Source of the DNA: a virus
Taxonomy: Duplodnaviria; Caudoviricetes
DNA: 64,000 nucleotides
IMG/VR virus record: IMGVR_UViG_3300048591_000242
Coordinates: 64,001-128,000 of that record
Reading direction: 5' to 3' (one strand)
Shown: piece after piece, positions 1-64,000 of the stretch
Numbering within the stretch: the first letter of the stretch is position 1
Layout of the letters: every line of letters starts with the position of its first letter
Notes under the pieces: generated by a model
Seen by the model: the letters and a program-made list of their open reading frames with translations, nothing else
The model's database searches: none
Told to the model about the DNA's origin: nothing
Program-made: the position numbers and the translations under genes

Positions 1-1278
1 GATTCACGTGCCATTATCGCTACATTAATGTATGATGCCGAGGGTATGGTTCAGGTGTTAACACCTAAAGGCTATATGCTTGACATAGAGGCGATAGAAG
101 AGAGTACTGGTAGGAAACTACGGGCGGTGTCGAGGAGTGAAGTGGAGAGAATTTTAGGGTCGCATGGAATATCTACTATACCGGGTATCCCTGGTGTTTT
201 TGGTATCACTACATTAGTGGATTTTCAGGTAGCAGCTATGCGCATAGTCTGTGTAGAGTCTGGTTACACTGGAAAGATGATTGGTTTTGATGGACATAAG
301 TATCTACGGTTAATTGAGAACCTAACCGAAGGTGGTTACTCTATGCCCTTAGATGAAATAGAGCCTATAAATCCAAGGGGTGCATCCGATGAAATAAACG
401 ATGCGGTGTCTCGTTTGACGGGTAATCAGGTTAAGGCTACGTTAGAAGATACTTTGGATATACCACCGCTACCTGAGTCGGCTAGAAAGCTACTTAAGCT
501 TAGTTCTGACCCAGAGGCAGGTGTAGTAGATTTGTGCTCTATTGTAGAGTTAGATCCTAGTCTATCTGCGCAGTTAATTAGCTGGGCATCGTCCTCTTTC
601 TATTCGGCTCCAGGTAAAGTAAAGTCACTACAGGACGCTATCTCTAGGGTATTGGGCTATGACATAGCTATGAACCTGTCTATAGGCTTGTCCATGGAAA
701 AGGTACTGAATGTACCGGAAGAGCATCCAGATAACAAATCACCATACTGGCACCAGGCTATTTGGACAGCCGCTGCTATGTCGGTAGTAGTTAAGCTAAT
801 ACCACCAGCACATAGACCTAGCCCAGGTATGGCTTATTTAGCTGGACTATTGCATAACTTCGGTAGTCTCATAATGGCACATGTATTTCCGAACCAATAC
901 TCCATGGTTTGTAGATTAATAGAAGCTAACCCTCACATAGAGCACTCTGTGCTAGAAGGATATATTCTAGATCTAACCAGAGAGCAATTGGGTAGTACTT
1001 TGTTGGAGATCTGGGCTATGCCTGAGGACATAACTAATGCGATACGTTATCAGAGATGCCCCAATCAATTAACTGCCGGTAATGCCATGGCTAAGTTACT
1101 ATACGTAACCAAGGCTGTTTTACATGAATATGGCGCAGTTGTGGATACGCACGTAACCATACCTGAGTCTTATTATGAAGACCTCAGACTAGATCCAATG
1201 TCGGTACAGGAAGCCATTGAAAATATGGTTGAGTCTGGGGAAGAAATAAAGAATATGATTGAGGCCATGTCACAATAA
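1..1278 (+). CDS. HDOD-domain protein with N-terminal YbaK/aminoacyl-tRNA-deacylase-like domain (5' truncated by window)
   Basis: The frame is open from base 1. HDOD hallmarks: 'IPPLPESARKLL', 'IVELDPSLSAQLISWASSSFY', 'SLQDAISRVLG', 'AYLAGLLHNFG'. The N-terminal part resembles the YbaK-HDOD fusions of gammaproteobacteria. Confidence 0.85.
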   Translation, partial: DSRAIIATLMYDAEGMVQVLTPKGYMLDIEAIEESTGRKLRAVSRSEVERILGSHGISTIPGIPGVFGITTLVDFQVAAMRIVCVESGYTGKMIGFDGHKYLRLIENLTEGGYSMPLDEIEPINPRGASDEINDAVSRLTGNQVKATLEDTLDIPPLPESARKLLKLSSDPEAGVVDLCSIVELDPSLSAQLISWASSSFYSAPGKVKSLQDAISRVLGYDIAMNLSIGLSMEKVLNVPEEHPDNKSPYWHQAIWTAAAMSVVVKLIPPAHRPSPGMAYLAGLLHNFGSLIMAHVFPNQYSMVCRLIEANPHIEHSVLEGYILDLTREQLGSTLLEIWAMPEDITNAIRYQRCPNQLTAGNAMAKLLYVTKAVLHEYGAVVDTHVTIPESYYEDLRLDPMSVQEAIENMVESGEEIKNMIEAMSQ

Positions 1279-1285
1279 GAACGTG

Positions 1286-1308
1286 TGCAGGGGCTTTATG
1301 TCCCTGCA
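1286..1308 (+). terminator. stem-loop after HDOD gene
   Basis: TGCAGGG/CCCTGCA inverted repeat just after the stop codon. Confidence 0.5.
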
Positions 1309-1340
1309 TCAAACAACCACAACTATAAGGAATACCTGTA

Positions 1341-2030
1341 ATGTTAGAATTAAGACCACTACAAAGCCAAGAGGAGCTAGATATAGCCCTTTCTGAGAAT
1401 AGGGTACACCTAGTATGGACTAACGTTTATATAGCCGGAGAGAGGCACTGTGTGGTCTCTGTGGACGACCACTACCATAGCAGCGGCGGTGGGTTTGGAG
1501 ATAATAAATATTACGCATACCCTGCAAACGTAGACGGGGCTAGAACAGACTTTAACGAGTACTGTGAATTTGGTGGACATGTCCTATGTTGGGGTATAAA
1601 AACAGAGATGATAAATACCCACAAAACTAAGTGGGGCAGTACTAGAATAGACAGGCGTTATGAAACATACATTACATTAAATGGCGAAGAGTTTTTGCTA
1701 GTTAGTGGTAGTATGGAATATGCCTTACCTAAGGCGCAACAACTTATAATTGAGTTGTCTGAGGGTATTATAGACTTTACTAAGGTTAATTGGAAGACCG
1801 ACCTAATAGGCATGAAGGTCTACTACAGGGATCAACCTGCTATTATTACAGCAGTGGGTAGTGATCTGAATTTAACCATGGCACCAGACGGTATAAATCA
1901 ATTTAATATGCCTGCCTGGATGGCAGAGGAGTCAGATAACGACGACGGTATGGATGTAAGTGATTGGGATGGTAGTGAGGCCGTAGTTAGTTACTTTAGT
2001 GACAACATTACCTGGTTTAGAAATAAATAA
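1341..2030 (+). CDS. hypothetical phage protein
   Basis: 229 aa ORF with RBS (AAGGA); no recognised motif. Confidence 0.7.
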   Translation: MLELRPLQSQEELDIALSENRVHLVWTNVYIAGERHCVVSVDDHYHSSGGGFGDNKYYAYPANVDGARTDFNEYCEFGGHVLCWGIKTEMINTHKTKWGSTRIDRRYETYITLNGEEFLLVSGSMEYALPKAQQLIIELSEGIIDFTKVNWKTDLIGMKVYYRDQPAIITAVGSDLNLTMAPDGINQFNMPAWMAEESDNDDGMDVSDWDGSEAVVSYFSDNITWFRNK

Positions 2031-2087
2031 CCTGGGTGTGGGGTAACTACCCCATAGCTCTATAAATAGGCGTTGGGGTGGTTAGAT

Positions 2088-2468
2088 ATGAAATATGCAT
2101 TAATAGTGGTGATAGTTTTAGCTGCTTTATCTGGTGGTTTAAATAAATATCTTTATGATGAGATTGCTAGGCTAAATGCTAATGTAGCTGAAGTAAAACA
2201 GGCTAACAAAATCTATACAGTACAAATAGCTGAGCTAAAGGCTGCTGTGGCTTCAGAGAACGAGAAGTTTAACACTCTGTATGTAAAGCAGTTAAAGATG
2301 GGGGTAGACTTAGAAAACACAAAGTCTAAACTAGCTGAGTACAAGCATAGAGAAACGGTAGTACTTAGAAAACCAGGTTTAGTGCAAATAAAAGCTAATA
2401 AAGCTACCAAACAACTGTTTAATGAAATTAGCTGCGTTACTGGGGATTGTCCTAAGGAGGAGAAATGA
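2088..2468 (+). CDS. putative i-spanin (Rz-like)
   Basis: N-terminal TM helix, long coiled coil, C-terminal cysteines; ATGA overlap with the downstream lipoprotein gene. Confidence 0.65.
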   Translation: MKYALIVVIVLAALSGGLNKYLYDEIARLNANVAEVKQANKIYTVQIAELKAAVASENEKFNTLYVKQLKMGVDLENTKSKLAEYKHRETVVLRKPGLVQIKANKATKQLFNEISCVTGDCPKEEK

Positions 2469-2815
2469 AAATTCTATTAATAATGTCAATATTGTTTTTG
2501 ACAGCTTGCTCCTCTATGAAAGTACAGCCACCCATTGTAGTAGCAGAAACTATAGAGGTAGAAAAATACCACCCTCCGTTTCCTAAACCTATGGTTACAG
2601 CAGACATAGAGTTTGTGGTACTTACTTCTGATACTGTTCAGAAACTACGACCCGATTATGTTTATATGGGTCTTAGCTGGGAAGACTATTTAACATTCGC
2701 CAGATACATGCAGGATATAAAACACAAGCTATCTGAATACGTAAACCTGGTTTGTTATTATCGAGATCCAGGTGATGATGAATTATGTGTTAAGTCTTCA
2801 GAGACATTACCCTAA
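2465..2815 (+). CDS. putative o-spanin (Rz1-like lipoprotein)
   Basis: Signal peptide with lipobox LTAC, Pro-rich segment, C-terminal cysteines; coupled to the upstream TM/coiled-coil gene. Confidence 0.65.
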   Translation: MKILLIMSILFLTACSSMKVQPPIVVAETIEVEKYHPPFPKPMVTADIEFVVLTSDTVQKLRPDYVYMGLSWEDYLTFARYMQDIKHKLSEYVNLVCYYRDPGDDELCVKSSETLP

Positions 2816-2823
2816 CAGTTGCC

Positions 2824-2862
2824 CTACAGACATCCTTAACGGGGTGTCTGTAGCGTATGCTG
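2824..2862 (+). terminator. hairpin + TATGCTG element
   Basis: CTACAGACATCC/GGGTGTCTGTAG stem, TATGCTG at 2856-2862. Confidence 0.65.
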
Positions 2863-2873
2863 TATTTTTAAAA

Positions 2874-2883
2874 TATATATTAC
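2874..2883 (+). promoter_or_regulatory. putative early promoter TATATATTAC
   Basis: Recurrent intergenic motif that matches the phiKZ early-promoter core TATATTAC. Confidence 0.6.
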
Positions 2884-2913
2884 CATAACAGACAAGACTT
2901 GTAGGAGAGTGTT

Positions 2914-3312
2914 ATGGTAGCAAATATAGGTATAAACGTACACATAGGTAAGTTCAAAAAGGCTATAGCAGATAAGGTATTAGATTATAAAGACGCTATT
3001 TATTTAGGCTTTATAGATATTCTAGTATGTACATACTCTGAAGAATCCATGAAAGAAATACCAGTATATCCCTTGGATAGAAGTCATAGTCCGTTAGCTG
3101 TTTTACTGGACATTGAGTTAGAGGCATTAAACGCAGGTATGGCCCCTAGAATGGCTAAGAACGTAAGTTCTCTATTTAGGCTATTTATGGACTCCTGTAC
3201 CGAGTCTCCTCCTAGGACAGTGAGTTATAGTTGTACTAGAGGCAGCGACGGTACATTACTTATTTATACCAAACTAAATGGAATCTACGTTTCTTTTAAA
3301 TTCTCATATTAA
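2914..3312 (+). CDS. hypothetical protein
   Basis: ORF with RBS AGGAG, downstream of the promoter motif. Confidence 0.7.
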   Translation: MVANIGINVHIGKFKKAIADKVLDYKDAIYLGFIDILVCTYSEESMKEIPVYPLDRSHSPLAVLLDIELEALNAGMAPRMAKNVSSLFRLFMDSCTESPPRTVSYSCTRGSDGTLLIYTKLNGIYVSFKFSY

Positions 3313-3328
3313 CCACAGGGGTATTTGT

Positions 3329-3721
3329 ATGTCTAGGGCGGTGCTTAAGGTAATTATGCGTGAACTAAAGGAGAACATCATAAAAGGAGAAGAGGCAAAG
3401 GAAAAGGAATATCTTTTAAATGAAATAGATCTGTGGCTTTCCACTATAACTGAAGATAACCTTAACAAAGAATTAAATAGTAAGGTTCGTTATATAAAGG
3501 ATATATCCAACCTTACCACCACCATAAAAACCGAATTTGAATCTGTCGATATAGACAAGGATGTGGCTGATAAAGCTTCCTGGTATGTAGATCAGTTATT
3601 AACCTTAATGCTATTGCATGCGGACGTTATCGGCTACAGCATAGTCAGTAGTATCAGATATAAGTCGGTTACGTTACGTATACTTACCGATAAATTCGTT
3701 GTAGTGCTTAGGTTTATCTAG
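3329..3721 (+). CDS. hypothetical protein
   Basis: Track ORF 3278-3721; likely start at MSRAVLK after a GGGG RBS. Confidence 0.6.
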   Translation: MSRAVLKVIMRELKENIIKGEEAKEKEYLLNEIDLWLSTITEDNLNKELNSKVRYIKDISNLTTTIKTEFESVDIDKDVADKASWYVDQLLTLMLLHADVIGYSIVSSIRYKSVTLRILTDKFVVVLRFI

Positions 3722-3791
3722 TATGAGGGAAGGGTCAAAAATAACAAACTTTGGTTATAGTTTGCTACATTAATCGTTAAGAGGAGGTTAA

Positions 3792-4028
3792 GTGAAATCA
3801 CTAATCGGGTTCTCTAAAAAGATATTGTCCAATCATGTATGGACAGTTTTTTTAATATCTTTAGTTTTATTTATCTACAGCGCTATCACTACGATAGCGG
3901 CGGTAACTATGTACTCTAAACTGGATGCACTTAGCTTAGAGAAGGAGAACATAGTCTCTTTAAAAGAGGAATTAGAGGTATGTTACAACAACGAATACAG
4001 TAAACTTCTAACCACATTAAAAGAATAA
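3792..4028 (+). CDS. membrane protein with C-terminal coiled coil (possible i-spanin-like)
   Basis: GAGGAGG RBS, GTG start, TM helix followed by a heptad-like segment. Confidence 0.55.
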   Translation: MKSLIGFSKKILSNHVWTVFLISLVLFIYSAITTIAAVTMYSKLDALSLEKENIVSLKEELEVCYNNEYSKLLTTLKE

Positions 4029-4043
4029 ACGGGTATAGTAATC

Positions 4044-4442
4044 GTGAAAAAAACAATACTAGCTGCTTTACTGGTAACTACAACTACCAGTTGCAGCGTC
4101 ATAAGGGTAGAGCCAGAGCCCTTACTTAGTCCACAGCCAATAAATATCTCAATAACCTTACAGATCGAAGAGGCAGATCGTCCGGTAGTTCAAGCAGCAT
4201 CAGATCCACCAGCAGTAATGGAAAAGATAGTAACCAAAATAGAGTATGTATCTAAACCGGTGTGTACACACCTTAAAGATATATACTCCCTAGAGCCATT
4301 TACATTAGAAGAAATCTCTTTAAATGGTGAAGCGGATAGATTGCGTTATCTTAAGTTACTTATAGATAGGGTAAATCTAGTGGATGGTATTATTGCAGGG
4401 GCTAATAACAATGTCGAGTGCAGAAAGCAGTTACAAAAATAA
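4044..4442 (+). CDS. putative lipoprotein (possible second o-spanin-like)
   Basis: MKK + hydrophobic stretch + TTSC lipobox-like signal, Pro-rich N-terminus. Confidence 0.55.
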   Translation: MKKTILAALLVTTTTSCSVIRVEPEPLLSPQPINISITLQIEEADRPVVQAASDPPAVMEKIVTKIEYVSKPVCTHLKDIYSLEPFTLEEISLNGEADRLRYLKLLIDRVNLVDGIIAGANNNVECRKQLQK

Positions 4443-6294
4443 AATAATAGTAATGGACTGGATTAATGGCACGGTTACGGAGTATGCCGATTTAGAAGAA
4501 GCTTCTAAAGGGACTGGGTTATCCCTAGAGGAAGTTAAAAATGCTTCTAGTAGAAACAAAGCTATTATTTATAGGGATTTGGTTATCTACAAGGAGGGTA
4601 CTGCCCATAGTAGAACCAATATAATTAAAGCGACTGCTAAGTTAAAGGAGCTTCCTATAGAAAGATCTTTGGTCTATCAGCAGGAAGGTTCCAGTAAGTG
4701 GTATATAAAACCACTTAAAGACATAGCTAGATGTGTAGAGGTAGATCCTACACAACTAATGAAGAAAGTAAAAGAGGTTTCCCCTAAACCGCTATCTGGC
4801 AAATATATACGGGAAATTTGGGAAGTCGACTTAACTGAAACAGAGGCTATATTAGTGGGTAAATGTGATCACGGTGGGATGGATTTATCGGAAAAAGATT
4901 CGGTGTTTCAGAATACCCTAAACAATACTCCTTTACCGGGAGAAGTAGCTTCTGAAATTACTTTCTATGTAGACGGTTCTACCGCCCCTACTAACCCTGG
5001 CCCATCAGCATTTGGGATATGGGGAGAGGATAGCAATGGCAACTTCTACAATAGTTGGGGATATGTAGGGGACATGGAGACTAATAACCGAGCAGAGATG
5101 TTTGGCTATATACGTCTACTCGAATCCGTGCTACATTACGGATGGAAAAAGGTAACTGCATTTTTTGATAGTAAGTATGTATTAGATAATGCTACTCGTA
5201 GTTTACCTAGATGGAAGAACAACGGTTGGAAGAAGGCAGATGGTGATATTATTTCCAATCGGGAGCAGTGGGAGAGAATAGCCACATTACAAGAAGCAGT
5301 TAAAGCCATGGGCATAACTGTAACTCATCGCTGGGTAAAAGGACATAGTGGTGATCCAGGTAATGAAGCTGCCGATGTAAATGCTAATAAGGGTAGAATG
5401 GCTGGCTTAGCAGGTAATACCGACCCTGTGTTTCTTATAGAAGAAGCTAAAGTAGGAGAAGAAGAAACCTCTAAGATTAAGAAAGTTAAGATACCGCCTT
5501 GCAATAAACTTATTAATGGTAAGCGACTTATCTTTACTACCAAGACACCGCCTTGTACCGCAGATGGCAGATTCATATACCTTGTAAACTCATTTGAGGG
5601 AGGTGTAGAAAAGACCGGTAGATTTATAGGTAAGCCTGCCAGCGATAACATGTATGGCGTAGTACTTACTAAGGAACCTATCCCACAGCTACAAGCTATT
5701 ATTTCTTATCAGAACAAAATTACTCCTGGAGACTTTGTACAACCAGTAGTAGGTATTCTAGATAGAATAGTAAGACCAGCTAACTGGGAGATGCTTACTA
5801 CTTATGGCAATACCCATTTATGTCATAACCGATTAAACATAACCACCGTAGATAAGGAGCCACTTACTCTATATCAAAGACCCGCTAGATTAGCCTATGA
5901 TGCTATAAACATTCTATCAGTTATGCTAGATAGATTAGAGCGATTTATGTCTAACGTCAAATATCAGTCTGAGGATTACGTAGATATAACCGATAGCATA
6001 TATACCGTTAGCGGTAAGAAGATATCTTTACTAAATACCATAGGTAGTGGATCTAAGTCTATAAACATAGATCTAGACTATCGCGGTAAGAAGTTAACTT
6101 TAGCGTTATCTTTGGGTATAGATTTACCTGATAGAAATAGCTTAAGTGGTATAGCTAAACAGAATAAGGAAATTACTGTAAGCTTACTTAGATATGACTC
6201 TGGCGCTGCCGGTTTCAGATATGCAGTGGCATTTAAAACAGAAAACGATTACGCTCTATATAGTACGTCAATGGCTAACATCAAGGCAGTATAA
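4411..6294 (+). CDS. rnhA: ribonuclease HI (phiKZ gp155-like) with N-terminal extension
   Basis: RNase H motifs 'FYVDGS', 'TNNRAEM', 'FFDSKYV', 'WKNNGWKKADG..ISNREQW', 'WVKGHSGDPGNEAAD'; the start position is uncertain. Confidence 0.9.
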   Translation: MSSAESSYKNKIIVMDWINGTVTEYADLEEASKGTGLSLEEVKNASSRNKAIIYRDLVIYKEGTAHSRTNIIKATAKLKELPIERSLVYQQEGSSKWYIKPLKDIARCVEVDPTQLMKKVKEVSPKPLSGKYIREIWEVDLTETEAILVGKCDHGGMDLSEKDSVFQNTLNNTPLPGEVASEITFYVDGSTAPTNPGPSAFGIWGEDSNGNFYNSWGYVGDMETNNRAEMFGYIRLLESVLHYGWKKVTAFFDSKYVLDNATRSLPRWKNNGWKKADGDIISNREQWERIATLQEAVKAMGITVTHRWVKGHSGDPGNEAADVNANKGRMAGLAGNTDPVFLIEEAKVGEEETSKIKKVKIPPCNKLINGKRLIFTTKTPPCTADGRFIYLVNSFEGGVEKTGRFIGKPASDNMYGVVLTKEPIPQLQAIISYQNKITPGDFVQPVVGILDRIVRPANWEMLTTYGNTHLCHNRLNITTVDKEPLTLYQRPARLAYDAINILSVMLDRLERFMSNVKYQSEDYVDITDSIYTVSGKKISLLNTIGSGSKSINIDLDYRGKKLTLALSLGIDLPDRNSLSGIAKQNKEITVSLLRYDSGAAGFRYAVAFKTENDYALYSTSMANIKAV

Positions 6295-6302
6295 AAGCCT
6301 TG

Positions 6303-6342
6303 TATACACCGTGTCAAAAGACACGGTGTATAGTTTATGCTG
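6303..6342 (+). terminator. hairpin + TATGCTG element
   Basis: 13-bp perfect stem TATACACCGTGTC/GACACGGTGTATA, TATGCTG at 6336-6342. Confidence 0.7.
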
Positions 6343-6384
6343 CAATAGTGTGTCAGGGGGTTAATTCGATAGGAGCATAACAAG

Positions 6385-6828
6385 ATGGTACTGACTAAAA
6401 AAGAAGCTATAGACAGGCTTTCCAATAAAAATAATTTTACCGTATCCGTATTAGCAGACACACCCTACGGATCTAAAATAATTTGTCCGATTACAAGTGG
6501 TATATTGGTTAAAGCCAATATACAGCACGATGAAAATCTAATAGTAGGCTCCGTAGTGCAAGTCCCTACCGGTATAGTACTTATTCCTAATACTGGTAAT
6601 ATACGTGACCTAGAGACTCTTAGCTTGGTTATGGATTATACTAAGGCAGATGTAATAAGAAACTGTGGGATAAAATCCAGGGCTGCTCATCTCAGTAACA
6701 CAGGTGAGATAATTGTAACTGTGGAGTTCGTAGGAGAGTTTGCTGCTACTCTAAAATACGGTACCTCTTTAGGTAGGTGCCTGGTTACTGATACGGTTAG
6801 GTATATACCGGAGATGAATGTTGGATAG
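6385..6828 (+). CDS. degenerate dUTPase-like protein
   Basis: 'VQVPTGIVL', 'IKSRAAH', 'NTGEIIV' and 'LKYGTSLGRCLV' echo trimeric dUTPase motifs, but canonical residues are missing. Confidence 0.45.
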   Translation: MVLTKKEAIDRLSNKNNFTVSVLADTPYGSKIICPITSGILVKANIQHDENLIVGSVVQVPTGIVLIPNTGNIRDLETLSLVMDYTKADVIRNCGIKSRAAHLSNTGEIIVTVEFVGEFAATLKYGTSLGRCLVTDTVRYIPEMNVG

Positions 6829-6831
6829 AAT

Positions 6832-6875
6832 GCATATGTACACTGGTATCCCACTAGGGATACCAGTGTATGCTG
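6832..6875. terminator. bidirectional hairpin element between convergent genes
   Basis: 14-bp stem TACACTGGTATCCC/GGGATACCAGTGTA flanked by GCATA and TATGCTG. Confidence 0.75.
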
Positions 6876-6886
6876 TATTTCTTTTT

Positions 6887-7735
6887 TTATTTTAAATCAG
6901 CCAGTAGTTTATCTACACTATCATTGAATGCGGTTTGCAGCGTAATGTAGTTAAAGTTAGCTATGGATAACAACTCTAGCTCGTTGGCTATAGCAGTTAC
7001 AGTCTCGGCTAGCTGTTTTATGGTGTGTTTGTTTTGCGTAACTATTTCAGGGTGTTCCTGAGCTGTCTTTACATAGAGGTTTATTGCTGTCTCTAAGTCT
7101 TTTTCTGCCTGGAGTATTTTACTGTAATCTATTTTTTTAGCTACAGACTCACCCTGCTGAACAGCTATACCAGTTTTTAATACATCTTTGTTAGATACAA
7201 ATACTTCTCCGAACTTAACGGTATCTATATCTCTATTTCTATTTACTTTAGGGTCAAAGAAACTAGAGAGTACCTTTACCTCAGACTTAACGTCAATCGG
7301 TTTTAAGTTTTTATCTATCCATAGCTTGGATGAGAAGTCGTTCACGCTAACCGCTTTATTTAGATAAAGGGCCATTGGTATTAAGAGTCTTTTGTCAATA
7401 TCTGACATACGCTCCAGTAGGTCAGATAGGTACGTAGCATAGGGTAGTAGGTTATCAGTAAAACCCACTGGCTGGTACACCAGAATGTTCTCTACGGCTT
7501 TATATTCAGTTTTAGAAAGCACCTTATCTAAATCAGATACCTTCCTAGTTGTCGCAGAAATAGTACCGGATTTAGCAAAGCTGGAAATAGCTTCTACGGT
7601 TTTACCTAAACCCATTCGGCTTACAAAAGAAGACAGAAATTCCGTAAAGGTACTGAAACCTTCCATACCTAATTCTGCCATTAGTGCAGTGTGTTTAAAC
7701 TCATTACTGATAGACTGGATGTGTAGATTTTTCAT
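6887..7735 (-). CDS. virion (internal head) protein, probably processed by the prohead protease
   Basis: N-terminal S/A/G-x-E sites ('ISNE', 'GMEG') typical of processed head proteins in phiKZ-like phages. Confidence 0.55.
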   Translation of the reverse strand: MKNLHIQSISNEFKHTALMAELGMEGFSTFTEFLSSFVSRMGLGKTVEAISSFAKSGTISATTRKVSDLDKVLSKTEYKAVENILVYQPVGFTDNLLPYATYLSDLLERMSDIDKRLLIPMALYLNKAVSVNDFSSKLWIDKNLKPIDVKSEVKVLSSFFDPKVNRNRDIDTVKFGEVFVSNKDVLKTGIAVQQGESVAKKIDYSKILQAEKDLETAINLYVKTAQEHPEIVTQNKHTIKQLAETVTAIANELELLSIANFNYITLQTAFNDSVDKLLADLK

Positions 7736-7870
7736 TGTAAATAAACCTTAACGGGTATGGATTAAATTAAACTACCTAGGCAAATATTTTGACACCAGCG
7801 TAGCTTCAGTGTTATATACTATCTGAAAATACTACGCCTAAATAAACAGATATAATAAGGAAGTACTGAT

Positions 7871-9328
7871 ATGAGTTTTTTTGATTTAATGCCTAAGGCT
7901 CCCTCTATAAGACCGGCTTTATCTGTGGGCTGTTTGTTTGATATAGCCACTGGTAGCTACCATAAAGGTAAAGACGGTGAGTCTATTCTAAATGGCGGTG
8001 TGGCGGCAGTAAACTCAGTAGCTGGCCCAGGTAATACCTTTAAGTCAGAAATTACTAACTTTATGTTCTTTACTCCGTTATCCAGATACAGTTGTTCTAA
8101 GGGATTAGTCTACGATACAGAAAACTCTATGACTTATTCCCGATTAAATAGAGCAGCACATACTCAGCCTAATCTCAAAGAATTAGATATATCCGATCCA
8201 GATAATGGCAGAGTATTACTTACTCAATCCGCCGACATACTGGGCGATGAGTATTTTGAGAAAATAAAAGAAATAGCTAATGATCGTAGAAAGAACATTA
8301 ACAAGCTATTAAAGGAAACACCATTTGTAGATGATGCAGGGAAATACATCAAGATAATTGAACCGTTAATGGTGGTTATTGACTCGCTATCAGAGCTTAA
8401 GGTTAAGTCCGTACAGGAGAAGCTGGTTGATAAGAACGCAGTAGGTGAGTCAGGAGCTAATACGCAGTTCATGAAGGACGGCGCCGCTAAAACACAGATG
8501 ATTACTCAGATGCCTAATTTAGCTACCAAGTCGGGTATTTATTTTCATCAAGTAGCGCACATAGGCATGCCGATTGTAATGGATGAGTATGCTCCTAAAG
8601 CACCCAAGCTATCGCACTCTAAGCGCGGTACTAAAACCAAAGGTGTACCTGAGAAATTTGACTTTATCAACAATAACTTATTTGAAATATTTGCAGCTAG
8701 CTTCGCTATGAATAAATCAGATAAAGCCGCTCTATACCCTAAAAGAAATGCCGATAGAGATGCAGAGAACAAAGACCTTATGGTTTTGTATATCGTAAAT
8801 ACCAGAAACAAAGGTGGTCCATCTGGAGTAACCTTCGAGGTATTCATCTCTCAGTCAGAAGGCCTACTGCCTAATCTAACTATGTTCCATTATCTAAAAG
8901 AATCAGGCGGATATGGTTTACACATGGCCGGTAATAATAGCTCATTTGCATCTATATTCTATCCGGATGTAAAGTTCAGTAGAACCACCGTACGAGAGAA
9001 GTTAGACAGTGATTACAAACTCACCCGTGCCATAGAAATAGCTACTCAAATGAGACAGATGGAGATGCTCTGGAGTAACATAGATCCAGATTTACATTGT
9101 CCTCCAGAAGTGCTCTATGAGGATATAAAGAAATTAGGTTATGACTGGGATGTATTACTTGGCTGTACCAGAGGCTATTGGGTATTCATAGAAGATGAAC
9201 CTAAGGTGAGATATCATTTATCTACTATGGACTTACTAAACATGCGCTTAGGTAGATATAAGCCAAAGTGGTATGATGAGGCAGCTAAGAAACATAAGGA
9301 AAACAAACCACAGCGCTGGGAAAAGTAA
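7871..9328 (+). CDS. uvsX: UvsX/RecA-like recombinase (phiKZ gp152-like)
   Basis: Walker A variant 'GPGNTFKS', 'YDTE', Walker B 'VVIDSLS'; syntenic with RNase H and the gp149-like gene. Confidence 0.85.
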   Translation: MSFFDLMPKAPSIRPALSVGCLFDIATGSYHKGKDGESILNGGVAAVNSVAGPGNTFKSEITNFMFFTPLSRYSCSKGLVYDTENSMTYSRLNRAAHTQPNLKELDISDPDNGRVLLTQSADILGDEYFEKIKEIANDRRKNINKLLKETPFVDDAGKYIKIIEPLMVVIDSLSELKVKSVQEKLVDKNAVGESGANTQFMKDGAAKTQMITQMPNLATKSGIYFHQVAHIGMPIVMDEYAPKAPKLSHSKRGTKTKGVPEKFDFINNNLFEIFAASFAMNKSDKAALYPKRNADRDAENKDLMVLYIVNTRNKGGPSGVTFEVFISQSEGLLPNLTMFHYLKESGGYGLHMAGNNSSFASIFYPDVKFSRTTVREKLDSDYKLTRAIEIATQMRQMEMLWSNIDPDLHCPPEVLYEDIKKLGYDWDVLLGCTRGYWVFIEDEPKVRYHLSTMDLLNMRLGRYKPKWYDEAAKKHKENKPQRWEK

Positions 9329-9370
9329 ATCCTATACATTGACACTAAAAATCCATAGAGGTATATAGTC

Positions 9371-9739
9371 GTGGATAATAACATTTTTTTAACCATCCAT
9401 CTTCTACTAATGGAGGAAGTGGATGGCCCGGCTGCAGATTTATTCTGTCAGCATATAGCCGGTACTGTAGGTGACTTAGAATCAGTCAATAGCCGCTACA
9501 GTCAGGCTACCCAAATACACTGGATGGCTAGTTACTGGTTAATGCAATTGTCCGTACTAAACGTCAGTACGTATGTTAGGTTTAATGCGAACAATTTACT
9601 TATTTGTTCTAACATAAATGACTTTGTTGTAGTCTTTAAAACTACTATCCTACCGTTGTTTCAGGAGTATCCAAATCTACCGGAGCTATCGTTACCGGTA
9701 CAACCTTTAGAGGTATACAGTCATGGCGAAAAACCGTAA
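9371..9739 (+). CDS. hypothetical protein
   Basis: ORF between uvsX and the vRNAP subunit gene. Confidence 0.6.
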   Translation: MDNNIFLTIHLLLMEEVDGPAADLFCQHIAGTVGDLESVNSRYSQATQIHWMASYWLMQLSVLNVSTYVRFNANNLLICSNINDFVVVFKTTILPLFQEYPNLPELSLPVQPLEVYSHGEKP

Positions 9740-10400
9740 GGAAGCAGAGAAATTACTATTGTCTCTTATAGAGGAAATAGAGGGAGGTACAGTAAATAGT
9801 AGCTTATACAAGACTTTATTTGAAGGTATGTCTGATACTGAATTCGATAGCTTTGTATCACAGGTAGAAGCTAAGGAAGTACATATATCCATTATTGTAC
9901 CAAATACTAGTAAAATCGTTTTAGATGTAGAACGTTCCATGAAGGTAGGGGAGAAGTTAGGTGTAAAGTTTTTTCAAAGACTTATACTAACAGATCCTCT
10001 TACTGGTGTAGAAACCAAGACACCTATGGAGTATTTAGTTATGCATATGCCGGTTAGAAGACAGAGCCAGCATTTGATCAAAAAACAATCTATTCCTAAA
10101 AGTAGTAAAGTAATAGATCATCTAAGTGGTCAGGTTACCGGGGATAGTAAAGGCGGTAAAATATCACTGCCGGAGTTATTGGTTATGGAGTCTAAGGATT
10201 TAACCGATAACCTTTTAGAACTCATTAAGGTAAGAGGTGGTGACGATAAAGCCTATAAGGGCATGTTGGAACAGATAGAGGCCACCGGCTCATTTAGCAT
10301 AGCTCCTTTATTAGAGTTAAACTCAAAGCCTACCTCTACGGAAACACTAATGGCATATCTATTGGCCGGTCACTTATCAAACACAATGGGTAAGCAGTGA
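9723..10400 (+). CDS. virion RNA polymerase subunit, beta C-terminal part (phiKZ gp149-like)
   Basis: 'LTDPLTG..T', 'MPVRRQSQHLIKK' and 'LSGQVTGDSKGGKISLPE' correspond to the C-terminal RpoB motifs (GGQRFGEME-like). Confidence 0.85.
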   Translation: MAKNRKEAEKLLLSLIEEIEGGTVNSSLYKTLFEGMSDTEFDSFVSQVEAKEVHISIIVPNTSKIVLDVERSMKVGEKLGVKFFQRLILTDPLTGVETKTPMEYLVMHMPVRRQSQHLIKKQSIPKSSKVIDHLSGQVTGDSKGGKISLPELLVMESKDLTDNLLELIKVRGGDDKAYKGMLEQIEATGSFSIAPLLELNSKPTSTETLMAYLLAGHLSNTMGKQ

Positions 10401-10837
10401 TGCAAAATAATACTCCAATTTTAAATGAAGTAATGCAGCAGCTATATGAAATATGTAAGGTAATGGCCAGATATAAAGCTGCTAATGGTAAAGTATCTAT
10501 AGATGATATTTTATCTAAAGCTTTTACTTGGCCGGTAATAGACTCTATCGTGGGTGATAAGGATAGTCGTGATGTTTTTATTGCTTCAGTAGATGATAAT
10601 CTAGATACGGCATTAAAGGTTATTTATAGCAGAGTAACCACACTGTCATATCCAGAGGTAGCTAAGGTAATAACTGATGAATTAACTGCCTTTTCTGGTA
10701 AGTTCTATAATGATGGTAACTCATCTGAAATTACCAGATTTTACAAGGACTACCCTCATTACCTTATATTACGGTTAATGGAACAGTTTACTGTGGACCA
10801 GTTAATAGGTATAGGTGCCGTAGGCGTAACCCAATAG
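10400..10837 (+). CDS. hypothetical protein
   Basis: Translationally coupled ORF. Confidence 0.65.
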   Translation: MQNNTPILNEVMQQLYEICKVMARYKAANGKVSIDDILSKAFTWPVIDSIVGDKDSRDVFIASVDDNLDTALKVIYSRVTTLSYPEVAKVITDELTAFSGKFYNDGNSSEITRFYKDYPHYLILRLMEQFTVDQLIGIGAVGVTQ

Positions 10838-10850
10838 CTAGGAGTCAATT

Positions 10851-11549
10851 ATGCATACACAAAAGCATAAGGTATTTGTGGGATTAGACTGTCTTATGGA
10901 TACTAGACTTGCGGCTTTGGGTAGATACTCCCCAAAGATAGCGGAGGAGTTACTTCTATCCGGTAAATACCATACTAGAAAACACAATAGGTTCGATAAG
11001 TATATAGAGTCTGTGGATCAAAGGGCAGTAGATGACATATACAAAAACCGTGATGTTACTTTACTACAGGAATCCGTTATAACTCCTATAGTACTTATGT
11101 TATCCGATATGGCGGATAGATATAAAGAAGTATCCGCAGGGCATCCAGTACCTATGGTTATGTCTTTAATAGTAAACACTAACCCATATGTTTTAGATAA
11201 AGAACTAACTGAAACATTTCGTGAAGTACTACTAGATGCCATAGGGGCTGAATCCGTTAAATTCTGTAATTTACCTATAGAGCTTATGACGCCTTCCTAT
11301 CTATCTAGTTACGATACAGTAGTTTGGAATGAACTGGATGCGTGGGTTACATTACATCACAAGGAGTTAGCTACTAAGAAAATGGCTGAGGTTACTATGT
11401 ATTGCCCAGAGATACATGTTAATCCAGATGTAGATACATCAGGCGTACATCCTTTAGCTCCAGCTAATGAACTTAGAATGCTACTCATCGAGTATGTGGG
11501 TTTTGAGATTCTACCCTTAGAGCTATATAGTGCCGTAAGACCGACATAA
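10851..11549 (+). CDS. conserved jumbo-phage hypothetical protein (N-terminal 'LDCLMDTRL', HAD-like)
   Basis: ORF with RBS AGGAG; DxxxD-type N-terminal strand. Confidence 0.6.
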   Translation: MHTQKHKVFVGLDCLMDTRLAALGRYSPKIAEELLLSGKYHTRKHNRFDKYIESVDQRAVDDIYKNRDVTLLQESVITPIVLMLSDMADRYKEVSAGHPVPMVMSLIVNTNPYVLDKELTETFREVLLDAIGAESVKFCNLPIELMTPSYLSSYDTVVWNELDAWVTLHHKELATKKMAEVTMYCPEIHVNPDVDTSGVHPLAPANELRMLLIEYVGFEILPLELYSAVRPT

Positions 11550-11591
11550 GTATATACCCAGTCACCGATCTGGTGACTGGGTAATATGTCG
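11542..11591. terminator. bidirectional hairpin with TATGTCG on both strands
   Basis: CGACATA - stem TACCCAGTCACC/GGTGACTGGGTA - TATGTCG, between convergent genes. Confidence 0.75.
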
Positions 11592-11987
11592 CTACTCTAC
11601 ATCGTTGTAGAGTTCTTTGTATGTAAGCGTAGATAACTCCGTAGAGGTTTCTCCCTCTATTAGTTCTATGTCTGGTAGCTCTTCTTCGGTTAATGTAGTC
11701 TGTTTATTCTCTAGTGTCTCACCGGAAGCATCTGTTGCAAATGGGTTACTTACTGCCTGACATACCAAGTTAGACAATACAGAAGCCAACTCTCGTTGCG
11801 CTTTTACGCCGTTGGACTCTACCTTAAGTTTGTTTTCATCCATAGCTGTTTTTGCTATAGCGGTAAGCATAAGTGCCTGGTCTTTATCTATGGTATTGCC
11901 ATTTAAGATAGTTTCCATGCGGCGCTGCTGAACAAACCTAATTAATTCAGTAGGGTCGGTAATAATGTTGTTGTTCGGGATTTCCAC
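11592..11987 (-). CDS. hypothetical protein with acidic C-terminus
   Basis: AGGAGG RBS, GTG start. Confidence 0.7.
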   Translation of the reverse strand: MEIPNNNIITDPTELIRFVQQRRMETILNGNTIDKDQALMLTAIAKTAMDENKLKVESNGVKAQRELASVLSNLVCQAVSNPFATDASGETLENKQTTLTEEELPDIELIEGETSTELSTLTYKELYNDVE

Positions 11988-12064
11988 AATATCAGCCCTC
12001 CTGTTCGATAAAATAATGTTATGATATTGTACTGCGGTAGTATATACTATTGCATATATATTTT

Positions 12065-12077
12065 AGGTATATATTAC
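12065..12077 (+). promoter_or_regulatory. putative early promoter AGGTATATATTAC
   Basis: Recurrent motif upstream of the gene at 12114. Confidence 0.7.
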
Positions 12078-12113
12078 TCTACTGAGTACATAACCGTTTA
12101 TGGGCGTTAATAA

Positions 12114-12620
12114 ATGTTAAAAATTATAGCTAAGTTAAACAGAAAATATAAGCTTTATAAGTTAAGGGAGCAGTATGGATCAGAGAATACCTCTACCGTA
12201 AAAACGGTATCTGAGTACTTAAAACTACTATCCAATGAAGTAGTATCAGTCACTGACTATAATAAACTGAAGGAGTTACATGTATACACCAATCTTCCAG
12301 AAGTATTCTTTATCTATACTTTACTAAATCAGGTTATAGATAGTTATACTGAAACTGGAGTAGTCAAGTACAATAGTAGACTGTTAGCTGATGTACCTGA
12401 TTACTGCTGTGCTATGGATTGGTATTGGAAGTCTATACATAAGAAAGGCATATCTCCTGTGGAGTTTCTAGTTATACTAGGTACTACAGTAGATAAGATT
12501 TTGTTATTAATAGAGAAAGAGGAGGACTTAACTAGGGTGAAGTATATACACAGATGTGTAAACCCTATATTAGAAAACGTCGTATCTATGGCTGACATAA
12601 TTGAGTCAGTTAATAGCTAA
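12114..12620 (+). CDS. hypothetical protein
   Basis: 168 aa ORF. Confidence 0.7.
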   Translation: MLKIIAKLNRKYKLYKLREQYGSENTSTVKTVSEYLKLLSNEVVSVTDYNKLKELHVYTNLPEVFFIYTLLNQVIDSYTETGVVKYNSRLLADVPDYCCAMDWYWKSIHKKGISPVEFLVILGTTVDKILLLIEKEEDLTRVKYIHRCVNPILENVVSMADIIESVNS

Positions 12621-12679
12621 CCACAATTAACGGTGATCTTGCTCTCCGAAATACAGGAGCTGTAAGTTAGGAGCCTATA

Positions 12680-13354
12680 ATGAGTATTAAGAAGATTAAA
12701 AACAAAAGCCCCATGCATGAAATACTGAATGAGGTTAATTCTGGAGTAAACTCTGCTAACGGAGTATTAGCCAGGCTTTGGAGAATAATTCTAAAGCGAA
12801 AGAATATGCAGGGGCATCAGTGGGAGAGGCTATTGGAGAGATGGCGAGTTACCTCAGTAGCTATACATGGGGAGAGAGATATTTCCTTTAAGAAGAATAA
12901 CCTTGTAAAGGCACTAGCTGCGCCCTCTATGACCTGGAAAACCTTTATACAAGGATTACAGGTACTGAATGCCACTAACCGGTACAAATGCATACGCTTT
13001 GAGATACATTTTGTACCCAATCGCGGAGATGTGGAAATAGTTGGAATTAATGTTATAGATAGAAGCACAGACCGAGCCCTGCATATGGACAATATACATG
13101 TGAACAGTCTGATGCCTGGGGATAGATTAGAGCATGGTAAATACTATCAATTGGCTTCATTTGACAATGGCATGTTTAATGGCTCTGTATTTAAATACAA
13201 GGGTGCTGAACCAGCTATTGCCTTTGGTGATATGTTTAACGGTTTTACTACTATCGGTTCTATGGTATTAATGGCTAACGGCATGGAGTCTACTGACTGG
13301 GTAGTACAGAGTCCACCAGCTATGCTATCGGAGGGTGACAGCGATGAAGATTAG
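12680..13354 (+). CDS. conserved jumbo-phage hypothetical protein
   Basis: RBS AGGAG; helical N-terminal domain 'GVLARLWRIIL...NNLVKAL..PSMTWKTF'. Confidence 0.65.
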   Translation: MSIKKIKNKSPMHEILNEVNSGVNSANGVLARLWRIILKRKNMQGHQWERLLERWRVTSVAIHGERDISFKKNNLVKALAAPSMTWKTFIQGLQVLNATNRYKCIRFEIHFVPNRGDVEIVGINVIDRSTDRALHMDNIHVNSLMPGDRLEHGKYYQLASFDNGMFNGSVFKYKGAEPAIAFGDMFNGFTTIGSMVLMANGMESTDWVVQSPPAMLSEGDSDED

Positions 13355-13673
13355 TATGAAAAAGTCAATACATATGTATCGGCAGTTTACAAGGGCTATG
13401 GGCTATGAGATACCTACGAATGAAATAGGGTATGGTAGGCTAACGGATATATCTGCAGTGTTCTCGGGGGATGACATTTTAGTTATGTTAACTATTGAGG
13501 ATGGTTCTGTACAGTATGTGGAGTTAGACGATGTAGCCATTTTGCCTTTAGTGGGGGATTATATTACGTTCGATTTAGCTGGAGAAGCGCTACCTATGTG
13601 GGTAGCTCCAGTAGAGTTAGTGAGACTACCACTACCACATGAACTAAAAGCAATGCAATGCATTGTTCACTAG
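13344..13673 (+). CDS. hypothetical protein
   Basis: ORF overlapping the end of the upstream gene; GGAGG RBS. Confidence 0.6.
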   Translation: MKISMKKSIHMYRQFTRAMGYEIPTNEIGYGRLTDISAVFSGDDILVMLTIEDGSVQYVELDDVAILPLVGDYITFDLAGEALPMWVAPVELVRLPLPHELKAMQCIVH

Positions 13674-13682
13674 GAGAGCTAT

Positions 13683-14150
13683 ATGAATAGAATTTATGGC
13701 GACCTATTGGATGAAGCAGAAACTGGACTATATGGCGCAGTATTACAAGGATGTAATTGCTTTAATACCATGGGTGCATTTCTAGCATTACAAATTAAAA
13801 ACAGATGGCCGGAGGTATATGCCGCTGACCTTAGAACTGTAAAGGGAGATATACACAAACTGGGTACATATACCAGTGCGGTAGTAGAAAGGCGCAATGC
13901 CAGATTCACTGTATATAACTTATATACCCAGTATCGGTATGGCTCCCCTAGAGAAAGACATTTTAATCCGGATGCCCTACGTATGGCACTTATGCGACTA
14001 CGAAATGAGCTGTCTCCGGATACCAGAATACTTTCCCCATTAATAGGTACAGGTGGTGGTGGCTATCGCTGGCGACATGTGTCTAAGATATTTGATGAAG
14101 AGTTACCTGGATGGGATATAACCTTTATATCCTTACCGGATAGTTTTTAA
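13683..14150 (+). CDS. macrodomain protein (Poa1p/T4 Tk.4-like ADP-ribose binding/hydrolase)
   Basis: 'GCNCFNTMGA..A.QIK.RWPEVYAAD', 'VYNLYTQY', 'PLIGTG'. Confidence 0.85.
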   Translation: MNRIYGDLLDEAETGLYGAVLQGCNCFNTMGAFLALQIKNRWPEVYAADLRTVKGDIHKLGTYTSAVVERRNARFTVYNLYTQYRYGSPRERHFNPDALRMALMRLRNELSPDTRILSPLIGTGGGGYRWRHVSKIFDEELPGWDITFISLPDSF

Positions 14151-14166
14151 TCTATATACCTCTATG

Positions 14167-14194
14167 TCTCTCTGGGCTATATAGCCCAGAGAGA
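14167..14194. repeat. perfect 28-bp palindrome (probable terminator hairpin)
   Basis: TCTCTCTGGGCTAT|ATAGCCCAGAGAGA. Confidence 0.7.
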
Positions 14195-14227
14195 TTATAT
14201 AGCCCCCTATTCTTTTTATTGAGGTTT

Positions 14228-15331
14228 ATCATGAGATCACCTTTAAAACCTTCTGTGTTTAGTACAGCTCCAGAGGATGTATCTGAAGTAGTAGACGTAT
14301 ATTCCAGCAATGAGGTAAAAGAAGCTTCAGTGCCTAATACGGTAAAAGCTTTACAGACTAAGAGGAATGAAGACCTACCTACCTCACCAAGTAAAACCAG
14401 TAAAGCAGTAGAAAAAGAAGCTGTAGCTATACATACCAAAAAGATACTGTCTTCTAACCTATCTCCTAATGAGAAGGTACAACATTTAGATGAAAAGGCA
14501 AAGATTTCAGACTATTTAGCTACTGGAGCCAGTTCTAATAAAATAGTAAATATGTTAGATACTCCTCTGCCTAAAAATATAGAGCCCTACGACTTTTTAA
14601 AGAGGGTCGGTAGTAACTCCTTCATAGATGTCAAAAACAGCTTAGCGGCCACCTCAGGGGGCTTGCTGGGCGAGGATTACTCAGAGCTTATGCCCGCTGA
14701 CCTAACTACCTATATGGATCAAGCTTTAGCCTTTATGGATTTAGCCGAATTAAATCACCTATTGTGTCCAGGGGAACTACTTACCGGCAACCATATATCT
14801 ACCGCTTTACGCACTGGAAAAGGCATGATAGATATACGTAAGTACATAGGCTGTAACAAAGGTAAGCCCACAATAGACTTTACCGGCATACAGAGTGAAT
14901 ATTTACCTACAGCGGTACGCTCCCATGTAAATGCTGCTGCCGACGTAGGTGCCTACGACGTTATGGTGGATGTACTAAACGATACTCAGGAAGTGGCACA
15001 CACTGCTGCCTATAAAAAGGAAGTAACGGATAAACTATTATCCAACTACAAGCATAAACCAAAAACTTCTCAAAGTGATCACGCTAATAACGGTACTGAC
15101 TTTGTAGATGCATTGCTTACTATGGATGATAGCTGGGGTAGCTACAATAGAGACGGCTCTACAGTAAGCGATATCTCAGTGTTCTCTAAGGCCTCTCCAG
15201 ATGCTCTAGATGTATTAGCGGCAGACCCTAGAACGTCACAGGATGCTTTAATAGCTAAAGATATTTCTGTAAAGAAAACTAGTTATAAGGAACATGCTTC
15301 TAATACCTATCCTCTATTAAAAACAGCATAA
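14228..15331 (+). CDS. probable virion structural protein
   Basis: About 367 aa ORF next to the tail genes; GAGG RBS before ATG 14228. Confidence 0.55.
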   Translation: MMRSPLKPSVFSTAPEDVSEVVDVYSSNEVKEASVPNTVKALQTKRNEDLPTSPSKTSKAVEKEAVAIHTKKILSSNLSPNEKVQHLDEKAKISDYLATGASSNKIVNMLDTPLPKNIEPYDFLKRVGSNSFIDVKNSLAATSGGLLGEDYSELMPADLTTYMDQALAFMDLAELNHLLCPGELLTGNHISTALRTGKGMIDIRKYIGCNKGKPTIDFTGIQSEYLPTAVRSHVNAAADVGAYDVMVDVLNDTQEVAHTAAYKKEVTDKLLSNYKHKPKTSQSDHANNGTDFVDALLTMDDSWGSYNRDGSTVSDISVFSKASPDALDVLAADPRTSQDALIAKDISVKKTSYKEHASNTYPLLKTA

Positions 15332-15375
15332 AGCATACTCTAGTACACCACATGGTGTACTAGAGCGTTATGCCG
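15324..15375. terminator. bidirectional hairpin element
   Basis: CAGCATA - CTCTAGTACACCA/TGGTGTACTAGAG - TATGCCG, between convergent genes. Confidence 0.75.
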
Positions 15376-15377
15376 CA

Positions 15378-17462
15378 TTAATCAAATCTAGCTGTACCTC
15401 TATATACAGATTTCAGTACGTTACCAGCCTCTGTACCTGCAAAGTAGTTAGCCCAACTAGAAGGAGACATCCACGTACTAATGTCAGCCATTTGATTACG
15501 CCAAGCTAGTCGCATTTTAGGTACAAAATAGAACTGGTCATATAACCGTAATCCACCTAAAGCAGCCATGTAGTCAGAGGCTACTGTATCCTCATCAAAC
15601 ATAGACAGTGATAATAGATCTAACGGACCAGCTATATCGGTAATTGGTATATGCATAATCTTGTTTAGGTTTATTACACTAAACGATACATCTACTGAGG
15701 TAGGTAAGCCATCAGCAGACCAACCTATGCCACCAGTACCACGCTCTATACTTATACTGTCAATTATACCCATTCTAATAATGTTACGTCCCTCACTATG
15801 TAGGTTACACAGAAAAGGAGAGGCATATGAGTTCTTACCGGTACTTCTAGGTAAAGCTCCAGCTAGTAACATACAAAGAGGAATATAAATGTTAGTCAGA
15901 ATAGATAGCTTATTTCCATAAGGAGTAGCTAGCTTTATGGTGTAACTATTTTTAGGTAAATCCGCAGTAGAGTCTTCCCAGAAGTCAGGCATATCTACAA
16001 AGGCAGAGCCGCCCATAGCAGCTAACCCGCTAAGACCTACACTGACTAAACCACCTTCTACAAAATCTCCTATAGCAGTACCTATAGATTCTAATGCATT
16101 GAATAATGGGTTATCACCTAAATTTCCTCCAGCAAAGTTAAACTTAAAACTTCTAGCCTTAGAAGAAGCTGAGTTAACCATACTCTCTACATCAGATGAT
16201 CTAGTACTATTGCTAAAGGATTCACTAGTGGAACCTTCATAATCCACATTAAACGTAACGAATGCCGAACCGTCATTTAATTCTCTTTGAAAGTAATCAC
16301 CATTAGTCTTAGGATCGTCCCAGGGTTTAGCTACCTCTATACGGTTTTTAGCGTATACGGCCGCTGCCTCTCTAGCCGCTTTGGCGTCCGTGGCAGTGTT
16401 GGCTTTCATAGGGGTTTCTTGTTTACTAAGACCACTATCTCCCTTACCTATTAAACTTTCCTTATAAAAGGTATCTAGGTAAGTAGGTAAGGAATACGTC
16501 TTATTGTAACTCTCTGCTCTAGGTGGATCTAGCTTAGAATTAAGATAAGCGGTGATCTTCTCACTATAATTTGCATAGTCGCCACCAGACTCCGCTATAG
16601 CTTTTAATCTTTGTTGGTGCTGGTTAGCTAGCTTCTGTGCTCTACTGGCAATGGAGTATATATCTATACCGCCGTCACTGCGCATAAAGTCAGGTAACAT
16701 ACGGTTTAGTACCCGTACCTCATCATCATCTAAACCATCCGAGTAATTCATCTTCTTAGAGGGATCTGTATCAGTTATATCCGTACCGTCTAGACCAGAT
16801 GGATCTGGACCCTCTACTAAACCCATATTTACCGCTATACGGTTTACTAGTACGGATACGGCAGTCCAGTATAAAGGCATAGTAGGTTTTAAGTAGCAAA
16901 ACTTACTATACGGGTTACCCCCTGCAAATGAGACTAGTCTACTTACTACGTTGCTAGCTCCCATTATTAACTGAAATGGTAAAGTCAATAAGAAGCCAGC
17001 CGCTCTACCTGCCGTAAATGCAAAAGGCGTACTGTCTCCAGAGTTTACTAAATGGCCTATCTCGTGGTCGTAGAATCTGGTAAAGAAGTTTGTCATGGAG
17101 TTATAGGCAGGTACTCCAAATGACATGTGTATTCTCTGAGCATTATCATCTATGGCCTCAGAGTAATATTCACCCATACCCTTACTGGAGCTAGCTAGTC
17201 CAGGTAACTTAGGATCAGCCCATCTAGTAAACTGTGGTCTTGGGTTTATTGCAAAATTACCCCCTGGGGTAGTGTCCGTATATTTTATCTCAGCGGAGCT
17301 ATAGGTTCTACCTTTCTTTTCATTTGATCTGGCAGTAAGCTTAGCTGCTACTACAGCTCCTTCATCTAGGTTAACTGAACCAGGTATAAAGAACGCCTGC
17401 TTTACCCAGTTTCGATCTGAGCTTATATTGTTAATATCTAAGTTAATCGTGGAATTTGACAT
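15378..17462 (-). CDS. tail/baseplate structural protein (phiKZ gp182-like)
   Basis: 694 aa, directly downstream of the gp181-like gene; 'YTDTTPGGNFAINPRPQFTRWADP' and 'IIDSISIERG' are typical of this family. Confidence 0.7.
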   Translation of the reverse strand: MSNSTINLDINNISSDRNWVKQAFFIPGSVNLDEGAVVAAKLTARSNEKKGRTYSSAEIKYTDTTPGGNFAINPRPQFTRWADPKLPGLASSSKGMGEYYSEAIDDNAQRIHMSFGVPAYNSMTNFFTRFYDHEIGHLVNSGDSTPFAFTAGRAAGFLLTLPFQLIMGASNVVSRLVSFAGGNPYSKFCYLKPTMPLYWTAVSVLVNRIAVNMGLVEGPDPSGLDGTDITDTDPSKKMNYSDGLDDDEVRVLNRMLPDFMRSDGGIDIYSIASRAQKLANQHQQRLKAIAESGGDYANYSEKITAYLNSKLDPPRAESYNKTYSLPTYLDTFYKESLIGKGDSGLSKQETPMKANTATDAKAAREAAAVYAKNRIEVAKPWDDPKTNGDYFQRELNDGSAFVTFNVDYEGSTSESFSNSTRSSDVESMVNSASSKARSFKFNFAGGNLGDNPLFNALESIGTAIGDFVEGGLVSVGLSGLAAMGGSAFVDMPDFWEDSTADLPKNSYTIKLATPYGNKLSILTNIYIPLCMLLAGALPRSTGKNSYASPFLCNLHSEGRNIIRMGIIDSISIERGTGGIGWSADGLPTSVDVSFSVINLNKIMHIPITDIAGPLDLLSLSMFDEDTVASDYMAALGGLRLYDQFYFVPKMRLAWRNQMADISTWMSPSSWANYFAGTEAGNVLKSVYRGTARFD

Positions 17463-17520
17463 AAAAGATTTTCCCCTCCAAAGCCAAGAATAATGTCACG
17501 TCCATGTGACTGTATTCACT

Positions 17521-20500
17521 TTACTGATCGTAATTTAAAACCCCAGTAGTGTATTGGGTTTTACCCCAACTGTTACCGGGTCCTTGTTTGGATTTATTAG
17601 CTACGGGCTTAGTAGTTTTAGTTTCATTATTTTCTCCCTTAGAAACCTCTATTACCCTCTGTTCAGATATAGCCATTAGCAGAGCATCTAGCTTCTCAAT
17701 AACTACCTTTTGTCCAGCTATCTGAGTATTACGCTGCTCTCCTGCTTTATTAGCTAAAGCTTCTTGAGACTTAAGCATAGTACTTACCAGAACATCTGTC
17801 TTATCTGTAGCTACCGACAAAGAAGGCTTCTCCTTTGTCTCACTGGAGCTTAACTTAGCCAGCATGTCAGCTAACTCTACGGCGGCACCGGCCACCATAC
17901 GACGTCTACCAAACTCAGGGAAGACGTCTTCTGGACCACCCATGCCTCCTGCCTCATACTCTTCAAAGTCAGCAGATTCACGGATATTGTCTTTAGCCAC
18001 CATAGTAGCTACAGCAGAAGTACCCTTAACTTCAGGTATATCCATATCCTGCTTAGCTAATCCCTCTAAACGTTTATTTCTATCATTTAGCTCCTTTTGT
18101 AATGCAGTTTTAATGCTGGGTTCTACTGAGGCCAATGGGTCCATAGGTTTGTTGTCCTTACCTATGTGCTCAAAGCGCAGATGTGGTCCGGTACTATTAC
18201 CCGTACTACCTACATACCCTATAAGCTGTCCTTTAGTAACAGTACCGCCTACAGTAAGGTTATCATCAAAATCACTAAGATGGCCGTATCTAGTACTAGT
18301 GCCGTCTGGGTGCTCTATGTAAATTACCTTACCGGCAGTTTTGCTATTACCCTTACGTACTACCACACCCTCCATGGCAGAGACTACATCAGTGCCCATA
18401 GGGGCAGCTATGTCTATACCTGTGTGATTCCGTTTTGTTCCATCAAAAGGATCATCTCGCTCTCCAAATTCAGAAGTAAGCATACCTGTAGATAAAGGTA
18501 ACAAAATGTTTTCTTTATCGTTTATGTCCTTCTTGTTTAGATCGCTATATTGACCAGCATTACGGATAACGTTATCTAGTGATACATAGCTAGCTTCGTC
18601 CTTATAATCCTCCCCTATATCAGCAGAAGAACGCATTTTAGACTTAGCTAGACTAATATTACTTTTAGCTTTAGCAGAGGTCTCTACTGGTTTAGGTAAG
18701 ATAGACAATGGATCAAAGTCATCCAACTCCTTAGTTGTATCTAAGGAGGCTATTAAAGCTTTTACATATTCAGATATAAGCTCTACGTTACTTTCTATCT
18801 TAGTACCTTTCTTAGGAGAAGCTGTCCATCTATAAGGATCTACTCCTGTCTCTCTAATATCCTTTTCAGTAAACTGCACTGAAGTAATATACTTAAGCTT
18901 CATGGAATCATCTAACTCATCATCCACGTCATCTAAGTCTACACCGCTATCCATACCCTTAAGTACAGCTAGGTGTGTGAAGAACACAGGTACAAACCTT
19001 TTAGTAAACCAGGTACCCCATTGTACAGCGTCTGCCTCATTATCCAGAAACATACCAAAATCTTCAGCATATTCCTTAAAGAACCAAGCTACATCTTCAT
19101 CCAATGAAGGTACATTACCACTCCAGCTAATTTCACTTAAAGCGCCGTCTTCTAATCTACGAATGCAATAGATTAACTCCTCATCATTAAGTTTAGCACC
19201 GTATTGTAAAAACCTAAGTCCCTCTAATGGCTCTACACTACTACCGTACGAAAGGTGCTTATACAGCTTATAGCCACCATAGGCTAATCCCCCTATAGCA
19301 GCAGCACCTAATACTAAAGGCAGTACACCTACTGAGGCTATTGCTCCTCCTACAGTAGCCGCTCCGCTACTAATAGCCGCTGTAGTAGCCGCTGTAGCCG
19401 TAGTGGCTGCCGTAGCTACACCGCTAGGTATGAGCATACCGGCCGCTCGTATAGCGGCACCACCGGCACCACCTAGCAGACCTAATGCTTTGCTGCCCCC
19501 GGACTTTAACATCCCGCCCAGTTTAGCTAACTTACCACCTTTAGTTTTAGGTTTGCCGTCTTTACCCATATCAGGTAAATCAGGGCCTCCGCCAAATATA
19601 CTACCTAAAGCCTTACCGCCTAAAAGCATAGCCACTAAATCACCTATTTTAGAAACAGCTCCACCTACCATACCGGCTACACCGGCTATAGCTTTGGTTA
19701 GGAAATCAAAAGGACTTTCCTTCTCTTTCTTTTCTTTAGTAGGCTTAGATTCAGCTTTAGCATCTGACGCAGCTTCCGCCTTTGCTTTACGCCTAGCCAG
19801 TATAGCTCTCCAACTATTATCTCTAAGCCCATCGTCGTCACTGTCCCCTGAGATCTTTCTTTTGGCTTCAGCTACGGTGTTGGTAGAGATAGTCTTAAGG
19901 GTCTCTAAGGATTCAGCCATATAGGCCTTTATGGAATACTTTTCAGTATCATCCTCATCCCTAGTATCTATCTCCCCAGTTCGAGTATAGCTATTTTGCT
20001 GCTGACTTTCCTCCTCTTCTATTCTACCACTGCGTTTACCCATGGGTATGGCGGTACCATCTGGAGTAACTACTATTGGATCAGATTCATTGTAGTCGTC
20101 ATAGTCGGTATTATCATTAGAGATGTGTTTATATATTCTATCTAAATAACCTACCTGTTTGTTTAGAATGGCGTTAGTTTCATCTAAACCTATAAACCCA
20201 GGTAACTTAAAATCAGACAGGCTATCTCGTACTGATCCCGCAGCATTAGCAAATAGATTCTTACCAGCAGACAGTTGCTCCAGTATCCATTCTTTAGCGT
20301 CTATACCGTCTGGTATTTTAAACTTACCGGATTCTATTAGTTTATTTATAGCCTCCGGATTCATCTGCTTTATGCGATCCATCATAGCGGTAGGGTCAAA
20401 GCTTGGGTTGTTTATGGTATTAGCCTTAATCATCTCTATTACCTGAGCATGATCTAAACCTTTAAATCTACCAGTAACGCCCTTAGCTACATCCATACCT

Positions 20501-23500
20501 CTGTCGTATACATCTCCTATTACTCTAGCCCCTGTCTTATAGGAAGACTTTACTAGATCTAAAGCTTTCCTTCCAGCGGATAGACCTAATCCAGATGCCT
20601 TCTTAAGGTAAGCCCCTATTAAGCCTCTGGCTCCTTTAGTCTCTATGGAAATGCCGAATCTATCCACCAATCCTCTGGTATACTCGGCCATAGACAGTAT
20701 CATGTTTCCATCTATATCAACAACGTCACCATCTATCTCATCCATAGTTAGAATAGGCTCCCCTGTCTTCTTAGAGAAATATCCGCCATTACGCATAATT
20801 ACTGCTTTTAACCTGGGTGTATCCTCACCGACTACATAAGCATCTCTTAGGGTATTTGCTCTTTTACGGATAAAGTCTAATACCTTTCCGGGTAACTTAG
20901 CTACTCCTTCTATTATGTTAGCCTGCATATTAAATGCGGCTTTAAAGGGGGCTACTATAGCTGAGAATATAGATCTGTCTTCCTTGGCAAGATAGTTCTT
21001 CATGGACTCGTGTATATTACCTAAAACAGAGCCTCCCATGGATAGACCGGTCTTAGTAATGTTAGCCATACCTTCATAGAAGTTTCCTACTAAGCTAACA
21101 AACTTACCTGCCCCAGATTTCAAACCAGAAACAAAGTTAGTGGGTTTAATAAAACCTTCTTTACCAGTAAGAGCATATACAGTGTTACCACCTGCAGCCG
21201 CGACCTGTTCTAGAAGCACATGGTTTGTTTTGAAATTATCATTAATAGCATCTAGCAATAAATGAAAGTCAAAACTCTTACCTACTTCGTTCTCCGGTAA
21301 ATCCATAGTTACAGCTAACGCCCTAGAGCCGGAATCACCTATTCTCCATTTCTTATCCAACTCCTCTACTAGATCACCACGATGTTTGTCCAGTACCTTA
21401 GATATAGACTCTTCATCTATAGAAGCAGATACGTTAAAACTAGAAGGTAAGGATTCTCTATCCAGTGGCATTTTTGCCTGACTATCTACCACTGTTCTTG
21501 GAGCATAGTTGCTTCTGGTAAAAGACCGCATTGTGTCAGATACATTCGCTACTTCGTCTCTACCGGAGAAACGTTTAGCGATAAGTGCGTTATCTACCTT
21601 ATCTCCTTTCTCGGTGTTCGTGATTATACCTAGATTTCTAAGAATTTCCTTTTCGCCAGTACTATGGTATTTGGATAATGCACTAGTTAGCTCACCGGAG
21701 ATATCACCCAAAGACTTAAGCTTCTTATCTAGCTCTAAAATAGCACCGGCACTTAAATCTTTCTTACCAGACAATGCCGCATCTATTTCCTTAGCATCCT
21801 CATCCTTTATGCTTTTGTCTAAACTATCCAGCTTAAACATATCCATCTTAAAGCGATCTGCTCGCTCACCACTTATAAGAAGTTGATCTATAAGGGACTC
21901 GGTAGCAGACTCACTTAGTTTGGTATCACCTAAGATATTACCGGCTAACTCTCTGGCCTCTTCCCTGCGCTTAGTAATCTTCTCTGAATCAAATACCTTT
22001 CTACCCACAATGTCAGAAGCATCATTTAAACCTATGAAACTTTCCGTGTCGGTAGAAAACACTAATCTATCGTTTTCTGTACCAGTAGCTATATTAGTTA
22101 CTTGCTGCAAAATACGTGATAGATATCCCGGAATAACCTCTATCCAGGTTCTACGCATAAGGTTATCCATACTACCAATCTGATCGGTAGCTGAACTACT
22201 TAACGTATTTAGTATCTTCTTCTGGTTATTTAACTCAGGCATTAGCTCACGTAAGGTTTGAAGAATCATACCGTCTTCATTCTTACTAGATTCAAAGCGC
22301 AAACCTTTCTTAGCTAGATCTTCACTGATTACTTCATTGCCAAACTCATCATAAAGAGCACCTTTTATATCAGAGGATTTCTTTATAACCGGACTATCTT
22401 CATCTGGGCCACTACGATAGCCGCCCTTACGTAATTCTTCTCCAGATAAAATTAATTCACCAGTTTCAGAATTATAAACATCCTTATTTGCAAATTTAGA
22501 GGCTAGCCTATTAGCTAACTCGATACCGGGTACAGAAGACAAGTCTATACCTATATCCTCTCCTCTACCAAACTCTGAAGCCAGTTGCGGTATGTTATTG
22601 ATAAGGTACTGTAACTGAGCCGAGCTTTCCATTAGCTTAGGATTAGCGCGTAGCTTCTCCCCTAGAATCGTAGCTAACTTACTAGCGCCTTTCCCTACAG
22701 CGGAATCAGCTAATAAACCACCGCCCATAGCTAACTTATCTATGCCCATCTCATCCATTTCTACGGACATACTGACGGCGTCAGCAGCACTACCCATAGC
22801 GTCATTTACAGTACTTACCCAGTCCTTTACCTTACCTTTGATGTTACCGGCTATCTTACCGCCAAACTTACTAAAGAATGTAGTGGCGCTTTCAGAAGCA
22901 GATCCCAATAACTGCTCAGTCATTATTCTGGCATAGTTCTCACTCATCTGAATCTTAAGTGGCTCAGGTAGAGCAGAGTTCTTAGTAATGGCATCCAACT
23001 GTTGTCTGGTTGTATCGGCTGAAGTTTTATTAAGAGACAGCATATCCTTAAGAATGAAATACTGTCTCATTTGTAAATCTAGACTCTTACGCTGATAGTT
23101 TTCTAGAATAGTATCCTGATATCCTACGAGCCTACTAATACCCTTAGATATGTTTTCTATACCACCTAATGACTCAGCGTGTCTTACATTTTCAAGTTCA
23201 GAGTCTTTAATGCTTTTTAGAATCTCAAATTCGTCTTTCTTACCCTCTACTTCCTCTCGCTTACCGAATACATCCATCATGGAAGCTTGTATAGAGGCTT
23301 CCACTGGATCTATGGTAGGGGCAGACTGTCCTTTATCTGCAAAATTCTTTAACTTATCAGAAGCCCACTTAGGTAAGACTTTATCTATAGTAGCTGACTT
23401 CTTGTTAATTATAGAACGCAATGCCTCGGCAGCAGGCTCTAACTCTTTCTTGGCGGAATCATATAAGTCGCTACCTACGGATAAGGCATTGTCCGCTATG

Positions 23501-23730
23501 TCTATGGCTGACGAGTAGCCTTCCGGCAAAGCATGAGCTTTTACTGCCTTACCTATAGTTCTAGCCACGGATGTAGATAATACACTATCCAGCGCTCCAC
23601 TAGCTATTCTCTGTACAGGGGTACGATCATCTCTTACCTGATCATTCATGGGGTTGTAGTCTAAATCATCATCCCCTTCAAAGCCTGACCAGTCTGAATC
23701 AAAGTCAAAATCATCAGACATATAAAACAC
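17521..23730 (-). CDS. large tail protein (phiKZ gp181-like, tape-measure/tail lysin) with C-terminal M23 peptidase domain
   Basis: 2069 aa, mostly helical with Gly/Ala-rich hydrophobic segments; M23 motifs 'HTGIDIAA', 'YGHL', 'GSTGNSTGPHLRFE'; adjacent to the vRNAP beta' gene. Confidence 0.85.
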   Translation of the reverse strand: MFYMSDDFDFDSDWSGFEGDDDLDYNPMNDQVRDDRTPVQRIASGALDSVLSTSVARTIGKAVKAHALPEGYSSAIDIADNALSVGSDLYDSAKKELEPAAEALRSIINKKSATIDKVLPKWASDKLKNFADKGQSAPTIDPVEASIQASMMDVFGKREEVEGKKDEFEILKSIKDSELENVRHAESLGGIENISKGISRLVGYQDTILENYQRKSLDLQMRQYFILKDMLSLNKTSADTTRQQLDAITKNSALPEPLKIQMSENYARIMTEQLLGSASESATTFFSKFGGKIAGNIKGKVKDWVSTVNDAMGSAADAVSMSVEMDEMGIDKLAMGGGLLADSAVGKGASKLATILGEKLRANPKLMESSAQLQYLINNIPQLASEFGRGEDIGIDLSSVPGIELANRLASKFANKDVYNSETGELILSGEELRKGGYRSGPDEDSPVIKKSSDIKGALYDEFGNEVISEDLAKKGLRFESSKNEDGMILQTLRELMPELNNQKKILNTLSSSATDQIGSMDNLMRRTWIEVIPGYLSRILQQVTNIATGTENDRLVFSTDTESFIGLNDASDIVGRKVFDSEKITKRREEARELAGNILGDTKLSESATESLIDQLLISGERADRFKMDMFKLDSLDKSIKDEDAKEIDAALSGKKDLSAGAILELDKKLKSLGDISGELTSALSKYHSTGEKEILRNLGIITNTEKGDKVDNALIAKRFSGRDEVANVSDTMRSFTRSNYAPRTVVDSQAKMPLDRESLPSSFNVSASIDEESISKVLDKHRGDLVEELDKKWRIGDSGSRALAVTMDLPENEVGKSFDFHLLLDAINDNFKTNHVLLEQVAAAGGNTVYALTGKEGFIKPTNFVSGLKSGAGKFVSLVGNFYEGMANITKTGLSMGGSVLGNIHESMKNYLAKEDRSIFSAIVAPFKAAFNMQANIIEGVAKLPGKVLDFIRKRANTLRDAYVVGEDTPRLKAVIMRNGGYFSKKTGEPILTMDEIDGDVVDIDGNMILSMAEYTRGLVDRFGISIETKGARGLIGAYLKKASGLGLSAGRKALDLVKSSYKTGARVIGDVYDRGMDVAKGVTGRFKGLDHAQVIEMIKANTINNPSFDPTAMMDRIKQMNPEAINKLIESGKFKIPDGIDAKEWILEQLSAGKNLFANAAGSVRDSLSDFKLPGFIGLDETNAILNKQVGYLDRIYKHISNDNTDYDDYNESDPIVVTPDGTAIPMGKRSGRIEEEESQQQNSYTRTGEIDTRDEDDTEKYSIKAYMAESLETLKTISTNTVAEAKRKISGDSDDDGLRDNSWRAILARRKAKAEAASDAKAESKPTKEKKEKESPFDFLTKAIAGVAGMVGGAVSKIGDLVAMLLGGKALGSIFGGGPDLPDMGKDGKPKTKGGKLAKLGGMLKSGGSKALGLLGGAGGAAIRAAGMLIPSGVATAATTATAATTAAISSGAATVGGAIASVGVLPLVLGAAAIGGLAYGGYKLYKHLSYGSSVEPLEGLRFLQYGAKLNDEELIYCIRRLEDGALSEISWSGNVPSLDEDVAWFFKEYAEDFGMFLDNEADAVQWGTWFTKRFVPVFFTHLAVLKGMDSGVDLDDVDDELDDSMKLKYITSVQFTEKDIRETGVDPYRWTASPKKGTKIESNVELISEYVKALIASLDTTKELDDFDPLSILPKPVETSAKAKSNISLAKSKMRSSADIGEDYKDEASYVSLDNVIRNAGQYSDLNKKDINDKENILLPLSTGMLTSEFGERDDPFDGTKRNHTGIDIAAPMGTDVVSAMEGVVVRKGNSKTAGKVIYIEHPDGTSTRYGHLSDFDDNLTVGGTVTKGQLIGYVGSTGNSTGPHLRFEHIGKDNKPMDPLASVEPSIKTALQKELNDRNKRLEGLAKQDMDIPEVKGTSAVATMVAKDNIRESADFEEYEAGGMGGPEDVFPEFGRRRMVAGAAVELADMLAKLSSSETKEKPSLSVATDKTDVLVSTMLKSQEALANKAGEQRNTQIAGQKVVIEKLDALLMAISEQRVIEVSKGENNETKTTKPVANKSKQGPGNSWGKTQYTTGVLNYDQ

Positions 23731-23792
23731 TCCTCTAAAACGCTATTGCATTTATAATACAAATGATTCCCCTAATGTTTCAATGGTTTCTT

Positions 23793-23805
23793 AGGTATAT
23801 ATAAC
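23793..23805 (+). promoter_or_regulatory. putative early promoter AGGTATATATAAC
   Basis: Motif variant preceded by TTCAATGGTTTCTT, nearly identical to the context at 61274-61300. Confidence 0.65.
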
Positions 23806-23875
23806 AGTACTGAAGGATAACAAAGTCCTTTGTTATGTTTTTTATTATAGGTATAACCTAAAAGGAAATACTAAT

Positions 23876-24382
23876 ATGAATCTTAAGAACTCGCATTTAA
23901 TAGACGGCGTGTTGGAAGAAGGAGATCCTATCTCCAACAACAGACTATTATTCTCACACCCGTACAACAATGATTATTGTATCGTACTGGATGGTGATAG
24001 CGCATATGTAATACCTAAAGACAATGGTGGTGATAACTTCACAACCTATGACTTTGATCCAACCACTTCTTTACTATGCAAGATAGTTGGCGATAACATA
24101 AAGGTTGCTACGTTACCCCTAATGGATGGGGATGTAGTTGTAGATACCAGCCCGTCGTATGTAGGACGCGCGCTGCACATAGAAAATGAATGTGGTGGTT
24201 GTGGTAGACCGCTATCTATATATGCGGCTAACGTAGATGAATTTGATGAGTTATCAAAAACACATCATGTTTATGATGGACTTCAAAACCACACATTGGA
24301 AGAAGCCGGTTTAGAAGCCGATGAAGTAGATTTAGTTATTGTAACTAGATCTAGTCGTTGTATGGATTGTAAAGAATACTAA
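23876..24382 (+). CDS. hypothetical protein, possible zinc-binding (CGGC...CMDC)
   Basis: Two CxxC motifs. Confidence 0.65.
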   Translation: MNLKNSHLIDGVLEEGDPISNNRLLFSHPYNNDYCIVLDGDSAYVIPKDNGGDNFTTYDFDPTTSLLCKIVGDNIKVATLPLMDGDVVVDTSPSYVGRALHIENECGGCGRPLSIYAANVDEFDELSKTHHVYDGLQNHTLEEAGLEADEVDLVIVTRSSRCMDCKEY

Positions 24383-24425
24383 TATTAAACCTTAATAAAG
24401 GGTATAACCCTAAAGGAGAATAGCT

Positions 24426-25088
24426 ATGGCTATATACGGCATAGGCGCTATGTGTGGTGGTAATCACGACTATTCACTGGATTGTGCGCTGGGTAATTAC
24501 GTTTTTATAAACTGTCCCAGGGGGAAGAAGCCATCCATAGACAGGGTATTTGATTCAATGTCACTAGGCGACATAGTCTATGTAAAAACCACCAACCAAT
24601 ATGGCTTATATATTAAGTCCGTACACCTGGTAGTAAATGATGAGATAGAGCACATCTTAGATCGTGCCAACAGAGTAACCGGTTATAAAAGAAAAACCAT
24701 TTGCCTGTGGTATGGTAAGAATGCTAACAAATGGACTTACCTTTCTAAGAACATTGATGACCTACACTACATGCGTATGGGTCCAATTTATCCTGAACTA
24801 GGAGATAAGGTGGTGGATTCCATAAACGTTAAAGTATTAATGGATTGTGGTAAGATAAAACAACCAGTTAAACCCACTACGTTTGAAGAGGCTATAAAAA
24901 GAGTACTAGCTGGAGAGATGTTTACTGATAGAGAGACTCTTTTATTAACTGACATGGATGAACTAGTCGCCCATGCTCAAGCTAGAATGGGTTGTCTTGT
25001 AGGTGATCAGGATATTAGAGCGGCTAAGGATATAAATGGTTGTACCCCAGAGGATATTTATAACAGCCACAATTACGGTAGTAGATAG
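24426..25088 (+). CDS. hypothetical protein, possible EVE/PUA-like N-terminal domain
   Basis: 'MAIYGIGA...MSLGDIVYVK...LYIKSV' pattern; RBS AAGGAG. Confidence 0.5.
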   Translation: MAIYGIGAMCGGNHDYSLDCALGNYVFINCPRGKKPSIDRVFDSMSLGDIVYVKTTNQYGLYIKSVHLVVNDEIEHILDRANRVTGYKRKTICLWYGKNANKWTYLSKNIDDLHYMRMGPIYPELGDKVVDSINVKVLMDCGKIKQPVKPTTFEEAIKRVLAGEMFTDRETLLLTDMDELVAHAQARMGCLVGDQDIRAAKDINGCTPEDIYNSHNYGSR

Positions 25089-25099
25089 TTATAATAGAT

Positions 25100-25135
25100 A
25101 AAGGAGGGAATATCATCCTCCTTTATTTTTTTAGT
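25100..25135 (+). terminator. canonical intrinsic terminator
   Basis: AAGGAGG/CCTCCTT stem followed by a T-tract. Confidence 0.65.
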
Positions 25136-25157
25136 TTTTAAAAAGAAAAGGTGTAGT

Positions 25158-26786
25158 ATGAAAATAGCAAAGGTACCTTTCAATATTTCGATAATGAGTA
25201 ATCTACAACAAACAGTAGCAGGCTTACTCCCAGTTAGGGATCTAGGTATTATAGATAACAACACTGGGGATTTTGTAGAGACCGGCTTATACAGTAATAC
25301 TATCTTTGGACGCGTAGGTACTCCAGAGAGAAACAAAAGACACGGTTATATAAATCTACGGTGTCGCGTACTGCATCCAAAGATCTTTGAGGAACTAAAC
25401 CGCTTAGGTGGTTTATACAAAGAGATAATGCGCGGTAAAGCATATGCCAAATGGGATGACAAGTTACATGACTTTGTAAAAGCAGATATCCTAGAGGGTA
25501 GTACAGGCTATTCTTTTTTTATGAAACATTACGATGACATAAAGTTTAAACGTAATAAGTCTAATAAACGTAACTTAAGAATAGAGCTTATAAATAAGTA
25601 TCGAGCTGTAAGTAAAATCCATTTCTTTATTGTATTACCTGCAGGTCTACGAGACGTACGTATATCTGAGGATGGAAGGCCTGTAGAGGATGACATTAAT
25701 AAGCTATATAGAAAGATACTTATTACTACAAGTGGTATACCTGAGAATATGGCTTTTAAAGAAGACCCTTCTCTGGATAGCGTTAGATGGTCTATTCAGA
25801 ACAACATACAGGCCGTTTGGGACACTATTGTAGGTACCTTAGGTGGTAAGAGTGGATTCCTGCAATCTAAGTGGGGTTCTCGTAGAGTAGCACATGGTAC
25901 TAGAAACGTAATTACTGCTATGGACCCAGGCTCCGATGTATTAGGTTCACCTAGGTCGTTTGATAACAGTACTACTTTAGTAGGTTTAAACCAAACTATA
26001 CGTGGTATAGAGCCAGTTATTACCAGGTATGCCATGGTAAACGGCATAGCCTCCGATCTAATAACCAATATGGATAACGGAGTTACCTTAGTGGATAGGA
26101 AGACACTACGCAGTAAGGAAGTTCTACCTAGTGAAAAAGAGAGAGTAAACTGGGGTACAGTGCAGGGCAGGTCAGATTTAATTAGCCATTTTGAACAAAA
26201 AGAAAATAGGCATAATCCAGTAATAGTAGAAGGACATTATCTAAAGCTTATATACACAGATGACGTAGGATTTAAGCTATTAGATGGAATAGAGGATTTA
26301 CCCTCAGATAAAGATCCTACTTTAGTTAGACCTCTTACTTGGGCTGAGTACTTCTATATTACTACGGCCCCTGTAATGAATCGAATACGCTGTCACGTTA
26401 CTAGATATCCAATAACTGGATCTGAGTCTACCTATCCTTCAGTGCCTTATCTGAAGACTACAGTTACTGCAAAACAACTCTACCAGTATAATGGGCAATG
26501 GGCAATAGATTCTGATTCTAAACTATTTACAGAATTTCCAGACTCGGTAGCTAAGCTAGAGTTTATGGATTCTGCCAGCCCACACATAAGTTCAATAGCT
26601 GGGCTAAACGCCGATTACGATGGCGACACAATTTCCATTCAGTATGTCTTCTCTGATGAGTCAGTAAAAGAAGTGGACGGTAAATTAAACTCTATTTCTA
26701 ATTACCTTACTACCAGCGGTGAGTTACATCAGAGCGCCGGAAACGGTATAACTAAAAGAATTTTCCATAATTTTAGTGGTTTCTAG
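25158..26786 (+). CDS. virion RNA polymerase beta'-like catalytic subunit (phiKZ gp180-like)
   Basis: 'GLYSNTIFG', 'GYINL', 'LPAGLRD', 'HVTRYPI', catalytic 'NADYDGD'. Confidence 0.93.
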   Translation: MKIAKVPFNISIMSNLQQTVAGLLPVRDLGIIDNNTGDFVETGLYSNTIFGRVGTPERNKRHGYINLRCRVLHPKIFEELNRLGGLYKEIMRGKAYAKWDDKLHDFVKADILEGSTGYSFFMKHYDDIKFKRNKSNKRNLRIELINKYRAVSKIHFFIVLPAGLRDVRISEDGRPVEDDINKLYRKILITTSGIPENMAFKEDPSLDSVRWSIQNNIQAVWDTIVGTLGGKSGFLQSKWGSRRVAHGTRNVITAMDPGSDVLGSPRSFDNSTTLVGLNQTIRGIEPVITRYAMVNGIASDLITNMDNGVTLVDRKTLRSKEVLPSEKERVNWGTVQGRSDLISHFEQKENRHNPVIVEGHYLKLIYTDDVGFKLLDGIEDLPSDKDPTLVRPLTWAEYFYITTAPVMNRIRCHVTRYPITGSESTYPSVPYLKTTVTAKQLYQYNGQWAIDSDSKLFTEFPDSVAKLEFMDSASPHISSIAGLNADYDGDTISIQYVFSDESVKEVDGKLNSISNYLTTSGELHQSAGNGITKRIFHNFSGF

Positions 26787-26795
26787 GCAAACCTT

Positions 26796-26808
26796 GGATA
26801 TATATTAC
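26796..26808 (+). promoter_or_regulatory. putative early promoter GGATATATATTAC
   Basis: Motif variant upstream of the BspA-like gene. Confidence 0.6.
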
Positions 26809-26860
26809 AATTATGTAATATTACATAATTGTTTAGCTAAATATCCCAAAGGAATATGCA

Positions 26861-27718
26861 ATGAAAGTAACTAAAGAACAACTAATTGAAATAATTAAAA
26901 GTTCATCCATACACGCTGATCTTAACCACTTAGATGTATCTGATATTAAGGACATGTCTAATGTATTTTATAAAACCAGATTCAATGGAAGCATACACAG
27001 ATGGGACGTTAGTAATGTAACTAACATGTACGGGATGTTTAAGGAATCCAGGTTTAATGGAGATATTAGTAACTGGATAGTTAATAAAGTAGAAAACATG
27101 TCTAACATGTTTGAAAATTCTATTTTTAACGGAGATATATCCAGGTGGCGTACGATTAAAGTGAAAGACATGACAAGCATGTTTTATAACTCATGTTTTA
27201 ATGGAGACATATCTAGATGGGATGTTAGTAATGTTACCAGCATGATGGATATGTTTAACAGATCACTATTCAATGGAGATATCTCAGAATGGGATGTATC
27301 CAGTGTAACCAATGCGTCATTTATGTTCAATAGATCAAAGTTTAATAGGGATATTAGTAAGTGGAAAACATCTAAGGTAACTTCCATGTTAAATATGTTT
27401 AATGAATCTATTTTTAACGGAGATATTAGTAAGTGGGATGTCCGTAAGGTACGGAATATGTTTTATATGTTTCGTAAATCCAATTTTAACGGGGACATTG
27501 GTGAATGGAACGTGTCTTCTGTAACTGATATGTGCGCTATGTTTGAAGGTAGTGTGTTTAACAGAGACATTAGTAAATGGGAAGTGGGTAAGGTAAAGGA
27601 CATGTCACGTATGTTTAAGGCATCTAAGTTCACAGGGGATGTATCTAACTGGAACATCAAACCAAAGGCCGTCACTACAGAAATGTTTTATAAAACCAAC
27701 CAGACTATCCATTTATAG
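26861..27718 (+). CDS. BspA/DUF285-type repeat protein
   Basis: About ten 24-aa repeats FNGDISxWDVSxVTxMxxMFxxSx. Confidence 0.9.
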   Translation: MKVTKEQLIEIIKSSSIHADLNHLDVSDIKDMSNVFYKTRFNGSIHRWDVSNVTNMYGMFKESRFNGDISNWIVNKVENMSNMFENSIFNGDISRWRTIKVKDMTSMFYNSCFNGDISRWDVSNVTSMMDMFNRSLFNGDISEWDVSSVTNASFMFNRSKFNRDISKWKTSKVTSMLNMFNESIFNGDISKWDVRKVRNMFYMFRKSNFNGDIGEWNVSSVTDMCAMFEGSVFNRDISKWEVGKVKDMSRMFKASKFTGDVSNWNIKPKAVTTEMFYKTNQTIHL

Positions 27719-27725
27719 CAATAAA

Positions 27726-27755
27726 AATAAGGGAGCTTTCCCTTATTTTTTTTTC
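27726..27755 (+). terminator. canonical intrinsic terminator
   Basis: AATAAGGGA/TCCCTTATT stem followed by a T-tract. Confidence 0.65.
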
Positions 27756-27815
27756 ATAAACAACATATTTGTAATTTTACAAATAGAATGGCATATACTT
27801 AGGAGTATAGTCAAT

Positions 27816-30800
27816 ATGTTACCTTACAAAACCTACTTCCTAAAACATGTAGCGAAGAATCTACAACAGCTAATGTCTAGGAAGCCAAGCAAAGCAGAGA
27901 CCATTACTCTACCGGCAGATACACTCATTCACCACATGAGTGATAGCCCGTCTGAGTATGGTATTCGCCTATCTCATCCTTTATTAGTAAATGATAAGCT
28001 ACCTATTAGAGTAAGTCATGTATTGGAATTATCAAGTCATGAAGGTGACCCCAAGCCTCGGGTGCTAAATGAGAATAAACTGATTACTAATTACTTTAAA
28101 GATAGACCCAGTCTGTTTACTAGACTTAAGAAGATAGATAGGGCTATGAAGGAGAGTCGAGCAGTAGTGGTATTTGACTATTCTACTTTACCCCATAAGT
28201 ACTATTATCTAAAGTCAAAGCTTTCCCATATTCACGAGTACAATAACCTTATTGCTACTCAGTTTAACTCCGCTATTGAAGTAGGTATACAGAAAAATCA
28301 GTTTATGTGCTTTAGACTACCTACGGCACTACCTGATCTAATGCAGTTTAGAACTACACCGAATCCAATGCCTACGGCTAAAGTAGATTTGTGGGAGGAT
28401 GAAGACGCTTTAGGTTTACTGTATATCTGGAATCTACTAGATGAGCCTACTAAGTTTCCTAGAGAAGCAGCCTCTAGTATTACCTTAGCTTTCTATGATG
28501 CTGATAACGTAAGTCAAGTTAACCTAGGCGATCTACTAGAGTGGGCTGAGAAAGACGTTAAAATTACTAAGAATGTTTTATATAAAGCATGGAGTAGTTT
28601 AATGTCTACGCGCACTACTGTAGACAGTGAGGCTTTGGAGGGGGTAGAAGAGACTCCTGAAGAGGGAGGCGTAGTACAGGAGAACGACTTTACTGAAGAG
28701 CCTTCAGAGTCTGAAGAATTACCGAAACCAGTAAAAGAGATAGCTGCTACTACAGAAGATCCAGTTAAGCAAACTGAGACCACTGTAATAGATAACGAAG
28801 TTGTTAATTTTGAAGTGCCGGTGTTTGAGGGTGATGTTAATATAGCAGAGCGTACCTTAAACGAGTCTATGGCTGAATTAGCTTCAGTGGGTAGACTAAG
28901 TACCGCTGAACAAAACAGACTACGTACTATATCCAGAAACTACAAGAAAATAAAGAATCCCTTTGGGGAGGGTACGCTGGAGGAGCTAACTGTTATAAAG
29001 CCAGAATCTCTGGTTATCTCCAGTGAGGACCACAACATACCTGAGAAGAAATTTGTTTTAGACAAAGGTATGCTTAATAGCACAGTAAACGATTTTACAG
29101 GTAAATATGTAAAAGAGCTTTTACAAAAGGATGTAACTAAGGCCGTATTAAACGTACAAAACGCCGGAGTACTGGTAAAGGATTACAAAGTAGAAAACAA
29201 GAAGGACGCCATTAATGACTATAACGAATATACGGTTGAGTTGGTGCCTATAAATGGTAAAGCTTCTACTGTTAAATTCAGATTACCCGTTGTAAATGAA
29301 GACGGTGAGTTCCTGGCAAATAATACCCTATATAAACTCGATAATCAGAAAAACGATCTTCCGATTCGTAAGATTAGAGGGGATCGGGTGGCTCTTACTA
29401 GTTACTATGGTAAGGTCTTTATAGATAGAAGTCCAAAAGCTGTAAATAACTACGGTAGATGGATTACTACTAAAATAACTAAAGCAGCTATGGATTCCGA
29501 TGTATCTAACATAACTGATTTGGTGTTCTCTAATGCATCATTGCCTAATGTGTCCCTACCTAGGGCATATACGGCCGTAGCCTCTAATATACTTAAGTTT
29601 ACTTCAGGTAGATTTAGTATGTATTTCGGATATAGCAACAGGGAAGAGGTTTTTAGTAAAGAAGCATTGGACCTGGTAGAATCTAAAGGCCTAACTATTT
29701 GTGGTTTCCAGAGTGATGCTAAGGGCATCTACCTGGGCATGGATAAAGACGGTATGATCCATGTGGTCTCTACTAAAGAAAACAAAACTATAGGTAATCT
29801 TTCTGAGCTTATAGGTTTAGGTTGGGGCGATGGCCCTATTGAGTTCGCTGAGGTTAAGGTATTTGGTAGGTCTGTACCAATGGTATTATTCTTAGCGTAC
29901 ATTTACGGGCTATCTACATTACTTAGTAAAACCAAAATACCACATCGTTGGGTGGATAGTGGCAACCAGTTAAATCTAGGTCCACATGAGTATCGTTTCA
30001 GATTTAGAAATGAGTCATTGGTTATAGATACTCGTGCTAGATTAGCTAGCATGATTATAGGTGGTTTATCTGCTGTAAAAAGGATTACTCCAGACTATGA
30101 TTCCTTTGACTTTAATAAGAAAGGTATTTATGGCCATGTCTTTGATATGTTGGGTTTAGGCAGACATTTACTAAAAGAGATTTCTCTTATGGATAAGATG
30201 TTTGTTGATCCTATTACTAAGGAGATATTGGAGTCTAGGAAGGAGCCGACTGAACTACGAGGAATGTTGGTTTATGCTGCGGAGCTATTGTTAGATGATA
30301 ATGCCCCGCATGAGATGGACCCTGAATGGATGAGAGTGCGTGGCTATGAGAGATTCTCCGGCTTTGTTTATAACCAGTTGGTTTCTGCCATACGTACTCA
30401 CGGCAACGCCCCTAATCCAGCAAGAGCACAGGTGTCTATTAATCCTACGGCAGTTTGGGGAGATATACTAGCAGACACCGCCGTGTTATTGGTGGAGGAG
30501 TCTAATCCCATTCATAACCTAAAGGAGAAGGAAGGTTTAACGTTCTCAGGACAGGGTGGTAGAAACTCCAAGACTATGGTAGAGCGCACTCGCGTATTTC
30601 ATGAAAATGACATAGGCGTAATATCTGAATCTACTCCAGACTCAGCTAAGGTAGGTATACGTAGTTACATGCCACCTAATGCTAAGCTAAATAGTTTAAG
30701 AGGGACTACCGTAAGGTTTGATTTGGAAAAGGACAGTGCGGCCTCTGCTTTATCTACTACCGGACTATTAAGTCCTAGTGGTACACAGCTCGATGGCAAA

Positions 30801-31925
30801 CGGTTGAACATGTCGTCTGTTCAACAGTCTTCTATGGTTTCGGCTAAGGGCAGTGTGGTTACTCCAGTGCGTACCGGTTATGAGCAGGTTATTGCTAATA
30901 GATGTAGTGATAAATTTGCATATAGTGCTAAAGGCGATGGTAAGGTAATATCGGTAGATGATAAATATCTTCAAATTCAATATAAGGATGAGTCTGGAGA
31001 AGAAGTTATTAAAGGTATACCAGTAGGTACTAAGCACGGCTTGGCTGCAGGTGCGGTAATTCCGCATAAAACTGTTACTGACCTTAAGGCAGGAGCTAAA
31101 TTTAAGAAAGGCGATATCCTTACCTGGAATAACGGTTACTTTAGCAGAGACTATCTAAATCCCGGTGGTGTATCTTCTAAAGGAGGAGTACTGGCTAGAA
31201 TGGCTATACTGGAGTCCTCAGATACCATCGAGGATAGTTCCGCTATAAGTGAAAGGTTAGTAAAACAGCTAGCTACACCTATTAGTAAAATGAAAACCAT
31301 ACTGGTATCCTTTACTGACTCGGTCACTAACTTAGTTAAGGAAGGAGACGCAGTGGATATAGAGTCTATTTTATGTGTAATAGAAGACGCCTCTACCGCT
31401 GAATTGTCTAAAAATGATACTAGTCTAGTAGGCTTAACTAAATTATCTGGCAGTACACCTAGGGCTAAATTTAGAGGTACTGTAGGTAAGGTTGAGATTG
31501 TCTATATGGGTAAACCAGAAGACATGCATCCTACCTTAAAGTCCATAGCTTTAAAAGATGCTAAGGCTAGAAAGGAGACAATAAAGAGCACTGGAGTGGA
31601 TGGCGCTACTACAGGTGAGATTTTTGCTACTACCTTTGTAGGAGGAGAGAAGGTAACACCTAACACTATGGCTATAACCATCTATATGGATTCTGAGCTT
31701 GAAAATGCAGTTGGGGATAAAGCTGTGTTTGATAATGCACTTAAGACTATAGTGGGTAGGGTAATGACTGGTACTAATACCACAGAAGATGGGGAGCCTA
31801 TTGATGGGTTATTCAGCTATGATGGGATAAGTCGTAGGATAGTTCCGGGCGCCTTTTCTAATGGAATTACCAATACTACCCTTTTAGCTTTAGGAGAAGC
31901 CTTTGTAAAAGCTTATAGGGGATAG
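27816..31925 (+). CDS. virion RNA polymerase beta-like subunit (phiKZ gp178-like)
   Basis: AGGAG RBS before ATG 27816; RpoB-like motifs 'TFSGQGGR', 'SESTPDSAKVG', 'NMSSVQQSSM', 'VRTGYE', 'IEDSSAISE', 'VGDKAVF'. Confidence 0.9.
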   Translation: MLPYKTYFLKHVAKNLQQLMSRKPSKAETITLPADTLIHHMSDSPSEYGIRLSHPLLVNDKLPIRVSHVLELSSHEGDPKPRVLNENKLITNYFKDRPSLFTRLKKIDRAMKESRAVVVFDYSTLPHKYYYLKSKLSHIHEYNNLIATQFNSAIEVGIQKNQFMCFRLPTALPDLMQFRTTPNPMPTAKVDLWEDEDALGLLYIWNLLDEPTKFPREAASSITLAFYDADNVSQVNLGDLLEWAEKDVKITKNVLYKAWSSLMSTRTTVDSEALEGVEETPEEGGVVQENDFTEEPSESEELPKPVKEIAATTEDPVKQTETTVIDNEVVNFEVPVFEGDVNIAERTLNESMAELASVGRLSTAEQNRLRTISRNYKKIKNPFGEGTLEELTVIKPESLVISSEDHNIPEKKFVLDKGMLNSTVNDFTGKYVKELLQKDVTKAVLNVQNAGVLVKDYKVENKKDAINDYNEYTVELVPINGKASTVKFRLPVVNEDGEFLANNTLYKLDNQKNDLPIRKIRGDRVALTSYYGKVFIDRSPKAVNNYGRWITTKITKAAMDSDVSNITDLVFSNASLPNVSLPRAYTAVASNILKFTSGRFSMYFGYSNREEVFSKEALDLVESKGLTICGFQSDAKGIYLGMDKDGMIHVVSTKENKTIGNLSELIGLGWGDGPIEFAEVKVFGRSVPMVLFLAYIYGLSTLLSKTKIPHRWVDSGNQLNLGPHEYRFRFRNESLVIDTRARLASMIIGGLSAVKRITPDYDSFDFNKKGIYGHVFDMLGLGRHLLKEISLMDKMFVDPITKEILESRKEPTELRGMLVYAAELLLDDNAPHEMDPEWMRVRGYERFSGFVYNQLVSAIRTHGNAPNPARAQVSINPTAVWGDILADTAVLLVEESNPIHNLKEKEGLTFSGQGGRNSKTMVERTRVFHENDIGVISESTPDSAKVGIRSYMPPNAKLNSLRGTTVRFDLEKDSAASALSTTGLLSPSGTQLDGKRLNMSSVQQSSMVSAKGSVVTPVRTGYEQVIANRCSDKFAYSAKGDGKVISVDDKYLQIQYKDESGEEVIKGIPVGTKHGLAAGAVIPHKTVTDLKAGAKFKKGDILTWNNGYFSRDYLNPGGVSSKGGVLARMAILESSDTIEDSSAISERLVKQLATPISKMKTILVSFTDSVTNLVKEGDAVDIESILCVIEDASTAELSKNDTSLVGLTKLSGSTPRAKFRGTVGKVEIVYMGKPEDMHPTLKSIALKDAKARKETIKSTGVDGATTGEIFATTFVGGEKVTPNTMAITIYMDSELENAVGDKAVFDNALKTIVGRVMTGTNTTEDGEPIDGLFSYDGISRRIVPGAFSNGITNTTLLALGEAFVKAYRG

Positions 31926-31964
31926 TTTATGCTGCGTCGGTAGCCGTAGAATCGACTGTTTTAC

Positions 31965-31995
31965 GGGGGTGGCTAAAAGGCCACCCCCTTCTTTA
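31965..31995 (+). terminator. GC-rich hairpin terminator
   Basis: GGGGGTGGCT/GGCCACCCCC stem followed by TTCTTT; TATGCTG at 31928-31934 lies upstream. Confidence 0.65.
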
Positions 31996-32014
31996 ATTTA
32001 ATTGGAGAAGACTA

Positions 32015-32236
32015 ATGTCTTTCGTTGACCTTAATAAAAACCAAGAGAAGGCTAGAGAAGTAGAAACTCTAGCTACTGTAGCAAACGGTTTAGCCATAGC
32101 CAGTGCTGCAATCAGTGAACTTATCGGCAAAGACTTAGCTAAATCCGAAGAAGTATCCTTCGAGGACCTTATCGTAGTCTGTGTAGGTAATGAGATTAAC
32201 ACGGCTATAGAGCGTATGGCAGGAGAGAAAGCGTAA
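32015..32236 (+). CDS. small conserved hypothetical protein
   Basis: GGAG RBS, coupled to the next gene. Confidence 0.7.
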   Translation: MSFVDLNKNQEKAREVETLATVANGLAIASAAISELIGKDLAKSEEVSFEDLIVVCVGNEINTAIERMAGEKA

Positions 32237-33663
32237 TGTTGACTAATAAAATTATTACTAGATCCAGAGATCTGGCTAGTTCTGTACACTATGCTGGTTT
32301 AACATTAACGGGTTGTCCTGGTAGTGCTATTTCCATTTTAAATAAAAAGGTAAGACCTTTAGCTGTACAAGAAACAACCGATGCTGAGATAGGTGGCGGT
32401 AGTAGCAATGCAGTTGTTGAAAGTAGCCTTAAGGCTATGTCGGTAATGGTAGATGCGGATGGCACTGAGTCGCATTCAGTGGAGCTGGGGGCCATAGCTA
32501 GTTTTGTGGCCGACAGAGTATCTGCTTCTATTAAGTACGCCAGAAACACCATTAATCCACTAGTAGCAGATATCTTGGGTAAGGCAGAAACTGCTCGGGG
32601 AGAGGCCTCTATTGGTGGTATTCTGAGTAGACCTATCGTAATGGTAGAGGTACCTGAAATCTATTATGACGGTATGTTGGATAGCCTTATTGAAAGAAAT
32701 AAGACTATGCCTAGTACTGCAAAACCAGTAAACCAGATGTTAGCTGAAGAGCTATTAAGCGCCATTACTGACGTAGAGTTCCTTGATGCCGTTCGCACTA
32801 ACAACGAGGTGTTTGATAAGAAAGTAAAAAGCATTTTAAACAACGTATCTATCGACCATTACCTTATCTGCGATCGAGTAAGTCGAGTAGCCAAGTCCTC
32901 TCCGTTTAATGATAACTTATCTGTACTGGCTTTGCTCTATTTACTAGCCGTTAAAAATGGTAACGTACAGTCCATCGACACCAACGCATTGTCCGCTGAA
33001 GATAAGTTAGAAATCAGTAACGCTATTAATTATTATGGTTTTATGGTTAATAGACAAATTGACGACTTTGACATGTATCTGAGAAAGAACTTTCTGGTAG
33101 ATTTAAATAGTACCGATTACAGTTCAGTGAAAGTAGTAGGCCCTGTATATCGTAACTGGTTGGAAACTTTAAACGGTACACCGGAGGCTGTGTTAGCCTT
33201 TGCTGCTGAAAACAACAATTCCGGTATGCTGGCTACCTTGCAGGCTGACCTTTACGGTAACCCAGGTAAGTACACTGCGTCTTATAATAGAGCAGTACAG
33301 ACGCTGGCTATAGAGAACCGTTTACGGGGAAATCACGCTATAGATAAAGTAGTAAAGCAAGAGCTCTATAAGTTTATCCGTGAAGAATATGCTGATTCAG
33401 AAACCGAGAAGCGTGAGCTTTTAGAAAGAGTAGAGACGGTTACCGGTAGAGCCAAGTATGTATCGGCTATGGATCTGGACATGCATATCCTACGCACCGT
33501 ATGTAGCGTACTCTGTATGGAGAAGAACGATGCCTTTGAGATTCTCACTACTATGCGTAGCTATTTGAAGGATAACCCTGAGTCTACTCCGGCTACAGCC
33601 GCTTTAGTATCGGCTACCAAACTGGTATCTAAGTGGGTAGTCTCTCAGATGTCGTTATCGTAA
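32236..33663 (+). CDS. probable virion structural protein (phiKZ gp177-like by synteny)
   Basis: 475 aa, between the vRNAP beta gene and the protease cluster. Confidence 0.6.
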   Translation: MLTNKIITRSRDLASSVHYAGLTLTGCPGSAISILNKKVRPLAVQETTDAEIGGGSSNAVVESSLKAMSVMVDADGTESHSVELGAIASFVADRVSASIKYARNTINPLVADILGKAETARGEASIGGILSRPIVMVEVPEIYYDGMLDSLIERNKTMPSTAKPVNQMLAEELLSAITDVEFLDAVRTNNEVFDKKVKSILNNVSIDHYLICDRVSRVAKSSPFNDNLSVLALLYLLAVKNGNVQSIDTNALSAEDKLEISNAINYYGFMVNRQIDDFDMYLRKNFLVDLNSTDYSSVKVVGPVYRNWLETLNGTPEAVLAFAAENNNSGMLATLQADLYGNPGKYTASYNRAVQTLAIENRLRGNHAIDKVVKQELYKFIREEYADSETEKRELLERVETVTGRAKYVSAMDLDMHILRTVCSVLCMEKNDAFEILTTMRSYLKDNPESTPATAALVSATKLVSKWVVSQMSLS

Positions 33664-33679
33664 TTAGGGGGATTCTAGT

Positions 33680-34402
33680 GTGGATATTAGTCGTCTAGTA
33701 CGAGACGGTAATAAAGTTAAGTCTACTCTTAAAACAGTAGCTAACGGTATAGTTACCGAAACTGGCTGTAAGATATACATACCCAAACACTACGCTTCAG
33801 GTAAGCTAGGTAGCATGGTGGATAACGTTAAGTCTATAGGCTTCTTCGCTATGGTAGTAGAAGGTAAGTACTATGCAGTGAATAAGGTATGTGCGATGAT
33901 GACGTTTTCTCCAGATACCATTAACGTGGTTATGGTGGATGAGTATCCATACTTGGAGATGTCCTTTCTACCCGGTTCCTTAGCTATTATAGGTAGGGAA
34001 TTAGTTAGAAATAACTCACTGCTATTCCCTATATACGACGAGATTGTAGCTAAGGGTAGAACACCATGGTACCTTAACTATACTGACCTAGGTGGTATGT
34101 TCGATACAGCGCAGATGCACGCTGGAGTAAATCTTAGGGCTTCTCGTTCTATATTAGAGATGCTGGCTGCCTCTAGGGCACGTGATCCTAAGAATAGGGC
34201 GGGTTACTATAGAAATACACTTAAGTCACAAGATGACTTAAATAGTAAACAGCCCGTAGTTATACCTCTACGTAGCGTTAGTGATGGGGCCACTGGTACC
34301 GGCTCAAAGCTTTTAGGTTCTTATTTAAATGAGGGCCTTTCTTCTGCTTTAGTTAATCCTAATGAGAGACTAGAGAGAGTAGAAGAATTACTTTTAAAAT
34401 AA
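33680..34402 (+). CDS. conserved jumbo-phage protein (phiKZ gp176-like by synteny)
   Basis: Immediately upstream of the prohead protease gene. Confidence 0.6.
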   Translation: MDISRLVRDGNKVKSTLKTVANGIVTETGCKIYIPKHYASGKLGSMVDNVKSIGFFAMVVEGKYYAVNKVCAMMTFSPDTINVVMVDEYPYLEMSFLPGSLAIIGRELVRNNSLLFPIYDEIVAKGRTPWYLNYTDLGGMFDTAQMHAGVNLRASRSILEMLAASRARDPKNRAGYYRNTLKSQDDLNSKQPVVIPLRSVSDGATGTGSKLLGSYLNEGLSSALVNPNERLERVEELLLK

Positions 34403-34419
34403 ACAAGAGGAATTAAACA

Positions 34420-35175
34420 ATGAGCCGTTCAGTTAGTTATAGCTGTAATCTAGTGCACGGTACCGACAAAAAGAGAAAGCTTAAGGTAGATGCTAATGGC
34501 TACTATGAGTGTACCCTGGGTGCCTTTAACATTTACAACAGTAGTGGTGAGTATTATCCGGCATTAGAGTCAGTAAAGGAAATGTTTTCTCCTGGAGGTA
34601 GTCTACGTCGTAGGTTAGATAACGGTACCTGTAGAGGTGAATTAGATCACCCAAGTCCAGCGCAGTGTAAAAACCTTATGGACTTTATTAAAAGAGTACT
34701 GACTATTCAACCAGACAGGGTATCACACCACATTGCCTCGGTTACTCTAAATGAAACCAGAGACGATAAAGGTAATAACATAGTTTTATGTACCGGTAGA
34801 TTAAAACCTTCTGGTCCGTATGCTAGTACCTTACAAGCTAGTCTGGAAAACGTAGAAGAAAACGTAGCTTTTTCCATACGTTCTCTTACCAACGACAAGA
34901 CTTTAAATGGTAGAAAAGAGAAACACATTCAAACTATAGTTACTTGGGATTATGTAAACGAGCCTGGGATTTCTTTAGCGAATAAGTTTCAAACGCCTAC
35001 TTTAGAGTCACTGGATAGTGAAGTAGTTATACTGGAAGATATGTTATCCGATATAGCTAGAGAGAAATCTCCGTTAGGTATGGAATCTGCTAGGGCTGCA
35101 GCTATGGTTTTAACAGACTTAGGGTGGCACAAAGTAGAGGTTATTAATCCTAACCTTGCGTATTTGAATTGGTAA
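34420..35175 (+). CDS. prohead protease (phiKZ gp175 / T4 gp21-like)
   Basis: 'RGELDHP' (His), 'AFSIRS' (Ser), 'TWDYVNEPG' (Asp); C-terminal 'TLES' and 'GMES' self-cleavage-type sites. Confidence 0.9.
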   Translation: MSRSVSYSCNLVHGTDKKRKLKVDANGYYECTLGAFNIYNSSGEYYPALESVKEMFSPGGSLRRRLDNGTCRGELDHPSPAQCKNLMDFIKRVLTIQPDRVSHHIASVTLNETRDDKGNNIVLCTGRLKPSGPYASTLQASLENVEENVAFSIRSLTNDKTLNGRKEKHIQTIVTWDYVNEPGISLANKFQTPTLESLDSEVVILEDMLSDIAREKSPLGMESARAAAMVLTDLGWHKVEVINPNLAYLNW

Positions 35176-35183
35176 ATAAACAT

Positions 35184-35221
35184 TACTCCATACTCCTTAA
35201 TGGGGTATGGGGTATATGCCG
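35184..35221 (+). terminator. hairpin + TATGCCG element
   Basis: TACTCCATACTCC/GGGGTATGGGGTA stem (with G-U pairs), TATGCCG at 35215-35221. Confidence 0.7.
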
Positions 35222-35330
35222 TAGGCCGGTATATCGTATGTCTAATTTTGCAACAATATCTATAGCCGATACCGTTTAATATGTGTTGCTTTATCTAATC
35301 TATATAACTAATAGACTATAGGGGCACGGT

Positions 35331-35813
35331 ATGAAGAAAGGCAGTGAGGGCAGTGTCAGTAGAGACATAGACATTGTGGAAGATACTACCATAAGAGTAA
35401 AGACTATTTTAGGTGGAGCTATAGCGGTTATCATGACGGTAGCTGGCGCTGCTATGGAATTTAGGGATATAAAAAGAGATATCTCTGATATTACCAACGT
35501 ATCTATCTCTAGAGTAAATGAAAGGTATGGGGATTTAAAGGTAGACGTAGCTAACCTGATGGTTGAGAGCGCTGCTAGTAAGACAGAAATTACTAAACTT
35601 ATAGCAGAAAATACTAAGCAGATAGATTTAGGGGATAGTAAGTTACGAGAGTCTATTAGAGACTTAGGTATCAGAGTGACGGATATGGAGGATCGCGTGG
35701 TTAGATTAAAAATAGATATACTTAAAGCTACTAAGGAAAGTGAGACTAAAATAGCTGAGCTGGATAAGCGTATAGATAAGCTTACTAGGGAAATGGATAA
35801 GCTAGGCAAGTAA
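35331..35813 (+). CDS. membrane-anchored coiled-coil protein
   Basis: One TM helix followed by a long heptad-pattern helix. Confidence 0.65.
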   Translation: MKKGSEGSVSRDIDIVEDTTIRVKTILGGAIAVIMTVAGAAMEFRDIKRDISDITNVSISRVNERYGDLKVDVANLMVESAASKTEITKLIAENTKQIDLGDSKLRESIRDLGIRVTDMEDRVVRLKIDILKATKESETKIAELDKRIDKLTREMDKLGK

Positions 35814-35860
35814 TGTAGTGGCGTGGAGTGTACACCGTAATTTAACAAAGGTGCTGCTCC

Positions 35861-36286
35861 GTGAATAAATTAATTATAGCCTTTTTTACAATGGCTGTGT
35901 CTACCACACTAAACGGGGAGTTAGTTATAATTACTAACCGAGACACAGGGGTAAAATCAATAACCTATGAGTTCCTGTATGACTCCTATGTGTTTAACAT
36001 ACGTACGTGGCCAAACGGCATGCCGCTTACTATAGTCACTTTACCCATGTCTGACGTAGGCCATCGTTTATTTTTAGACAAGTATATTGGATTGGGATCT
36101 GTAGGCTATTTGACTCGCTATGAGCGTAAAGTACTACTGGGTAATGCCAGACCCCCGGTAGTAGTAGAGAGCCCGTACGCGCTAATAGAAGCAGTGTCTA
36201 CTAATGTAGGGTATGTAGGGTATATAGACAGTGATATACTCAAATATAGCGGTACGGATAACATTGAAGTTCTGAATATACAGTAA
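35861..36286 (+). CDS. secreted protein resembling small periplasmic 'phosphate ABC substrate-binding'-like proteins
   Basis: Signal peptide; 'VIITN', 'WPNGMPLTIV', 'LIEAVSTNVGYVGYID' pattern. Confidence 0.6.
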   Translation: MNKLIIAFFTMAVSTTLNGELVIITNRDTGVKSITYEFLYDSYVFNIRTWPNGMPLTIVTLPMSDVGHRLFLDKYIGLGSVGYLTRYERKVLLGNARPPVVVESPYALIEAVSTNVGYVGYIDSDILKYSGTDNIEVLNIQ

Positions 36287-36290
36287 ATAT

Positions 36291-36332
36291 ACTCTATAGG
36301 GACATCTGTCCCTATAGAGTGACCTTATGCTT
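36291..36332 (+). terminator. hairpin + TATGCTT element
   Basis: 13-bp stem ACTCTATAGGGAC/GTCCCTATAGAGT. Confidence 0.7.
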
Positions 36333-36397
36333 CATTTATATTTTAACGTTTACCAAGAATAGAGTATAAGACAATAGCTTAATCTGGATAGGTTACT

Positions 36398-38863
36398 ATG
36401 TATATTAAAAGAATAATTCTTAAAGGTTTTAAGAATCTAGCACTATCTAACATAGAAGAGCTGGATTATTCCATAGAGATGCCCTTACAGTTAGTGTTAG
36501 GAAAGAACGGTTCTGGTAAATCCAGTTTATTAAGAGAGCTGTCTCCTTTTCCAGCTAACACTAGTAATTTCGATAAGGGCGGTTTTAAAGAAGTACATTT
36601 GGAGTATAACGGTAATACGTATCTTCTTAAAAGTGAAATCAGTAGATCTGGCAGACACTGGTTTATAAAGAATGAAAGCGAAAGATTGAATGACGGTGGT
36701 ACTGCTGCCGTTCAAAAGGAGCTAGTAGAAAGGGAGTTTAATATTACTCCTTTTATTTATAAGTTAATCACTGGTCAGCTTAGGTTCACAGACATGTCTC
36801 CTAGCGCCCGTAAAGATGCCTTAACGACGATTTCTAACCTTAAGCTAGACTATGCCTTGGGTTTATTTGAACGCCTCAGACAGGCCCACAGGGACACTCA
36901 GGGGGCTATCAAACATGTGGATAGTAAACTGGAGGGAGTAAACAGTCAGCTATTGGCTATAGGTGATCTAAATGCTCTACAAGAAGAACACCTAATTATT
37001 ACCGAAAGTATCCGTGAGCTAATACCGCTATCGGTAAACCAAAAGATAAATACCGCATATCTAGAACAGCAATTAAATAACGCATTAGATAACTTAGATT
37101 CGTATATAGTTGCACAGGGACACTGTCTAAATATAAATGATTCCAAGTATAGATCTACCATAGATGTAGAGAAAGCTATTTTAGAGATAGATAATAAACT
37201 CTATGCTGAAAAAACAAATATAGACGAGTTACTAAATAATCTATCTGAGCTTACCAAACTAACCGCTGTATTGGAAGATAATGAGGATGGAATTACTATA
37301 CTGGAAGATAGGGTAAAATATATAGACAGTGAGTTAGCTAAATTGCCTCCTGCCATATCCACTGTAGATTACGTTGTTAGTACGGATATAGTTCTAAATA
37401 AACTTACAGGGGTGTACGGTAGACTACAAGACCTATACGCCAACAAAGACATTGAAATGGTTTCATGTACTAGATTGGAGTATCAGGAGAGTAAATCAAA
37501 ACTGGAAGAAGCTAATACCGCTTTGGTTTACAATAAAGCTTATTTAGGTAGGCAGGAGAATATTCGATCTAAGGTGGAGTTAGCCAGACTAGAGGATAAG
37601 ACTTGTCCTAAGTGCGAGACAGTTATATTGGGTAGTGAGTCTATGTCGGATGAAGAGTACAGTGCACTTCTGGCTAAAATAGAGGAATTACGTGTAACTG
37701 TATCTGAGAGTGAGGCTAAACGAAATAAGATAGCTGAATTACATGACAGATATGAGCTATATGTACGTTACTTTAAATCAGTGCACTCCACTATTTATAG
37801 TGAGAATGAACTGCTTCCACTATGGAACTCTATGGGTGAAATTAAGTGGATCATAGATAATCTAAATGTAAGTTTAGATTTAATACGTAAAGAGATAAAC
37901 TCATTGAAGATTAAAATTCATAGAGACTCTCTTTTGTTAGACAAATCTAATATGGTATCTACTATAGATAACTTTAGATTAGCTGAATCCACTAATGCCT
38001 GCGCACGTAAAAAGTCTATAGAGTCTGCTCTAGATAAACGCTATGCTTCTTTGTCTACGTATAGGGAAAAGAAGAAACATCTAGAACAAGAACTATCTAG
38101 ATTCAGAGCATGCACTGTATTTCAAGAGACTTATCTTAAGCTGAAAGACGAACTTACTTTAGCCTGGTACAATTGGTGTAACGGTATGGCACATAGCCTT
38201 ATAGGAGATAAAATAGAGGAGTTTCAAAATAGATCCGGCGACATAAGAGCTATACTTAGTAAAAAGAATCATCTTTTAATCTCAGCTTATGAGTTAAAAG
38301 AAGATCATACTAGATTGGCAGAAGAGCTAGAAGCCTATAAAGAACTCTCCAGAGAGCTATCACCCACTACAGGCGTAATAGCTGAAATTATGCGTGAGTA
38401 TTTAGATAACTTTCTAGGGGAAATAAACAAAATTATAGGCTTCGTCTGGGAATATCCGCTATCCGTTAAATCCTGCGGCGTAGAAACAGTAGGTTTGGAT
38501 TATAAATTTCCTTTAGTAGTGTCTGACTTAGATACCCCTATAGACATATCTGAGGGTTCACAGGGACAAAAGGATATTATTAACTTTGCCTTTACTATAG
38601 TAGCTATGGCTTATATGGGGCTACAAGACTACCCTATATACATGGATGAAGTAGGTGCGTCTTTTGACCACAAGCATAGAGGTAATTTAATTAACTACAT
38701 AAAGACGCTGATAGAAAGTCGACAGTGTAGTCAGTTATTTATGGTAAATCACTATAGTAGCGACCATGGTGGATTATCTCACACAAACACGCTTGTACTC
38801 TCAGCAGATAACATCGTATTGCCTAGTAACTACAACGAGCACGTTAAAATAACATACAAGTAA
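36398..38863 (+). CDS. sbcC: SbcC/Rad50-like ATPase (phiKZ gp165-like)
   Basis: Walker A GKNGSGKS, coiled coils with a central CPKC zinc hook, signature SEGSQGQ, Walker B 'YMDEVGASFD'. Confidence 0.9.
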   Translation: MYIKRIILKGFKNLALSNIEELDYSIEMPLQLVLGKNGSGKSSLLRELSPFPANTSNFDKGGFKEVHLEYNGNTYLLKSEISRSGRHWFIKNESERLNDGGTAAVQKELVEREFNITPFIYKLITGQLRFTDMSPSARKDALTTISNLKLDYALGLFERLRQAHRDTQGAIKHVDSKLEGVNSQLLAIGDLNALQEEHLIITESIRELIPLSVNQKINTAYLEQQLNNALDNLDSYIVAQGHCLNINDSKYRSTIDVEKAILEIDNKLYAEKTNIDELLNNLSELTKLTAVLEDNEDGITILEDRVKYIDSELAKLPPAISTVDYVVSTDIVLNKLTGVYGRLQDLYANKDIEMVSCTRLEYQESKSKLEEANTALVYNKAYLGRQENIRSKVELARLEDKTCPKCETVILGSESMSDEEYSALLAKIEELRVTVSESEAKRNKIAELHDRYELYVRYFKSVHSTIYSENELLPLWNSMGEIKWIIDNLNVSLDLIRKEINSLKIKIHRDSLLLDKSNMVSTIDNFRLAESTNACARKKSIESALDKRYASLSTYREKKKHLEQELSRFRACTVFQETYLKLKDELTLAWYNWCNGMAHSLIGDKIEEFQNRSGDIRAILSKKNHLLISAYELKEDHTRLAEELEAYKELSRELSPTTGVIAEIMREYLDNFLGEINKIIGFVWEYPLSVKSCGVETVGLDYKFPLVVSDLDTPIDISEGSQGQKDIINFAFTIVAMAYMGLQDYPIYMDEVGASFDHKHRGNLINYIKTLIESRQCSQLFMVNHYSSDHGGLSHTNTLVLSADNIVLPSNYNEHVKITYK

Positions 38864-38877
38864 TGAGGAGACAATGA

Positions 38878-39363
38878 ATGGATATAACTACACTGCCAAT
38901 CGAATATGCTGTGATTTTGCTATTCTTGTTTGAAATAATTGGTTGGGTCATCCCATATAGAGGTGATTCTCCGGTATGGGCCAAACCAGGCTTATATACG
39001 GTAGCAGCACTAATAATGTTTAAGTGGATTATATTTTCTGGTATAGTCTACTGGATAGAGGGATTCCTTACCAGTACTAGCATATCCGCTCTGTGTATAT
39101 TTAATGTTTTAAACCCATACTTTTTACTGTATGGAGGTGTAGCCATACCGCATGGGCATCATAACCATAAGAAGATACATAGCGCATACAAACACATGTT
39201 ATCCATTATGTCTATACTAGTTACTGTATCTGTAATTCAGTATATATACACTTATGATGTGATGCCGTGGGCTCACGTGTATGTTAATATATTTTTAATA
39301 TACATAACGTTTGCAGTGCCACCTAGGCAATTAATAAAGTCTCAGCAGCTAGTGTATTTATAG
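38878..39363 (+). CDS. multi-pass membrane protein
   Basis: 4-5 hydrophobic segments and a His-rich loop 'PHGHHNHKKIH'. Confidence 0.65.
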   Translation: MDITTLPIEYAVILLFLFEIIGWVIPYRGDSPVWAKPGLYTVAALIMFKWIIFSGIVYWIEGFLTSTSISALCIFNVLNPYFLLYGGVAIPHGHHNHKKIHSAYKHMLSIMSILVTVSVIQYIYTYDVMPWAHVYVNIFLIYITFAVPPRQLIKSQQLVYL

Positions 39364-39371
39364 CATAGTTT

Positions 39372-39411
39372 CTCTATACAGGACAAATGTCCTGTATAGA
39401 GCTTTATGCTG
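39372..39411 (+). terminator. hairpin + TATGCTG element
   Basis: 13-bp stem CTCTATACAGGAC/GTCCTGTATAGAG. Confidence 0.7.
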
Positions 39412-39478
39412 TGTATTTTTTAATCTAAATTGTATATAATTATTTACAAAAATAGGTTAAAATAAGAAGAGGTGTGGT

Positions 39479-40132
39479 ATGGTGAACGATCTACAGTTAG
39501 CCCTATTGTGCGTAAACGCATATACCGACGGTAATAACCACGGTAATGGGGTTGTTAGATCACAAGGAGCCAGTGTGGTATACGACAAGGTAGTTTACTA
39601 TAAACAGGTTAGAGAAGTGGAAGTAGTGGGATATTACCTAAACAACAATGATTTTGTTTTGGCAGTAAGAGGCACAGAAACACATCACAACTCCAGAAGA
39701 TGGTACACTAACTGGTTTGACATTGTTAGGAACCTACGTGCTGTACCCTGGAAGACTGAATTTGGTTGGGGGCATGCCGGTTTCTATAAAGGTGCTAAGT
39801 ACTGGCTAGAAGAGTATAAGAGTAAGATACCCAAGAACGTTAACTTACATATAGTGGGTCATTCCATGGGTGCACAGATAGCCGCTTGGATGGCGCTGCA
39901 TTTACGGGATGATGTTAGCAGGGTAGTGTTATTCGCTGAGCCTAAAGGGTTTTTTAGGGGTACTTATAAGACATACAGCATACTAGGGCTTAAATCCATA
40001 ACTACCTCATATTTAAATGGCGATGATTGGATACGTAATGTACCGCCATGGGGAAAGAGATCAGTAAGGCCCACTATGTTACCTACAGGCACGCACAAAA
40101 TGTCCGAGTACATAGCTTCATTACTTAAGTAA
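39479..40132 (+). CDS. lipase class 3-like alpha/beta hydrolase
   Basis: 'LAVRGTE', 'HAGFY', nucleophile motif GHSMG, 'FAEPK', 'DWIRNVP', C-terminal 'HKMSEY'. Confidence 0.88.
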   Translation: MVNDLQLALLCVNAYTDGNNHGNGVVRSQGASVVYDKVVYYKQVREVEVVGYYLNNNDFVLAVRGTETHHNSRRWYTNWFDIVRNLRAVPWKTEFGWGHAGFYKGAKYWLEEYKSKIPKNVNLHIVGHSMGAQIAAWMALHLRDDVSRVVLFAEPKGFFRGTYKTYSILGLKSITTSYLNGDDWIRNVPPWGKRSVRPTMLPTGTHKMSEYIASLLK

Positions 40133-40137
40133 AACGC

Positions 40138-40176
40138 AGCTACGGTCTCCATAGGAGGCTGTAGCTATCTATGCTT
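40138..40176 (+). terminator. hairpin + TATGCTT element
   Basis: AGCTACGGTCTCC/GGAGGCTGTAGCT stem (with G-U pairs). Confidence 0.65.
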
Positions 40177-40224
40177 GTTAATATAAACCTACTAAATTAA
40201 TAGTATTGCGTCCAAGCATGTTTT

Positions 40225-40247
40225 AGGTATATATCACTATAGTAGAA
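40225..40247 (+). promoter_or_regulatory. putative early promoter AGGTATATATCACTATAGTAGAA
   Basis: 23-nt sequence identical to 51662-51684. Confidence 0.75.
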
Positions 40248-40294
40248 TGGTGCACTAAGCACAAAACCAACCACAAGTAAAGGATAAGTTAAAA

Positions 40295-40693
40295 ATGACA
40301 AACAATACACGACCTGAGCTAGTAAAAGCAATTGTAGAAAATACATCTATTGATGGCGGACTAGCTACGGTAGGGGAAAATGTTTATTATGAAAATGCCC
40401 CAGAAGGCATTACACCAGACACAGTAAAGTTACACAGAGGCTATGACAGTGAGTACGCCTGTGCCACTTCTATGGCCATGGGCGAATTAGCCAGTGACCT
40501 CATTACTGGCGATGTCGATACGATAACAATGGAGTACAACATGGGTGCCAATCAGACCGGTACACATGTGGCTATAAAGGACACCAAAACTGAAGTATGG
40601 TCTGGATATAGCTCTATCAAAACAGAGCTAGAGGGAGGGGAAGTATTTACCCTATGTCAACAATCATTATTGGATACATTAAACAAATTGTAA
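40295..40693 (+). CDS. hypothetical protein
   Basis: ORF after the promoter motif; AAGGA RBS. Confidence 0.7.
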   Translation: MTNNTRPELVKAIVENTSIDGGLATVGENVYYENAPEGITPDTVKLHRGYDSEYACATSMAMGELASDLITGDVDTITMEYNMGANQTGTHVAIKDTKTEVWSGYSSIKTELEGGEVFTLCQQSLLDTLNKL

Positions 40694-40706
40694 CCGAGGA
40701 GGTTAT

Positions 40707-40841
40707 ATGTCATCTTTAGAACTACTGGATGATCTGCTTTACAACCCTGAAAGGGAAGAAGCGGAGGAGTATTACGAGGCCCTGCGCGAGAAGCAGGATG
40801 AAGAAAACCGAATCTACAATTCCGGTGAAGACGGAGTGTAG
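40707..40841 (+). CDS. small acidic protein (44 aa), not in the ORF track
   Basis: GAGGAGG RBS; MSSLELLDDLLYNPEREEAEEYYEALREKQDEENRIYNSGEDGV. Confidence 0.65.
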   Translation: MSSLELLDDLLYNPEREEAEEYYEALREKQDEENRIYNSGEDGV

Positions 40842-40850
40842 TGTGTAGGG

Positions 40851-40878
40851 TAGGGGGCTAATAACCCCCTATTTTTTT
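40851..40878 (+). terminator. canonical intrinsic terminator
   Basis: TAGGGG/CCCCTA stem followed by a T-tract. Confidence 0.6.
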
Positions 40879-40887
40879 GGGGGTTTT

Positions 40888-41250
40888 ATGAAATTACACA
40901 CCATACAGCTAGCCAAACGTCGATTAGCTGAAAGGTTGGATATACCTGTAATAGATACAACCGTTAAGTCCGGTTTAAGGATATTCGCCCCTACATGGCA
41001 TATGGTTACTTCAGTTAAAGATGGTACTATATCGGAAGAAACTTATACCAAAATGTATTTTGACTTAATGCGTAACTCATATCGAGACCACAACGACATT
41101 TGGGCTGAGTTCTGTAATAGAGAAGAAGTCGCAGTAGCTTGTTATTGTAAAGCGGGGGAATTTTGTCACAGGCACCTACTTGTAGCAATATTGCAAAAAG
41201 TATGCACACATAACGGCATAAGTTTCTTTTATGCAGGTGAGCTTAAATAA
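40888..41250 (+). CDS. DUF488-like protein
   Basis: 'FAPTW', 'CYCKAGEFCHRHLL' motif. Confidence 0.6.
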   Translation: MKLHTIQLAKRRLAERLDIPVIDTTVKSGLRIFAPTWHMVTSVKDGTISEETYTKMYFDLMRNSYRDHNDIWAEFCNREEVAVACYCKAGEFCHRHLLVAILQKVCTHNGISFFYAGELK

Positions 41251-41263
41251 GAGGTAATGTAAT

Positions 41264-41644
41264 ATGTCATCTATAAACAAACCTGAATATATCAACTATG
41301 CTACGGTGGATAAAGTAATAGACGGGGATACATACGACTGCACTGTACATTTGCCGTTTGGTATATTCTGTAAACAACGTTTTAGGCTGCATGGTGCAGA
41401 TACTCCGGAAACATGGAGGCCCAAGACTGAGTCAGAAGCTAGGCATGGGAAGAAAGCTACTGACTATGTAGTGAGTGCCATAGAAGGCAAGGAGGTTATT
41501 CTAAAGACATATAAGGATATTGGAGTGTATGGTAGATACACGGCTGAGGTATGGATACTTAGCGTCAATAGAACCCCGGTAAACAGTTTAGCTGACTTAC
41601 TAAAAGACGCTGGTCTTCTAAAGCTAGATAGCTACACTGATTAA
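41264..41644 (+). CDS. thermonuclease (SNase-like)
   Basis: 'KVIDGDT', 'RLHGADTPE', 'YGRY'. Confidence 0.85.
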   Translation: MSSINKPEYINYATVDKVIDGDTYDCTVHLPFGIFCKQRFRLHGADTPETWRPKTESEARHGKKATDYVVSAIEGKEVILKTYKDIGVYGRYTAEVWILSVNRTPVNSLADLLKDAGLLKLDSYTD

Positions 41645-41647
41645 ATA

Positions 41648-41698
41648 CAGCATAAGTACACTAGTACCCAATAAGGGTACTAGTGTATGCTTATGCCG
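41648..41698. terminator. bidirectional hairpin element
   Basis: CAGCATA - TACACTAGTACCC/GGGTACTAGTGTA - TATGCCG, between convergent genes. Confidence 0.75.
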
Positions 41699-41699
41699 T

Positions 41700-42554
41700 T
41701 TAACCGGCAGATTCAGATACTTCTTCTACTTTACTAGCGTAGCTTTCACCGCCAGCCAGAACATCAGAGCTAATCTTGTCGTATGCTGCTGGTAAAGCCG
41801 CTGGTTGGAAACCGGTTTTAACCAGAGCATCCAGATATGTCTGTGCCAGTGTATCGACGTGTGTGCCGATTTGTGTAGTGGCAGTAAATTCGATGGTGTG
41901 TTCTACCGTCTCATTATCTTCGCCAATTACACGCTTACCTTCATCTTCGCCAGAGGTCTTAGGAATCATGTTACTGCATAGCCAAGCAGAAGTTACCTTA
42001 GACAAGTCACGAGAAGGCTCAATAAAGAGAACCGTCATAGAGATTGCATCTGGTAAAAACTCAGGCTTGTTTTGATTCCAAGAGTCTTTGGTAATTAACG
42101 CCGGATGACCAGTTTCAGGGTCAGCTACCAGTTCGGTAATCCACTGACTCATAAGGTTATGAATAACCTTACCTTCTTTTTCTGGCCAAACAAAGGTAGG
42201 TACAGACACAGCACGATTTACCTTAGTAGGCGTGTGGTGTACTTCACCTGCATTGTTTACTTTGTGTTCACCGAAGTTAACATCCAGTTTACTGGTCAAA
42301 CCGGTAATAGACGTAGCCATAACCTCAACTAAGCTTTTAAGCATAGCAATACGGTCTGGACCATCATCCATAAGTTTCATGTGACCGGGTGCTTCTACCA
42401 AAACAGCGATGATTTTCTGTCTGGTATAGCTTGCACTACTGACCCAGCGTTTAGGATCAGACATAGCGCCTTGTTGGCCGCCTTGTGCGATATTAAGGGC
42501 ACGGGTGCGCCCAGCGGTAACCGAATGATCGGCACCTACAAGAACATTACTCAT
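41700..42554 (-). CDS. tail tube protein (phiKZ gp30-like)
   Basis: 284 aa, directly downstream of the sheath gene; 'SITGLTSKL', 'AWLCSNMIPK'. Confidence 0.8.
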   Translation of the reverse strand: MSNVLVGADHSVTAGRTRALNIAQGGQQGAMSDPKRWVSSASYTRQKIIAVLVEAPGHMKLMDDGPDRIAMLKSLVEVMATSITGLTSKLDVNFGEHKVNNAGEVHHTPTKVNRAVSVPTFVWPEKEGKVIHNLMSQWITELVADPETGHPALITKDSWNQNKPEFLPDAISMTVLFIEPSRDLSKVTSAWLCSNMIPKTSGEDEGKRVIGEDNETVEHTIEFTATTQIGTHVDTLAQTYLDALVKTGFQPAALPAAYDKISSDVLAGGESYASKVEEVSESAG

Positions 42555-42566
42555 TGTACTTTACTC

Positions 42567-44606
42567 CTAGAGATCGCTACGACGACGCGTAATAACGTTA
42601 ATAACACCAACAGTACGCATGTTGTTCATATAAACAGCTACGTCCATTGTCCAGGAATACCCACGCGCTTCATCAGCTTCAGTGAAATAGGTATTAGGCT
42701 CGATAACCACGCGGTTGTCGTATCTACCTTCTACTAATCTCAACAGTAGGGCATTACACGCATCAATGAATTGTTCATTGGTGAGTGTGGTGTTACCGGT
42801 CATCTGACGCCATACTTCAATAGACATTTTACCAACGTCAACTGCGATAAGCATGTTGATGTCGTTGTTCAATACTGAAGTGTCGTCGTCGTAGATGGTC
42901 TGAATGGCCGGGAAGAACAACTGACTGCGGTCAGCGTACTGTACCCAGTTTAAACCAACTTCCCAATCCTTACTACGAACGATGTTTGGTTTCCACGGAT
43001 GGTTAACATTGTTCATAGTTTCGATGCGGTTCGCAGGAGCTACATCATAGGCAAATTGGTTCTTGTACTTACCGGAACCCGCACCCATATACTTAGAACG
43101 CTTCTCAATAAGTTCCATAACCAGAGGAACCTGACGACGGTACTTTGAGTGTAGTTTGTCACCAGTATGACCTACACAGACATAACGGCAAACGGGAGTG
43201 CCCCATAGAGTGGATTCAGGGATCAATCGAGCATAAGCACGCAGTGCTGTCATAATAGACGTTTCTTCGCTGATGCTGTTAGCCGATTCCAGTACATCCT
43301 GAGTACAACCGGTAACTGAGATATCTTTACGGTAGCCTAGTGTACCGATGATAGCCTTCTTGGTTTCCAGAGTAAAGCCAGTATCATAAACAATAGAGAA
43401 CGGATAGCGGGCATCATCCAATAAAGGGTATTCGATGTTTTCCCAGTTATACAGACACTCGTCACGAACCAGTTCATCCAGTGTCAGCTCATCAACAGAA
43501 CCATCAGAGCCACCTACGGCGTAATGTGTAGTGTTTTCATTTAACTGAATGCTACTGCCATCAATAACAAAACTGTAATGATCAATGTCATTGTAATCCA
43601 ACGCATTGAACAGGTTCAGCATATGACGATCAGCTACGGCGCCTGGGTTAGCCGCTTCTTCTTTAACATACAACAAGTCCAGGATTTCTTCAATGTTATC
43701 CTGGTAAATGTACATTGATTCCATTGGGCCATATTTTGGCATGAAACCACTGGAAGGATCAATGCTTTGGTATTCGCTAATCAGTCGGCTAAAGCCTAAA
43801 TCCTGATCTGTCTTAGGATTGAATAAATCCTCTTTCAAACCAAAATCAATAAACTGTTCAGCATTTACGGAACCCACTACTCGTGGCAGAGAGTAAGCAT
43901 CTTCTCTTTCCACGAACTGGCCACGGTAAATCATCCCACGCTGGGACTCAATAACGCTAACATCAGTAGGCTGTGCGGTAGATAGACCTGGATATGACAA
44001 ACGCAAACCTACGTTGTTACCATATTCGCCATAGCCTAGACGGAAAGCCGCAATAGGATATTTTTGCGAATCTACACCAGTACGACCTACCAAAGTACCT
44101 ACTGTTTTCAACTCACCACGAAGGTTGTCAATGTCGGCCAATGGCTGAATAGACCAACGTACACGGTATCCGTCTACTACATCTGTGGGATGTAGCATTT
44201 TGGCGCCAGTAACATCACGCATTACTTCACCGTCTGCTTCACGTTCGTATGCCTGAATGTCGTCTTCCACGATTTCGCAGAATAAAACCAAAGAGGCACG
44301 AGCAGCATTAGCGGCAATTACGCGTTTAAGCATTACTGCATTACCATTACCATTACAGATAGTAGCCGCCATAGTCTGATGTGAGAAGTATTTAGAACGC
44401 TCCTCAAATGACTTTGCACCGTACATATCCATCATGTCCTTACCGGCAACTAATTGCGGAGTAAGCGGCCCACGTTGAGTCTGTGCATAGATTAAAGGAA
44501 GGTGCTGTGGGATCGCTTCACGCACGACGGGTAATGCACGACCAGATTCGTCCCGGATACCGGTGTGGATATATCTCGGGGCTCCGTTCTTTATTGATAC
44601 AGACAT
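42567..44606 (-). CDS. tail sheath protein (phiKZ gp29-like)
   Basis: 679 aa; 'NGAP', 'PQHLPL', 'GGSDG', 'YPFSIVYDTGF', C-terminal 'RGYSWT...NMRTV'. Confidence 0.88.
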   Translation of the reverse strand: MSVSIKNGAPRYIHTGIRDESGRALPVVREAIPQHLPLIYAQTQRGPLTPQLVAGKDMMDMYGAKSFEERSKYFSHQTMAATICNGNGNAVMLKRVIAANAARASLVLFCEIVEDDIQAYEREADGEVMRDVTGAKMLHPTDVVDGYRVRWSIQPLADIDNLRGELKTVGTLVGRTGVDSQKYPIAAFRLGYGEYGNNVGLRLSYPGLSTAQPTDVSVIESQRGMIYRGQFVEREDAYSLPRVVGSVNAEQFIDFGLKEDLFNPKTDQDLGFSRLISEYQSIDPSSGFMPKYGPMESMYIYQDNIEEILDLLYVKEEAANPGAVADRHMLNLFNALDYNDIDHYSFVIDGSSIQLNENTTHYAVGGSDGSVDELTLDELVRDECLYNWENIEYPLLDDARYPFSIVYDTGFTLETKKAIIGTLGYRKDISVTGCTQDVLESANSISEETSIMTALRAYARLIPESTLWGTPVCRYVCVGHTGDKLHSKYRRQVPLVMELIEKRSKYMGAGSGKYKNQFAYDVAPANRIETMNNVNHPWKPNIVRSKDWEVGLNWVQYADRSQLFFPAIQTIYDDDTSVLNNDINMLIAVDVGKMSIEVWRQMTGNTTLTNEQFIDACNALLLRLVEGRYDNRVVIEPNTYFTEADEARGYSWTMDVAVYMNNMRTVGVINVITRRRSDL

Positions 44607-44659
44607 AATGAAACACCTCTGTATTTAAATTGGTTAATAATCATAATTAAGGTTTCCTA

Positions 44660-45667
44660 TTAATCCCATAATTCTTTAATTGTAAAATTTTTAACCGCCA
44701 ATGTACCCATGTGCTGCAGTCTTCGATACATTGAATCTCTGGTTATGTTTAATCTAGACATGATCTCCGAAAATTTAGACACACCAAATTCTTTAGTCTT
44801 ATTATCATACCAAAAAATAGGTCTATCATGATCTTTGTTTTTCATTAGCCTGCTCGCCGCTACAACATCCTCTCTCGATGGTAAGTCATCTTTGTGAATT
44901 AAAAAAGTATAATAATAAATTCCTCTAATCTCAGGCAAACCTCTAGAAAGATATGCTTTTATTCCTTTATATCCTGTAATATTTTCTGCTTCTCTTATAC
45001 TAGCGGCTATTATCTTTCCCCCAGTTAACCAATTATGAATCAGTATTCCAGTACGATAATTTCTTTCGCCATATATAAAATCATCCCACGGGCTATCATC
45101 TCCTGCATCCTTGATCAAATATCTTCCATAAATAACACCTTGAGAGTTTTTACGCAGCTCTGAGACTAATCTACTATGAAATGTACCTATAAATCTGGCC
45201 CCATCTGATAAAGAAGAGAAGTGTCTGGTTAAACCTGTCTTTACGTCCTTAATAAGAATAGGTCTTGCATAGTTTGAATTTTCTAATTCAGTACAAGAAT
45301 GCATGGTGTTTTCTCTTTGAGTACACCATTCCAGATTTTCAGGAGTATTGTTCGATCTATCTCCGTCTTTGTGATTTACATCTAACTTTCTTCCACAAGG
45401 AGGTGGTCCGTAGAAAGCAAACATAACTACACGATGAACTAAAACTGATTTACTTATTTTGTTTTTTTCACCGCAAAAGGTTTTAAACTGTCGGTAACCG
45501 TTAGAAAGTGTTCCGAAAGTCTTTTGACCCTTTTTCCTTATTTTATTTTCAGAAGTAGTTAGATAAACTATTTCGCCTCTTGAGGATACTGCCACTTCAG
45601 GATGTTTACTACTAAGGAAAAAACCGGGGAAATCTTTAGATTCTACAGGTTTGAATTTATTACTCAT
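44660..45667 (-). CDS. free-standing HNH homing endonuclease (NUMOD4-HNH-NUMOD1 type)
   Basis: 'VHRVV..AF', 'VNHKDGDRSNNTPENLEWCTQRENTMH', C-terminal NUMOD1-like repeats; GAGGT RBS before ATG 45667. Confidence 0.9.
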   Translation of the reverse strand: MSNKFKPVESKDFPGFFLSSKHPEVAVSSRGEIVYLTTSENKIRKKGQKTFGTLSNGYRQFKTFCGEKNKISKSVLVHRVVMFAFYGPPPCGRKLDVNHKDGDRSNNTPENLEWCTQRENTMHSCTELENSNYARPILIKDVKTGLTRHFSSLSDGARFIGTFHSRLVSELRKNSQGVIYGRYLIKDAGDDSPWDDFIYGERNYRTGILIHNWLTGGKIIAASIREAENITGYKGIKAYLSRGLPEIRGIYYYTFLIHKDDLPSREDVVAASRLMKNKDHDRPIFWYDNKTKEFGVSKFSEIMSRLNITRDSMYRRLQHMGTLAVKNFTIKELWD

Positions 45668-46091
45668 CTTAAATACCTCGCCAATACACATAGTATTGTT
45701 CGTGGCGCAGCATTTATATTTTTAATTTACAAAAATGACTTACCTCCGTATTCGGAATAACGGTACTATTAAACGCCACAGAATAATTTTTTGCGGTGGT
45801 TCATTATATCGCTATATCTGTTACAGAAATTATATCCTCATAAGAGGACATGTTCCTCTGTTGGGTTTATTACAAATTTGACTGTGATCGCAGTCGGGTA
45901 TTCTAATTCAAGACAAGTTATATCAACACAATATTCGTTTAAATATATAGATGGTAACTTCAAACGTAAGAAGCCAAAAATATACCATCCGACATAGTAC
46001 TTACATTGATTTTATAGAATCGTATGTTAAATGCATGTCGAAATGTGCATACTATTTTGTTTAGCGATATAACCACCGTGGAGTATTAGAA

Positions 46092-47015
46092 ATGGGCCCG
46101 TATGAAACCCGTATAAACAGTCAGTACAGAAATCAACTCTCTGACGTAAAAAAGGCAATAGAAAAACAAACGGCCATGGGGGAAGATCGGTTTTTTGTTT
46201 CTTTAGGTAAATACGTACGTATGCCTAAATATGACAATGATACTCTACCACACTGGTCACACCCTTTTGTAATGGGCGGCACCGTATATATGGATGCCAG
46301 ACCATTTATGAATAAGGTTGGTGGTATAAAGAACCACGTAGAATATGACCTTATGCGTAGACGCGCTGTTTTAGAGTATTTGTGGAAAGACGATCCTGAA
46401 ATATTTGAAAGGTTAATGCCGGATATGGTGGTGGTATTTGCTGAGTGGTATACAGGCGGCATCTCTAGTAGATACAACGCCAGTGAGGTAGATCGCTCTA
46501 GATTTAAAGTAGTGGCTGCTTCTTACTACGTATGGCTTATACTTACTCAGGTACAAAACGGTAAGGTAAGTAAAGAAGACGTTAGAAACATTACAGCTAA
46601 AATACTTAGCCGGACAGGTGGCATGCCAGCCAACTATGTATTCGACGTATTAAACGATATGGATACATTGGAGTTATTGGAAGGGGCCTATCCGGATATC
46701 GACAGGCTGGCTAGAAATACAAAGGCTATGGCTACCTTTGACATGGGTGACTTTACTGCTATAGCGGCTATGCAGCTAATGAGCAGTGGCAGTTGGATAG
46801 GCGTTAATAACGTAATGCTGTCGGCTATGGCGCTCGAACATCCGCCCTTGTTTTTGGTACTTATAGCTGGCTCACATGCAATCTCTGGTTATAGAAACAA
46901 AACCAGAATCGGTAGAGCAGTAAACAGTATGGGTAGAAAGATAAACCCAGAATCACTTAACACAACCTTAATTCGGCTAGTTGACGAATACGCTGCTGTA
47001 ATAAGGACGTCATGA
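46092..47015 (+). CDS. virion structural protein (phiKZ gp28-like by synteny)
   Basis: Divergent from the sheath gene; 'ALEHPP' motif. Confidence 0.6.
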   Translation: MGPYETRINSQYRNQLSDVKKAIEKQTAMGEDRFFVSLGKYVRMPKYDNDTLPHWSHPFVMGGTVYMDARPFMNKVGGIKNHVEYDLMRRRAVLEYLWKDDPEIFERLMPDMVVVFAEWYTGGISSRYNASEVDRSRFKVVAASYYVWLILTQVQNGKVSKEDVRNITAKILSRTGGMPANYVFDVLNDMDTLELLEGAYPDIDRLARNTKAMATFDMGDFTAIAAMQLMSSGSWIGVNNVMLSAMALEHPPLFLVLIAGSHAISGYRNKTRIGRAVNSMGRKINPESLNTTLIRLVDEYAAVIRTS

Positions 47016-47040
47016 ACAACAAATCAGAGTAGGCTTTTGT

Positions 47041-49587
47041 ATGGAAACCGCTAATGAATTTGAACATAGACTGTTAACGTCTGCTGTGGATGAGGTATGG
47101 CAAAATCCACACGACGATAATCAGTTCTCGATTATACCGGCACGACTGTGTTCTCTGAACGGCAAAACAAATGTTCTATATACCTCTGTTGGCACGTATA
47201 GGCTTCCTACTAGTGGCGATAAATATGTTGTTTATGAGTTAGGACAATCTAATCCAAGACAGATAGGCATAGACTCCAATGTCATGTCTTGGATTAGACT
47301 AGATAAGTTGTGTCTAGATAACGAGATGCTTTGTCATGTACACATACGTCAGTTACAGATACCATTGTCTACTGTATATGTAATGCAAAACAATAGAAAG
47401 AATGTTTTATTGGCCGTTGCAGTAAAACCCAATGTCAAGCTACTAAACACGGGTTTACCTTTATACTTTCATGTATACTCTAACGACTGGTTATCGCTAA
47501 CCACTGAAGGTAGGGCTATAGCTGAACCCGTTAAAGAAACCAGTGGCTATGTTGCTGACTTAAATGTGGCATCTAATGTAATAAACACCTATAGAAACAG
47601 CACCGTGGGTAATACGTACTTGCATCACAACGGTTATCTGGTAAATGACATTAGCATGTCAGAGGTATCGCTAGGGGATAACATAGCCTGTCTGAACGAT
47701 AAGAGTGGTAGAGGGTATTTTGATGTAACCCTTAGTTCACTAAAACACTATACTTCTACCTTGGATGCTCGTGGTAAGATTATAGTTCAGGTACCAGAAA
47801 GAACTGTAGGTGATAGACTCTACTGTGAGCCAGTTGATGAAGTAGAAATTTACGTATGTAGTGAGCAGGCTGCGGTTGGTGGCCAGTATCGAATGAAGGG
47901 TTTCTATTATAGTAGAATACAGCCTAAAGATACAAGGATGCTAACGCACAGGGATTTTGCGTTAGATAGCCAGAGACTGGATGCTTTAATAGCTGAGCAT
48001 ATTGCATTTGGTTTGGAGATGGATGATGTATTTCTACGGGTATTCCTTAGAAATCACACGGCTGGTTATAAGACGTTTGTAGACGGTGACTATTTAAACG
48101 ATATGTTTAAGTTAGACATTGCCAATAGAGCTAACCTTTTAACTGAAGTATCCGGTACCTACTACGGATGGAGACCGGAGCTGTTAGAAGTATCACCCTA
48201 TAACAAATGGCAGCAGGCCAGTATAAGCGAATTAGGTATAGGTACCCTGAAAGGTGTCTATAGTCTAGATGAATTAAACATCAGGGCACGTGTTGGTGAA
48301 TTTAACAACACACACCTTAAGTTACCTTACTGTATGGTGTTAGGTGGTAAAGTACTAGGCTTTGATGTAAATGGTGCTATGATAGAGATCATAGATGTTC
48401 CTAGTAATAGCGCATATGAAACAATTGTAGTTTCACCGGACATAGTTAAGGTAGAATGTATACCGGGTACATTTACTGAGACTGGTGAACTAATGGATCG
48501 AGATGTGGACTTCGTAGATCAAGCTGATTGGTTTGATGAGAAGTTCTATTTTAGAACCATAGAGGATACGCAATGGCATGAGGCTGTAGAGGGTACAGAT
48601 TACGTAATCGACACCACCCACAGCACTGTGGTGTGGGATAATCTCCATAATACAGACGGTAGAATGAGACGCAGCATACGGGACGCTATTTACCGTAACT
48701 TCAAAGTAGAGCCAGAAATGCTTTATCATCCGTTACCTATATATGCAAGTCCTGGTCCAGTTACTCTACTAAGGCTAACTAGGCTGGATGTTTATATAAA
48801 CGGTAGAAAAGGTATAGAAGGTCTGGACTACATCGTTGATTATCCTAATATAACCATAACCAATAAACAGTACTATATGAATGAAACTGGTTTGGTGGAT
48901 ATAGACGTATTCCATTATGGTGTCCCAGGTGAGTCTAACTCTAGGGCCGGATTCCTACAAAGACGTGTATTAGCTGATACAGACCTGGATTTGTTTGTAG
49001 GTAACCGAGATGTATCTGTTTGTATAGATGGCTATAGGGCCGAATATGGTGAACTTGGTTTACCTGAAAATCCGGGTACTACTACCAATACTAAATACAG
49101 AGAAGGAGCACCCTATCAAATAGAGCACAGACCGAATATACTGGGCCCTCTAGCCAGAAAGAAACTGGCTTATGGTTATCCTGATATTTCAGCCTTAGCC
49201 TCTACTGCGGTATCTAATCTACTACCAGTACCGAATACTAGTACGCCTGTATTTATACCGCATGGCCATGCTATATATAGTCCGTTTATAAAGAAACTTA
49301 TCGTCATGTTACGTAGCAATGAAATAGATGTTAGTATACATGGGCTATCCGATATGGGCGTAGCCACTACAATGGCTCCTTATATGGACGAAATTGACTC
49401 TGATCTAATTGGGCTTCCTCTAATAACGGATATGGTTGATATACATCCGACTAGTAACGTAGTGCAGGTAGATGTTACTGAGGAGGAGTTTATGTTCCTC
49501 AGAAAGGTAAGTAAGCTTTACTACGAAAACAGGATTGTATTTAACACATACCTAAACATACAAGAAGGCATAGAGCCGCAAACCTAA
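47041..49587 (+). CDS. virion/baseplate structural protein (phiKZ gp27-like by synteny)
   Basis: 848 aa; 'VWQNPHDDNQ', 'INGRKGIEGLDY', 'IYSPFIKKLI'. Confidence 0.65.
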   Translation: METANEFEHRLLTSAVDEVWQNPHDDNQFSIIPARLCSLNGKTNVLYTSVGTYRLPTSGDKYVVYELGQSNPRQIGIDSNVMSWIRLDKLCLDNEMLCHVHIRQLQIPLSTVYVMQNNRKNVLLAVAVKPNVKLLNTGLPLYFHVYSNDWLSLTTEGRAIAEPVKETSGYVADLNVASNVINTYRNSTVGNTYLHHNGYLVNDISMSEVSLGDNIACLNDKSGRGYFDVTLSSLKHYTSTLDARGKIIVQVPERTVGDRLYCEPVDEVEIYVCSEQAAVGGQYRMKGFYYSRIQPKDTRMLTHRDFALDSQRLDALIAEHIAFGLEMDDVFLRVFLRNHTAGYKTFVDGDYLNDMFKLDIANRANLLTEVSGTYYGWRPELLEVSPYNKWQQASISELGIGTLKGVYSLDELNIRARVGEFNNTHLKLPYCMVLGGKVLGFDVNGAMIEIIDVPSNSAYETIVVSPDIVKVECIPGTFTETGELMDRDVDFVDQADWFDEKFYFRTIEDTQWHEAVEGTDYVIDTTHSTVVWDNLHNTDGRMRRSIRDAIYRNFKVEPEMLYHPLPIYASPGPVTLLRLTRLDVYINGRKGIEGLDYIVDYPNITITNKQYYMNETGLVDIDVFHYGVPGESNSRAGFLQRRVLADTDLDLFVGNRDVSVCIDGYRAEYGELGLPENPGTTTNTKYREGAPYQIEHRPNILGPLARKKLAYGYPDISALASTAVSNLLPVPNTSTPVFIPHGHAIYSPFIKKLIVMLRSNEIDVSIHGLSDMGVATTMAPYMDEIDSDLIGLPLITDMVDIHPTSNVVQVDVTEEEFMFLRKVSKLYYENRIVFNTYLNIQEGIEPQT

Positions 49588-49628
49588 TTATTAGTTAGGC
49601 GGCATTGTCTGCTGCTTGGAGAATTAAC

Positions 49629-51305
49629 ATGAGTAATATGGTGTTTCGTAGAGACCCAAATAGAGGTTTTAGGGTTTGGTCGCAGCACGAAGTATATATA
49701 GGGGAATTGGGTGTTACTACCGGTACTCTATATATACCGAATGTAAACGATTTGGTTGTTAACCCAAACGGTATTATCTATCAGGTAAAGGAAGTGGATG
49801 AGGCCAGTGGGTTGCCTACACTTGAAGTTATAAATGGTAAAGATGCTAATTCTGGTATAACTGACCCAGACAGTTTGCCTGAAGGACTGCGTAACTATCA
49901 GCCACATGGCATAAATCGCATTTTCATAGATACTAGCGTATCACCTTCCATTATTTCGGTGGATTCTAGATACCGTATATATGGCAGTGAAACTACGCAG
50001 GCTAAACTATTTAAAGGTACTGACATTAGTACCAGTGGTGAGGTTATATCACACACCTTAAACAGTAGCGGTGTAGTTGTATCTGAGATGATTGCTTTGG
50101 TACCTTTATTCGATGGCAATACTACGATTAAACGTCCGGCCAGATTCCATACTACGGCTGAGTTGGCGGATGGTGAGTTAGTTACTCTGGTAATCTACAA
50201 TGCTAGTGGGCGGGTATCAGGTACCCACCCGTTTATTGTTAGAAATGCCAATACCATAAGTGGGCCTACCGCTAGTAACATTTACATAGTAGATGTAGAG
50301 TTAGTAGGTGATCTTATTTCTGACGAAAACCCATTGCTAATCGAAAACCCATTGCATGTGCCATTCCAGACAAACATGTTGTTTGCTAGAATACACTATA
50401 GTAATGGTGATTATGCCGACCATGCAATAGACGGTAATAAGATAAAGTTACATGGAGTATCTGGGTTTAATACTAGTATAATTGGTCCTAGCAGTAACGT
50501 GGTGTTAAGTTATTATCCGGATAGCACTGAACCGGCTATAAACCTACAGGGTAGCATACATCCGTCCATTAGTAAGACATATAGACTTACTAATATAATG
50601 GCGTCTACTGATCTAGCGCTGAAGCTATACGTTATTCCAGTATGGACAGGTTCAGGCTATGTACTTAAATTCAGACTTACTGATCTTGAGTATCTAGCTA
50701 ACCTGGATGTTACTGACTTAGTGACAGTTTCTAGATCCGATGGTACTGCCTTTAGAGGTAATGACTACGGTAGAGAGCAAACAGTAAACGTATATCTGGA
50801 TTTGTCTAGAATTAACCCTAACCAGAATCCACCACACACTCACGTACAGCAATTTAAGATAACTCTTAATGCGCCAGGCGGTTTAAGTGTAGATAATTAC
50901 GTTATCGACTACGGTGGTGACGGTATGACCTATTTCGGTGCCGGACACTATGCTACTGCCTCCTTAACATATACCCACAAGTTTAAACTGGATATTAACC
51001 AGACTAGCCTTGAAGATTGGAAATCGTGGTTATATAGAACACTTGATCCTATCTTCGATAACTCTGTAGATACTGAAGCACCAGAACCCACACACTTCAG
51101 ACTGGAGCATGGTGGCGTTAATGGCGGCAGGCTAATAGGGACATACGACATCTCTCAATGGGATGACGAGTTTGAGTTAGGCACAGAAAGGGAATGGGAA
51201 CAGGGTTATCCTTTAGTAGTAACCTTTATAGTTAGAGTCAGTGGCACAGACAAGATACTTGGTGTGGCTCCTTTGGCTATTAAGTATATTTACTCTGGAT
51301 CATAA
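49629..51305 (+). CDS. virion structural protein (phiKZ gp26-like by synteny)
   Basis: Beta-rich; GGAG RBS before MSNMVFRRDP. Confidence 0.6.
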   Translation: MSNMVFRRDPNRGFRVWSQHEVYIGELGVTTGTLYIPNVNDLVVNPNGIIYQVKEVDEASGLPTLEVINGKDANSGITDPDSLPEGLRNYQPHGINRIFIDTSVSPSIISVDSRYRIYGSETTQAKLFKGTDISTSGEVISHTLNSSGVVVSEMIALVPLFDGNTTIKRPARFHTTAELADGELVTLVIYNASGRVSGTHPFIVRNANTISGPTASNIYIVDVELVGDLISDENPLLIENPLHVPFQTNMLFARIHYSNGDYADHAIDGNKIKLHGVSGFNTSIIGPSSNVVLSYYPDSTEPAINLQGSIHPSISKTYRLTNIMASTDLALKLYVIPVWTGSGYVLKFRLTDLEYLANLDVTDLVTVSRSDGTAFRGNDYGREQTVNVYLDLSRINPNQNPPHTHVQQFKITLNAPGGLSVDNYVIDYGGDGMTYFGAGHYATASLTYTHKFKLDINQTSLEDWKSWLYRTLDPIFDNSVDTEAPEPTHFRLEHGGVNGGRLIGTYDISQWDDEFELGTEREWEQGYPLVVTFIVRVSGTDKILGVAPLAIKYIYSGS

Positions 51306-51314
51306 TGGATTTGT

Positions 51315-51584
51315 GTGGCTATGAAAAGTAAAATAAATAAAAAGGGTGTTAAGCTTGTAAGACATGCTAGTGGTGAAAAGCTAGCTTTTGGGCCAGTACA
51401 ATGGCTTAAAGTAAAACCGGTTATTGCTAATGAGTTGTCTAAATGCAATAGCAAGGCTGAACTGCTCCATGCCACTAAAGATATTTTAGGTGGTATCTAT
51501 GGTAGAGATGTAGCTATCATAAAAATGGTAGATGCAGCAGTATCCAGACTAGGTAGTTCTTCAAGGGAAACACAGGAAGCATAG
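51315..51584 (+). CDS. hypothetical protein
   Basis: 89 aa ORF. Confidence 0.55.
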   Translation: MAMKSKINKKGVKLVRHASGEKLAFGPVQWLKVKPVIANELSKCNSKAELLHATKDILGGIYGRDVAIIKMVDAAVSRLGSSSRETQEA

Positions 51585-51600
51585 TTGTAAGTAAGTCTAT

Positions 51601-51643
51601 AGTCATAGATCCGGCGTTTGTCTGGATCTATGACTGTATGCCG
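51601..51643 (+). terminator. hairpin + TATGCCG element
   Basis: AGTCATAGATCC/GGATCTATGACT stem, TATGCCG at 51637-51643. Confidence 0.7.
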
Positions 51644-51661
51644 TATGTTTACTATAACTTA

Positions 51662-51684
51662 AGGTATATATCACTATAGTAGAA
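51662..51684 (+). promoter_or_regulatory. putative early promoter AGGTATATATCACTATAGTAGAA
   Basis: Identical to 40225-40247. Confidence 0.75.
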
Positions 51685-51716
51685 ACTTTGCTTATAGTAA
51701 CTATTGGAGAATAGTC

Positions 51717-52445
51717 GTGGGTAGAAAAAAAGAAGTTGTGGTTGTAAACACGTACGATCAGATGGTTTATATATTTGAGAGTCTAGGTAGTACCATAGAA
51801 GGGGCTAAGCGGTTAGAATTGCCAGGGGCTAATGAGAAAGGATTCGCTACTACAGTAACAAAGATATTGGGTGGTAAGGAGAATAACGAACCAAATGCCA
51901 TATTGGAGTTCTATTACATAGAGGACTACGATAAACATGTAAAGACCTTAAGGTCATGGTGGAAAGGCACTGAGATATTCCTAACGCTTACTGACGATGA
52001 TAGCGTCTTTATATTTCCAGATAAAGCTGCTTTAATGAATTATTTACGAGCTGTATTCCCTAATAGGGAAGGAATGGGTTCTTTAGAAAACATGGAAATG
52101 GATGGAGTTATAATTAATCTTGGATACAACTGTGAAGCCGAGATTGATGATATGAAAAGCATTGTCGATAGCTATGGTAATGGGTGGAATATATTTACCA
52201 GTCAGGCTATGGCTGCTTTAGGTGGCGACAAGATAACATCACCCGTGGGTTTATGTAACAACGGAGATGAGGAATATCTGGCCTTCGATCCATACGCCTC
52301 AGTTAGGATACACAAATTCGCAGAGGGTAAATATGTTACTCGTGAGTATATGAATGTATTGGAGGCAGGTATAGCAGAGGATACGTGTGTGTCAGTCATA
52401 GTAGTAGAAATGTTAAATACCCCTGAAGTAGTCTATAGTAGGTAA
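51717..52445 (+). CDS. hypothetical protein
   Basis: GGAG RBS, GTG start, downstream of the promoter motif. Confidence 0.7.
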   Translation: MGRKKEVVVVNTYDQMVYIFESLGSTIEGAKRLELPGANEKGFATTVTKILGGKENNEPNAILEFYYIEDYDKHVKTLRSWWKGTEIFLTLTDDDSVFIFPDKAALMNYLRAVFPNREGMGSLENMEMDGVIINLGYNCEAEIDDMKSIVDSYGNGWNIFTSQAMAALGGDKITSPVGLCNNGDEEYLAFDPYASVRIHKFAEGKYVTREYMNVLEAGIAEDTCVSVIVVEMLNTPEVVYSR

Positions 52446-52508
52446 AATGTGAATTGTGTGTAGTCAGCCGCCGTTGACTATGTATATCCCAGACATAGGT
52501 AAAAGATC

Positions 52509-53021
52509 ATGGGACTCGTATACCTGTACAGGCACACACGGAGTATTATTACACTACTACTCCTTAAAATATCTAAGCTATTAAACATACACTTTAGTAG
52601 TTTAGATAGGTGGGGCTTCAATAGACATACTAACCATACAAAGGCTATGGCTTGTCTAGACGATGAGAAATTGGCGGACTGCATAATAGCAGTTAGGGGC
52701 GATAGTAAGCCAGACAAAATTATAGCTCTGGCAGCGGGATGGGCATACATTTTAAACAAGAAACCTTCTGACATTAGGATTATAAAGTCTTATGTTAGAT
52801 TTGTTATAAAACAAAAGCCTATTCTGGATAGTGATTACTTTATGCTTATGTCGTTACTAGATACTACTACCTTTTATCTACCGGAAAAGATAGTTAGAGC
52901 TTTAATATCTAGTAGTGATTTATCCTACGAAGAAATGGATATCGTATTAGCGGATAAAGGCATTAAGTTAGAGAGAGCCTCATTGTTATATAGTGGGGAT
53001 GTTAGGTGGCTCGGTAGATAA
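52509..53021 (+). CDS. hypothetical protein
   Basis: 170 aa ORF. Confidence 0.55.
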   Translation: MGLVYLYRHTRSIITLLLLKISKLLNIHFSSLDRWGFNRHTNHTKAMACLDDEKLADCIIAVRGDSKPDKIIALAAGWAYILNKKPSDIRIIKSYVRFVIKQKPILDSDYFMLMSLLDTTTFYLPEKIVRALISSSDLSYEEMDIVLADKGIKLERASLLYSGDVRWLGR

Positions 53022-53124
53022 TAAACGCAGATACTCGGTATATCCGGGTATCTGTGATTTATGCATTTATTTATTTTTTCCTATAATAATTTATAAAACA
53101 ACCACAATAACTGGGGTATTTGCA

Positions 53125-55269
53125 ATGACAATTTTGTATGAGGCCGATTGGGGTAAATACCCGTCAGCTATAATAGATACAAAAACTACTAATACTAGTT
53201 TTCTACGACTAGCCAGTGTTTATAACCGGATGTCTGTGAAAAATAATGCGTTTCATCTTAGTTTATTACAGCCTAAACTACAGGGAGTAAATCCATTTGA
53301 TCCAGATTTAGATGAAGAAACCCAGCTAATGATAGCTCTGGAGTGCAGATGGAACCTGTGGTATTGTCTAAGAGAAATTATTCATCTACCCCCACAGGGT
53401 GGACCTAGCCCTATTCGCTATAAAGCCAACAGAGGTAACATAGCGCTTAGCTGGGCATTCATGAACCACATAGATTTTGCATTAATACAGCCACGACAAA
53501 CAGGTAAGTCAGGCTCTACAGACTCACTGTGGATAACAGTAATGAATCTGATGGCCACCCACACCACAATACAGTTACTTACCAATAACGATAAGGTTAG
53601 AAAATCTAACATAGACCGTTTAAAGGGCATACGAAATGAGCTACCTCAATATCTAAACCCTATTTCTAATATGGATTCTGATAACAAAGAAGGTTTGACC
53701 TGTTTAGCTAGAAATAACATCTACAAAACAGCCATAGGTAGAACCGATAGAACGGCAGCGGATGGTGTAGGTCGTGGTTTAACTTCACCTATACTGCACT
53801 CCGATGAAACTCCCTATACACCAAACATACAGATAAGCTTACCCGTAGCACTATCCTCTGGTACTGCGGCCAGAGAAAACGCTAGAGCGGCTGGAGGCTT
53901 ATATTGTAACGTATTTACTACTACTGCTGGTAAAAAAGATTCAAAGGAGGGTAAGTTTGCGTATAATCTAATTCACAACGGTATGTACTGGAATGAAAGA
54001 CTGTTGGATTGTAGAGATAGGGAAGAGTTAGAGAATGTAATACTAAAGAACTCACATGGCGACAAGCCTATGATAAATGGTACCTTCAGCCACAGACAGC
54101 TAGGTTATACTGACGGATGGTTAAAGGATGCCATAAATAACTCTCGCTCCAGTGAGGACTTGGCTAATCGAGATTATTTAAACATATGGACTAGTGGTAC
54201 TGAGTCTAGCCCTTTAACCATAGCCATTAACGAAGCTATACATAGGTCTGAAATAGACCCCATGTACACCGAAATGACTAAGGACGGATATCAGCTAAGA
54301 TGGTATTTACCTAAGGAAGATATACTAAAGGTATTAAATGACGATCCGCATTTAATAACCTTAGATAGTAGTAATGCAGTAGGTAAGGATGCTAACGGAT
54401 TAACCTTTATAAATGCTACCGATATGTCCATTACTGCCACATCAAACGTATCTGAAGCTAACCTATTTAGGTATGCTAAATGGATTACCGACTTACTCAT
54501 TATGTACCCTAAGACCATCTTTGTTATAGAAAACAAAAGCTCTGCTCAGGGTATAATAGATGTATTACTAACTATACTTCCAAAGCACGGTATAGATCCA
54601 TTTAAAAGGATTTATAACAGACTAGTAGAGAACTCTGAGAAGTATGCAGAAGCCTTTGCTGAGCTTAAGAGGCCCGTACATAGTAGAAAGGAAGAGTTCT
54701 ATTTAAAGAACAAAGGTCTATTCGGTTTTATGACTTCTGGTAATAGCAGATCCTTTTTATATGACACCGTCCTACAGCAGGCAGCTAAGATGTCAGCACA
54801 TCTAATACGAGATAGGGTACTATCTAGTGAGATACGTGGCCTGATAATGGTAAATGGTAGAGTAGATCACCCAGCAGGGGCACATGACGACTTAACTATT
54901 TCATGGCTATTGGGACATTACTTTGTTTCACATTCTAAAGGACTTAAGCACTATGACATAGATCTTTCTTTGGTATTATCTAGAGCCATAGATGATTCTG
55001 CTGAAATATCTGAAATAGATGCTGAGAAGCGAGCTAGAGTAGCTAAGCTTAGATTAGAGGTAGAGTCTTTAAAGAGAATGTTAAAGACGGCTATTACACC
55101 CATAGAGGGTAATCGAATAGAGTGTCTACTTAGACAAAGGGTATCTACTTTAGAGCTAGAGACAGGTCAGAGCATAAACTTAGATAGCATAATAAATGAA
55201 GCTAAGGAGATTAAAAACAAATCTACCTCTTTAAGGGATGCAATAAAGAGGTACGCTATATCTAGATAA
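53125..55269 (+). CDS. terminase large subunit (phiKZ gp25-like)
   Basis: Walker A 'PRQTGKS', Walker B 'SDET', 'TTTAG', nuclease motifs 'LDSS', 'IENKS', 'HDDL'; likely start MTILYEADW. Confidence 0.92.
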   Translation: MTILYEADWGKYPSAIIDTKTTNTSFLRLASVYNRMSVKNNAFHLSLLQPKLQGVNPFDPDLDEETQLMIALECRWNLWYCLREIIHLPPQGGPSPIRYKANRGNIALSWAFMNHIDFALIQPRQTGKSGSTDSLWITVMNLMATHTTIQLLTNNDKVRKSNIDRLKGIRNELPQYLNPISNMDSDNKEGLTCLARNNIYKTAIGRTDRTAADGVGRGLTSPILHSDETPYTPNIQISLPVALSSGTAARENARAAGGLYCNVFTTTAGKKDSKEGKFAYNLIHNGMYWNERLLDCRDREELENVILKNSHGDKPMINGTFSHRQLGYTDGWLKDAINNSRSSEDLANRDYLNIWTSGTESSPLTIAINEAIHRSEIDPMYTEMTKDGYQLRWYLPKEDILKVLNDDPHLITLDSSNAVGKDANGLTFINATDMSITATSNVSEANLFRYAKWITDLLIMYPKTIFVIENKSSAQGIIDVLLTILPKHGIDPFKRIYNRLVENSEKYAEAFAELKRPVHSRKEEFYLKNKGLFGFMTSGNSRSFLYDTVLQQAAKMSAHLIRDRVLSSEIRGLIMVNGRVDHPAGAHDDLTISWLLGHYFVSHSKGLKHYDIDLSLVLSRAIDDSAEISEIDAEKRARVAKLRLEVESLKRMLKTAITPIEGNRIECLLRQRVSTLELETGQSINLDSIINEAKEIKNKSTSLRDAIKRYAISR

Positions 55270-55271
55270 TG

Positions 55272-55324
55272 CAGCATAGTACTCTAGTACTCCTACGCGG
55301 AGTACTAGAGTATGCTTTATGCCG
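55272..55324. terminator. bidirectional hairpin element
   Basis: CAGCATA - TACTCTAGTACTCC/GGAGTACTAGAGTA - TATGCCG, between convergent genes. Confidence 0.75.
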
Positions 55325-55663
55325 TTATTTTCTTACGTTACTTACTAAACCATTAAAATAGTTACGTATGGTAGTTACTACGGATTTACTTTCCTCTACC
55401 TGCTGCGGCGTATGCTTGAGCTTTAGCTGCTCTCTATCTATACCGCAAGCTACGCCAATCTCAATACGCATCGCATCTATTGTGTCTTGTAATGTAACTA
55501 AGTCGTTATATACCTCACGCATGTTAATCACTCCGGGTATACATGGATGGGTAGAAGTCCACCCATTGGCTTTGGCTATCTTAATGTTTCTACCCAATAA
55601 AGCCATATCGGCTAGAATTGTTGTTGATATTTTATTTATGTTATAAACATTTACTGTTTTCAT
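55325..55663 (-). CDS. hypothetical protein
   Basis: 112 aa ORF. Confidence 0.6.
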   Translation of the reverse strand: MKTVNVYNINKISTTILADMALLGRNIKIAKANGWTSTHPCIPGVINMREVYNDLVTLQDTIDAMRIEIGVACGIDREQLKLKHTPQQVEESKSVVTTIRNYFNGLVSNVRK

Positions 55664-55679
55664 GTGTTACAATTCCTTT

Positions 55680-56165
55680 TTATGCGACTCTATGCAGGTC
55701 AGTATCCAGGAAATACAATGACACGTTTGCATTGTTGAATCTATTTAAAATTTCTGCACCATCATGGTCAGACTCTTGCCAGTATGCTTCTGGTGGAGTA
55801 GGTACTACAACGAACGACAGATCCACCTGAGCGATTAAACCTAAACAGGTAGGACAAGGTATCCTTGTCGTATAAAGTACGCCACCGGACACTCTGGCCC
55901 CAGTACGCAGTGCATTCATTAGAGCATTAGCTTCGGCATGTACTATATTTCTTCTGACAAACTCCCTATCTTCAAATATAGACTCAGGCTCCATCATACC
56001 TCTTGGAAATCCATTAAACCCATCAGTTATTATTTCTTTGTCAGACCCTACAATAACGGCCCCTACTCCAGCTACTGGGTCTTTGGAGTAGCTAGCCACT
56101 ATATGAGCCCTATCCATAAATCTATTGTGCCATTTAAGGCTAAAGCTATTAGGGTCTATAACCAT
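55680..56165 (-). CDS. deoxycytidylate (dCMP) deaminase
   Basis: 'SKDP...VGAVIV', 'GFNG', 'HAEANA', 'PCPTC'; the true start is uncertain (track ORF extends to 56270). Confidence 0.88.
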   Translation of the reverse strand: MVIDPNSFSLKWHNRFMDRAHIVASYSKDPVAGVGAVIVGSDKEIITDGFNGFPRGMMEPESIFEDREFVRRNIVHAEANALMNALRTGARVSGGVLYTTRIPCPTCLGLIAQVDLSFVVVPTPPEAYWQESDHDGAEILNRFNNANVSLYFLDTDLHRVA

Positions 56166-56178
56166 CTTAATCACCACA

Positions 56179-56586
56179 CTAGTATAAACGTATACCGCCA
56201 CTACACTCATTAACCCTAGAATATCTAGGCACCAACAGCACCAGGCCATAAGAGTAAACCAAACAAACACCTTCCGTATTTACAATACGCACAGACTCAG
56301 TTTTAATAACCCTATGATACTTATACAGACTTACATTGTTCTCGTTTGCTCTTACAAACCGCCACTCTTCCCCACTTTCCATATAACAAGTTAATACCGT
56401 ATACCTATCCTCATATACGGTGTAACTGCGTACATAATCCATCTGTGTACTGGCTAATACATTACCTTCAATAAAGCTTTGTATCTGTAAAATATACCTT
56501 ATATTTTTAGAGGATATATCCGCTAGATTCATACAGCCTACAGTATTGCTTAATGCTGTTTTATCAGTCAATCTGTATATCGTCAT
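56179..56586 (-). CDS. hypothetical protein
   Basis: 135 aa ORF. Confidence 0.5.
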   Translation of the reverse strand: MTIYRLTDKTALSNTVGCMNLADISSKNIRYILQIQSFIEGNVLASTQMDYVRSYTVYEDRYTVLTCYMESGEEWRFVRANENNVSLYKYHRVIKTESVRIVNTEGVCLVYSYGLVLLVPRYSRVNECSGGIRLY

Positions 56587-56640
56587 GACGGTGGCTGTCC
56601 TATATAGGGTTTATTTACAGATAATTTTAAGTACCGGTAA

Positions 56641-58428
56641 TTAATTAAATACCTTATAGGTAAGTATTCTTAGCGTACAGTATATTAGACATGCTATACG
56701 GGTAGAGGCCAGTATACCTGAATGTTTATTAGAGATAGCATTAGTTACTACATCTGTTACTATATCCCTAACCTCCAAAATATCTTGATTGGTAAGCTGT
56801 GAAGATCTATACATGTTTCTTAACTTCACAACCATAGCGGTTAGATTAACGTTCTCTCCAGTATTTACTCGTCGGTATTCTGTTATATAGATAACTAAAT
56901 TACGTATTAGCTTTTCTATGTCAGGCTTATTTCTCTTACCAAAGTTAGCTGGTATTTCCTCTAATGCTTTAGTAAGAAAACGTTTATCTGCGGTAGGTAC
57001 TAATATTAAGGTCTGTTCAACTAACTCGCTACGTATAAAGTCGTTTCTGTCCTTAAAGACCTCAATGCTATTGCGTATGAGAGCGTCTGCGTTATTCTCA
57101 TACTCACGCATTACTCTTTCACCATCTTTAGTAATAAACTTACTTTCAGATAGTACCCTAACATCGGCATCCCTAAGACGCATATATTCACTAGTTAATT
57201 TCTTTATAACTTCCCGTATTCTGGACTGTATGTCTGTAACCACATACATTACTTTTGGGTCGTTATCAAATAACTCTAAGGTCGCTCTATGTACGCTACT
57301 GTCAGACAGGATATCTAGTGATCTAGCCATTACTAAGCCACCCCAGTTATGGTGTTTCTTAAGTAGACTCTTTCTACTAAGAGACTCATATAAAGCTAAA
57401 GCTATAGCCTCCTGGCTCTTATGTGGGAAGAAGTGCCCTAATAGCGACGAAAGAAACTTGTAATGCAGCATCTTAAAAATAGCTAACAAGGCCGAATCTC
57501 TTTCTTTACTAGACAAAGAGTCACTGTTTATAAAGCGATGCGCTAAATATACAAAACTCATATTTACTGGAGACTTACCAACCACACCATATTTGTTGAC
57601 CTCTTCTACGTCTCTGAAGTCATCAGTTAGCTCTTCCCATTCTTCTATCTTAAGGATGTCTTCTATCCACTCACCCTCGTCATCATACGTATATTTAATG
57701 CGGTATATGCCTAACAGATTACTACCTAGAAAATTAATGTGTTCTTCATTTCTGGTTTCAAATCCAGTTACAAAAGAAACTACCTTTTTAGCTAAAGATG
57801 AGTCTATGTCTAGATGTGAAAAGTAATTATCAAATACATCCTTTATCGAGTTACCGGAAGACTTAAGATTCTCAAAGGACGGATTTACATGATGTACTAC
57901 ATGTACACCCTTTGGTACAGTGTAGTCACCTGGGTTTACTTCATTCTCCAGACTCTGTGATTCTGGAAAATGCCATATAGGTAACTCACCTAAAACGTAT
58001 CTGCCTTCATAGAAGCTAGAAATAGAATGCTCGTGTGCCCTTAATTTAGGTACGTACGCTAGCAACATCTTTATAGCTGGAGTAATTATAATTTCAGCTA
58101 CTTTAATTAAGTGTACTGGGTCGGTACACCAGATTACGTTGGTAATGGTAGTGTCTCCTACCAGATAGTTGGCATCTAGATACTTACTATCTAACCTTCT
58201 AAAGGTATCTCTTACTGGAGAATATACAGAGAAGCTCATACCGGCTGGAGGTAAGGTATCTAGATCTATATGTGCCGCCAGGATAGCTTCATTTATTGTT
58301 GGGCAAAAGGGTATCCTGGGCTTGTTACTTTCATCCAACCTTTTAAATTTTTCAGGTACTTCTGGAACGAAGGGATAAAGCACGGATAAGTCGTGGTTCT
58401 CAGAAATATGAAATAGTTTAATAGCCAT
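56641..58428 (-). CDS. virion structural protein (phiKZ gp32-like) with an extra N-terminal domain
   Basis: The C-terminal ~400 aa ('NEEHINFLGSNLLG', 'HYKFLSSL..HFF', 'YESLSRKSLLK', 'VTDIQSRIR') match the remembered family; the ~160-aa N-terminal domain ends at a S-L-E site. Confidence 0.65.
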   Translation of the reverse strand: MAIKLFHISENHDLSVLYPFVPEVPEKFKRLDESNKPRIPFCPTINEAILAAHIDLDTLPPAGMSFSVYSPVRDTFRRLDSKYLDANYLVGDTTITNVIWCTDPVHLIKVAEIIITPAIKMLLAYVPKLRAHEHSISSFYEGRYVLGELPIWHFPESQSLENEVNPGDYTVPKGVHVVHHVNPSFENLKSSGNSIKDVFDNYFSHLDIDSSLAKKVVSFVTGFETRNEEHINFLGSNLLGIYRIKYTYDDEGEWIEDILKIEEWEELTDDFRDVEEVNKYGVVGKSPVNMSFVYLAHRFINSDSLSSKERDSALLAIFKMLHYKFLSSLLGHFFPHKSQEAIALALYESLSRKSLLKKHHNWGGLVMARSLDILSDSSVHRATLELFDNDPKVMYVVTDIQSRIREVIKKLTSEYMRLRDADVRVLSESKFITKDGERVMREYENNADALIRNSIEVFKDRNDFIRSELVEQTLILVPTADKRFLTKALEEIPANFGKRNKPDIEKLIRNLVIYITEYRRVNTGENVNLTAMVVKLRNMYRSSQLTNQDILEVRDIVTDVVTNAISNKHSGILASTRIACLIYCTLRILTYKVFN

Positions 58429-58611
58429 TGCCTAACTCCGTTTGAGTATAAAATGCGTTATATATAATCGCTGTAGCTATGTATTTTGTTAATTGTATAT
58501 AGAGGCTATATAGTGTTAAAAATAACTATATAGATGAATAGTACGACGGCAGGGAAAACGGGCTACAGCTAATAGCTGGCCCAACTTCCCGTATGTTTTT
58601 ATGGAGGCTTT

Positions 58612-59100
58612 ATGTTATCTGGTAAGAAGTCAGTAGCTCTTAAGGGCAAATATGACATTAGGGCCATACTAAAGGAAGGGCCTTTAAATAAGCTATCTAT
58701 AGATGAAGTTATGGATAACGTAAACATAACCGCAGCCATTATAGATACTTATACTCTTGTACTGCAAAACTGTGAATCAGTGAATTTGTATGATTTTACA
58801 AATGACACCCTAGAAGTACCTGAAGTAATTATAAGAATGTGTGAGAGGGTTATATTCCCTACAGTAGTAAAGTCGAAGATGGTATCTATAACCAACAGTA
58901 CCATACATGTAGAAGAGCCAAAGAAACTACATATAAGCGGCGATCTAATATTAACCGACTCTATATTTACTGGAGGAGGAGAGGTTATTGTAAATGGTAC
59001 AGTATATGCCGATGATGTTAGTTATACCAAAATACCGGAATGGAACATACGCTATAATAAGCTAGTAGACGTAGGTAGTACTAACAGAATACAAACATAA
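58612..59100 (+). CDS. hypothetical protein
   Basis: GGAGG RBS. Confidence 0.7.
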   Translation: MLSGKKSVALKGKYDIRAILKEGPLNKLSIDEVMDNVNITAAIIDTYTLVLQNCESVNLYDFTNDTLEVPEVIIRMCERVIFPTVVKSKMVSITNSTIHVEEPKKLHISGDLILTDSIFTGGGEVIVNGTVYADDVSYTKIPEWNIRYNKLVDVGSTNRIQT

Positions 59101-59106
59101 GCTTTA

Positions 59107-59141
59107 TACCTATCCCGTTCTGGGGATAGGTAATTATGCTG
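59107..59141 (+). terminator. hairpin + TATGCTG element
   Basis: TACCTATCCC/GGGATAGGTA stem, TATGCTG at 59135-59141. Confidence 0.65.
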
Positions 59142-59221
59142 TATTTTAGATTCAACATTTATTCAGATATATATTAAAGTAATAGAGCAACAATGCTTTT
59201 AGTTACTAGAGGTATTTGATT

Positions 59222-59353
59222 ATGCAAGAATTCAAGAAGAATAAGGCTATACTGGAAGAACGAGCTTTGGCATATAAGGATATAAAGAAACACAAACACT
59301 GCATGCATAGTACTATAGTGCGTGCAAACAGAAACAAGTACAAAACCATTTAA
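59222..59353 (+). CDS. small basic protein (43 aa), not in the ORF track
   Basis: GAGGT RBS; a promoter-like AGATATATATTAA lies at 59165-59177. Confidence 0.55.
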   Translation: MQEFKKNKAILEERALAYKDIKKHKHCMHSTIVRANRNKYKTI

Positions 59354-59386
59354 TCCAATAAGACTTTAAGTCTAGGAGAATTTATT

Positions 59387-59827
59387 ATGTTTACTGCATC
59401 TTTATGTTTAGCACTTTCAGCACTGTTTGGTTTGGCTCTTACCCTTAAAAGATTCATGGGACTAGTTAACCGAAGAACAGTGACTAAAGTTACGCTGCTA
59501 AATCTTGTAACCTCGAGTATTTTATTAGCGTTTGAAGGCGGAACTAACCCACTCATTGTATTGGGCCTTATTATGCCGATGGTGGCTCTACCTATAACTC
59601 TGGACAATATCTTAAAGGATAACATGAAAATGTTTGTTCGTTATGCCATATTTCCTGTAGCAGTGATGGTAATAGGCATAATAAATTTATGGTTGACCGG
59701 CTATGAGCCTATAGCACTGACTCTGTTCTTTGCGTTAGGGTTAGGGGTTGTGCTAAATACGGTTGGCTCTAGAGCTAGAGCAGAAAACGCAATTGCCGTG
59801 GCAAGACAAGTATACTTTGAAATTTAA
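59387..59827 (+). CDS. membrane protein, paralogue A
   Basis: About 5 TM helices; shares GGT(N/D)P, LP..LD.ILK and TG.EP motifs with the next gene. Confidence 0.75.
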   Translation: MFTASLCLALSALFGLALTLKRFMGLVNRRTVTKVTLLNLVTSSILLAFEGGTNPLIVLGLIMPMVALPITLDNILKDNMKMFVRYAIFPVAVMVIGIINLWLTGYEPIALTLFFALGLGVVLNTVGSRARAENAIAVARQVYFEI

Positions 59828-59867
59828 CATAATCCACTGATAGGGTTTTAAACCCAGGAGAATCTCT

Positions 59868-60305
59868 ATGCTAATACCAGCAATTACCTTAACTATCGTG
59901 TACGCGGTTTCATTGTCTATAACCAACTTTATGTATGGACGCATTATAAAACAAGGAATGGTTACCGCTATTACCTTCACAAACCTTATAATTTCATTAT
60001 TGGTAATGACGTTAGTAGGTGGTACCGACCCTATTATAATAATGGGTATGGCATTAGGTGCCATGACGTTACCCTTTCTTATGGATGTAATATTGAAGGG
60101 AAATGTTAACCTATTTATATACTTAAACATGTTGCCTGTAGTAGTTGGGCTGGTAGGCGTAGTACATCTGTGGGGGACTGGTGTGGAGCCTGCTGGATTA
60201 ACTGCCGTAGTGTTATGCGGCTCAGTCTATGTGATATGGCTTGGTATGAAAAAGGACAAGGCTAAAGCTTGTTTATGGCAGGCAAGAAACCTTTATCTTA
60301 GTTAA
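59868..60305 (+). CDS. membrane protein, paralogue B
   Basis: Same length and motifs as 59387-59827. Confidence 0.75.
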   Translation: MLIPAITLTIVYAVSLSITNFMYGRIIKQGMVTAITFTNLIISLLVMTLVGGTDPIIIMGMALGAMTLPFLMDVILKGNVNLFIYLNMLPVVVGLVGVVHLWGTGVEPAGLTAVVLCGSVYVIWLGMKKDKAKACLWQARNLYLS

Positions 60306-60347
60306 CAGCATAGCTATAGTCTACCCATAGTGGGTAGACTATAGCTA
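60306..60347. terminator. bidirectional hairpin element
   Basis: 17-bp stem TAGCTATAGTCTACCCA/TGGGTAGACTATAGCTA, CAGCATA at the left edge; convergent genes. Confidence 0.75.
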
Positions 60348-60493
60348 CATGCAGTGCGTATAGGCGTTTTATAAAACGCCTTATTTTTTTGTTTAAAACA
60401 AAGGAAAGATAAATTGTTAAAGATCCTCAGAAGTCATATAGCACTAGAACATACACGATTCTAATGACACATTGTTCCGCATAAGATAAGTTA

Positions 60494-61231
60494 TTATTTC
60501 GGCAAACCCATGGTAATATAACGCATATGTGTTTCGCGATCCGCCATAATACTTATCTTCTTCCAACGTATTCTTAAGATATCCCTATAGATCTCCCAAC
60601 TATCGGCATAGTCATCTACTAAACTACGCATTCTACCGTCTACTAAGCCGCCAGTGTTAGCAGTAATAGACATGTTTATAGAAAGTTTATTAAAGATATA
60701 GCCCTTTGTAGCTACTACAGCTAAATCACCAAAGTCTAAAAGAGCCTTTTGGTTAAAGTTAGAAAGATTGGCGTCGTTTACTATAGTACAGCGTAAGTGA
60801 CTGTTTTGATTCTGTGGGTTTACTGGCACGAAGATAGTATTTGGTGCCACTAGATATACCTCAGGTGTGCCGGTAAATCCAGGTACTCCATCAGATATAG
60901 CATACGGCTCAACCCCTCTATTTACTATCTCTAACGAAAGTACTGAAGATATTAGCCTACCGTGTGTTTGGGATAAAGGTATTTCTATACGTACACCTTG
61001 CTCCATATACGTCCAAGCGGCATGTACTAGCGGCACAGTAATTACCTCACCACCCACTATATTACAGTCTACCATAACTATCTTACCGATAACCTCACTT
61101 CTTATAGTGTAGTCTAGAGACGTTCTATCGGTGTGATATCCCCATTGATTGGTACCAAAGGCCAATGCCAAAAGTGCCTCCGGCACCTCTCTATAAACCC
61201 GGCTAATGGCGTAGTCGATTGCGTTTGACAT
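60494..61231 (-). CDS. conserved phiKZ-like protein divergent from phuZ (probable virion protein)
   Basis: 'MSNAIDYAI..V..EVPEALL..AF', 'GKIVMVDCNIVGG'; position next to the tubulin gene. Confidence 0.6.
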   Translation of the reverse strand: MSNAIDYAISRVYREVPEALLALAFGTNQWGYHTDRTSLDYTIRSEVIGKIVMVDCNIVGGEVITVPLVHAAWTYMEQGVRIEIPLSQTHGRLISSVLSLEIVNRGVEPYAISDGVPGFTGTPEVYLVAPNTIFVPVNPQNQNSHLRCTIVNDANLSNFNQKALLDFGDLAVVATKGYIFNKLSINMSITANTGGLVDGRMRSLVDDYADSWEIYRDILRIRWKKISIMADRETHMRYITMGLPK

Positions 61232-61287
61232 TGTATTTCCCCTAAAACTAATAAGTATATTAACACAGGATTCTTCAATGGTTTGTT

Positions 61288-61300
61288 AGGTATATATTAC
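61288..61300 (+). promoter_or_regulatory. putative early promoter of phuZ, AGGTATATATTAC
   Basis: Same motif family, about 100 nt upstream of the phuZ ATG. Confidence 0.7.
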
Positions 61301-61403
61301 CCAATAGCAGTAACAGAAAATAACAGCTTCAAGGAATTCTATGCACAACCTAGGTATGGCGTGGCTTCTTATATTTTTCAACTAAAACAAAGGAAATTAA
61401 AAA

Positions 61404-61715
61404 ATGGCTAGAAACTCAATTTCTATTTACGGCTGCGGTGGATTCGGCATCAACATCGTCCGTAACTTTGTGAATATTCCAGATGACCCGGAGCGGCAAC
61501 TGTATCCAAAAACAAGCATTCATGCCATTGACACCAGTGACAGTAATTTGGGCGCTTCACACAATGACATCAAGCACCATGTGGTGCCCGGAATCGACGG
61601 TGCCGGTAAAAACCGTAAACGTGCGTATGAAGCTACGCTGCCGCACATTGCTACAATACTTAACGATCATCGGCCGGGTATATTCAACGTCGTCATATTC
61701 TCAACATCAGGTGGT
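61404..61715 (+). CDS. phuZ: PhuZ/TubZ phage tubulin, exon 1 (104 codons; the rest lies beyond the window)
   Basis: 'IYGCGGFGINI' (T1 loop), 'IDTSDSN', 'DGAGKNR', 'FSTSGG' = start of the T4 signature (GGGSGS in PhuZ); homology stops at GGT GGT (61710-61715). Confidence 0.9.
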
Positions 61716-61836
61716 AAAGTGATACATTAGTATCCATAGCCTGCTACAGCAGTGATGTTGTAGTAATCGTCTCCTAATTGCGGGAAACTCCTTCCTGTCC
61801 AATATTATGTTCACTAACATAACAAAGGTCAGGCAA

Positions 61837-62487
61837 ATGTCTAATTTTGAAACAAGAGTATGTTCGTATTGCAACAATGAGTATACGAATATTTATCGAG
61901 GACCACACGATGTGAAGGGATACACAATACCTACTTCATATTGTAGTAAATCATGCGCCGGAAAGGCGAAGGGTCCTATACTAGAAGATAGAGGTAAAGA
62001 AAACCTTAAGGCCGAAGCTTTGCAGTGCATTGAAGCGGCAGGTAGGTATCTCACTAAAGAAGAAATCTTAACTGAGGTTAAATGTTCTTCAAAAACACTT
62101 ACTAAACATGGTATTAAAATATCAGAACTAAATGCTGAATTAGGTTTCATTAAACCACGTTCAGTTTTTGAAGGTAAGGTGGGTAGGATACTTAAGGATA
62201 AATTTTCAAATGTAGAAAGTGAAAAAACATTTGAAGGTTTAACCGCACCAACAGGTTATCCCCTTAGGGTGGATTTTTATATACCCGAACTTAATCTAGT
62301 AGTTGAGGCCGACGGTTTACAACACTCCGATAAAAAACATCCATGGGCCACTCATCCCAATGGTACTGTCCGGGAATACGACGAAATCAAAAACAAATTC
62401 CTTCGTGATAATGAAATTGATCTTGTGCGTATTCCGTATAGTAAGAATGTTACTCCTGAAAGTGTTTTGGATAAATTAGATATTTGA
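61837..62487 (+). CDS. intron-encoded homing endonuclease 1 (PD-(D/E)XK/EDxHD, Vsr/DUF559-like) with N-terminal Zn finger
   Basis: CSYC...CSKSC, helical middle region, 'LRVDFYIPELNLVVEADGLQH', 'YDEIKN..LRDNEIDLVRIPY'; lies between the two P4 strands. Confidence 0.85.
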   Translation: MSNFETRVCSYCNNEYTNIYRGPHDVKGYTIPTSYCSKSCAGKAKGPILEDRGKENLKAEALQCIEAAGRYLTKEEILTEVKCSSKTLTKHGIKISELNAELGFIKPRSVFEGKVGRILKDKFSNVESEKTFEGLTAPTGYPLRVDFYIPELNLVVEADGLQHSDKKHPWATHPNGTVREYDEIKNKFLRDNEIDLVRIPYSKNVTPESVLDKLDI

Positions 62488-62709
62488 GAGCATTATATAC
62501 CAAGCTAATATCGAAAGATAAGTAGTGGCCTGACTAACTATCAGGGTATGGTAAAAATTATAATGATTGGACAATCCGCCGCGAAGCTTCTCTATGCTAA
62601 AGCAGTGAAGTGTGCTCAACGACTAACCCACTAACCAGGGTGTAGGGTACTAGTGTATCCGAAATGGAGACTGTCTTTAATCGACTAAAGTTTAATTATC
62701 AAAAATCTC

Positions 62710-63990
62710 GTGGGGGGATTTTTGATTCTGGAGGTGTTTATAGAAAAGTGGAAACTTGTAAAATTGGCACCAAATTATGAAATATCTAGCTGTGGAAAAG
62801 TTAGAAGAGTTAAAGATCACTACCATCTAAAAATTGGTATAGACAGATATGGTTATAATAAAATACATCTAATAAAAAATGATGGATCTAATTATTACAC
62901 AACCATACATCGTCTAGTGGCTATTGCTTTTGTAGATAATCCAAATAGATATACTCAAGTTAATCACAAGGATGGCAATAAAGCAAACAACCACTATACC
63001 AACCTGGAGTGGTGTGACGCAAAACACAACGTTATCCACTCGTATGTGAATGGATTAAACAACAACAGGCTACCCGTTATACTAAAAGATTTAAATACCG
63101 GCTATAAAAAATCTTTTATCTCAATAAAAGAAATGTGTAGATATTTAAATTTGAAACCAAATGTGGTTACTCCTTATATCAAAATATCCCACAAATACCC
63201 TTTTATGGGGAAATACGTAATTGAGGCCGATGAGACTGCTATAAAAGGTATATCTAATAGTAAATCACATGGTGTTGATTGTTATGTTTATGATCATGTC
63301 TCTTGCAAACTGACCAAATATCCAAGCATCAATATGGCTTCGTATTTTACAGGAATTAGAGGGCTATCTAATTTATCTAAATACAGTCCTATTAATGTTG
63401 CTGGATATACAGTAAGCAAAATAAGAGAAGAGTGCGTGTCTGATAAACACAAAATAAGTCTTACCTATGCATCTGAAAAGAGGGAAAAATATCACAGCGT
63501 TTCATACACCCAAAGATCAGACGAGGGATATGAGACATATGACTATTATACAGGAAAAACTGTATGGCACAAGGACAGAGACTGTGTTAGGGACTGGATA
63601 AACAAACACAGGGTCATATCCACCTTGCCCATAGAAAGCGATAACGTTAACGTAGCGGTATCTAGTTCTAAGAAAAATAGCAGAACATGTCTTCTTAGGG
63701 GCTATGGGGTAAGATCACTACTTCATGGTTTTGAATGGTTTCCTTATACGGAGGAAGTTATTTTATCAAACATGTATAATAGAAAATTCATTACTAAGTG
63801 TTTTAAGCTAAAAATGTGTGGCAAAACTGAAATAGTATTTGGCCTTCCGGCATTAGCTAAAATATTAAATGCGCCGCATGACATGCCTTTTAACAAAATG
63901 TCTGTTACGTATTTAAACTCGTTGCTAAACGCACCCCACGAAAGCGTAGAGCGACTTAATAACATAGTCGATTTAAAGATAAAGATATAG
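62710..63990 (+). CDS. intron-encoded homing endonuclease 2 (NUMOD4-HNH-NUMOD1 type)
   Basis: 'EKWK....NYEISSCGKVR', 'IHRLVAIAF', 'VNHKDGNKANNHYTNLEWCDAKHNVIH'; enclosed by P8, with the last codons overlapping P8 3' and J8/7; start uncertain. Confidence 0.9.
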   Translation: MGGFLILEVFIEKWKLVKLAPNYEISSCGKVRRVKDHYHLKIGIDRYGYNKIHLIKNDGSNYYTTIHRLVAIAFVDNPNRYTQVNHKDGNKANNHYTNLEWCDAKHNVIHSYVNGLNNNRLPVILKDLNTGYKKSFISIKEMCRYLNLKPNVVTPYIKISHKYPFMGKYVIEADETAIKGISNSKSHGVDCYVYDHVSCKLTKYPSINMASYFTGIRGLSNLSKYSPINVAGYTVSKIREECVSDKHKISLTYASEKREKYHSVSYTQRSDEGYETYDYYTGKTVWHKDRDCVRDWINKHRVISTLPIESDNVNVAVSSSKKNSRTCLLRGYGVRSLLHGFEWFPYTEEVILSNMYNRKFITKCFKLKMCGKTEIVFGLPALAKILNAPHDMPFNKMSVTYLNSLLNAPHESVERLNNIVDLKIKI

Positions 63991-64000
63991 TCTAGTCTGC

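Follow-up and report, generated by a model that had tools for sequence, protein, structure and literature searches.

One question raised by this phage genome is what role is played by the long intergenic hairpins that are followed by a conserved TATGCYG box. The window, a stretch of 64,000 nucleotides covering positions 64,001 to 128,000 of the IMG/VR record IMGVR_UViG_3300048591_000242, contains 14 of them. In a first-pass annotation they were regarded as a candidate class of terminators specific for a phage-encoded RNA polymerase (RNAP), with transcription start sites as the alternative, because TATG is the core of the phiKZ late promoter.

Hairpins and boxes in the window and in the genome

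The expected sequence was present at all 14 positions given in that annotation, and all 14 regions fold into near-perfect hairpins of 10-17 bp, with dG values between -17.6 and -27.8 kcal/mol and z-scores between -4.8 and -7.6; at most 1 of 200 shuffles equalled the native folding. The window holds 40 copies of TATGCYG where 15.4 ± 4.2 are expected, and none of 100 shuffles had as many. In most copies the hairpin starts 3-15 nt after the stop codon. The mirrored CAGCATA/CGACATA sequences at 11542, 15324, 41648 and 55272 were also confirmed, and all of them lie at convergent gene junctions. No further hairpins were found in the window under the criteria used. The elements are as follows (dG in kcal/mol):

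2820..2862, plus strand: hairpin 2820-2857 (core 2824-2853) and TATGCTG 2856-2862; dG -22.4, z -5.5; gene 2465-2815 upstream, early-type promoter TATATATTAC at 2874 and gene 2914 downstream.
6303..6342, plus strand: hairpin 6303-6332 and TATGCTG 6336-6342; dG -21.0, z -6.3; RNase H-domain gene 4384-6294 upstream.
6830..6875, bidirectional: hairpin 6838-6871; plus-strand TATGCTG 6869-6875 (overlapping the stem base), minus-strand variant TATGCAT 6830-6836; dG -26.5, z -6.9; convergent genes 6385-6828 (plus) and 6887-7735 (minus).
11542..11591, bidirectional, at a convergent junction: hairpin 11555-11583; plus-strand TATGTCG 11585-11591, minus-strand TATGTCG (CGACATA on plus) 11542-11548; dG -22.6, z -6.4.
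15324..15375, bidirectional: hairpin 15338-15365; plus-strand TATGCCG 15369-15375, minus-strand double box 15331-15337 and 15324-15330; dG -19.6, z -5.3; convergent genes 14219-15331 (plus) and 15378-17462 (minus).
35184..35221, plus strand: hairpin 35184-35214 and TATGCCG 35215-35221; dG -20.5, z -4.8; gene 34420-35175 upstream.
36290..36332, plus strand: hairpin 36290-36321 and TATGCTT 36326-36332; dG -23.0, z -6.6; SMC-like gene 36398-38863 downstream.
39361..39411, plus strand: hairpin 39372-39401 and TATGCTG 39405-39411, with a partial mirror TATGCTA on the minus strand at 39361-39367; dG -20.9, z -6.7; gene 38878-39363 upstream.
40138..40176, plus strand: hairpin 40138-40166 and TATGCTT 40170-40176; dG -21.2, z -5.1; followed by early-type promoter TATATATCAC at 40228.
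41648..41698, bidirectional: hairpin 41656-41688; plus-strand double box 41686-41692 and 41692-41698, minus-strand box 41648-41654; dG -23.7, z -5.9; convergent genes 41264-41644 (plus) and 41700-42554 (minus).
51598..51643, plus strand: hairpin 51598-51638 and TATGCCG 51637-51643; dG -25.3, z -7.4; gene 51315-51584 upstream, early-type promoter at 51665.
55272..55324, bidirectional: hairpin 55279-55313; plus-strand double box 55311-55317 and 55318-55324, minus-strand box 55272-55278; dG -24.9, z -6.5; convergent genes 52993-55269 (plus) and 55325-55663 (minus).
59093..59141, plus strand: hairpin 59107-59132 and TATGCTG 59135-59141, with a weak mirror TATGTTT on the minus strand at 59093-59099; dG -17.6, z -5.0; gene 58612-59100 upstream.
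60306..60347, minus strand: hairpin 60311-60347 and TATGCTG (CAGCATA on plus) 60306-60312; dG -27.8, z -7.6; only a degenerate CATGCAG on the plus side.

A genome-wide count over 202 kb yielded 58 oriented copies of hairpin plus box. Exact TATGCYG boxes numbered 96 in the genome against ~51 expected, and 29 of the 33 intergenic ones had a strong hairpin on their 5' side. The 58 copies have a median stem of 13 bp and -20.8 kcal/mol, with tetraloops in most. Measured from the final base pair of the stem, the T of TATG is placed between -3 and +7 nt, most often at +3/+4 and in one outlier at +10; the G of TATG is at +5 to +8 past the stem in 39 of the copies. The position weight matrix corresponds to tTATGCYGTAttt, with C at position 5 in 49/58 and Y at position 6 in 53/58; TATGC is the most conserved part and the downstream GUAUUU is less so. 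Fourteen gene-end hairpins lacked an exact TATG and carried the variants TTATT, TTATC, TATAC or CATGC instead. Hairpin and flank scans were done directly in Python; a covariance model was considered and dropped, since the stem sequences are unrelated and vary in length, and MAFFT would be unable to register the pairs.

A box of this kind might have no function of its own and be the base of a palindrome (GCATA...TATGC), a protein-binding or recombination site at the DNA level, or part of a dispersed mobile repeat. GCATA and TATGC are indeed complementary at convergent junctions, where they could lengthen the stem, and the hairpins at genome position 9731 and window position 41656 are nearly identical. 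However, at the tandem junctions 2856, 6336, 35215, 36326, 40170 and 51637 the box stands only 3' of the stem and its complement is absent from the 5' side, and the plain palindrome was rejected on this one-sidedness. Inner stem sequences are mostly unrelated, and the box is kept, with completely different stems, across phages that share only ~25% protein identity, all of which makes a functionless box extremely improbable. At the junction 55272..55324, IMG/VR relatives (59% amino acid identity) also have a long hairpin, unrelated to that of the window.

Position of the box relative to gene ends and gene starts

Strong intergenic hairpins were classed by the presence of a gene end upstream and of a gene start downstream, and hairpins in coding DNA were counted for comparison. 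The box followed 50 of the 64 hairpins (78%) with a co-directional gene end upstream: 28/34 of those without a downstream gene start and 22/30 of those with one. It was present in 8 of the 46 hairpins without an upstream gene end, in 2/8 of those with a downstream gene start only, and in 5 of the 86 hairpins inside genes (6%). The box tracks gene ends rather than gene starts, and the proposal of a directional signal after gene ends was borne out by the difference between 78% and 6%. Of the 16 convergent junctions, 12 had a box on each strand and the remaining four a degenerate copy. In 22 tandem junctions the next gene begins 20-250 nt past the box, and at many tandem junctions an early-type promoter, TATATAT(T/C)AC, lies 20-60 nt past it.

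These counts bear on the start-site alternative. In the phiKZ late promoter TATG, the G is position +1 (Yakunina et al. 2015, PMC4666361; Chen et al. 2026, PMC12809450). Downstream of this tetranucleotide nothing is conserved among the published late promoters, and the phiKZ late promoter P119L has neither a hairpin nor GCYGT. The elements share TATG with these promoters, and this phage retains the gp123-like subunit that reads TATG; the late promoter, however, needs no upstream hairpin, whereas the box goes with hairpins and gene ends, and its conservation extends through GCYGT. With 28/34 hairpins without a gene start bearing it, against 2/8 with a gene start only, the placement of the box does not follow that of a late promoter, upstream of and facing a late gene start. 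A late start site is hence disfavoured as its main role, and the promoter-only reading was rejected on these orientation statistics. In divergent intergenic regions, a search for an extended late-promoter motif found TATG but no clear extended motif.

A combination of both roles is also conceivable, in which transcription from upstream stops at the hairpin and the nvRNAP uses the TATG within the box as a late-promoter start, with G as +1; polymerases released there would begin again on the next gene, and convergent junctions would yield antisense RNA. gp123, which is the beta-like subunit of the nvRNAP, binds TATG in the non-template strand (Chen et al. 2026, PMC12809450). Its homologue here keeps 10 of the 16 phiKZ residues of the TATG pocket, and the 22 tandem junctions with a gene start past the box would fit such re-initiation. 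Nevertheless, the box is at least as common without a downstream gene start as with one, it is rare where a gene start is downstream and no gene end is upstream, and many tandem junctions have the separate early-type promoter. In addition, the absence of hairpin and GCYGT in P119L and of conservation past TATG in late promoters does not match the box, and the mapped sites in 201phi2-1 (see below) are 3' ends. This double role is, on balance, fairly unlikely.

Comparison with the mapped terminators of phiKZ and 201phi2-1

In phiKZ, the terminator motif 5'-BCCYCCCCHWWDGGGRRGGBYTTATKYYGT-3' was reported at 61 ONT-cappable-seq sites (Putzeys et al. 2024, microLife, PMC10914365), and in 201phi2-1 motif A was reported with n=59 and 15 bidirectional TTS (PMC11512511). 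The tTATGCYGTa consensus obtained here agrees with the YTTATKYYGT box published for phiKZ and resembles motif A, and the same box was read directly in the phiKZ segment L005. All three phages have (T)TATKYYGT 1-4 nt past a stable hairpin, the element stands after gene ends and is bidirectional at convergent genes, an early-type TATATTAC promoter is often located 20-60 nt downstream, and the phage encodes a phiKZ-type vRNAP and nvRNAP. The element itself is already in the literature, and the idea of a new candidate class was not upheld, the combination of hairpin and YTTATKYYGT having been published for 61 phiKZ terminators; judged by sequence, the elements are this phage's version of the known phiKZ-type gene-end terminator signal.

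There are also differences. The terminators of phiKZ and 201phi2-1 are defined by mapped RNA ends, and the elements described here by their sequence. Stems here, with a median of 13 bp and as many as 18 pairs across the genome, are longer and richer in AT, and the spacer is less U-rich, so that most copies would fail a predictor based on hairpin plus U-tract. The GC-rich CCYCCCC/GGGRRGG stem consensus of phiKZ is replaced by mixed or AT-rich stems with TAC...GTA bases, typically TAC...CC-loop-GG...GTA. The box is present in Goslar, RAY, Eowyn and Xoo-sp14 with differing stem sequences, and the GC-rich stem is therefore better taken as a lineage trait than as a defining one. With AT-richer stems than those of phiKZ, the efficiency of termination could differ.

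Eight TTS coordinates are printed in the text of PMC11512511, of which six were placed on the 201phi2-1 genome. All six published transcript 3' ends fell inside the box, each just after a hairpin: TTTATGC[T]GT, TTTATGT[T]GT, TTTATGA[C]GT, TTATATG[C]CG, TTTATGC[C]GT and TTTATAC[C]GC (brackets mark the end). They lie on the pyrimidine preceding the conserved G, 8-10 nt past the stem. In general, 3' ends from ONT-cappable-seq are accurate to a few nt only and do not separate termination from processing. The phiKZ sRNA 3' end at 270485 (minus strand) is likewise found at a hairpin followed by TTATAT[T].

Taken together, the elements are very probably transcription terminators of a phiKZ-like jumbo phage of the nucleus-forming type with its own multisubunit RNAPs. 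A long stable RNA hairpin would form just past the stop codon, and the (T)TATGCYG(T) box, 1-4 nt beyond it, would substitute for the U-tract. By analogy with 201phi2-1, the transcript would end inside the box, on the pyrimidine before G (UUAUGCY↓G) and 8-10 nt from the stem base, a geometry typical of intrinsic termination; with the G of TATG at +5 to +8 here, an end on the following Y would be ~7-10 nt from the stem. The hybrid between RNA and DNA may be weakened by the A/U-rich UUAU, and a halt of the polymerase at Y↓G may give the hairpin time to release the transcript. This pause is suggested by six coordinates from one relative and by general knowledge of multisubunit RNAP pausing (PMC6336406). 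At convergent pairs, one hairpin with a box on both strands would serve both genes; which polymerase or polymerases respond to the element is something that we infer. For RNAP pausing the consensus is G-10/Y-1/G+1. The 3' ends on the Y before the conserved G provide a concrete hypothesis on the role of the box, suitable for purified phiKZ nvRNAP.

The same ends could instead be produced by read-through and later cleavage: an endoribonuclease of host or phage would cut within the box region, which is single-stranded and A/U-rich, and the hairpin would then shield the new 3' end from exonucleases. The G-U-A-U-U-U just past the box resembles the cleavage preference of RNase E, RN↓WUU, and neither long-read 3'-end mapping nor terminator-trap reporters can tell termination from cleavage plus decay. 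Processing is very unlikely, however, to be the main explanation: conservation is highest in TATGC and not in the downstream GUAUUU, the 201phi2-1 ends lie at the classic distance for intrinsic termination, and ARNold called most phiKZ copies intrinsic terminators.

Polymerases and U-tract terminators

Megablast against the phage collection found no relative of this phage, which shows ~25% protein identity to cultured phages, and a look-up of sequencing runs for window positions 35000-42000 returned none. The virion RNAP subunits gp275 and gp273/274 of 201phi2-1 have homologues in the window, ORFs 25158-26786 and 27639-31925 (35-43% identity), and a homologue of the nvRNAP subunit gp123 of phiKZ is encoded at genome positions 5681-7276 (28% identity overall). 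Sigma-70-like promoter matches are depleted (34 against 62 ± 8). The persistence of the box across very distant chimalliviruses, with completely changed stems, suggests that a conserved part of the transcription machinery reads it. Specificity for a phage RNAP, as first proposed, is unproven, since eight 201phi2-1 terminators, including multi-motif ones, were active in a terminator trap in uninfected P. chlororaphis (PMC11512511).

One beta-lobe pocket of the phage RNAP might read TATG at late promoters and, as single-stranded non-template DNA, TATGCYG at transcript ends. If so, the same pocket would mark starts and, after a hairpin, pause and end, and the box would be a sequence-specific, polymerase-encoded replacement of the U-tract. 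The pocket was compared over six phages with and without the box. Identity to the 16 phiKZ pocket residues is 10 in this phage, 8 in Goslar, 7 in RSL2 and 7 in RAY, all with the box, and 6/16 in the SPN3US-like SPLA1a, whose sample lacks the box; these differences are too slight to interpret, and BONAISHI and pSal-SNUABM-04 were left out. Units from early promoters also end at boxes and the 201phi2-1 versions work with the host RNAP, which argues against a shared pocket and leaves it decidedly unlikely. Read as terminators, the boxes would offer a ready map of transcription-unit ends in an uncultured jumbo phage that is only ~25% identical in protein to cultured ones.

Like a canonical Rho-independent terminator, the element has an RNA hairpin right after the gene and a presumed release 7-10 nt past the stem, and its 201phi2-1 versions are functional with host RNAP when placed in a terminator trap; it differs in the conserved TATGCYG box that takes the place of the U-tract. 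The number of T in the first 8 nt after the stem had a mode of 3-4 and was at least 5 in only 7/50 copies, and the longest T-run was at most 3 in 44/50, so that the family falls outside the canonical U-tract definition (at least 5 U in the 8 nt after the stem). A hairpin plus T-run scan of 35001-55000 flagged 1 of 6 family members on the gene-end strand. The three canonical hairpin plus T-run terminators near 25100, 27726 and 40851, set apart in the first-pass annotation, are real and distinct from the TATGCYG family, and alongside the family the genome has a separate set of U-tract terminators (n=13). These are found preferentially at the ends of short units with an early-type TATATATTAC promoter at their start (Fisher p=0.004).

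Hairpins and boxes at gene ends

The sequence reported in the first-pass annotation was present at every one of its 14 sites, where a hairpin is followed by the motif TATGCYG (hereafter the box). These 14 regions formed near-perfect hairpins of 10–17 bp (−17.6 to −27.8 kcal/mol, z −4.8 to −7.6). The window holds 40 occurrences of TATGCYG, where 15.4 ± 4.2 were expected, and across the whole genome 29/33 exact intergenic boxes lay 3' of a strong hairpin. An exhaustive hairpin scan combined with crude gene calls gave 58 oriented copies genome-wide, and the consensus obtained from aligned copies was tTATGCYGTAttt. The stems of the genome copies have a median of 13 bp, the loops are mostly of 4 nt, and in most copies the T of TATG is the first to fourth nucleotide past the last pair. 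The copies have no U-tract: the first 8 nt most often contain 3–4 T, and of six family members within 20 kb a standard scan for hairpins with T-runs picked up only one. The annotation had set three canonical U-tract terminators apart from this family, and these were real and distinct from it.

Strong intergenic hairpins were scored in both orientations, and the box was associated with gene ends, not gene starts. It was present at 50 of the 64 hairpins with a co-directional gene end upstream, at 8 of the 46 with no gene end upstream, and rarely (5/86) at hairpins inside coding DNA, and the proposal of a directional 3'-end or termination signal was right. The annotation had also considered these sites as late promoters, TATG being the late-promoter core of phiKZ. 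As a main role this was disfavoured, since the box was found at 28/34 hairpins with a gene end upstream and no gene start downstream, and at 2/8 of those with a gene start downstream and no gene end upstream. Such placement is what a terminator would show and makes promotion unlikely to be the chief function. A secondary start-site role may exist beside termination, but the characterised phiKZ late promoter P119L has neither hairpin nor GCYGT, and in the present phage an early-type promoter of its own, TATATAT(T/C)AC, follows the box by 20–60 nt at many tandem junctions.

The box occurred on both strands at 12 of 16 convergent junctions, with a degenerate copy at the other four, whereas at tandem junctions it was found on the 3' side only, the complementary 5' partner being absent. 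Therefore, the box is a sequence signal and not merely the base of a longer palindrome; the plain-palindrome reading is countered by these one-sided copies.

Two strong gene-end hairpins, at window positions 1285–1309 and 14166–14195, lack the box. In one of them TTTATG lies within the loop and the tail shows no motif; the other is followed by TATATAG. The bidirectional terminators at window 41656–41688 and genome 9731–9764 differ in their loops but are almost the same in stem and flanks (..acagcataaGTACACTAGTACC..GGTACTAGTGTATgcttatgc..), a likeness suggesting that a terminator module was duplicated or underwent gene conversion.

Terminators of phiKZ and 201phi2-1, and the box in other relatives

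The window spans bases 64001–128000 of a single contig of 202,179 bp with 39% G+C. A close relative of the phage was not found by megablast in the phage collection. The proteins matched phiKZ-like jumbo phages (about 25% identity), Pfam matches among the window proteins included phiKZ_gp29PR and DUF7193, and contigs at 59% amino-acid identity were present in IMG/VR.

In phiKZ, 133 terminators were mapped by ONT-cappable-seq (Putzeys et al. 2024; PMC10914365), and 61 of them share the conserved motif 5'-BCCYCCCCHWWDGGGRRGGBYTTATKYYGT-3', laid out as a hairpin and then a TTAT region. Motif A of phage 201phi2-1 (n=59) resembles it closely, and 15 terminators of that phage are bidirectional (PMC11512511). 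Hairpins followed by TTATGYYGT were also read directly in phiKZ 100–150 kb, and the phiKZ terminators and the present elements are alike in this arrangement. The hairpin and box are thus of an already known kind, and the suggestion of a new terminator class was wrong.

Eight transcription termination sites are printed for 201phi2-1 (PMC11512511), six of which, all of them ends from ONT-cappable-seq, were placed on NC_010821:

84756, + strand, transcript 3' end
132419, + strand, transcript 3' end
183876, + strand, transcript 3' end
189851, + strand, transcript 3' end
229201, + strand, transcript 3' end
230027, + strand, transcript 3' end

Ends lying off the motif would have spoken against a termination signal; all six were located inside a TTTATGYYGT-type box directly after a GC-rich hairpin. 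With the end base in brackets, the boxes read TTTATGC[T]GT, TTTATGT[T]GT, TTTATGA[C]GT, TTATATG[C]CG, TTTATGC[C]GT and TTTATAC[C]GC. In 5/6 the transcript stops on the pyrimidine that immediately precedes the conserved G (at 189851 the next base is C), at 8–10 nt from the stem. This offset between end and box is not stated in the main text of PMC10914365 or PMC11512511. A phiKZ small RNA, with boundaries taken from PMC10914365, ends at a hairpin followed by TTATAT[T].

Other chimalliviruses were examined for the box in samples of 17–50 kb. Besides the copies of this genome, the box followed gene-end hairpins in Xoo-sp14, Klebsiella phage Eowyn, Erwinia phage RAY and E. coli phage Goslar, and was partly present in RSL2, PhiEaH1 and the IMG/VR relatives. 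It was absent from the sampled 30–42 kb of Vibrio phage BONAISHI, Salmonella phage pSal-SNUABM-04 and the SPN3US-like SPLA1a, where gene-end hairpins had T-runs or no common tail. The distribution is patchy; between lineages the box persists and the stem sequences are wholly different.

Polymerases and a candidate mechanism

Homologues of virion and non-virion RNA polymerase subunits were identified:

Window 25158–26786, homologue of 201phi2-1 virion RNAP subunit gp275
Window 27639–31925, homologue of 201phi2-1 virion RNAP subunits gp273/274
Genome 5681–7276 (outside the window), homologue of phiKZ gp123, a non-virion RNAP subunit

Matches to sigma-70-like promoters were depleted in window 35001–55000 (34 versus 62 ± 8 in shuffles), consistent with transcription without need of the host RNAP.

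The 3'-end geometry matches intrinsic termination, with a hairpin, about 8–10 nt and release. The consensus elemental pause has the formula G-10/Y-1/G+1. Its core in multisubunit RNAPs is a pyrimidine 3' end with an incoming G (PMC6336406). From this geometry and the Y|G pause core we infer that the box would stand in for the U-tract as a pause and release element, supplying both the A/U-rich hybrid (UUAU) and the Y|G step.

In a more exotic version, the beta-lobe pocket of gp123 would grip the non-template TATG of the box. This pocket reads TATG at late promoters, 16 of its residues being reported to bind the non-template strand (PMC12809450). The pocket is well preserved in the present homologue, with 10/16 of these residues kept versus 28% identity overall, the highest retention among the distant homologues compared. 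Three points speak against this version: in a comparison of six phages, pocket conservation differed too little between those with and without the box to be interpreted, early-type promoter units also end at box terminators (e.g. promoter 2874 to terminator 6303–6342), and eight 201phi2-1 terminators are active in uninfected P. chlororaphis (PMC11512511). The specificity for a phage RNAP claimed in the annotation is therefore unproven, and for the relatives partly contradicted.

Early-type promoters and canonical terminators

With one mismatch at most, the early-type promoter TATATATTAC had 61 matches in the genome, 29 of them in intergenic DNA, which makes up 8% of the genome. The following matches in the window lie 28–124 nt upstream of start codons:

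2874, phiKZ-type early promoter
12068, phiKZ-type early promoter
12037, minus strand, phiKZ-type early promoter
23796, phiKZ-type early promoter
26799, phiKZ-type early promoter
40228, phiKZ-type early promoter
51665, phiKZ-type early promoter
58457, minus strand, phiKZ-type early promoter
61291, phiKZ-type early promoter

TATATATTAC is often placed 20–60 nt after a box terminator. The genome has 13 canonical terminators (hairpin and T-run) beside the 58 with a box. Of the canonical ones, 8/13 were the first terminator downstream of an early-type promoter, versus 11/58 of the box set (odds ratio 6.8, Fisher p = 0.004). The median length was 978 nt for units ending at a canonical terminator versus 3301 nt; in the window they run from promoter 23796 to terminator 25126, from 26799 to 27746 and from 40228 to 40872. 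That canonical terminators preferentially close short early-type units is a lead, obtained with crude gene calls; the virion RNAP may favour another kind of terminator, or the units may be moron-like cassettes.

Follow-up and report, generated by a model that had tools for sequence, protein, structure and literature searches.

Homing-nuclease-bearing group I introns are a familiar feature of phage genes for replication, nucleotide metabolism and RNA polymerase. The T-even IA2 introns (td, nrdB and sunY) and the SPO1/SP82 DNA-polymerase intron have P7.1 and P7.2, a U.G splice pair and a terminal G in common, and each of them, residing in a nucleotide-metabolism or replication gene, carries one nuclease ORF in a loop of a peripheral helix; that of the SPO1/SP82 intron encodes I-HmuI. 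Among nucleus-forming jumbo phages, the virion RNA polymerase gene of PhiPA3 houses the intron endonuclease gp210 (Birkholz et al. 2024, PMC11620839), and in the Goslar record an Intron_gpI feature is annotated beside an HNH gene. A nuclease of another kind, I-Bth0305I of the EDxHD family, comes from the recA group I intron of Bacillus phage 0305phi8-36 (PMC3239194).

Here we describe a locus at the end of a 64,000-nt stretch of DNA (referred to as the window), which corresponds to positions 64,001 to 128,000 of the IMG/VR virus record IMGVR_UViG_3300048591_000242. Very probably, one mobile IA2-type group I intron interrupts the phage tubulin gene phuZ at this locus, splices, and carries two homing nuclease genes (Table 1). 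All the features listed above for the T-even and SPO1/SP82 introns, including the looped-out nuclease ORF, are shared by the phuZ intron, but its host gene is a cytoskeletal tubulin gene and its nuclease ORFs are two. Like the RNA-polymerase introns of PhiPA3 and Goslar, it is a group I intron with an HNH nuclease in a conserved gene of nucleus-forming jumbo phages; the target gene, however, is phuZ rather than RNA polymerase, and the phuZ intron is known from sequence alone. A sequence-only reading of this DNA had been aware of no described intron in a phage tubulin gene, and our search agrees with it, as no description of a phuZ intron was found in the searchable literature. A cytoskeletal gene is a class of host for a group I intron that we have not found described before, and the results below confirm a real intron of a known element type in this new host gene.

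Table 1. Coordinates of the phuZ exons, the intron, its ribozyme strands and its two ORFs (window numbering)
Feature	Position	Strand	Remarks
PhuZ exon 1	61404-61715	+	104 aa, C-terminal end FSTSGG
Group I intron (IA2)	61716-64064	+	2349 nt; in-window part 61716-64000, last 64 nt past window end
P1	61708-61743	+	exon GGU 61713-15 with IGS GCC 61739-41 (U61715.G61739)
P1 extension hairpin	61721-25/61730-34	+	within P1 region
P10 candidate (UCCAU)	61733-37	+	can pair with exon 2 GUGGA
P2 hairpin	61744-61763	+	compensatory changes in 8 of 10 aligned pairs
P element AAUUGCGGGAAA	61769-61784	+	P3 5' strand 61769-74, J3/4, P4 5' strand 61780-84
Partners of P3/P4 5' strands	P3' 62666-71, P4' 62575-79	+
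P5/P5a 5' strands	61787-61809	+	UCC 61788-90, AUUAUG 61804-09; partners in 62559-62572; register uncertain
ORF1	61837-62487	+	216 aa; Cys4 zinc ribbon plus Vsr-like (EDxHD-type) nuclease; P5 peripheral domain
P5b, P5c, P5a/P5 3' strands	62501-62572	+	P5b, GAAA-loop hairpin; P5c, CCUGA/UCAGG
P4 3' strand (Q element AAUCCGC) and P6/P6a/P6b domain	62575-62616	+
R element CAACGACUAA	62617-62671	+	region with P7 5' strand 62621-25 and P3 3' strand 62666-71
P7.1; P7.2	62626-41; 62645-60	+	between P7 and P3'
P7 pairing	62621-25/63988-92	+
P8 5' strand	62674-62687	+	pairs with 63965-79, one bulged U
ORF2	62710-63990	+	I-HmuI-like HNH homing endonuclease, NUMOD4-HNH-NUMOD1; P8 loop
J8/7 AAGAUAUAG		+	core junction, present
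S element AAGAUAUAGUC	63980-92	+	J8/7 plus P7 3' strand
3' in-window end	63965-64000	+	P8 3' strand 63965-79, S element, P9 start (63997-)
PhuZ exon 2	64065-64796		beyond window end; starts SGSVLGP, in frame

The PhuZ-like frame at 61404-61730 holds the motifs GCGGFG, IDTSDSN, GAGKNR and FSTSGG. The sequence-only reading had tubulin similarity end right after the codons GGT GGT (61710-61715), and this is indeed where the frame breaks, continuing as KVIH and then stopping. The in-frame second exon starting near SGS, which that reading had proposed to seek past the window end, is present directly after the terminal G (...AUAACG|AGUGGA), with P9-P9.2, this G and exon 2 occupying 63997-64796. Exon 1 matched PHROG 4733, 'tubulin PhuZ' (E 8e-29), at profile positions 1-101 and exon 2 covers positions 102-299, so that the profile passes the junction (101|102) without a gap. 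Similarly, exon 1 matched residues 6-106 of 9PM9 and 26-93 of 3R4V in the PDB, and the junction is residue-exact in both solved structures (106|107 and 93|94, respectively). In tblastn, the exon 1 matches to the intronless PhuZ of Ea35-70, RAY and others stopped exactly where the exon 2 matches started (171908|171909). The exons thus join exactly as in intronless phuZ alleles, and the alignment with 10 intronless homologues is gap-free.

Within the tubulin signature loop (S-G-G|S-G-S), the intron separates the second Gly codon from the Ser codon that follows. This loop is restored only when 61715 is joined to 64065, while the GCGGFG G-box is intact. The joined product (347 aa) aligns end to end with the PhuZ/TubZ proteins of 201phi2-1 (3R4V, 3J5V) and phiKZ (3ZBP) and with 9PM9, sharing the G-box, the SGGSGS loop, the LD..D..NW helix-8 region and the C-terminal ...DGMVI tail, although with low identity to all of these structures (exon 2, E 2e-9 to 3e-10; exon 1, 6e-8 to 1e-3). 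The closest intronless relatives, all metagenomic, are 48% identical over exon 2. A search of viral contigs with exon 2 as query yielded no related locus.

The intervening sequence has a GC content of 36%, as compared to 45-47% in the exons. Helices P1 to P9.2 are present in it, as are the four core elements (P, Q, R and S), a U.G pair at the 5' splice site and a G as last nucleotide. All the parts that had been listed for a nearly complete group I core (the U-G pair, P2, P3, P4, P7, P7.1/P7.2, P8 and J8/7) were located, and the IA2 assignment holds, as the hallmark hairpins P7.1 and P7.2 both lie between P7 and P3'; five introns retain the two hairpins, with compensatory changes in their pairs. 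The R and S elements (CAACGACUA and AAGAUAUAGUC) are presumably identical to those of the T-even and SPO1/SP82 introns, the comparison with the T4 introns being made through the Rfam consensus rather than by direct alignment. P5b and P5c were assigned from the minimum-free-energy fold and by-eye homology to P5abc of the two relatives L053 and L049. An 8-bp helix (GGUCAGGC/GCCUGACU) was considered as a stem enclosing ORF1 and rejected; it is not trustworthy because it competes with the conserved P5c hairpin and because chance repeats of such size are common. At the 3' side, the ribozyme strands (63965-64000) overlap the last codons and the TAG stop of ORF2.

The covariance-model check had a mixed outcome. 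Within the window, Rfam reported no group I match either at the gathering threshold or at E up to 10, most likely a false negative due to the inserted ORFs and the missing 3' end. With the 3' flank added, RF00028 matched the 3' core (L002 2794-3014) with E 2.7e-6, but the score of 36.1 bits is below the gathering score of 50, as the model cannot bridge ORF insertions of 0.7 kb and 1.3 kb.

This phage is not alone in having the intron. Homologous introns interrupt another five metagenomic phage PhuZ genes at this very codon (GG|SGS), making six PhuZ lineages in total, whereas in the intronless L054 and L055 alleles the site reads GGTGGC|TCTGGC. Four of the five relatives reach the gathering score with RF00028 (L049, 381 nt and without an ORF, 70.3 bits; L053, 62.1; L050, 53.5; L003, 50.6), and the fifth (L052) is represented only by the 3' part of its intron. 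The core of this intron is 62-75% identical to those of the relatives, and the PhuZ exons are about 36-41% identical to those of L003, the best-studied relative. With 43 chance-level inverted repeats of at least 11 nt in the 2.4 kb, some helices are not significant in a single sequence, and the long-range helices therefore rest on five homologous introns. Helices were compared piece by piece (the whole-intron MAFFT alignment with L003 was not usable in the 5' half), and changes on both sides were seen in 35 of 62 locally predicted pairs (RNAalifold, three local pieces including this intron). P3, P4 and P8 covary across the introns, P8 being present in all five with a different sequence, and the terminal CG| is kept in all six PhuZ introns. 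The nucleases of the relatives' introns span intact, decayed and lost states, and the present intron has in addition a second nuclease, of a different family.

With related introns sharing its codon in no fewer than five more environmental phages, the intron is a selfish element of an ordinary kind. Its recurrence at one codon in six diverged PhuZ lineages argues that the signature loop is a genuine homing site, and as the exons are open and conserved across these lineages, phuZ is arguably still expressed. An exact scan of viral contigs for the P3-P4 stretch gave no match; its sole metagenome match (L039) is a low-complexity junk contig and was treated as chance. The 3' S-element pattern matched 29 viral contigs, none of them with PhuZ, and these matches were set aside as other IA2 introns.

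By analogy to the T4 td, nrdB and sunY and the SPO1 introns, the pre-mRNA would fold into a P1-P9.2 ribozyme. Exogenous guanosine would attack after U61715, wobble-paired to G61739 in P1, and the freed exon 1 would then attack after the terminal G64064 while P10 (GUGGA with UCCAU) holds exon 2, yielding a ligated mRNA for the complete PhuZ. The intron is thus predicted to be self-splicing, and spindle production would depend on its removal. None of the RNA sequencing runs checked for the locus contains its sequence, which counts against a splicing intron in phuZ; related DNA is present in an aquaculture and seawater study.

The position of the 5' splice site deserves comment. The GGUGGU repeat offers a possible cryptic site 3 nt upstream, where CAGGU (61708-12) pairs with GCCUG (61739-43), placing U61712 at G61739. 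Splicing mainly at this site would leave PhuZ lacking one Gly (SG-SGS) or produce two isoforms side by side. The pairing there is longer (5 bp versus 3 bp for GGU), the isolated P1 gains 1.9 kcal/mol in stability (-8.6 vs -6.7 kcal/mol), and L049 offers the same CAGGU/GCCUG option. Moreover, the nucleotide after U61715 forms an A.A mismatch here, in contrast to a Watson-Crick pair in four relatives, a further point against our main reading. Nevertheless, GG precedes SGS in all 10 intronless homologues, the five-intron consensus P1 uses the last exon U (U61715.G61739, with two G-C pairs) and includes the covarying +1 pair (G-C, A-U, A-U and U-A), and the corresponding register in L003 (U6845) is the minimum-energy fold. 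Base pairing alone does not settle whether U61715 or U61712 is used, but taking all of this together we consider predominant use of the upstream site quite unlikely.

Both nuclease genes are intact and sit where the ribozyme core is not broken. ORF2 matched I-HmuI (PDB 1U3E) with E 1.4e-14, the HNH motif NHKDGNKANN being intact and ...NLEW aligned, and PHROG 59 with E 4e-37; in Pfam, NUMOD1 was above the cut-off and HNH_3 and NUMOD4 were just below it. Its start codon is uncertain (GTG at 62710 or 62734, or TTG at 62722), and ATA stands at 62740 where the L003 relative has ATG, which counts against the reading of a mobile intron with two nucleases.

ORF1, for which a further in-frame ATG is present at 61807, matched PHROG homing-endonuclease families with E values of 4e-20 to 2e-7, while phmmer found no match to it in the PDB. 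Its homologues form about 100 clusters, with C9, C12, C36, C40, E157, D159, H163 and D182 invariant, and the last four, the candidate catalytic residues, are invariant in 24 homologues. An AF2 model was obtained with a pLDDT of 90.9. With the whole model, Foldseek matches were weak and cluttered with metallo-beta-lactamase rows; clear matches came only from a structural search independent of Foldseek, in which residues 108-216 scored Z 9.2 to Vsr (1CW0), 9.2 to I-Bth0305I (3R3P; rmsd 2.8 A over 90 residues, 17% identity) and 9.0 to 3HRL. ORF1 and I-Bth0305I are both intron-encoded in phages. However, the N-terminal half of ORF1 consists of a Cys4 zinc ribbon (C9, C12, C36 and C40) followed by a helical domain, with no NUMOD domain by Pfam, whereas I-Bth0305I has NUMOD2 repeats (PMC3239194). 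ORF1 is predicted to work like an EDxHD enzyme, but because of this different N-terminus, with its Cys4 ribbon in place of a NUMOD2/HTH region, we do not file it as a strict member of that family. Members of the ORF1 family also reside in further introns, where their location differs; in a divDNAB intron, for instance, one lies close to the 5' end.

ORF1 forms a 690-nt insertion within the P5 helix junction, rather than in a terminal loop, and among the PhuZ introns compared only this one has it. As the P5 pairing is ambiguous and the Rfam score is below threshold, the insertion might have crippled the ribozyme, leaving phuZ a pseudogene or expressed at a low level; some nucleus-forming phages manage without PhuZ. 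Yet every motif and the C-terminal tail are retained in the two intact exons; the core helices and junctions are all intact and match relatives scoring 50-70 bits; P5b and P5c are kept 3' of ORF1; and peripheral ORF insertions are normal for group I introns. A crippled ribozyme is therefore very unlikely. That the locus combines two elements, either a twintron or tandem introns or a free-standing nuclease cassette beside the intron, is highly improbable, even though the two nucleases belong to families that are not related, introns elsewhere harbour the ORF1 family at different positions, and a hairpin (61794-61833) and an 8-bp helix (61827-34/62528-35) flank ORF1. There is only a single set of core elements, with the 5' strands of P3, P4 and P5 upstream of ORF1 and their partners downstream; Rfam detected no second ribozyme at E up to 10; and no exon-like PhuZ sequence lies between the ORFs. 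Finally, a permanently split phuZ, whose halves are translated separately and then assemble as in some nuclease-split phage genes, is barely conceivable: gene callers do report a C-terminal 239-aa product (P0001) starting within P9.2, but the GTG at 64047 has no preceding ribosome-binding site, the split falls within one domain, in its nucleotide-binding loop, and a complete covarying ribozyme would have no role.

If phuZ is interrupted by one mobile, splicing intron, as we propose, the nucleases presumably cut or nick the intronless phuZ of co-infecting relatives, whereby the intron would be copied in (homing). A rather unlikely but more far-reaching possibility is that the intron is a competition weapon: a co-infecting chimallivirus without the intron would import both nucleases into its nucleus, where they would cut or nick its phuZ and disable the spindle and capsid delivery of this rival, while the carrier is protected by its intron. 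Among nucleus-forming phages, it is a second natural setting, after the PhiPA3 RNA-polymerase intron, for studying whether phages compete by means of intron nucleases. It could likewise be used to study how self-splicing works where transcription and translation take place apart. The T4 td intron depends on help from translation, and as transcription would take place inside a ribosome-free phage nucleus, the phuZ intron would have to splice without such help. The value of these cases is limited as all six phages are uncultured. Because public gene calls list the PhuZ of these phages as two fragments, surveys of its presence or absence may miscount.

The genome itself appears chimallivirus-like. 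The nuclear shell protein was recognized by PHROG 4795 (E 1.8e-37; G000 139947-141860), the profile being needed as a direct search of the genome with the Goslar ChmA (chimallin) gave no match, and RNAP beta and divDNApol are also present. Two more group I introns are found in this genome, one in the thymidylate synthase gene and the other, bearing an HNH gene, in the RNAP beta gene.

The frame at window positions 61404-61730 encodes the N-terminus of PhuZ (GCGGFG, IDTSDSN, GAGKNR, FSTSGG), and, as the sequence-only reading had claimed, it is broken right after GGT GGT (61710-61715), where KVIH and a stop codon follow. The virus record, 202,179 bp with terminal repeats, supplies the sequence beyond the window. 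In L002, which covers the window end and its 3' flank (L002 coordinate = window coordinate - 61000), GGAAUAUAACG is followed directly by AGU GGA AGU GUG UUG GGC CCG, encoding SGSVLGP, and this frame stays open to 64796. Joining 61715 to 64065 yields a 347-aa protein that keeps the C-terminal ...DGMVI tail. P9, a terminal G and an in-frame exon 2 at SGS, which that reading had expected past position 64000, are all present there.

The break fell at the same residue in four independent comparisons. In tblastn searches, residues 1-104 of exon 1 and exon 2 from its first residue onwards match adjoining nucleotides in intronless PhuZ genes, such as those of Ea35-70 (171908 and 171909), RAY, Simmy50, Centimanus and SNUABM_54. 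The PHROG 4733 "tubulin PhuZ" profile is divided into positions 1-101 (exon 1) and 102-299 (exon 2), and in solved structures the break lies between residues 93 and 94 of PhuZ-201 (3R4V) and between 106 and 107 of 9PM9. In an alignment of the joined protein with ten intronless homologues from metagenomes (at most 48% identity over exon 2), SGG and SGS abutted without a gap.

The core proposed from sequence (a U-G splice-site pair, P2, P3, P4, P7, P7.1/P7.2 and P8) was found in full, and the presence of both P7.1 and P7.2 places the intron in subgroup IA2. UCCAU (61733-37), immediately 5' of the guide G, is complementary to GUGGA of exon 2, giving the potential for P10. The GC content of the intron is 36%, versus 45-47% for the exons.

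Coordinates of the phuZ intron (window positions; P1 to P9.2 were each located and their pairing checked) and of related introns (locus positions)
Feature	Position	Description
Intron	61716-64064	2349 nt
P1	GGU 61713-15 with GCC 61739-41	U61715.G61739
P1 extension hairpin	61721-34	
P2	61744-63	
P3	61769-74 / 62666-71	
P4	61780-84 / 62575-79	
P5/P5a	61788-61809 / 62559-72	
ORF1	61807/61837-62487	216 aa from ATG 61837
P6 domain	62580-62616	
P7	62621-25 / 63988-92	
P7.1	62626-41	
P7.2	62645-60	
P8	62674-87 / 63965-79	
ORF2	62710-63990	
P9	63997-64014	
P9.1	64017-30	
P9.2	64032-54	
Terminal G	64064	
phuZ intron, L049	4132-4512	381 nt; no nuclease ORF; RF00028 70.3 bits
phuZ intron, L053	3862-4512	651 nt; 74-aa ORF; RF00028 62.1 bits
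phuZ intron, L050	2864-4515	1652 nt; intact 412-aa HNH; RF00028 53.5 bits
phuZ intron, L003	6846-8015	1170 nt; 243-aa ORF without HNH motif; RF00028 50.6 bits
phuZ intron, L052		3' part only
Thymidylate synthase intron	L042:2545-2805 = G000:C1:62545-62805	ORF-less; RF00028 76 bits
RNA polymerase beta-subunit intron	L041:4171-5643 = G000:C1:143171-144643	343-aa HNH ORF
vB_pir03 intron core	L043, MT811961.1 39069-39256	adjoins RNA polymerase beta gene
Vibrio phage 150E35-1 intron core	L044	

Scoring with Infernal depended on the flank. In the window alone, no Rfam family reached the gathering threshold, and 61300-64000 yielded no group I match at E values up to 10, whereas with the 3' flank RF00028 matched L002 2794-3014 (36.1 bits, E 2.7e-6). 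This match aligns AAGAUAUAGUCUAGUCUGCAUGGAAACAUGUAG, the J8/7-P7-P9 stretch, at high posterior probability. Applied to the window alone, the check that the earlier reading had set for itself, a covariance-model hit, would have appeared to fail.

With 43 inverted repeats of at least 11 nt in this AT-rich 2.4 kb, the long-range helices are not significant from our sequence alone, and their support comes from comparison with homologous introns. Searching exon 2 against 1.84 billion representative proteins returned several PhuZ C-terminal fragments starting 4-8 residues ahead of SGSV (MWNIT-, MEYS-, VLKIT-, MNIT-, MKIA-), whose contigs carry the same split phuZ, usually behind the same upstream DUF7484 gene. 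Exon 1 ends in GGT GGT in all five complete alleles, and the last two intron nucleotides are CG in all six, ahead of (A/T)GT/ACA GG. Core identity to our intron is 75% for L003 and L049 and 62-63% for the others, and the PhuZ exons of our phage and L003 are 36-41% identical. The intron recurs at one codon in six PhuZ lineages. The DUF7484 (PHROG 3179) gene lies divergently upstream of phuZ on the minus strand (60494-61231) in our window, and the same arrangement in L003, L049, L050, L053 and the intronless L055 shows that the phuZ neighbourhood is conserved. The sole metagenome contig exactly matching the P3-P4 stretch (L039) is purine-rich and of low complexity, has no coherent genes, and is probably an assembly artefact.

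Covariation was assessed with RNAalifold on three local pieces, each including our sequence. Changes on both sides were seen in 15/19 predicted pairs of P9, P9.1 and P9.2, in 10/25 of P6, P7.1 and P7.2, and in 10/18 of P1 and P2. The long-range helices are paired in all five complete introns and covary: P3 is GUCUCC/GGAGAC in four and GUCCCU/GGGGAC in L050, and P4 is GCGG/CCGC, but GCUG/CAGC in L050. The distal sequence of P8 differs in each. These substitutions strongly support an RNA structure that is conserved under selection. Taken with exon frames that have remained open over this degree of divergence, the structure argues for splicing of the intron.

Because of the GGU GGU repeat at the end of exon 1, G61739 has two possible U partners. 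For the isolated P1 of our phage, U61712 (CAGGU/GCCUG) gives -8.6 kcal/mol versus -6.7 for U61715, and splicing after U61712 would make the signature loop one Gly shorter. However, U61715 is favoured by the GG that precedes SGS in every intronless homologue and by the consensus fold of the five introns, which picks the final U. In four of these introns, nucleotide +1 is then paired with the base preceding the guide G, and this pair covaries (G-C, A-U, A-U, U-A), our intron having an A.A mismatch; in L003, the register corresponding to U61715 is the minimum-energy fold. From these comparisons we take U61715 as the likely splice site and flag U61712 as a possible cryptic site. At the other end, a AACGAGUGG direct repeat (L002:3042-3050 and 3061-3069; window 64042-50 and 64061-69) has one copy in the P9.2 loop and 3' stem and the other across the 3' splice site. 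The P9.2 loop, UAACGA, is invariant in all six PhuZ introns despite covariation in its stem, a pattern suggestive of a tertiary contact or of involvement in 3' site choice.

Our intron carries two predicted nucleases of unrelated families. ORF2, in the P8 loop, is an I-HmuI-like HNH homing endonuclease (PDB 1U3E, E 1.4e-14) with NUMOD4 and NUMOD1 modules and an intact NHKDGNKANN...NLEW motif; its last codons and TAG stop double as the P8 3' strand, J8/7 and the start of the P7 3' strand. Just ahead of its HNH coding region lies a hairpin, AUCAAAAAUC-UCGUGGG-GGAUUUUUGAU (62699-62743), and similar hairpins with G-rich GUGG(G) loops occur in L003 and in L053, which lacks the full ORF. Position 62740 is ATA where L003 has ATG, and the possible starts GTG 62710, TTG 62722 and GTG 62734 lie within or beside the conserved hairpin; hairpin and ATA could mean that nuclease translation is regulated or that the start is decaying. 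To judge from their reading frames, the relatives show intact (L050), decayed (L003, truncated and without the HNH motif) and lost (L049) HNH genes in the P8 loop, and L053 has only a 74-aa ORF.

The ORF1 insertion separates the P5a 5' strand from the P5b/P5c hairpins, which are kept 3' of it. The ORF1 family is populous (~100 clusters, around 50% identity), with Cys4, E157, D159, H163 and D182 invariant. In a confident model (pLDDT 90.9), residues 108-216 superpose with Z 9.2 both on Vsr (1CW0) and on the catalytic domain of I-Bth0305I (3R3P), and with Z 9.0 on a DUF559 protein (3HRL). ORF1 is therefore predicted to be a Vsr-like nuclease of the EDxHD type (defined in PMC3239194), although its N-terminal domain differs from that of I-Bth0305I. 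The family is also intron-borne elsewhere: at L045:3324-4471, the divDNAB helicase gene of another chimallivirus is split by a group I intron (60.9 bits) carrying a homologue with 53% identity to ORF1, encoded 5' of the ribozyme core instead of in P5. No ORF1 counterpart was found in the five relative introns (L052 by its 3' part only), so the two-nuclease state appears derived. An imperfect 18-nt local hairpin (61794-61833) lies immediately upstream of the ORF1 start, and an 8-bp long-range complement, GGUCAGGC/GCCUGACU (61827-34 / 62528-35), brackets the gene; this long-range pairing, which may be due to chance, is in competition with the conserved P5c hairpin.

The gene content, with a nuclear shell protein (PHROG 4795, E 1.8e-37), phiKZ-type RNA polymerase beta subunits and the divergent DNA polymerase, indicates a nucleus-forming, chimallivirus-like phage. 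A full-text literature search on PhuZ and jumbo-phage introns brought up reviews and the study of PhiPA3 gp210, but no description of a phuZ intron. The original observation and its interpretation hold: by its sequence features, the element appears to be a mobile group I intron of the ordinary IA2 kind, and its host gene belongs to a class for which the literature searched describes no such intron. The genome has two further group I introns. One, ~1.2 kb ahead of the window start, splits a thymidylate synthase gene and is flanked by ORFs matching PHROG 160 positions 33-210 and 211-305. The other, beyond the window end (RF00028, 41 bits at L041 5233-5611), splits an RNA polymerase beta gene (PHROG 2987 positions 1-418 and 413-475) that, as in Goslar, closely follows the gene for the nuclear shell protein. 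Cultured Vibrio jumbo phages contain unannotated intron cores ~70% identical to the PhuZ intron family, which overlap small "hypothetical protein" calls. The sole DNA run sharing words with the locus was an aquaculture metagenome.

Follow-up and report, generated by a model that had tools for sequence, protein, structure and literature searches.

Two homing endonuclease genes from unrelated families in one group I intron of a phage phuZ gene

Judging from its sequence, the phuZ gene of a tailed phage is interrupted where it encodes the tubulin signature loop, by one IA2-like group I intron that holds two endonuclease genes. The window analysed here is a 64,000-nucleotide stretch of IMG/VR record IMGVR_UViG_3300048591_000242, and the phage encodes both chimallin and PhuZ, which places it among the nucleus-forming kind. 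The first gene (ORF1) is an open, sense-strand frame between the two P4 strands, in the P5 region, the second (ORF2) is also open and in the sense orientation, and is looped out of P8. They belong to unrelated nuclease families, Vsr-like PD-(D/E)XK for ORF1 and NUMOD4-HNH for ORF2. On the two genes, their places in the intron and their unrelated families the initial annotation of the locus was borne out. In the explanation that we favour, and consider as a whole slightly better than an even bet, ORF2 is the resident enzyme, homing on phuZ, and ORF1 came in later and probably has P5 DNA of the intron itself as its target.

Where the endonuclease genes of group I introns came from has long been asked, and the usual answer is that free endonuclease genes invaded introns that contained target-like DNA. 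Natural intermediates of such invasions are, to our knowledge, seldom seen. On one scaffold, this locus and its relatives form a full series (no ORF, P5 only, P8 only and both), which makes the intron-invasion idea directly testable by simple cleavage assays, and one phage pair points to recent movement of the P5 gene without the remaining intron. The locus also indicates that introns of nucleus-forming jumbo phages reach a tubulin gene, at its GTP-binding signature, and it adds the combination of zinc ribbon, HTH and Vsr-like nuclease, a new architecture, to the homing endonuclease family that has been studied least. The features are collected in Table 1.

Table 1. Predicted features of the phuZ intron locus (window positions)
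Feature	Position	Strand	Basis or remark
phuZ exon 1	61404..61715	+	PHROG 4733 tubulin PhuZ, profile positions 1-101, E 8e-29
Group I intron, in-window part	61716..64000	+	Exon profile junction, single P/Q/R/S set, Rfam-scored relatives
P1 extension hairpin GAUAC/GUAUC and guide GCC	61721..61741 (hairpin 61721-34; GCC 61739-41)	+	Layout shared with L095 and L094
Near-identical block	61736..62491	+	2 of 756 positions differ from related phage X1 (99.7% identity)
P2 CUACAGC/GUUGUAG	61744..61763	+	Covaries in L094 (CUAUGGU/GCCAUAG) and the PhiPA3 intron
P3 5' strand CGUCUCC	61768..61774	+	Partner 62666-62673 across ORF1; covaries in L095, L094, JA-1 and PhiPA3
P element AAUUGCGGGAAA	61776..61791	+	RF00028 consensus alignment through relatives
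Hairpin upstream of ORF1 start	61794..61833	+	-11.8 kcal/mol, z -3.4
ORF1, 216 aa	61837..62487	+	Between P4 strands GCGGG (61780-84) and UCCGC (62575-79)
P5 peripheral extension	62488..62572	+	79% identity, full length, to ORF-less JA-1 P5 extension
Q element, P4 3' strand (62575-79), P6/P6a (62581-62615)	within 62573..62673	+	Alignment to L095
R element with P7 5' strand GACUA	62621-25	+	Alignment to L095
P7.1 (62626-41), P7.2 (62645-60), P3 3' strand (62666-73)	within 62573..62673	+	
P8 5' strand UCUUUAAUCGAC	62674..62685	+	Pairs with 63967-63979
10-bp hairpin AUCAAAAAUC/GAUUUUUGAU	62698..62727	+	Read from sequence; covers GTG (62710) and TTG (62722)
ORF2, ~416-426 aa, NUMOD4-HNH-NUMOD1 with long C-terminal region	62734 (or 62710)..63990	+	I-HmuI-like
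P8 3' strand (63967-79), S element AAGAUAUAGUC, P7 3' strand UAGUC (63988-92)	63967..63992	+	

The intron boundaries follow from the host protein. Exon 1 ends in ...FSTSGG, with codons GGU GGU and U at position -1, and exon 2 (SGSVLGPL...), which starts at window coordinate 64065 (L001 4166), matches positions 102-299 of the PhuZ profile. The insertion point lies in the codons for the GGG|SGS tubulin motif. The full intron spans 61716-64064 (2349 nt), extending 64 nt beyond the window, it is preceded by U and its last base is G (GGU|A...AACG|A). Splicing is predicted because the PhuZ profile is exactly restored across the exons; the locus was not found in any of the RNA-seq runs searched.

All group I helices (P3-P4-P6 and P7-P3-P8, with the P, Q, R and S elements) could be located and their strands are complementary. 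The pairings that cross ORF1 are P3, P4 and P5, those that cross ORF2 are P7 and P8. Of these, P3, P4, P7 and P8 show covariation among relatives. Relatives aligned to the intron core score 79, 61 and 33 bits on the Rfam group I model (RF00028); the intact locus gives a partial 36-bit match only, because the ORFs split the model. A match of the intact locus to RAGATH-34 in Rfam is at chance level (E 0.3, 28 bits against a 61-bit cut-off) and was discarded. As proposed initially, there is one core rather than two separate or nested introns: a single P/Q/R/S set is present and a second ribozyme core was not found inside.

The individual helices are as follows. The guide GCC pairs with exon GGU (61713-15), giving only three exon base pairs in P1, and pairs likewise in both orthologous introns (L095 and L094, described below), where the layout of the P1-extension hairpin is kept with different sequences. 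GCUAC, an early candidate for the IGS, turned out to be part of P2. The P element AAUUGCGGGAAA holds the P4 5' strand, J4/5 and the P5 5' strand UCC (61789-91). Segment 62573..62673 has 75% identity to the L095 intron over 119 nt, and the extra hairpins P7.1 and P7.2, which lie between P7 and the P3 3' strand, covary in L095, L094 and PhiPA3. The P8 stem that encloses ORF2 has 12 bp and one bulged U, its equivalents in L095 and L094 are stems of 12-13 bp with a different sequence. The P7 3' strand begins with the stop codon of ORF2.

In the P5 region there are two candidate pairings. The initial annotation had paired 61796-61808 with a strand downstream of ORF1, at exact coordinates 62560-62573, and this complementarity exists. 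It is the best partner in the whole intron for 61796-61808 (-13.5 kcal/mol), equalled by 0 of 500 and 7 of 1000 shuffles. The pairing is strong and non-random, but it is not conserved in relatives and it competes with a conserved ribosome-binding-site hairpin and with P5/P5a. Comparative evidence prefers P5a formed by CAUUAUA (62491-97) with UAUAAUG (62559-65), with GGA at 62569-71 as the P5 3' strand. In the related phage X1, positions 62492 and 62564 have changed together (A>G / U>C) in a compensatory way; because the relatives and this change agree, the conserved helix is probably 62491-97/62559-65 and not the 61796-61808 pairing. The hairpin upstream of ORF1 carries the AAGG/CAGG ribosome-binding region in its 3' arm. 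Equivalent hairpins of differing sequence are predicted by single-sequence folds in L004, L007 and L012; RNAalifold on a MAFFT alignment of the 5' flanks gave a meaningless structure.

ORF1 is aligned over its full length by about 97 protein clusters. It comprises a zinc ribbon (C9, C12, C36 and C40; FCS-like), a helical HTH and a C-terminal Vsr-like PD-(D/E)XK domain with putative nuclease residues D146, E157, D159, H163, D182 and K185. In the predicted structure (pLDDT 91) the fold of the C-terminal domain is that of Vsr, I-Bth0305I and DUF559. VIA-align matches it to 1CW0 (Z 9.2, 100 residues, rmsd 3.0), to 3R3P (Z 9.2, 90/98, rmsd 2.8) and to 3HRL (Z 9.0). A Foldseek search with the whole three-domain model returned mostly metallo-beta-lactamase noise and was uninformative. 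The single ORF1 sequence gave no matches against PDB sequences, and with its profile the only matches, to DUF559 and the L24e zinc ribbon, were weak. D146, E157, D159, H163 and D182 are invariant across 24 relatives. The first E of the EDxHD set (E112) is E or Q among relatives and there is no sequence match to 3R3P; the motif VDF...VEADGxQH is closer to DUF559 (3HRL).

ORF2 matches PHROG 59 (E 4e-37) and I-HmuI (1U3E, E 1e-14 over the NUMOD4-HNH core), with HKDGN..NN..NLEW..HN conserved. Among its Pfam domains NUMOD1 reaches the cut-off, HNH_3 and NUMOD4 fall slightly under theirs. Compared with at least 40 homologues, the reading frame is uninterrupted over 98% of their length. No ATG start was found in ORF2; the in-frame candidates are GTG at 62710, TTG at 62722 and GTG at 62734, and the ATG of the orthologues aligns to ATA at 62740, 5 nt past a GGAGG.

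A search with PhuZ exon 2 for related loci returned no viral contigs, and the orthologous phuZ introns were found through ORF2 homologues. Two distant phages (L095 and L094) have an intron at the identical phuZ site with an HNH gene alone, in P8. The HNH proteins are 37-40% identical to ours, and PhuZ exon 2, compared with L095 alone, is 32% identical. Relatives of ORF1 (about 50% identity) occur in other introns at the same insertion point, between CCUU and GAGAGC. In L004 the relative is the sole ORF, in P5 of an intron in a DnaB-like helicase gene, in L007 it accompanies an upstream HNH gene in an RNA polymerase beta-prime gene intron, and in L020-23 it accompanies a LAGLIDADG gene in P8 of an intron in a gene for a 1279-aa protein, the LAGLIDADG genes of L020-22 being frameshifted. 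As ORF1 relatives adjoin LAGLIDADG or HNH genes in the introns of other genes, double-endonuclease introns recur, on this sequence comparison. In the intron of Vibrio phage JA-1 (HNH in P8 only) and in the RNA polymerase intron of PhiPA3 (no ORF) the insertion site of ORF1 is uninterrupted. Our P5 extension is of the JA-1 type, not the L095 type, which suggests a history more mosaic than a single insertion.

The X1 phage, represented by one 2.1-kb contig from an aquaculture metagenome, shares a near-identical block that runs from P2 to the ORF1 stop, with its 3' boundary 4 nt past that stop. Outside the block the intron keeps about 83-90% identity, with nine differences in the next 90 nt and about 83% identity further on, and exon 1 fails to align at 80%. 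The k-mer share in X1 is 0.93 for ORF1 and 0.19 for the whole 3.4-kb locus. ORF2 of X1 has lost a net 636 nt, and both its candidate starts are altered. We rejected the idea that the P5 extension was swapped in along with ORF1; in X1 it has diverged as much as the other core parts, so it pre-dates the recent ORF1 exchange. The pattern suggests that the ORF1 block was recently exchanged without the rest of the intron. Ordinary recombination between phages that infect the same cell could also have produced the X1 mosaic, if one crossover happened to fall at the ORF end.

The two genes appear to have separate histories, as first supposed, given that the orthologues carry the HNH gene only and that the ORF1 block seems to have been exchanged alone. 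ORF2 is taken as the resident because the introns at the identical phuZ site hold only its homologue. ORF1 is taken as the invader because its relatives share one P5 point across the introns of different genes, because introns with no ORF there keep an uninterrupted site and because the X1 block is near-identical while its flanks diverged; the P5 location of I-Bth0305I within its own intron (PMC3239194) gives further support. ORF2, which resembles I-HmuI and is probably a nickase of the HNH type, would be of long standing, cutting intronless phuZ at the conserved GGTGGT|AGTGGA and so driving homing of the whole intron. ORF1 would recognise ORF-less P4-P5 intron DNA (...CCUU|GAGAGC...) and copy itself into introns of the subfamily, whatever their host gene and whatever endonuclease is already present. 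The hairpin over its ribosome-binding site probably limits translation from unspliced RNA, and splicing would remove both genes and restore PhuZ.

Extended to the whole ORF1 family, this would make it a Vsr-like lineage that homes on ribozyme P4-P5 DNA, the intron's parasite and not the host gene's, a proposition that we hold tentatively and at somewhat less than even chances. Such a family could spread between introns of different genes and phages, and introns with no ORF or a single endonuclease gene would in this way come to carry two. Alternatively, ORF1 relatives could each target their own host gene, the P5 position being simply inherited; this is conceivable because the prototype I-Bth0305I cuts its host gene.

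The initial annotation had left a choice between double-cutting homing and two enzymes with different targets, and the second fits better. In double-cutting, intronless phuZ would be the target of both enzymes in cooperative or redundant homing; the HNH enzyme would nick one strand and the Vsr-like enzyme cut nearby, jointly creating or enlarging the break. HNH enzymes of the I-HmuI type, which ORF2 resembles, are nickases (nicking homing enzymes, PMC12908238), I-Bth0305I cuts its host gene beside the intron insertion site (PMC3239194), and both genes look intact. Orthologous phuZ introns nevertheless persist with HNH alone, the shared P5 point of ORF1 relatives in unrelated genes' introns speaks against it, and the ORF1 block moved without exons or remaining intron, unlike whole-intron homing; we regard it as unlikely. 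Similarly improbable is that one gene is a decaying relic, ORF2 being poorly or no longer translated or ORF1 inactive, so that the locus is a snapshot of gain, decay and loss and not a working pair. The ATA in place of the orthologues' ATG, the damaged X1 ORF2 and the frameshifted LAGLIDADG genes would fit this, but both frames are open here over the full family length, the catalytic motifs look intact (H..N..H of the HNH enzyme and, for ORF1, the five invariant putative nuclease residues), and GTG 62734 is in frame with a GGAGG box present.

We give a lower chance still to the idea, raised in the initial annotation, that one enzyme is mainly a weapon against the genomes of co-infecting relatives, by analogy with PhiPA3 gp210. 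Such an activity was shown in phages of the nucleus-forming kind (PMC11620839), to which this one belongs, and many cultured relatives have an intronless phuZ in which the conserved motif is present. Any homing enzyme cuts intronless alleles, however, so interference would be a consequence of homing and not a separate mechanism, and the fixed P5 position of ORF1 in many introns would be left unexplained. A twintron, two separate or nested introns with one endonuclease gene each, could account for the large total length and the two ORFs but is very improbable given the single P, Q, R and S set, P3 and P4 spanning ORF1 and P7 and P8 spanning ORF2, an ORF1 insert that consists of the ribosome-binding-site hairpin and the coding region and nothing else (of the ORF1 flanks, fewer than 45 nt 5' and about 0 nt 3' fall outside the host core), and the colinearity of the JA-1 and PhiPA3 introns, ORF-less in P5, with the core once the ORFs are taken out.

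The reading of ORF2 as resident and ORF1 as intron-targeting invader can be set against known systems. The introns of JA-1, PhiPA3, L004 and L095/L094 share with ours a core with P7.1 and P7.2, the S element AAGAUAUAGUC and the two ORF insertion points. They hold no or one ORF each whereas ours fills both points, as do L023 and L007 with other partner genes. I-Bth0305I, from the recA intron of Bacillus phage 0305phi8-36 (EDxHD; 3R3P), resembles ORF1 in lying in P5 of a phage group I intron and in joining a C-terminal Vsr-like nuclease to a DNA-binding N-terminal part. It cuts the host gene, not its intron (PMC3239194). ORF1 differs in that a four-cysteine zinc ribbon and HTH replace the NUMOD repeats, in sharing its intron with a second endonuclease gene and in its proposed target, the intron instead of the host gene. 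ORF2, I-HmuI (Bacillus phage SPO1 DNA polymerase intron; 1U3E) and PhiPA3 gp210 are all intron-encoded enzymes of large phages. ORF2 keeps the catalytic HKDGN...N...HN residues of I-HmuI, but it is about 2.4 times longer, with a 270-aa C-terminal region, lies in P8 of a phuZ intron and lacks an ATG.

Podospora nad1-i4 is a fungal mitochondrial intron with two ORFs. Other fungal mitochondrial group I introns, for example in Chrysoporthe, carry two homing endonuclease genes, sometimes of different families (PMC4894602), so that two such genes per intron are already known in organelles; no report of a phage intron with two was found in a literature search, which was incomplete. Movement of ORFs between ORF-containing and ORF-less introns has been proposed for fungi, as cited in PMC7487136. 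The fungal pairs are LAGLIDADG and GIY-YIG genes in organelles, whereas the introns described here are in phages and combine a Vsr-like gene with an HNH (or LAGLIDADG) gene, and here there is sequence evidence of a recent transfer of the ORF only.

The phuZ intron lies in a phage known from a viral record of 202 kb that has terminal repeats, the window being its bases 64001-128000. Because this record (C1) encodes a chimallin homologue at C1:140856-141797 together with PhuZ, we assign the phage, on gene content, to the nucleus-forming jumbo phages. PhuZ proteins of cultured phages share only about 30-38% identity with its PhuZ. A 595-aa ORF on the minus strand at 56641-58428 matches PHROG 2921, whose function is unknown (E 2e-97); this ORF is distinct from the chimallin homologue. 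The phuZ exon junction reads FSTSGG/SGSVLGPL, which is the tubulin signature loop. The intron is 2349 nt long, is preceded by U and has G as its last base; it extends 64 nt past the end of the window, since the frame of exon 2 resumes only beyond that point.

The initial annotation proposed that this intron carries two homing endonucleases from unrelated families, and this is confirmed: ORF1, with a Vsr-like fold, and ORF2, which is I-HmuI-like, share one core. A single set of group I core elements was recognised on visual inspection and when the intron was aligned with relatives that have group I matches in Rfam, namely introns of the jumbo phage PhiPA3 RNA polymerase (79 bits), of locus L004 (61 bits) and of Vibrio phage JA-1 (33 bits). 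The pairing of P2, P3, P7, P7.1, P7.2, P8 and the P1 extension hairpin is kept despite base changes in PhiPA3, JA-1 and two distant phages with phuZ introns, L094 and L095. The ORF1 insert consists solely of the coding region and a hairpin of 40 nt; there is therefore no room for a second ribozyme. A twintron, whether of two adjacent or of nested introns, was rejected because there is one core set, its helices span both ORFs and a second ribozyme has no space. A weak Rfam match to RAGATH-34 at 62643-62762 (27.6 bits against a 60.7-bit cut-off, E 0.3), lying over P7.2-P8 and the ORF2 leader hairpin, was taken as chance.

Features of the phuZ intron (window coordinates) and of related introns (coordinates of the named locus)
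Feature	Coordinates	Description
phuZ exon 1	61404-61715	PHROG PhuZ profile positions 1-101
phuZ exon 2	from 64065 (L001, the extended locus, 4166)	PHROG PhuZ profile positions 102-299
P element	61776	AAUUGCGGGAAA
Q element	62573	AAUCCGCC
R element	62616	UCAACGACUA
S element	63982	AAGAUAUAGUC
P3	61768-74 with 62666-73	spans ORF1
P4	61780-84 with 62575-79	spans ORF1
P5a	62491-97 with 62559-65	CAUUAUA with UAUAAUG
P7	62621-25 with 63988-92	spans ORF2
P8	62674-85 with 63967-79	12 bp, one bulge; spans ORF2
L004 intron		ORF1 relative alone; DnaB-like helicase gene, PhiKZ-like phage
L007 intron	2970-4986	splits RNA polymerase beta-prime-like gene at GGD/YDGD; locus of protein cluster P0047
L007 HNH gene	3029-3907	5' region of intron
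L007 ORF1 relative	4001-4672	in P5
L020-L023 introns	3870-5640	IMG/VR sample 3300045988; ORF1 relative in P5, two-motif LAGLIDADG gene in P8

ORF1 encodes 216 aa from an ATG at 61837. Its family comprises about 97 clusters, every one of 200-230 aa and aligned end to end. The protein begins with an FCS/L24e-like zinc ribbon with four invariant cysteines (CxxC...CSxxC), followed by a helical HTH and a C-terminal nuclease domain in which D146, E157, D159, H163, D182 and K185 are invariant. In an AlphaFold model (pLDDT 91), residues 108-216 match Vsr and the I-Bth0305I catalytic domain (Z 9.2 for each) as well as a DUF559 protein (Z 9.0). The earlier assignment of ORF1 to the EDxHD/PD-(D/E)XK nucleases is right at the level of the fold because the model matches these three proteins; sequence does not prove strict family membership.

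ORF2 matches NUMOD4, HNH_3, NUMOD1, PHROG 59 and I-HmuI (E 1e-14), with catalytic residues conserved. Homologues of about 410 aa each form more than 40 clusters, and the alignment covers 98% of ORF2. The gene lacks an ATG; an ATA at 62740, with a GGAGG box 5 nt upstream, sits at the position of the ATG in two orthologues, and GTG/TTG codons at 62734, 62722 and 62710 are in-frame candidate starts. In a related phage from an aquaculture metagenome run (X1), the two nearest candidate start codons are GTT and ATC. The ORF2 of this relative lacks 652 nt (63180-63831; L001 3281-3932) and has 16 other nt instead, a net difference of 636 nt which keeps the frame; it would be either a shorter HNH variant or an early step of decay. 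An HNH paralogue of ORF2 is found on the minus strand at 44957-45448 (C1:108957-109448), with 28% identity and a 353-aa open frame.

A survey of relatives for introns with no, one or two ORFs, suggested in the initial annotation, found all three states. ORF2 homologues (P0103 and P0099) occur in the phuZ introns of L095, a 208-kb contig, and L094, at the identical insertion site (after GGTGGT), with a covarying P8 stem around each. The distance of about 300 nt from exon 1 to the HNH gene in these introns is too short to accommodate an ORF1. Our phage and L095 share 32% identity in PhuZ exon 2. The insertion point of ORF1 relatives is constant: CCUU, directly after J4/5, precedes it and GAGAGC follows, and their stop codon overlaps the latter. 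The uninterrupted site is present in the ORF-less introns of PhiPA3 (CCCCUGAGAGC) and JA-1 (UCCUUAGAGC). The intron of L007, a 189-kb phage, is found on dozens of ENA/JGI contigs of about 189 kb; it is a double-endonuclease intron of a second kind. The intron of L020-L023 interrupts a gene of 1279 aa with no family match; of its LAGLIDADG genes, that of L023 has an intact frame, while those of L020, L021 and L022 carry frameshifts at A-runs, explained perhaps by decay or by sequencing error in the homopolymers. One scaffold thus occurs with no ORF, with a P5 ORF only, with a P8 ORF only and with both, and the double state arose with three different partner genes.

At least three further group I intron signals are present in the same phage, at C1:62545-62805, C1:144233-144611 and about C1:55484-55673, scoring 76, 41 and 10 bits against RF00028; the 10-bit signal includes an exact S element. 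The second signal adjoins an HNH paralogue of ORF2 at C1:143403-143759. The CCUU/GAGAGC site is absent from P5 of the first two, the two of the three that were inspected.

A pairing of 61796-61808 with 62560-62573 had been proposed as P5. The complementarity is real and well above chance, and ORF1 lies in the P5 periphery either way, but this is probably not the standard helix. In relatives P5 is UCC/GGA or CCC/GGG, and P5a is made from the strand just 3' of the ORF. In the X1 relative, 62492 A>G and 62564 U>C turn an A-U pair of P5a into G-C, changes that would break the proposed helix. The 5' strand of that helix falls within a hairpin over the ORF1 ribosome-binding site, whose structure is kept, though not its sequence, in L004, L007 and L012 (a further locus). 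With the ORF removed, this hairpin and P5a fold 3.9 kcal/mol better than the proposed fold. We speculate that the proposed pairing may form in another state of the RNA, such as one joining the ends of the insert.

ORF1 appears to have moved recently. Of the sampled 31-mers, run X1 contains 93% for ORF1 and only 19% for the whole 3.4-kb locus. One 2.1-kb X1 contig reaches from phuZ exon 1 through the intron into the beginning of exon 2. Between 61736 and 62491 it differs from our intron at 2 of 756 positions, and this block stops 4 nt past the ORF1 stop codon; nine differences follow in the next 90 nt, and from there to 63179 identity is about 83%. Upstream of the block, 195 nt made up of the last part of exon 1 and the first 20 intron nt do not align at 80%. 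A chimera including our phage was ruled out: the rest of the locus has no close match in the run, so that phage is absent from it. Homing of the whole intron does not fit this identity pattern. On this single contig, the pattern is that expected if ORF1 and a short 5' co-conversion tract had recently been copied from one of two diverged phuZ introns to the other.

Sequence comparison establishes the placement of the two ORFs and their separate histories; the targets of the enzymes we infer. The initial annotation, whose interpretation is supported in part, suggested two independent invasions, with either double-cutting homing or different targets for the two enzymes as the outcome; independent acquisition and different targets are both likely. 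It also suggested that an intron enzyme may serve as an interference weapon, by analogy with PhiPA3 gp210, for which the result is real (PMC11620839). No description of a two-endonuclease phage intron was found in the literature searched, and a recent review of nucleus-forming jumbo phages does not describe a phuZ intron; the locus should interest researchers of mobile introns. We are cautious about an intron-DNA target for ORF1, mainly because the prototype of the Vsr-like homing enzymes, I-Bth0305I, cleaves recA, the gene that hosts its intron; like ORF1, its gene interrupts P5 of the host intron (PMC3239194). In fungal mitochondria, group I introns with two ORFs, including ORFs of mixed families, are documented (PMC4894602).
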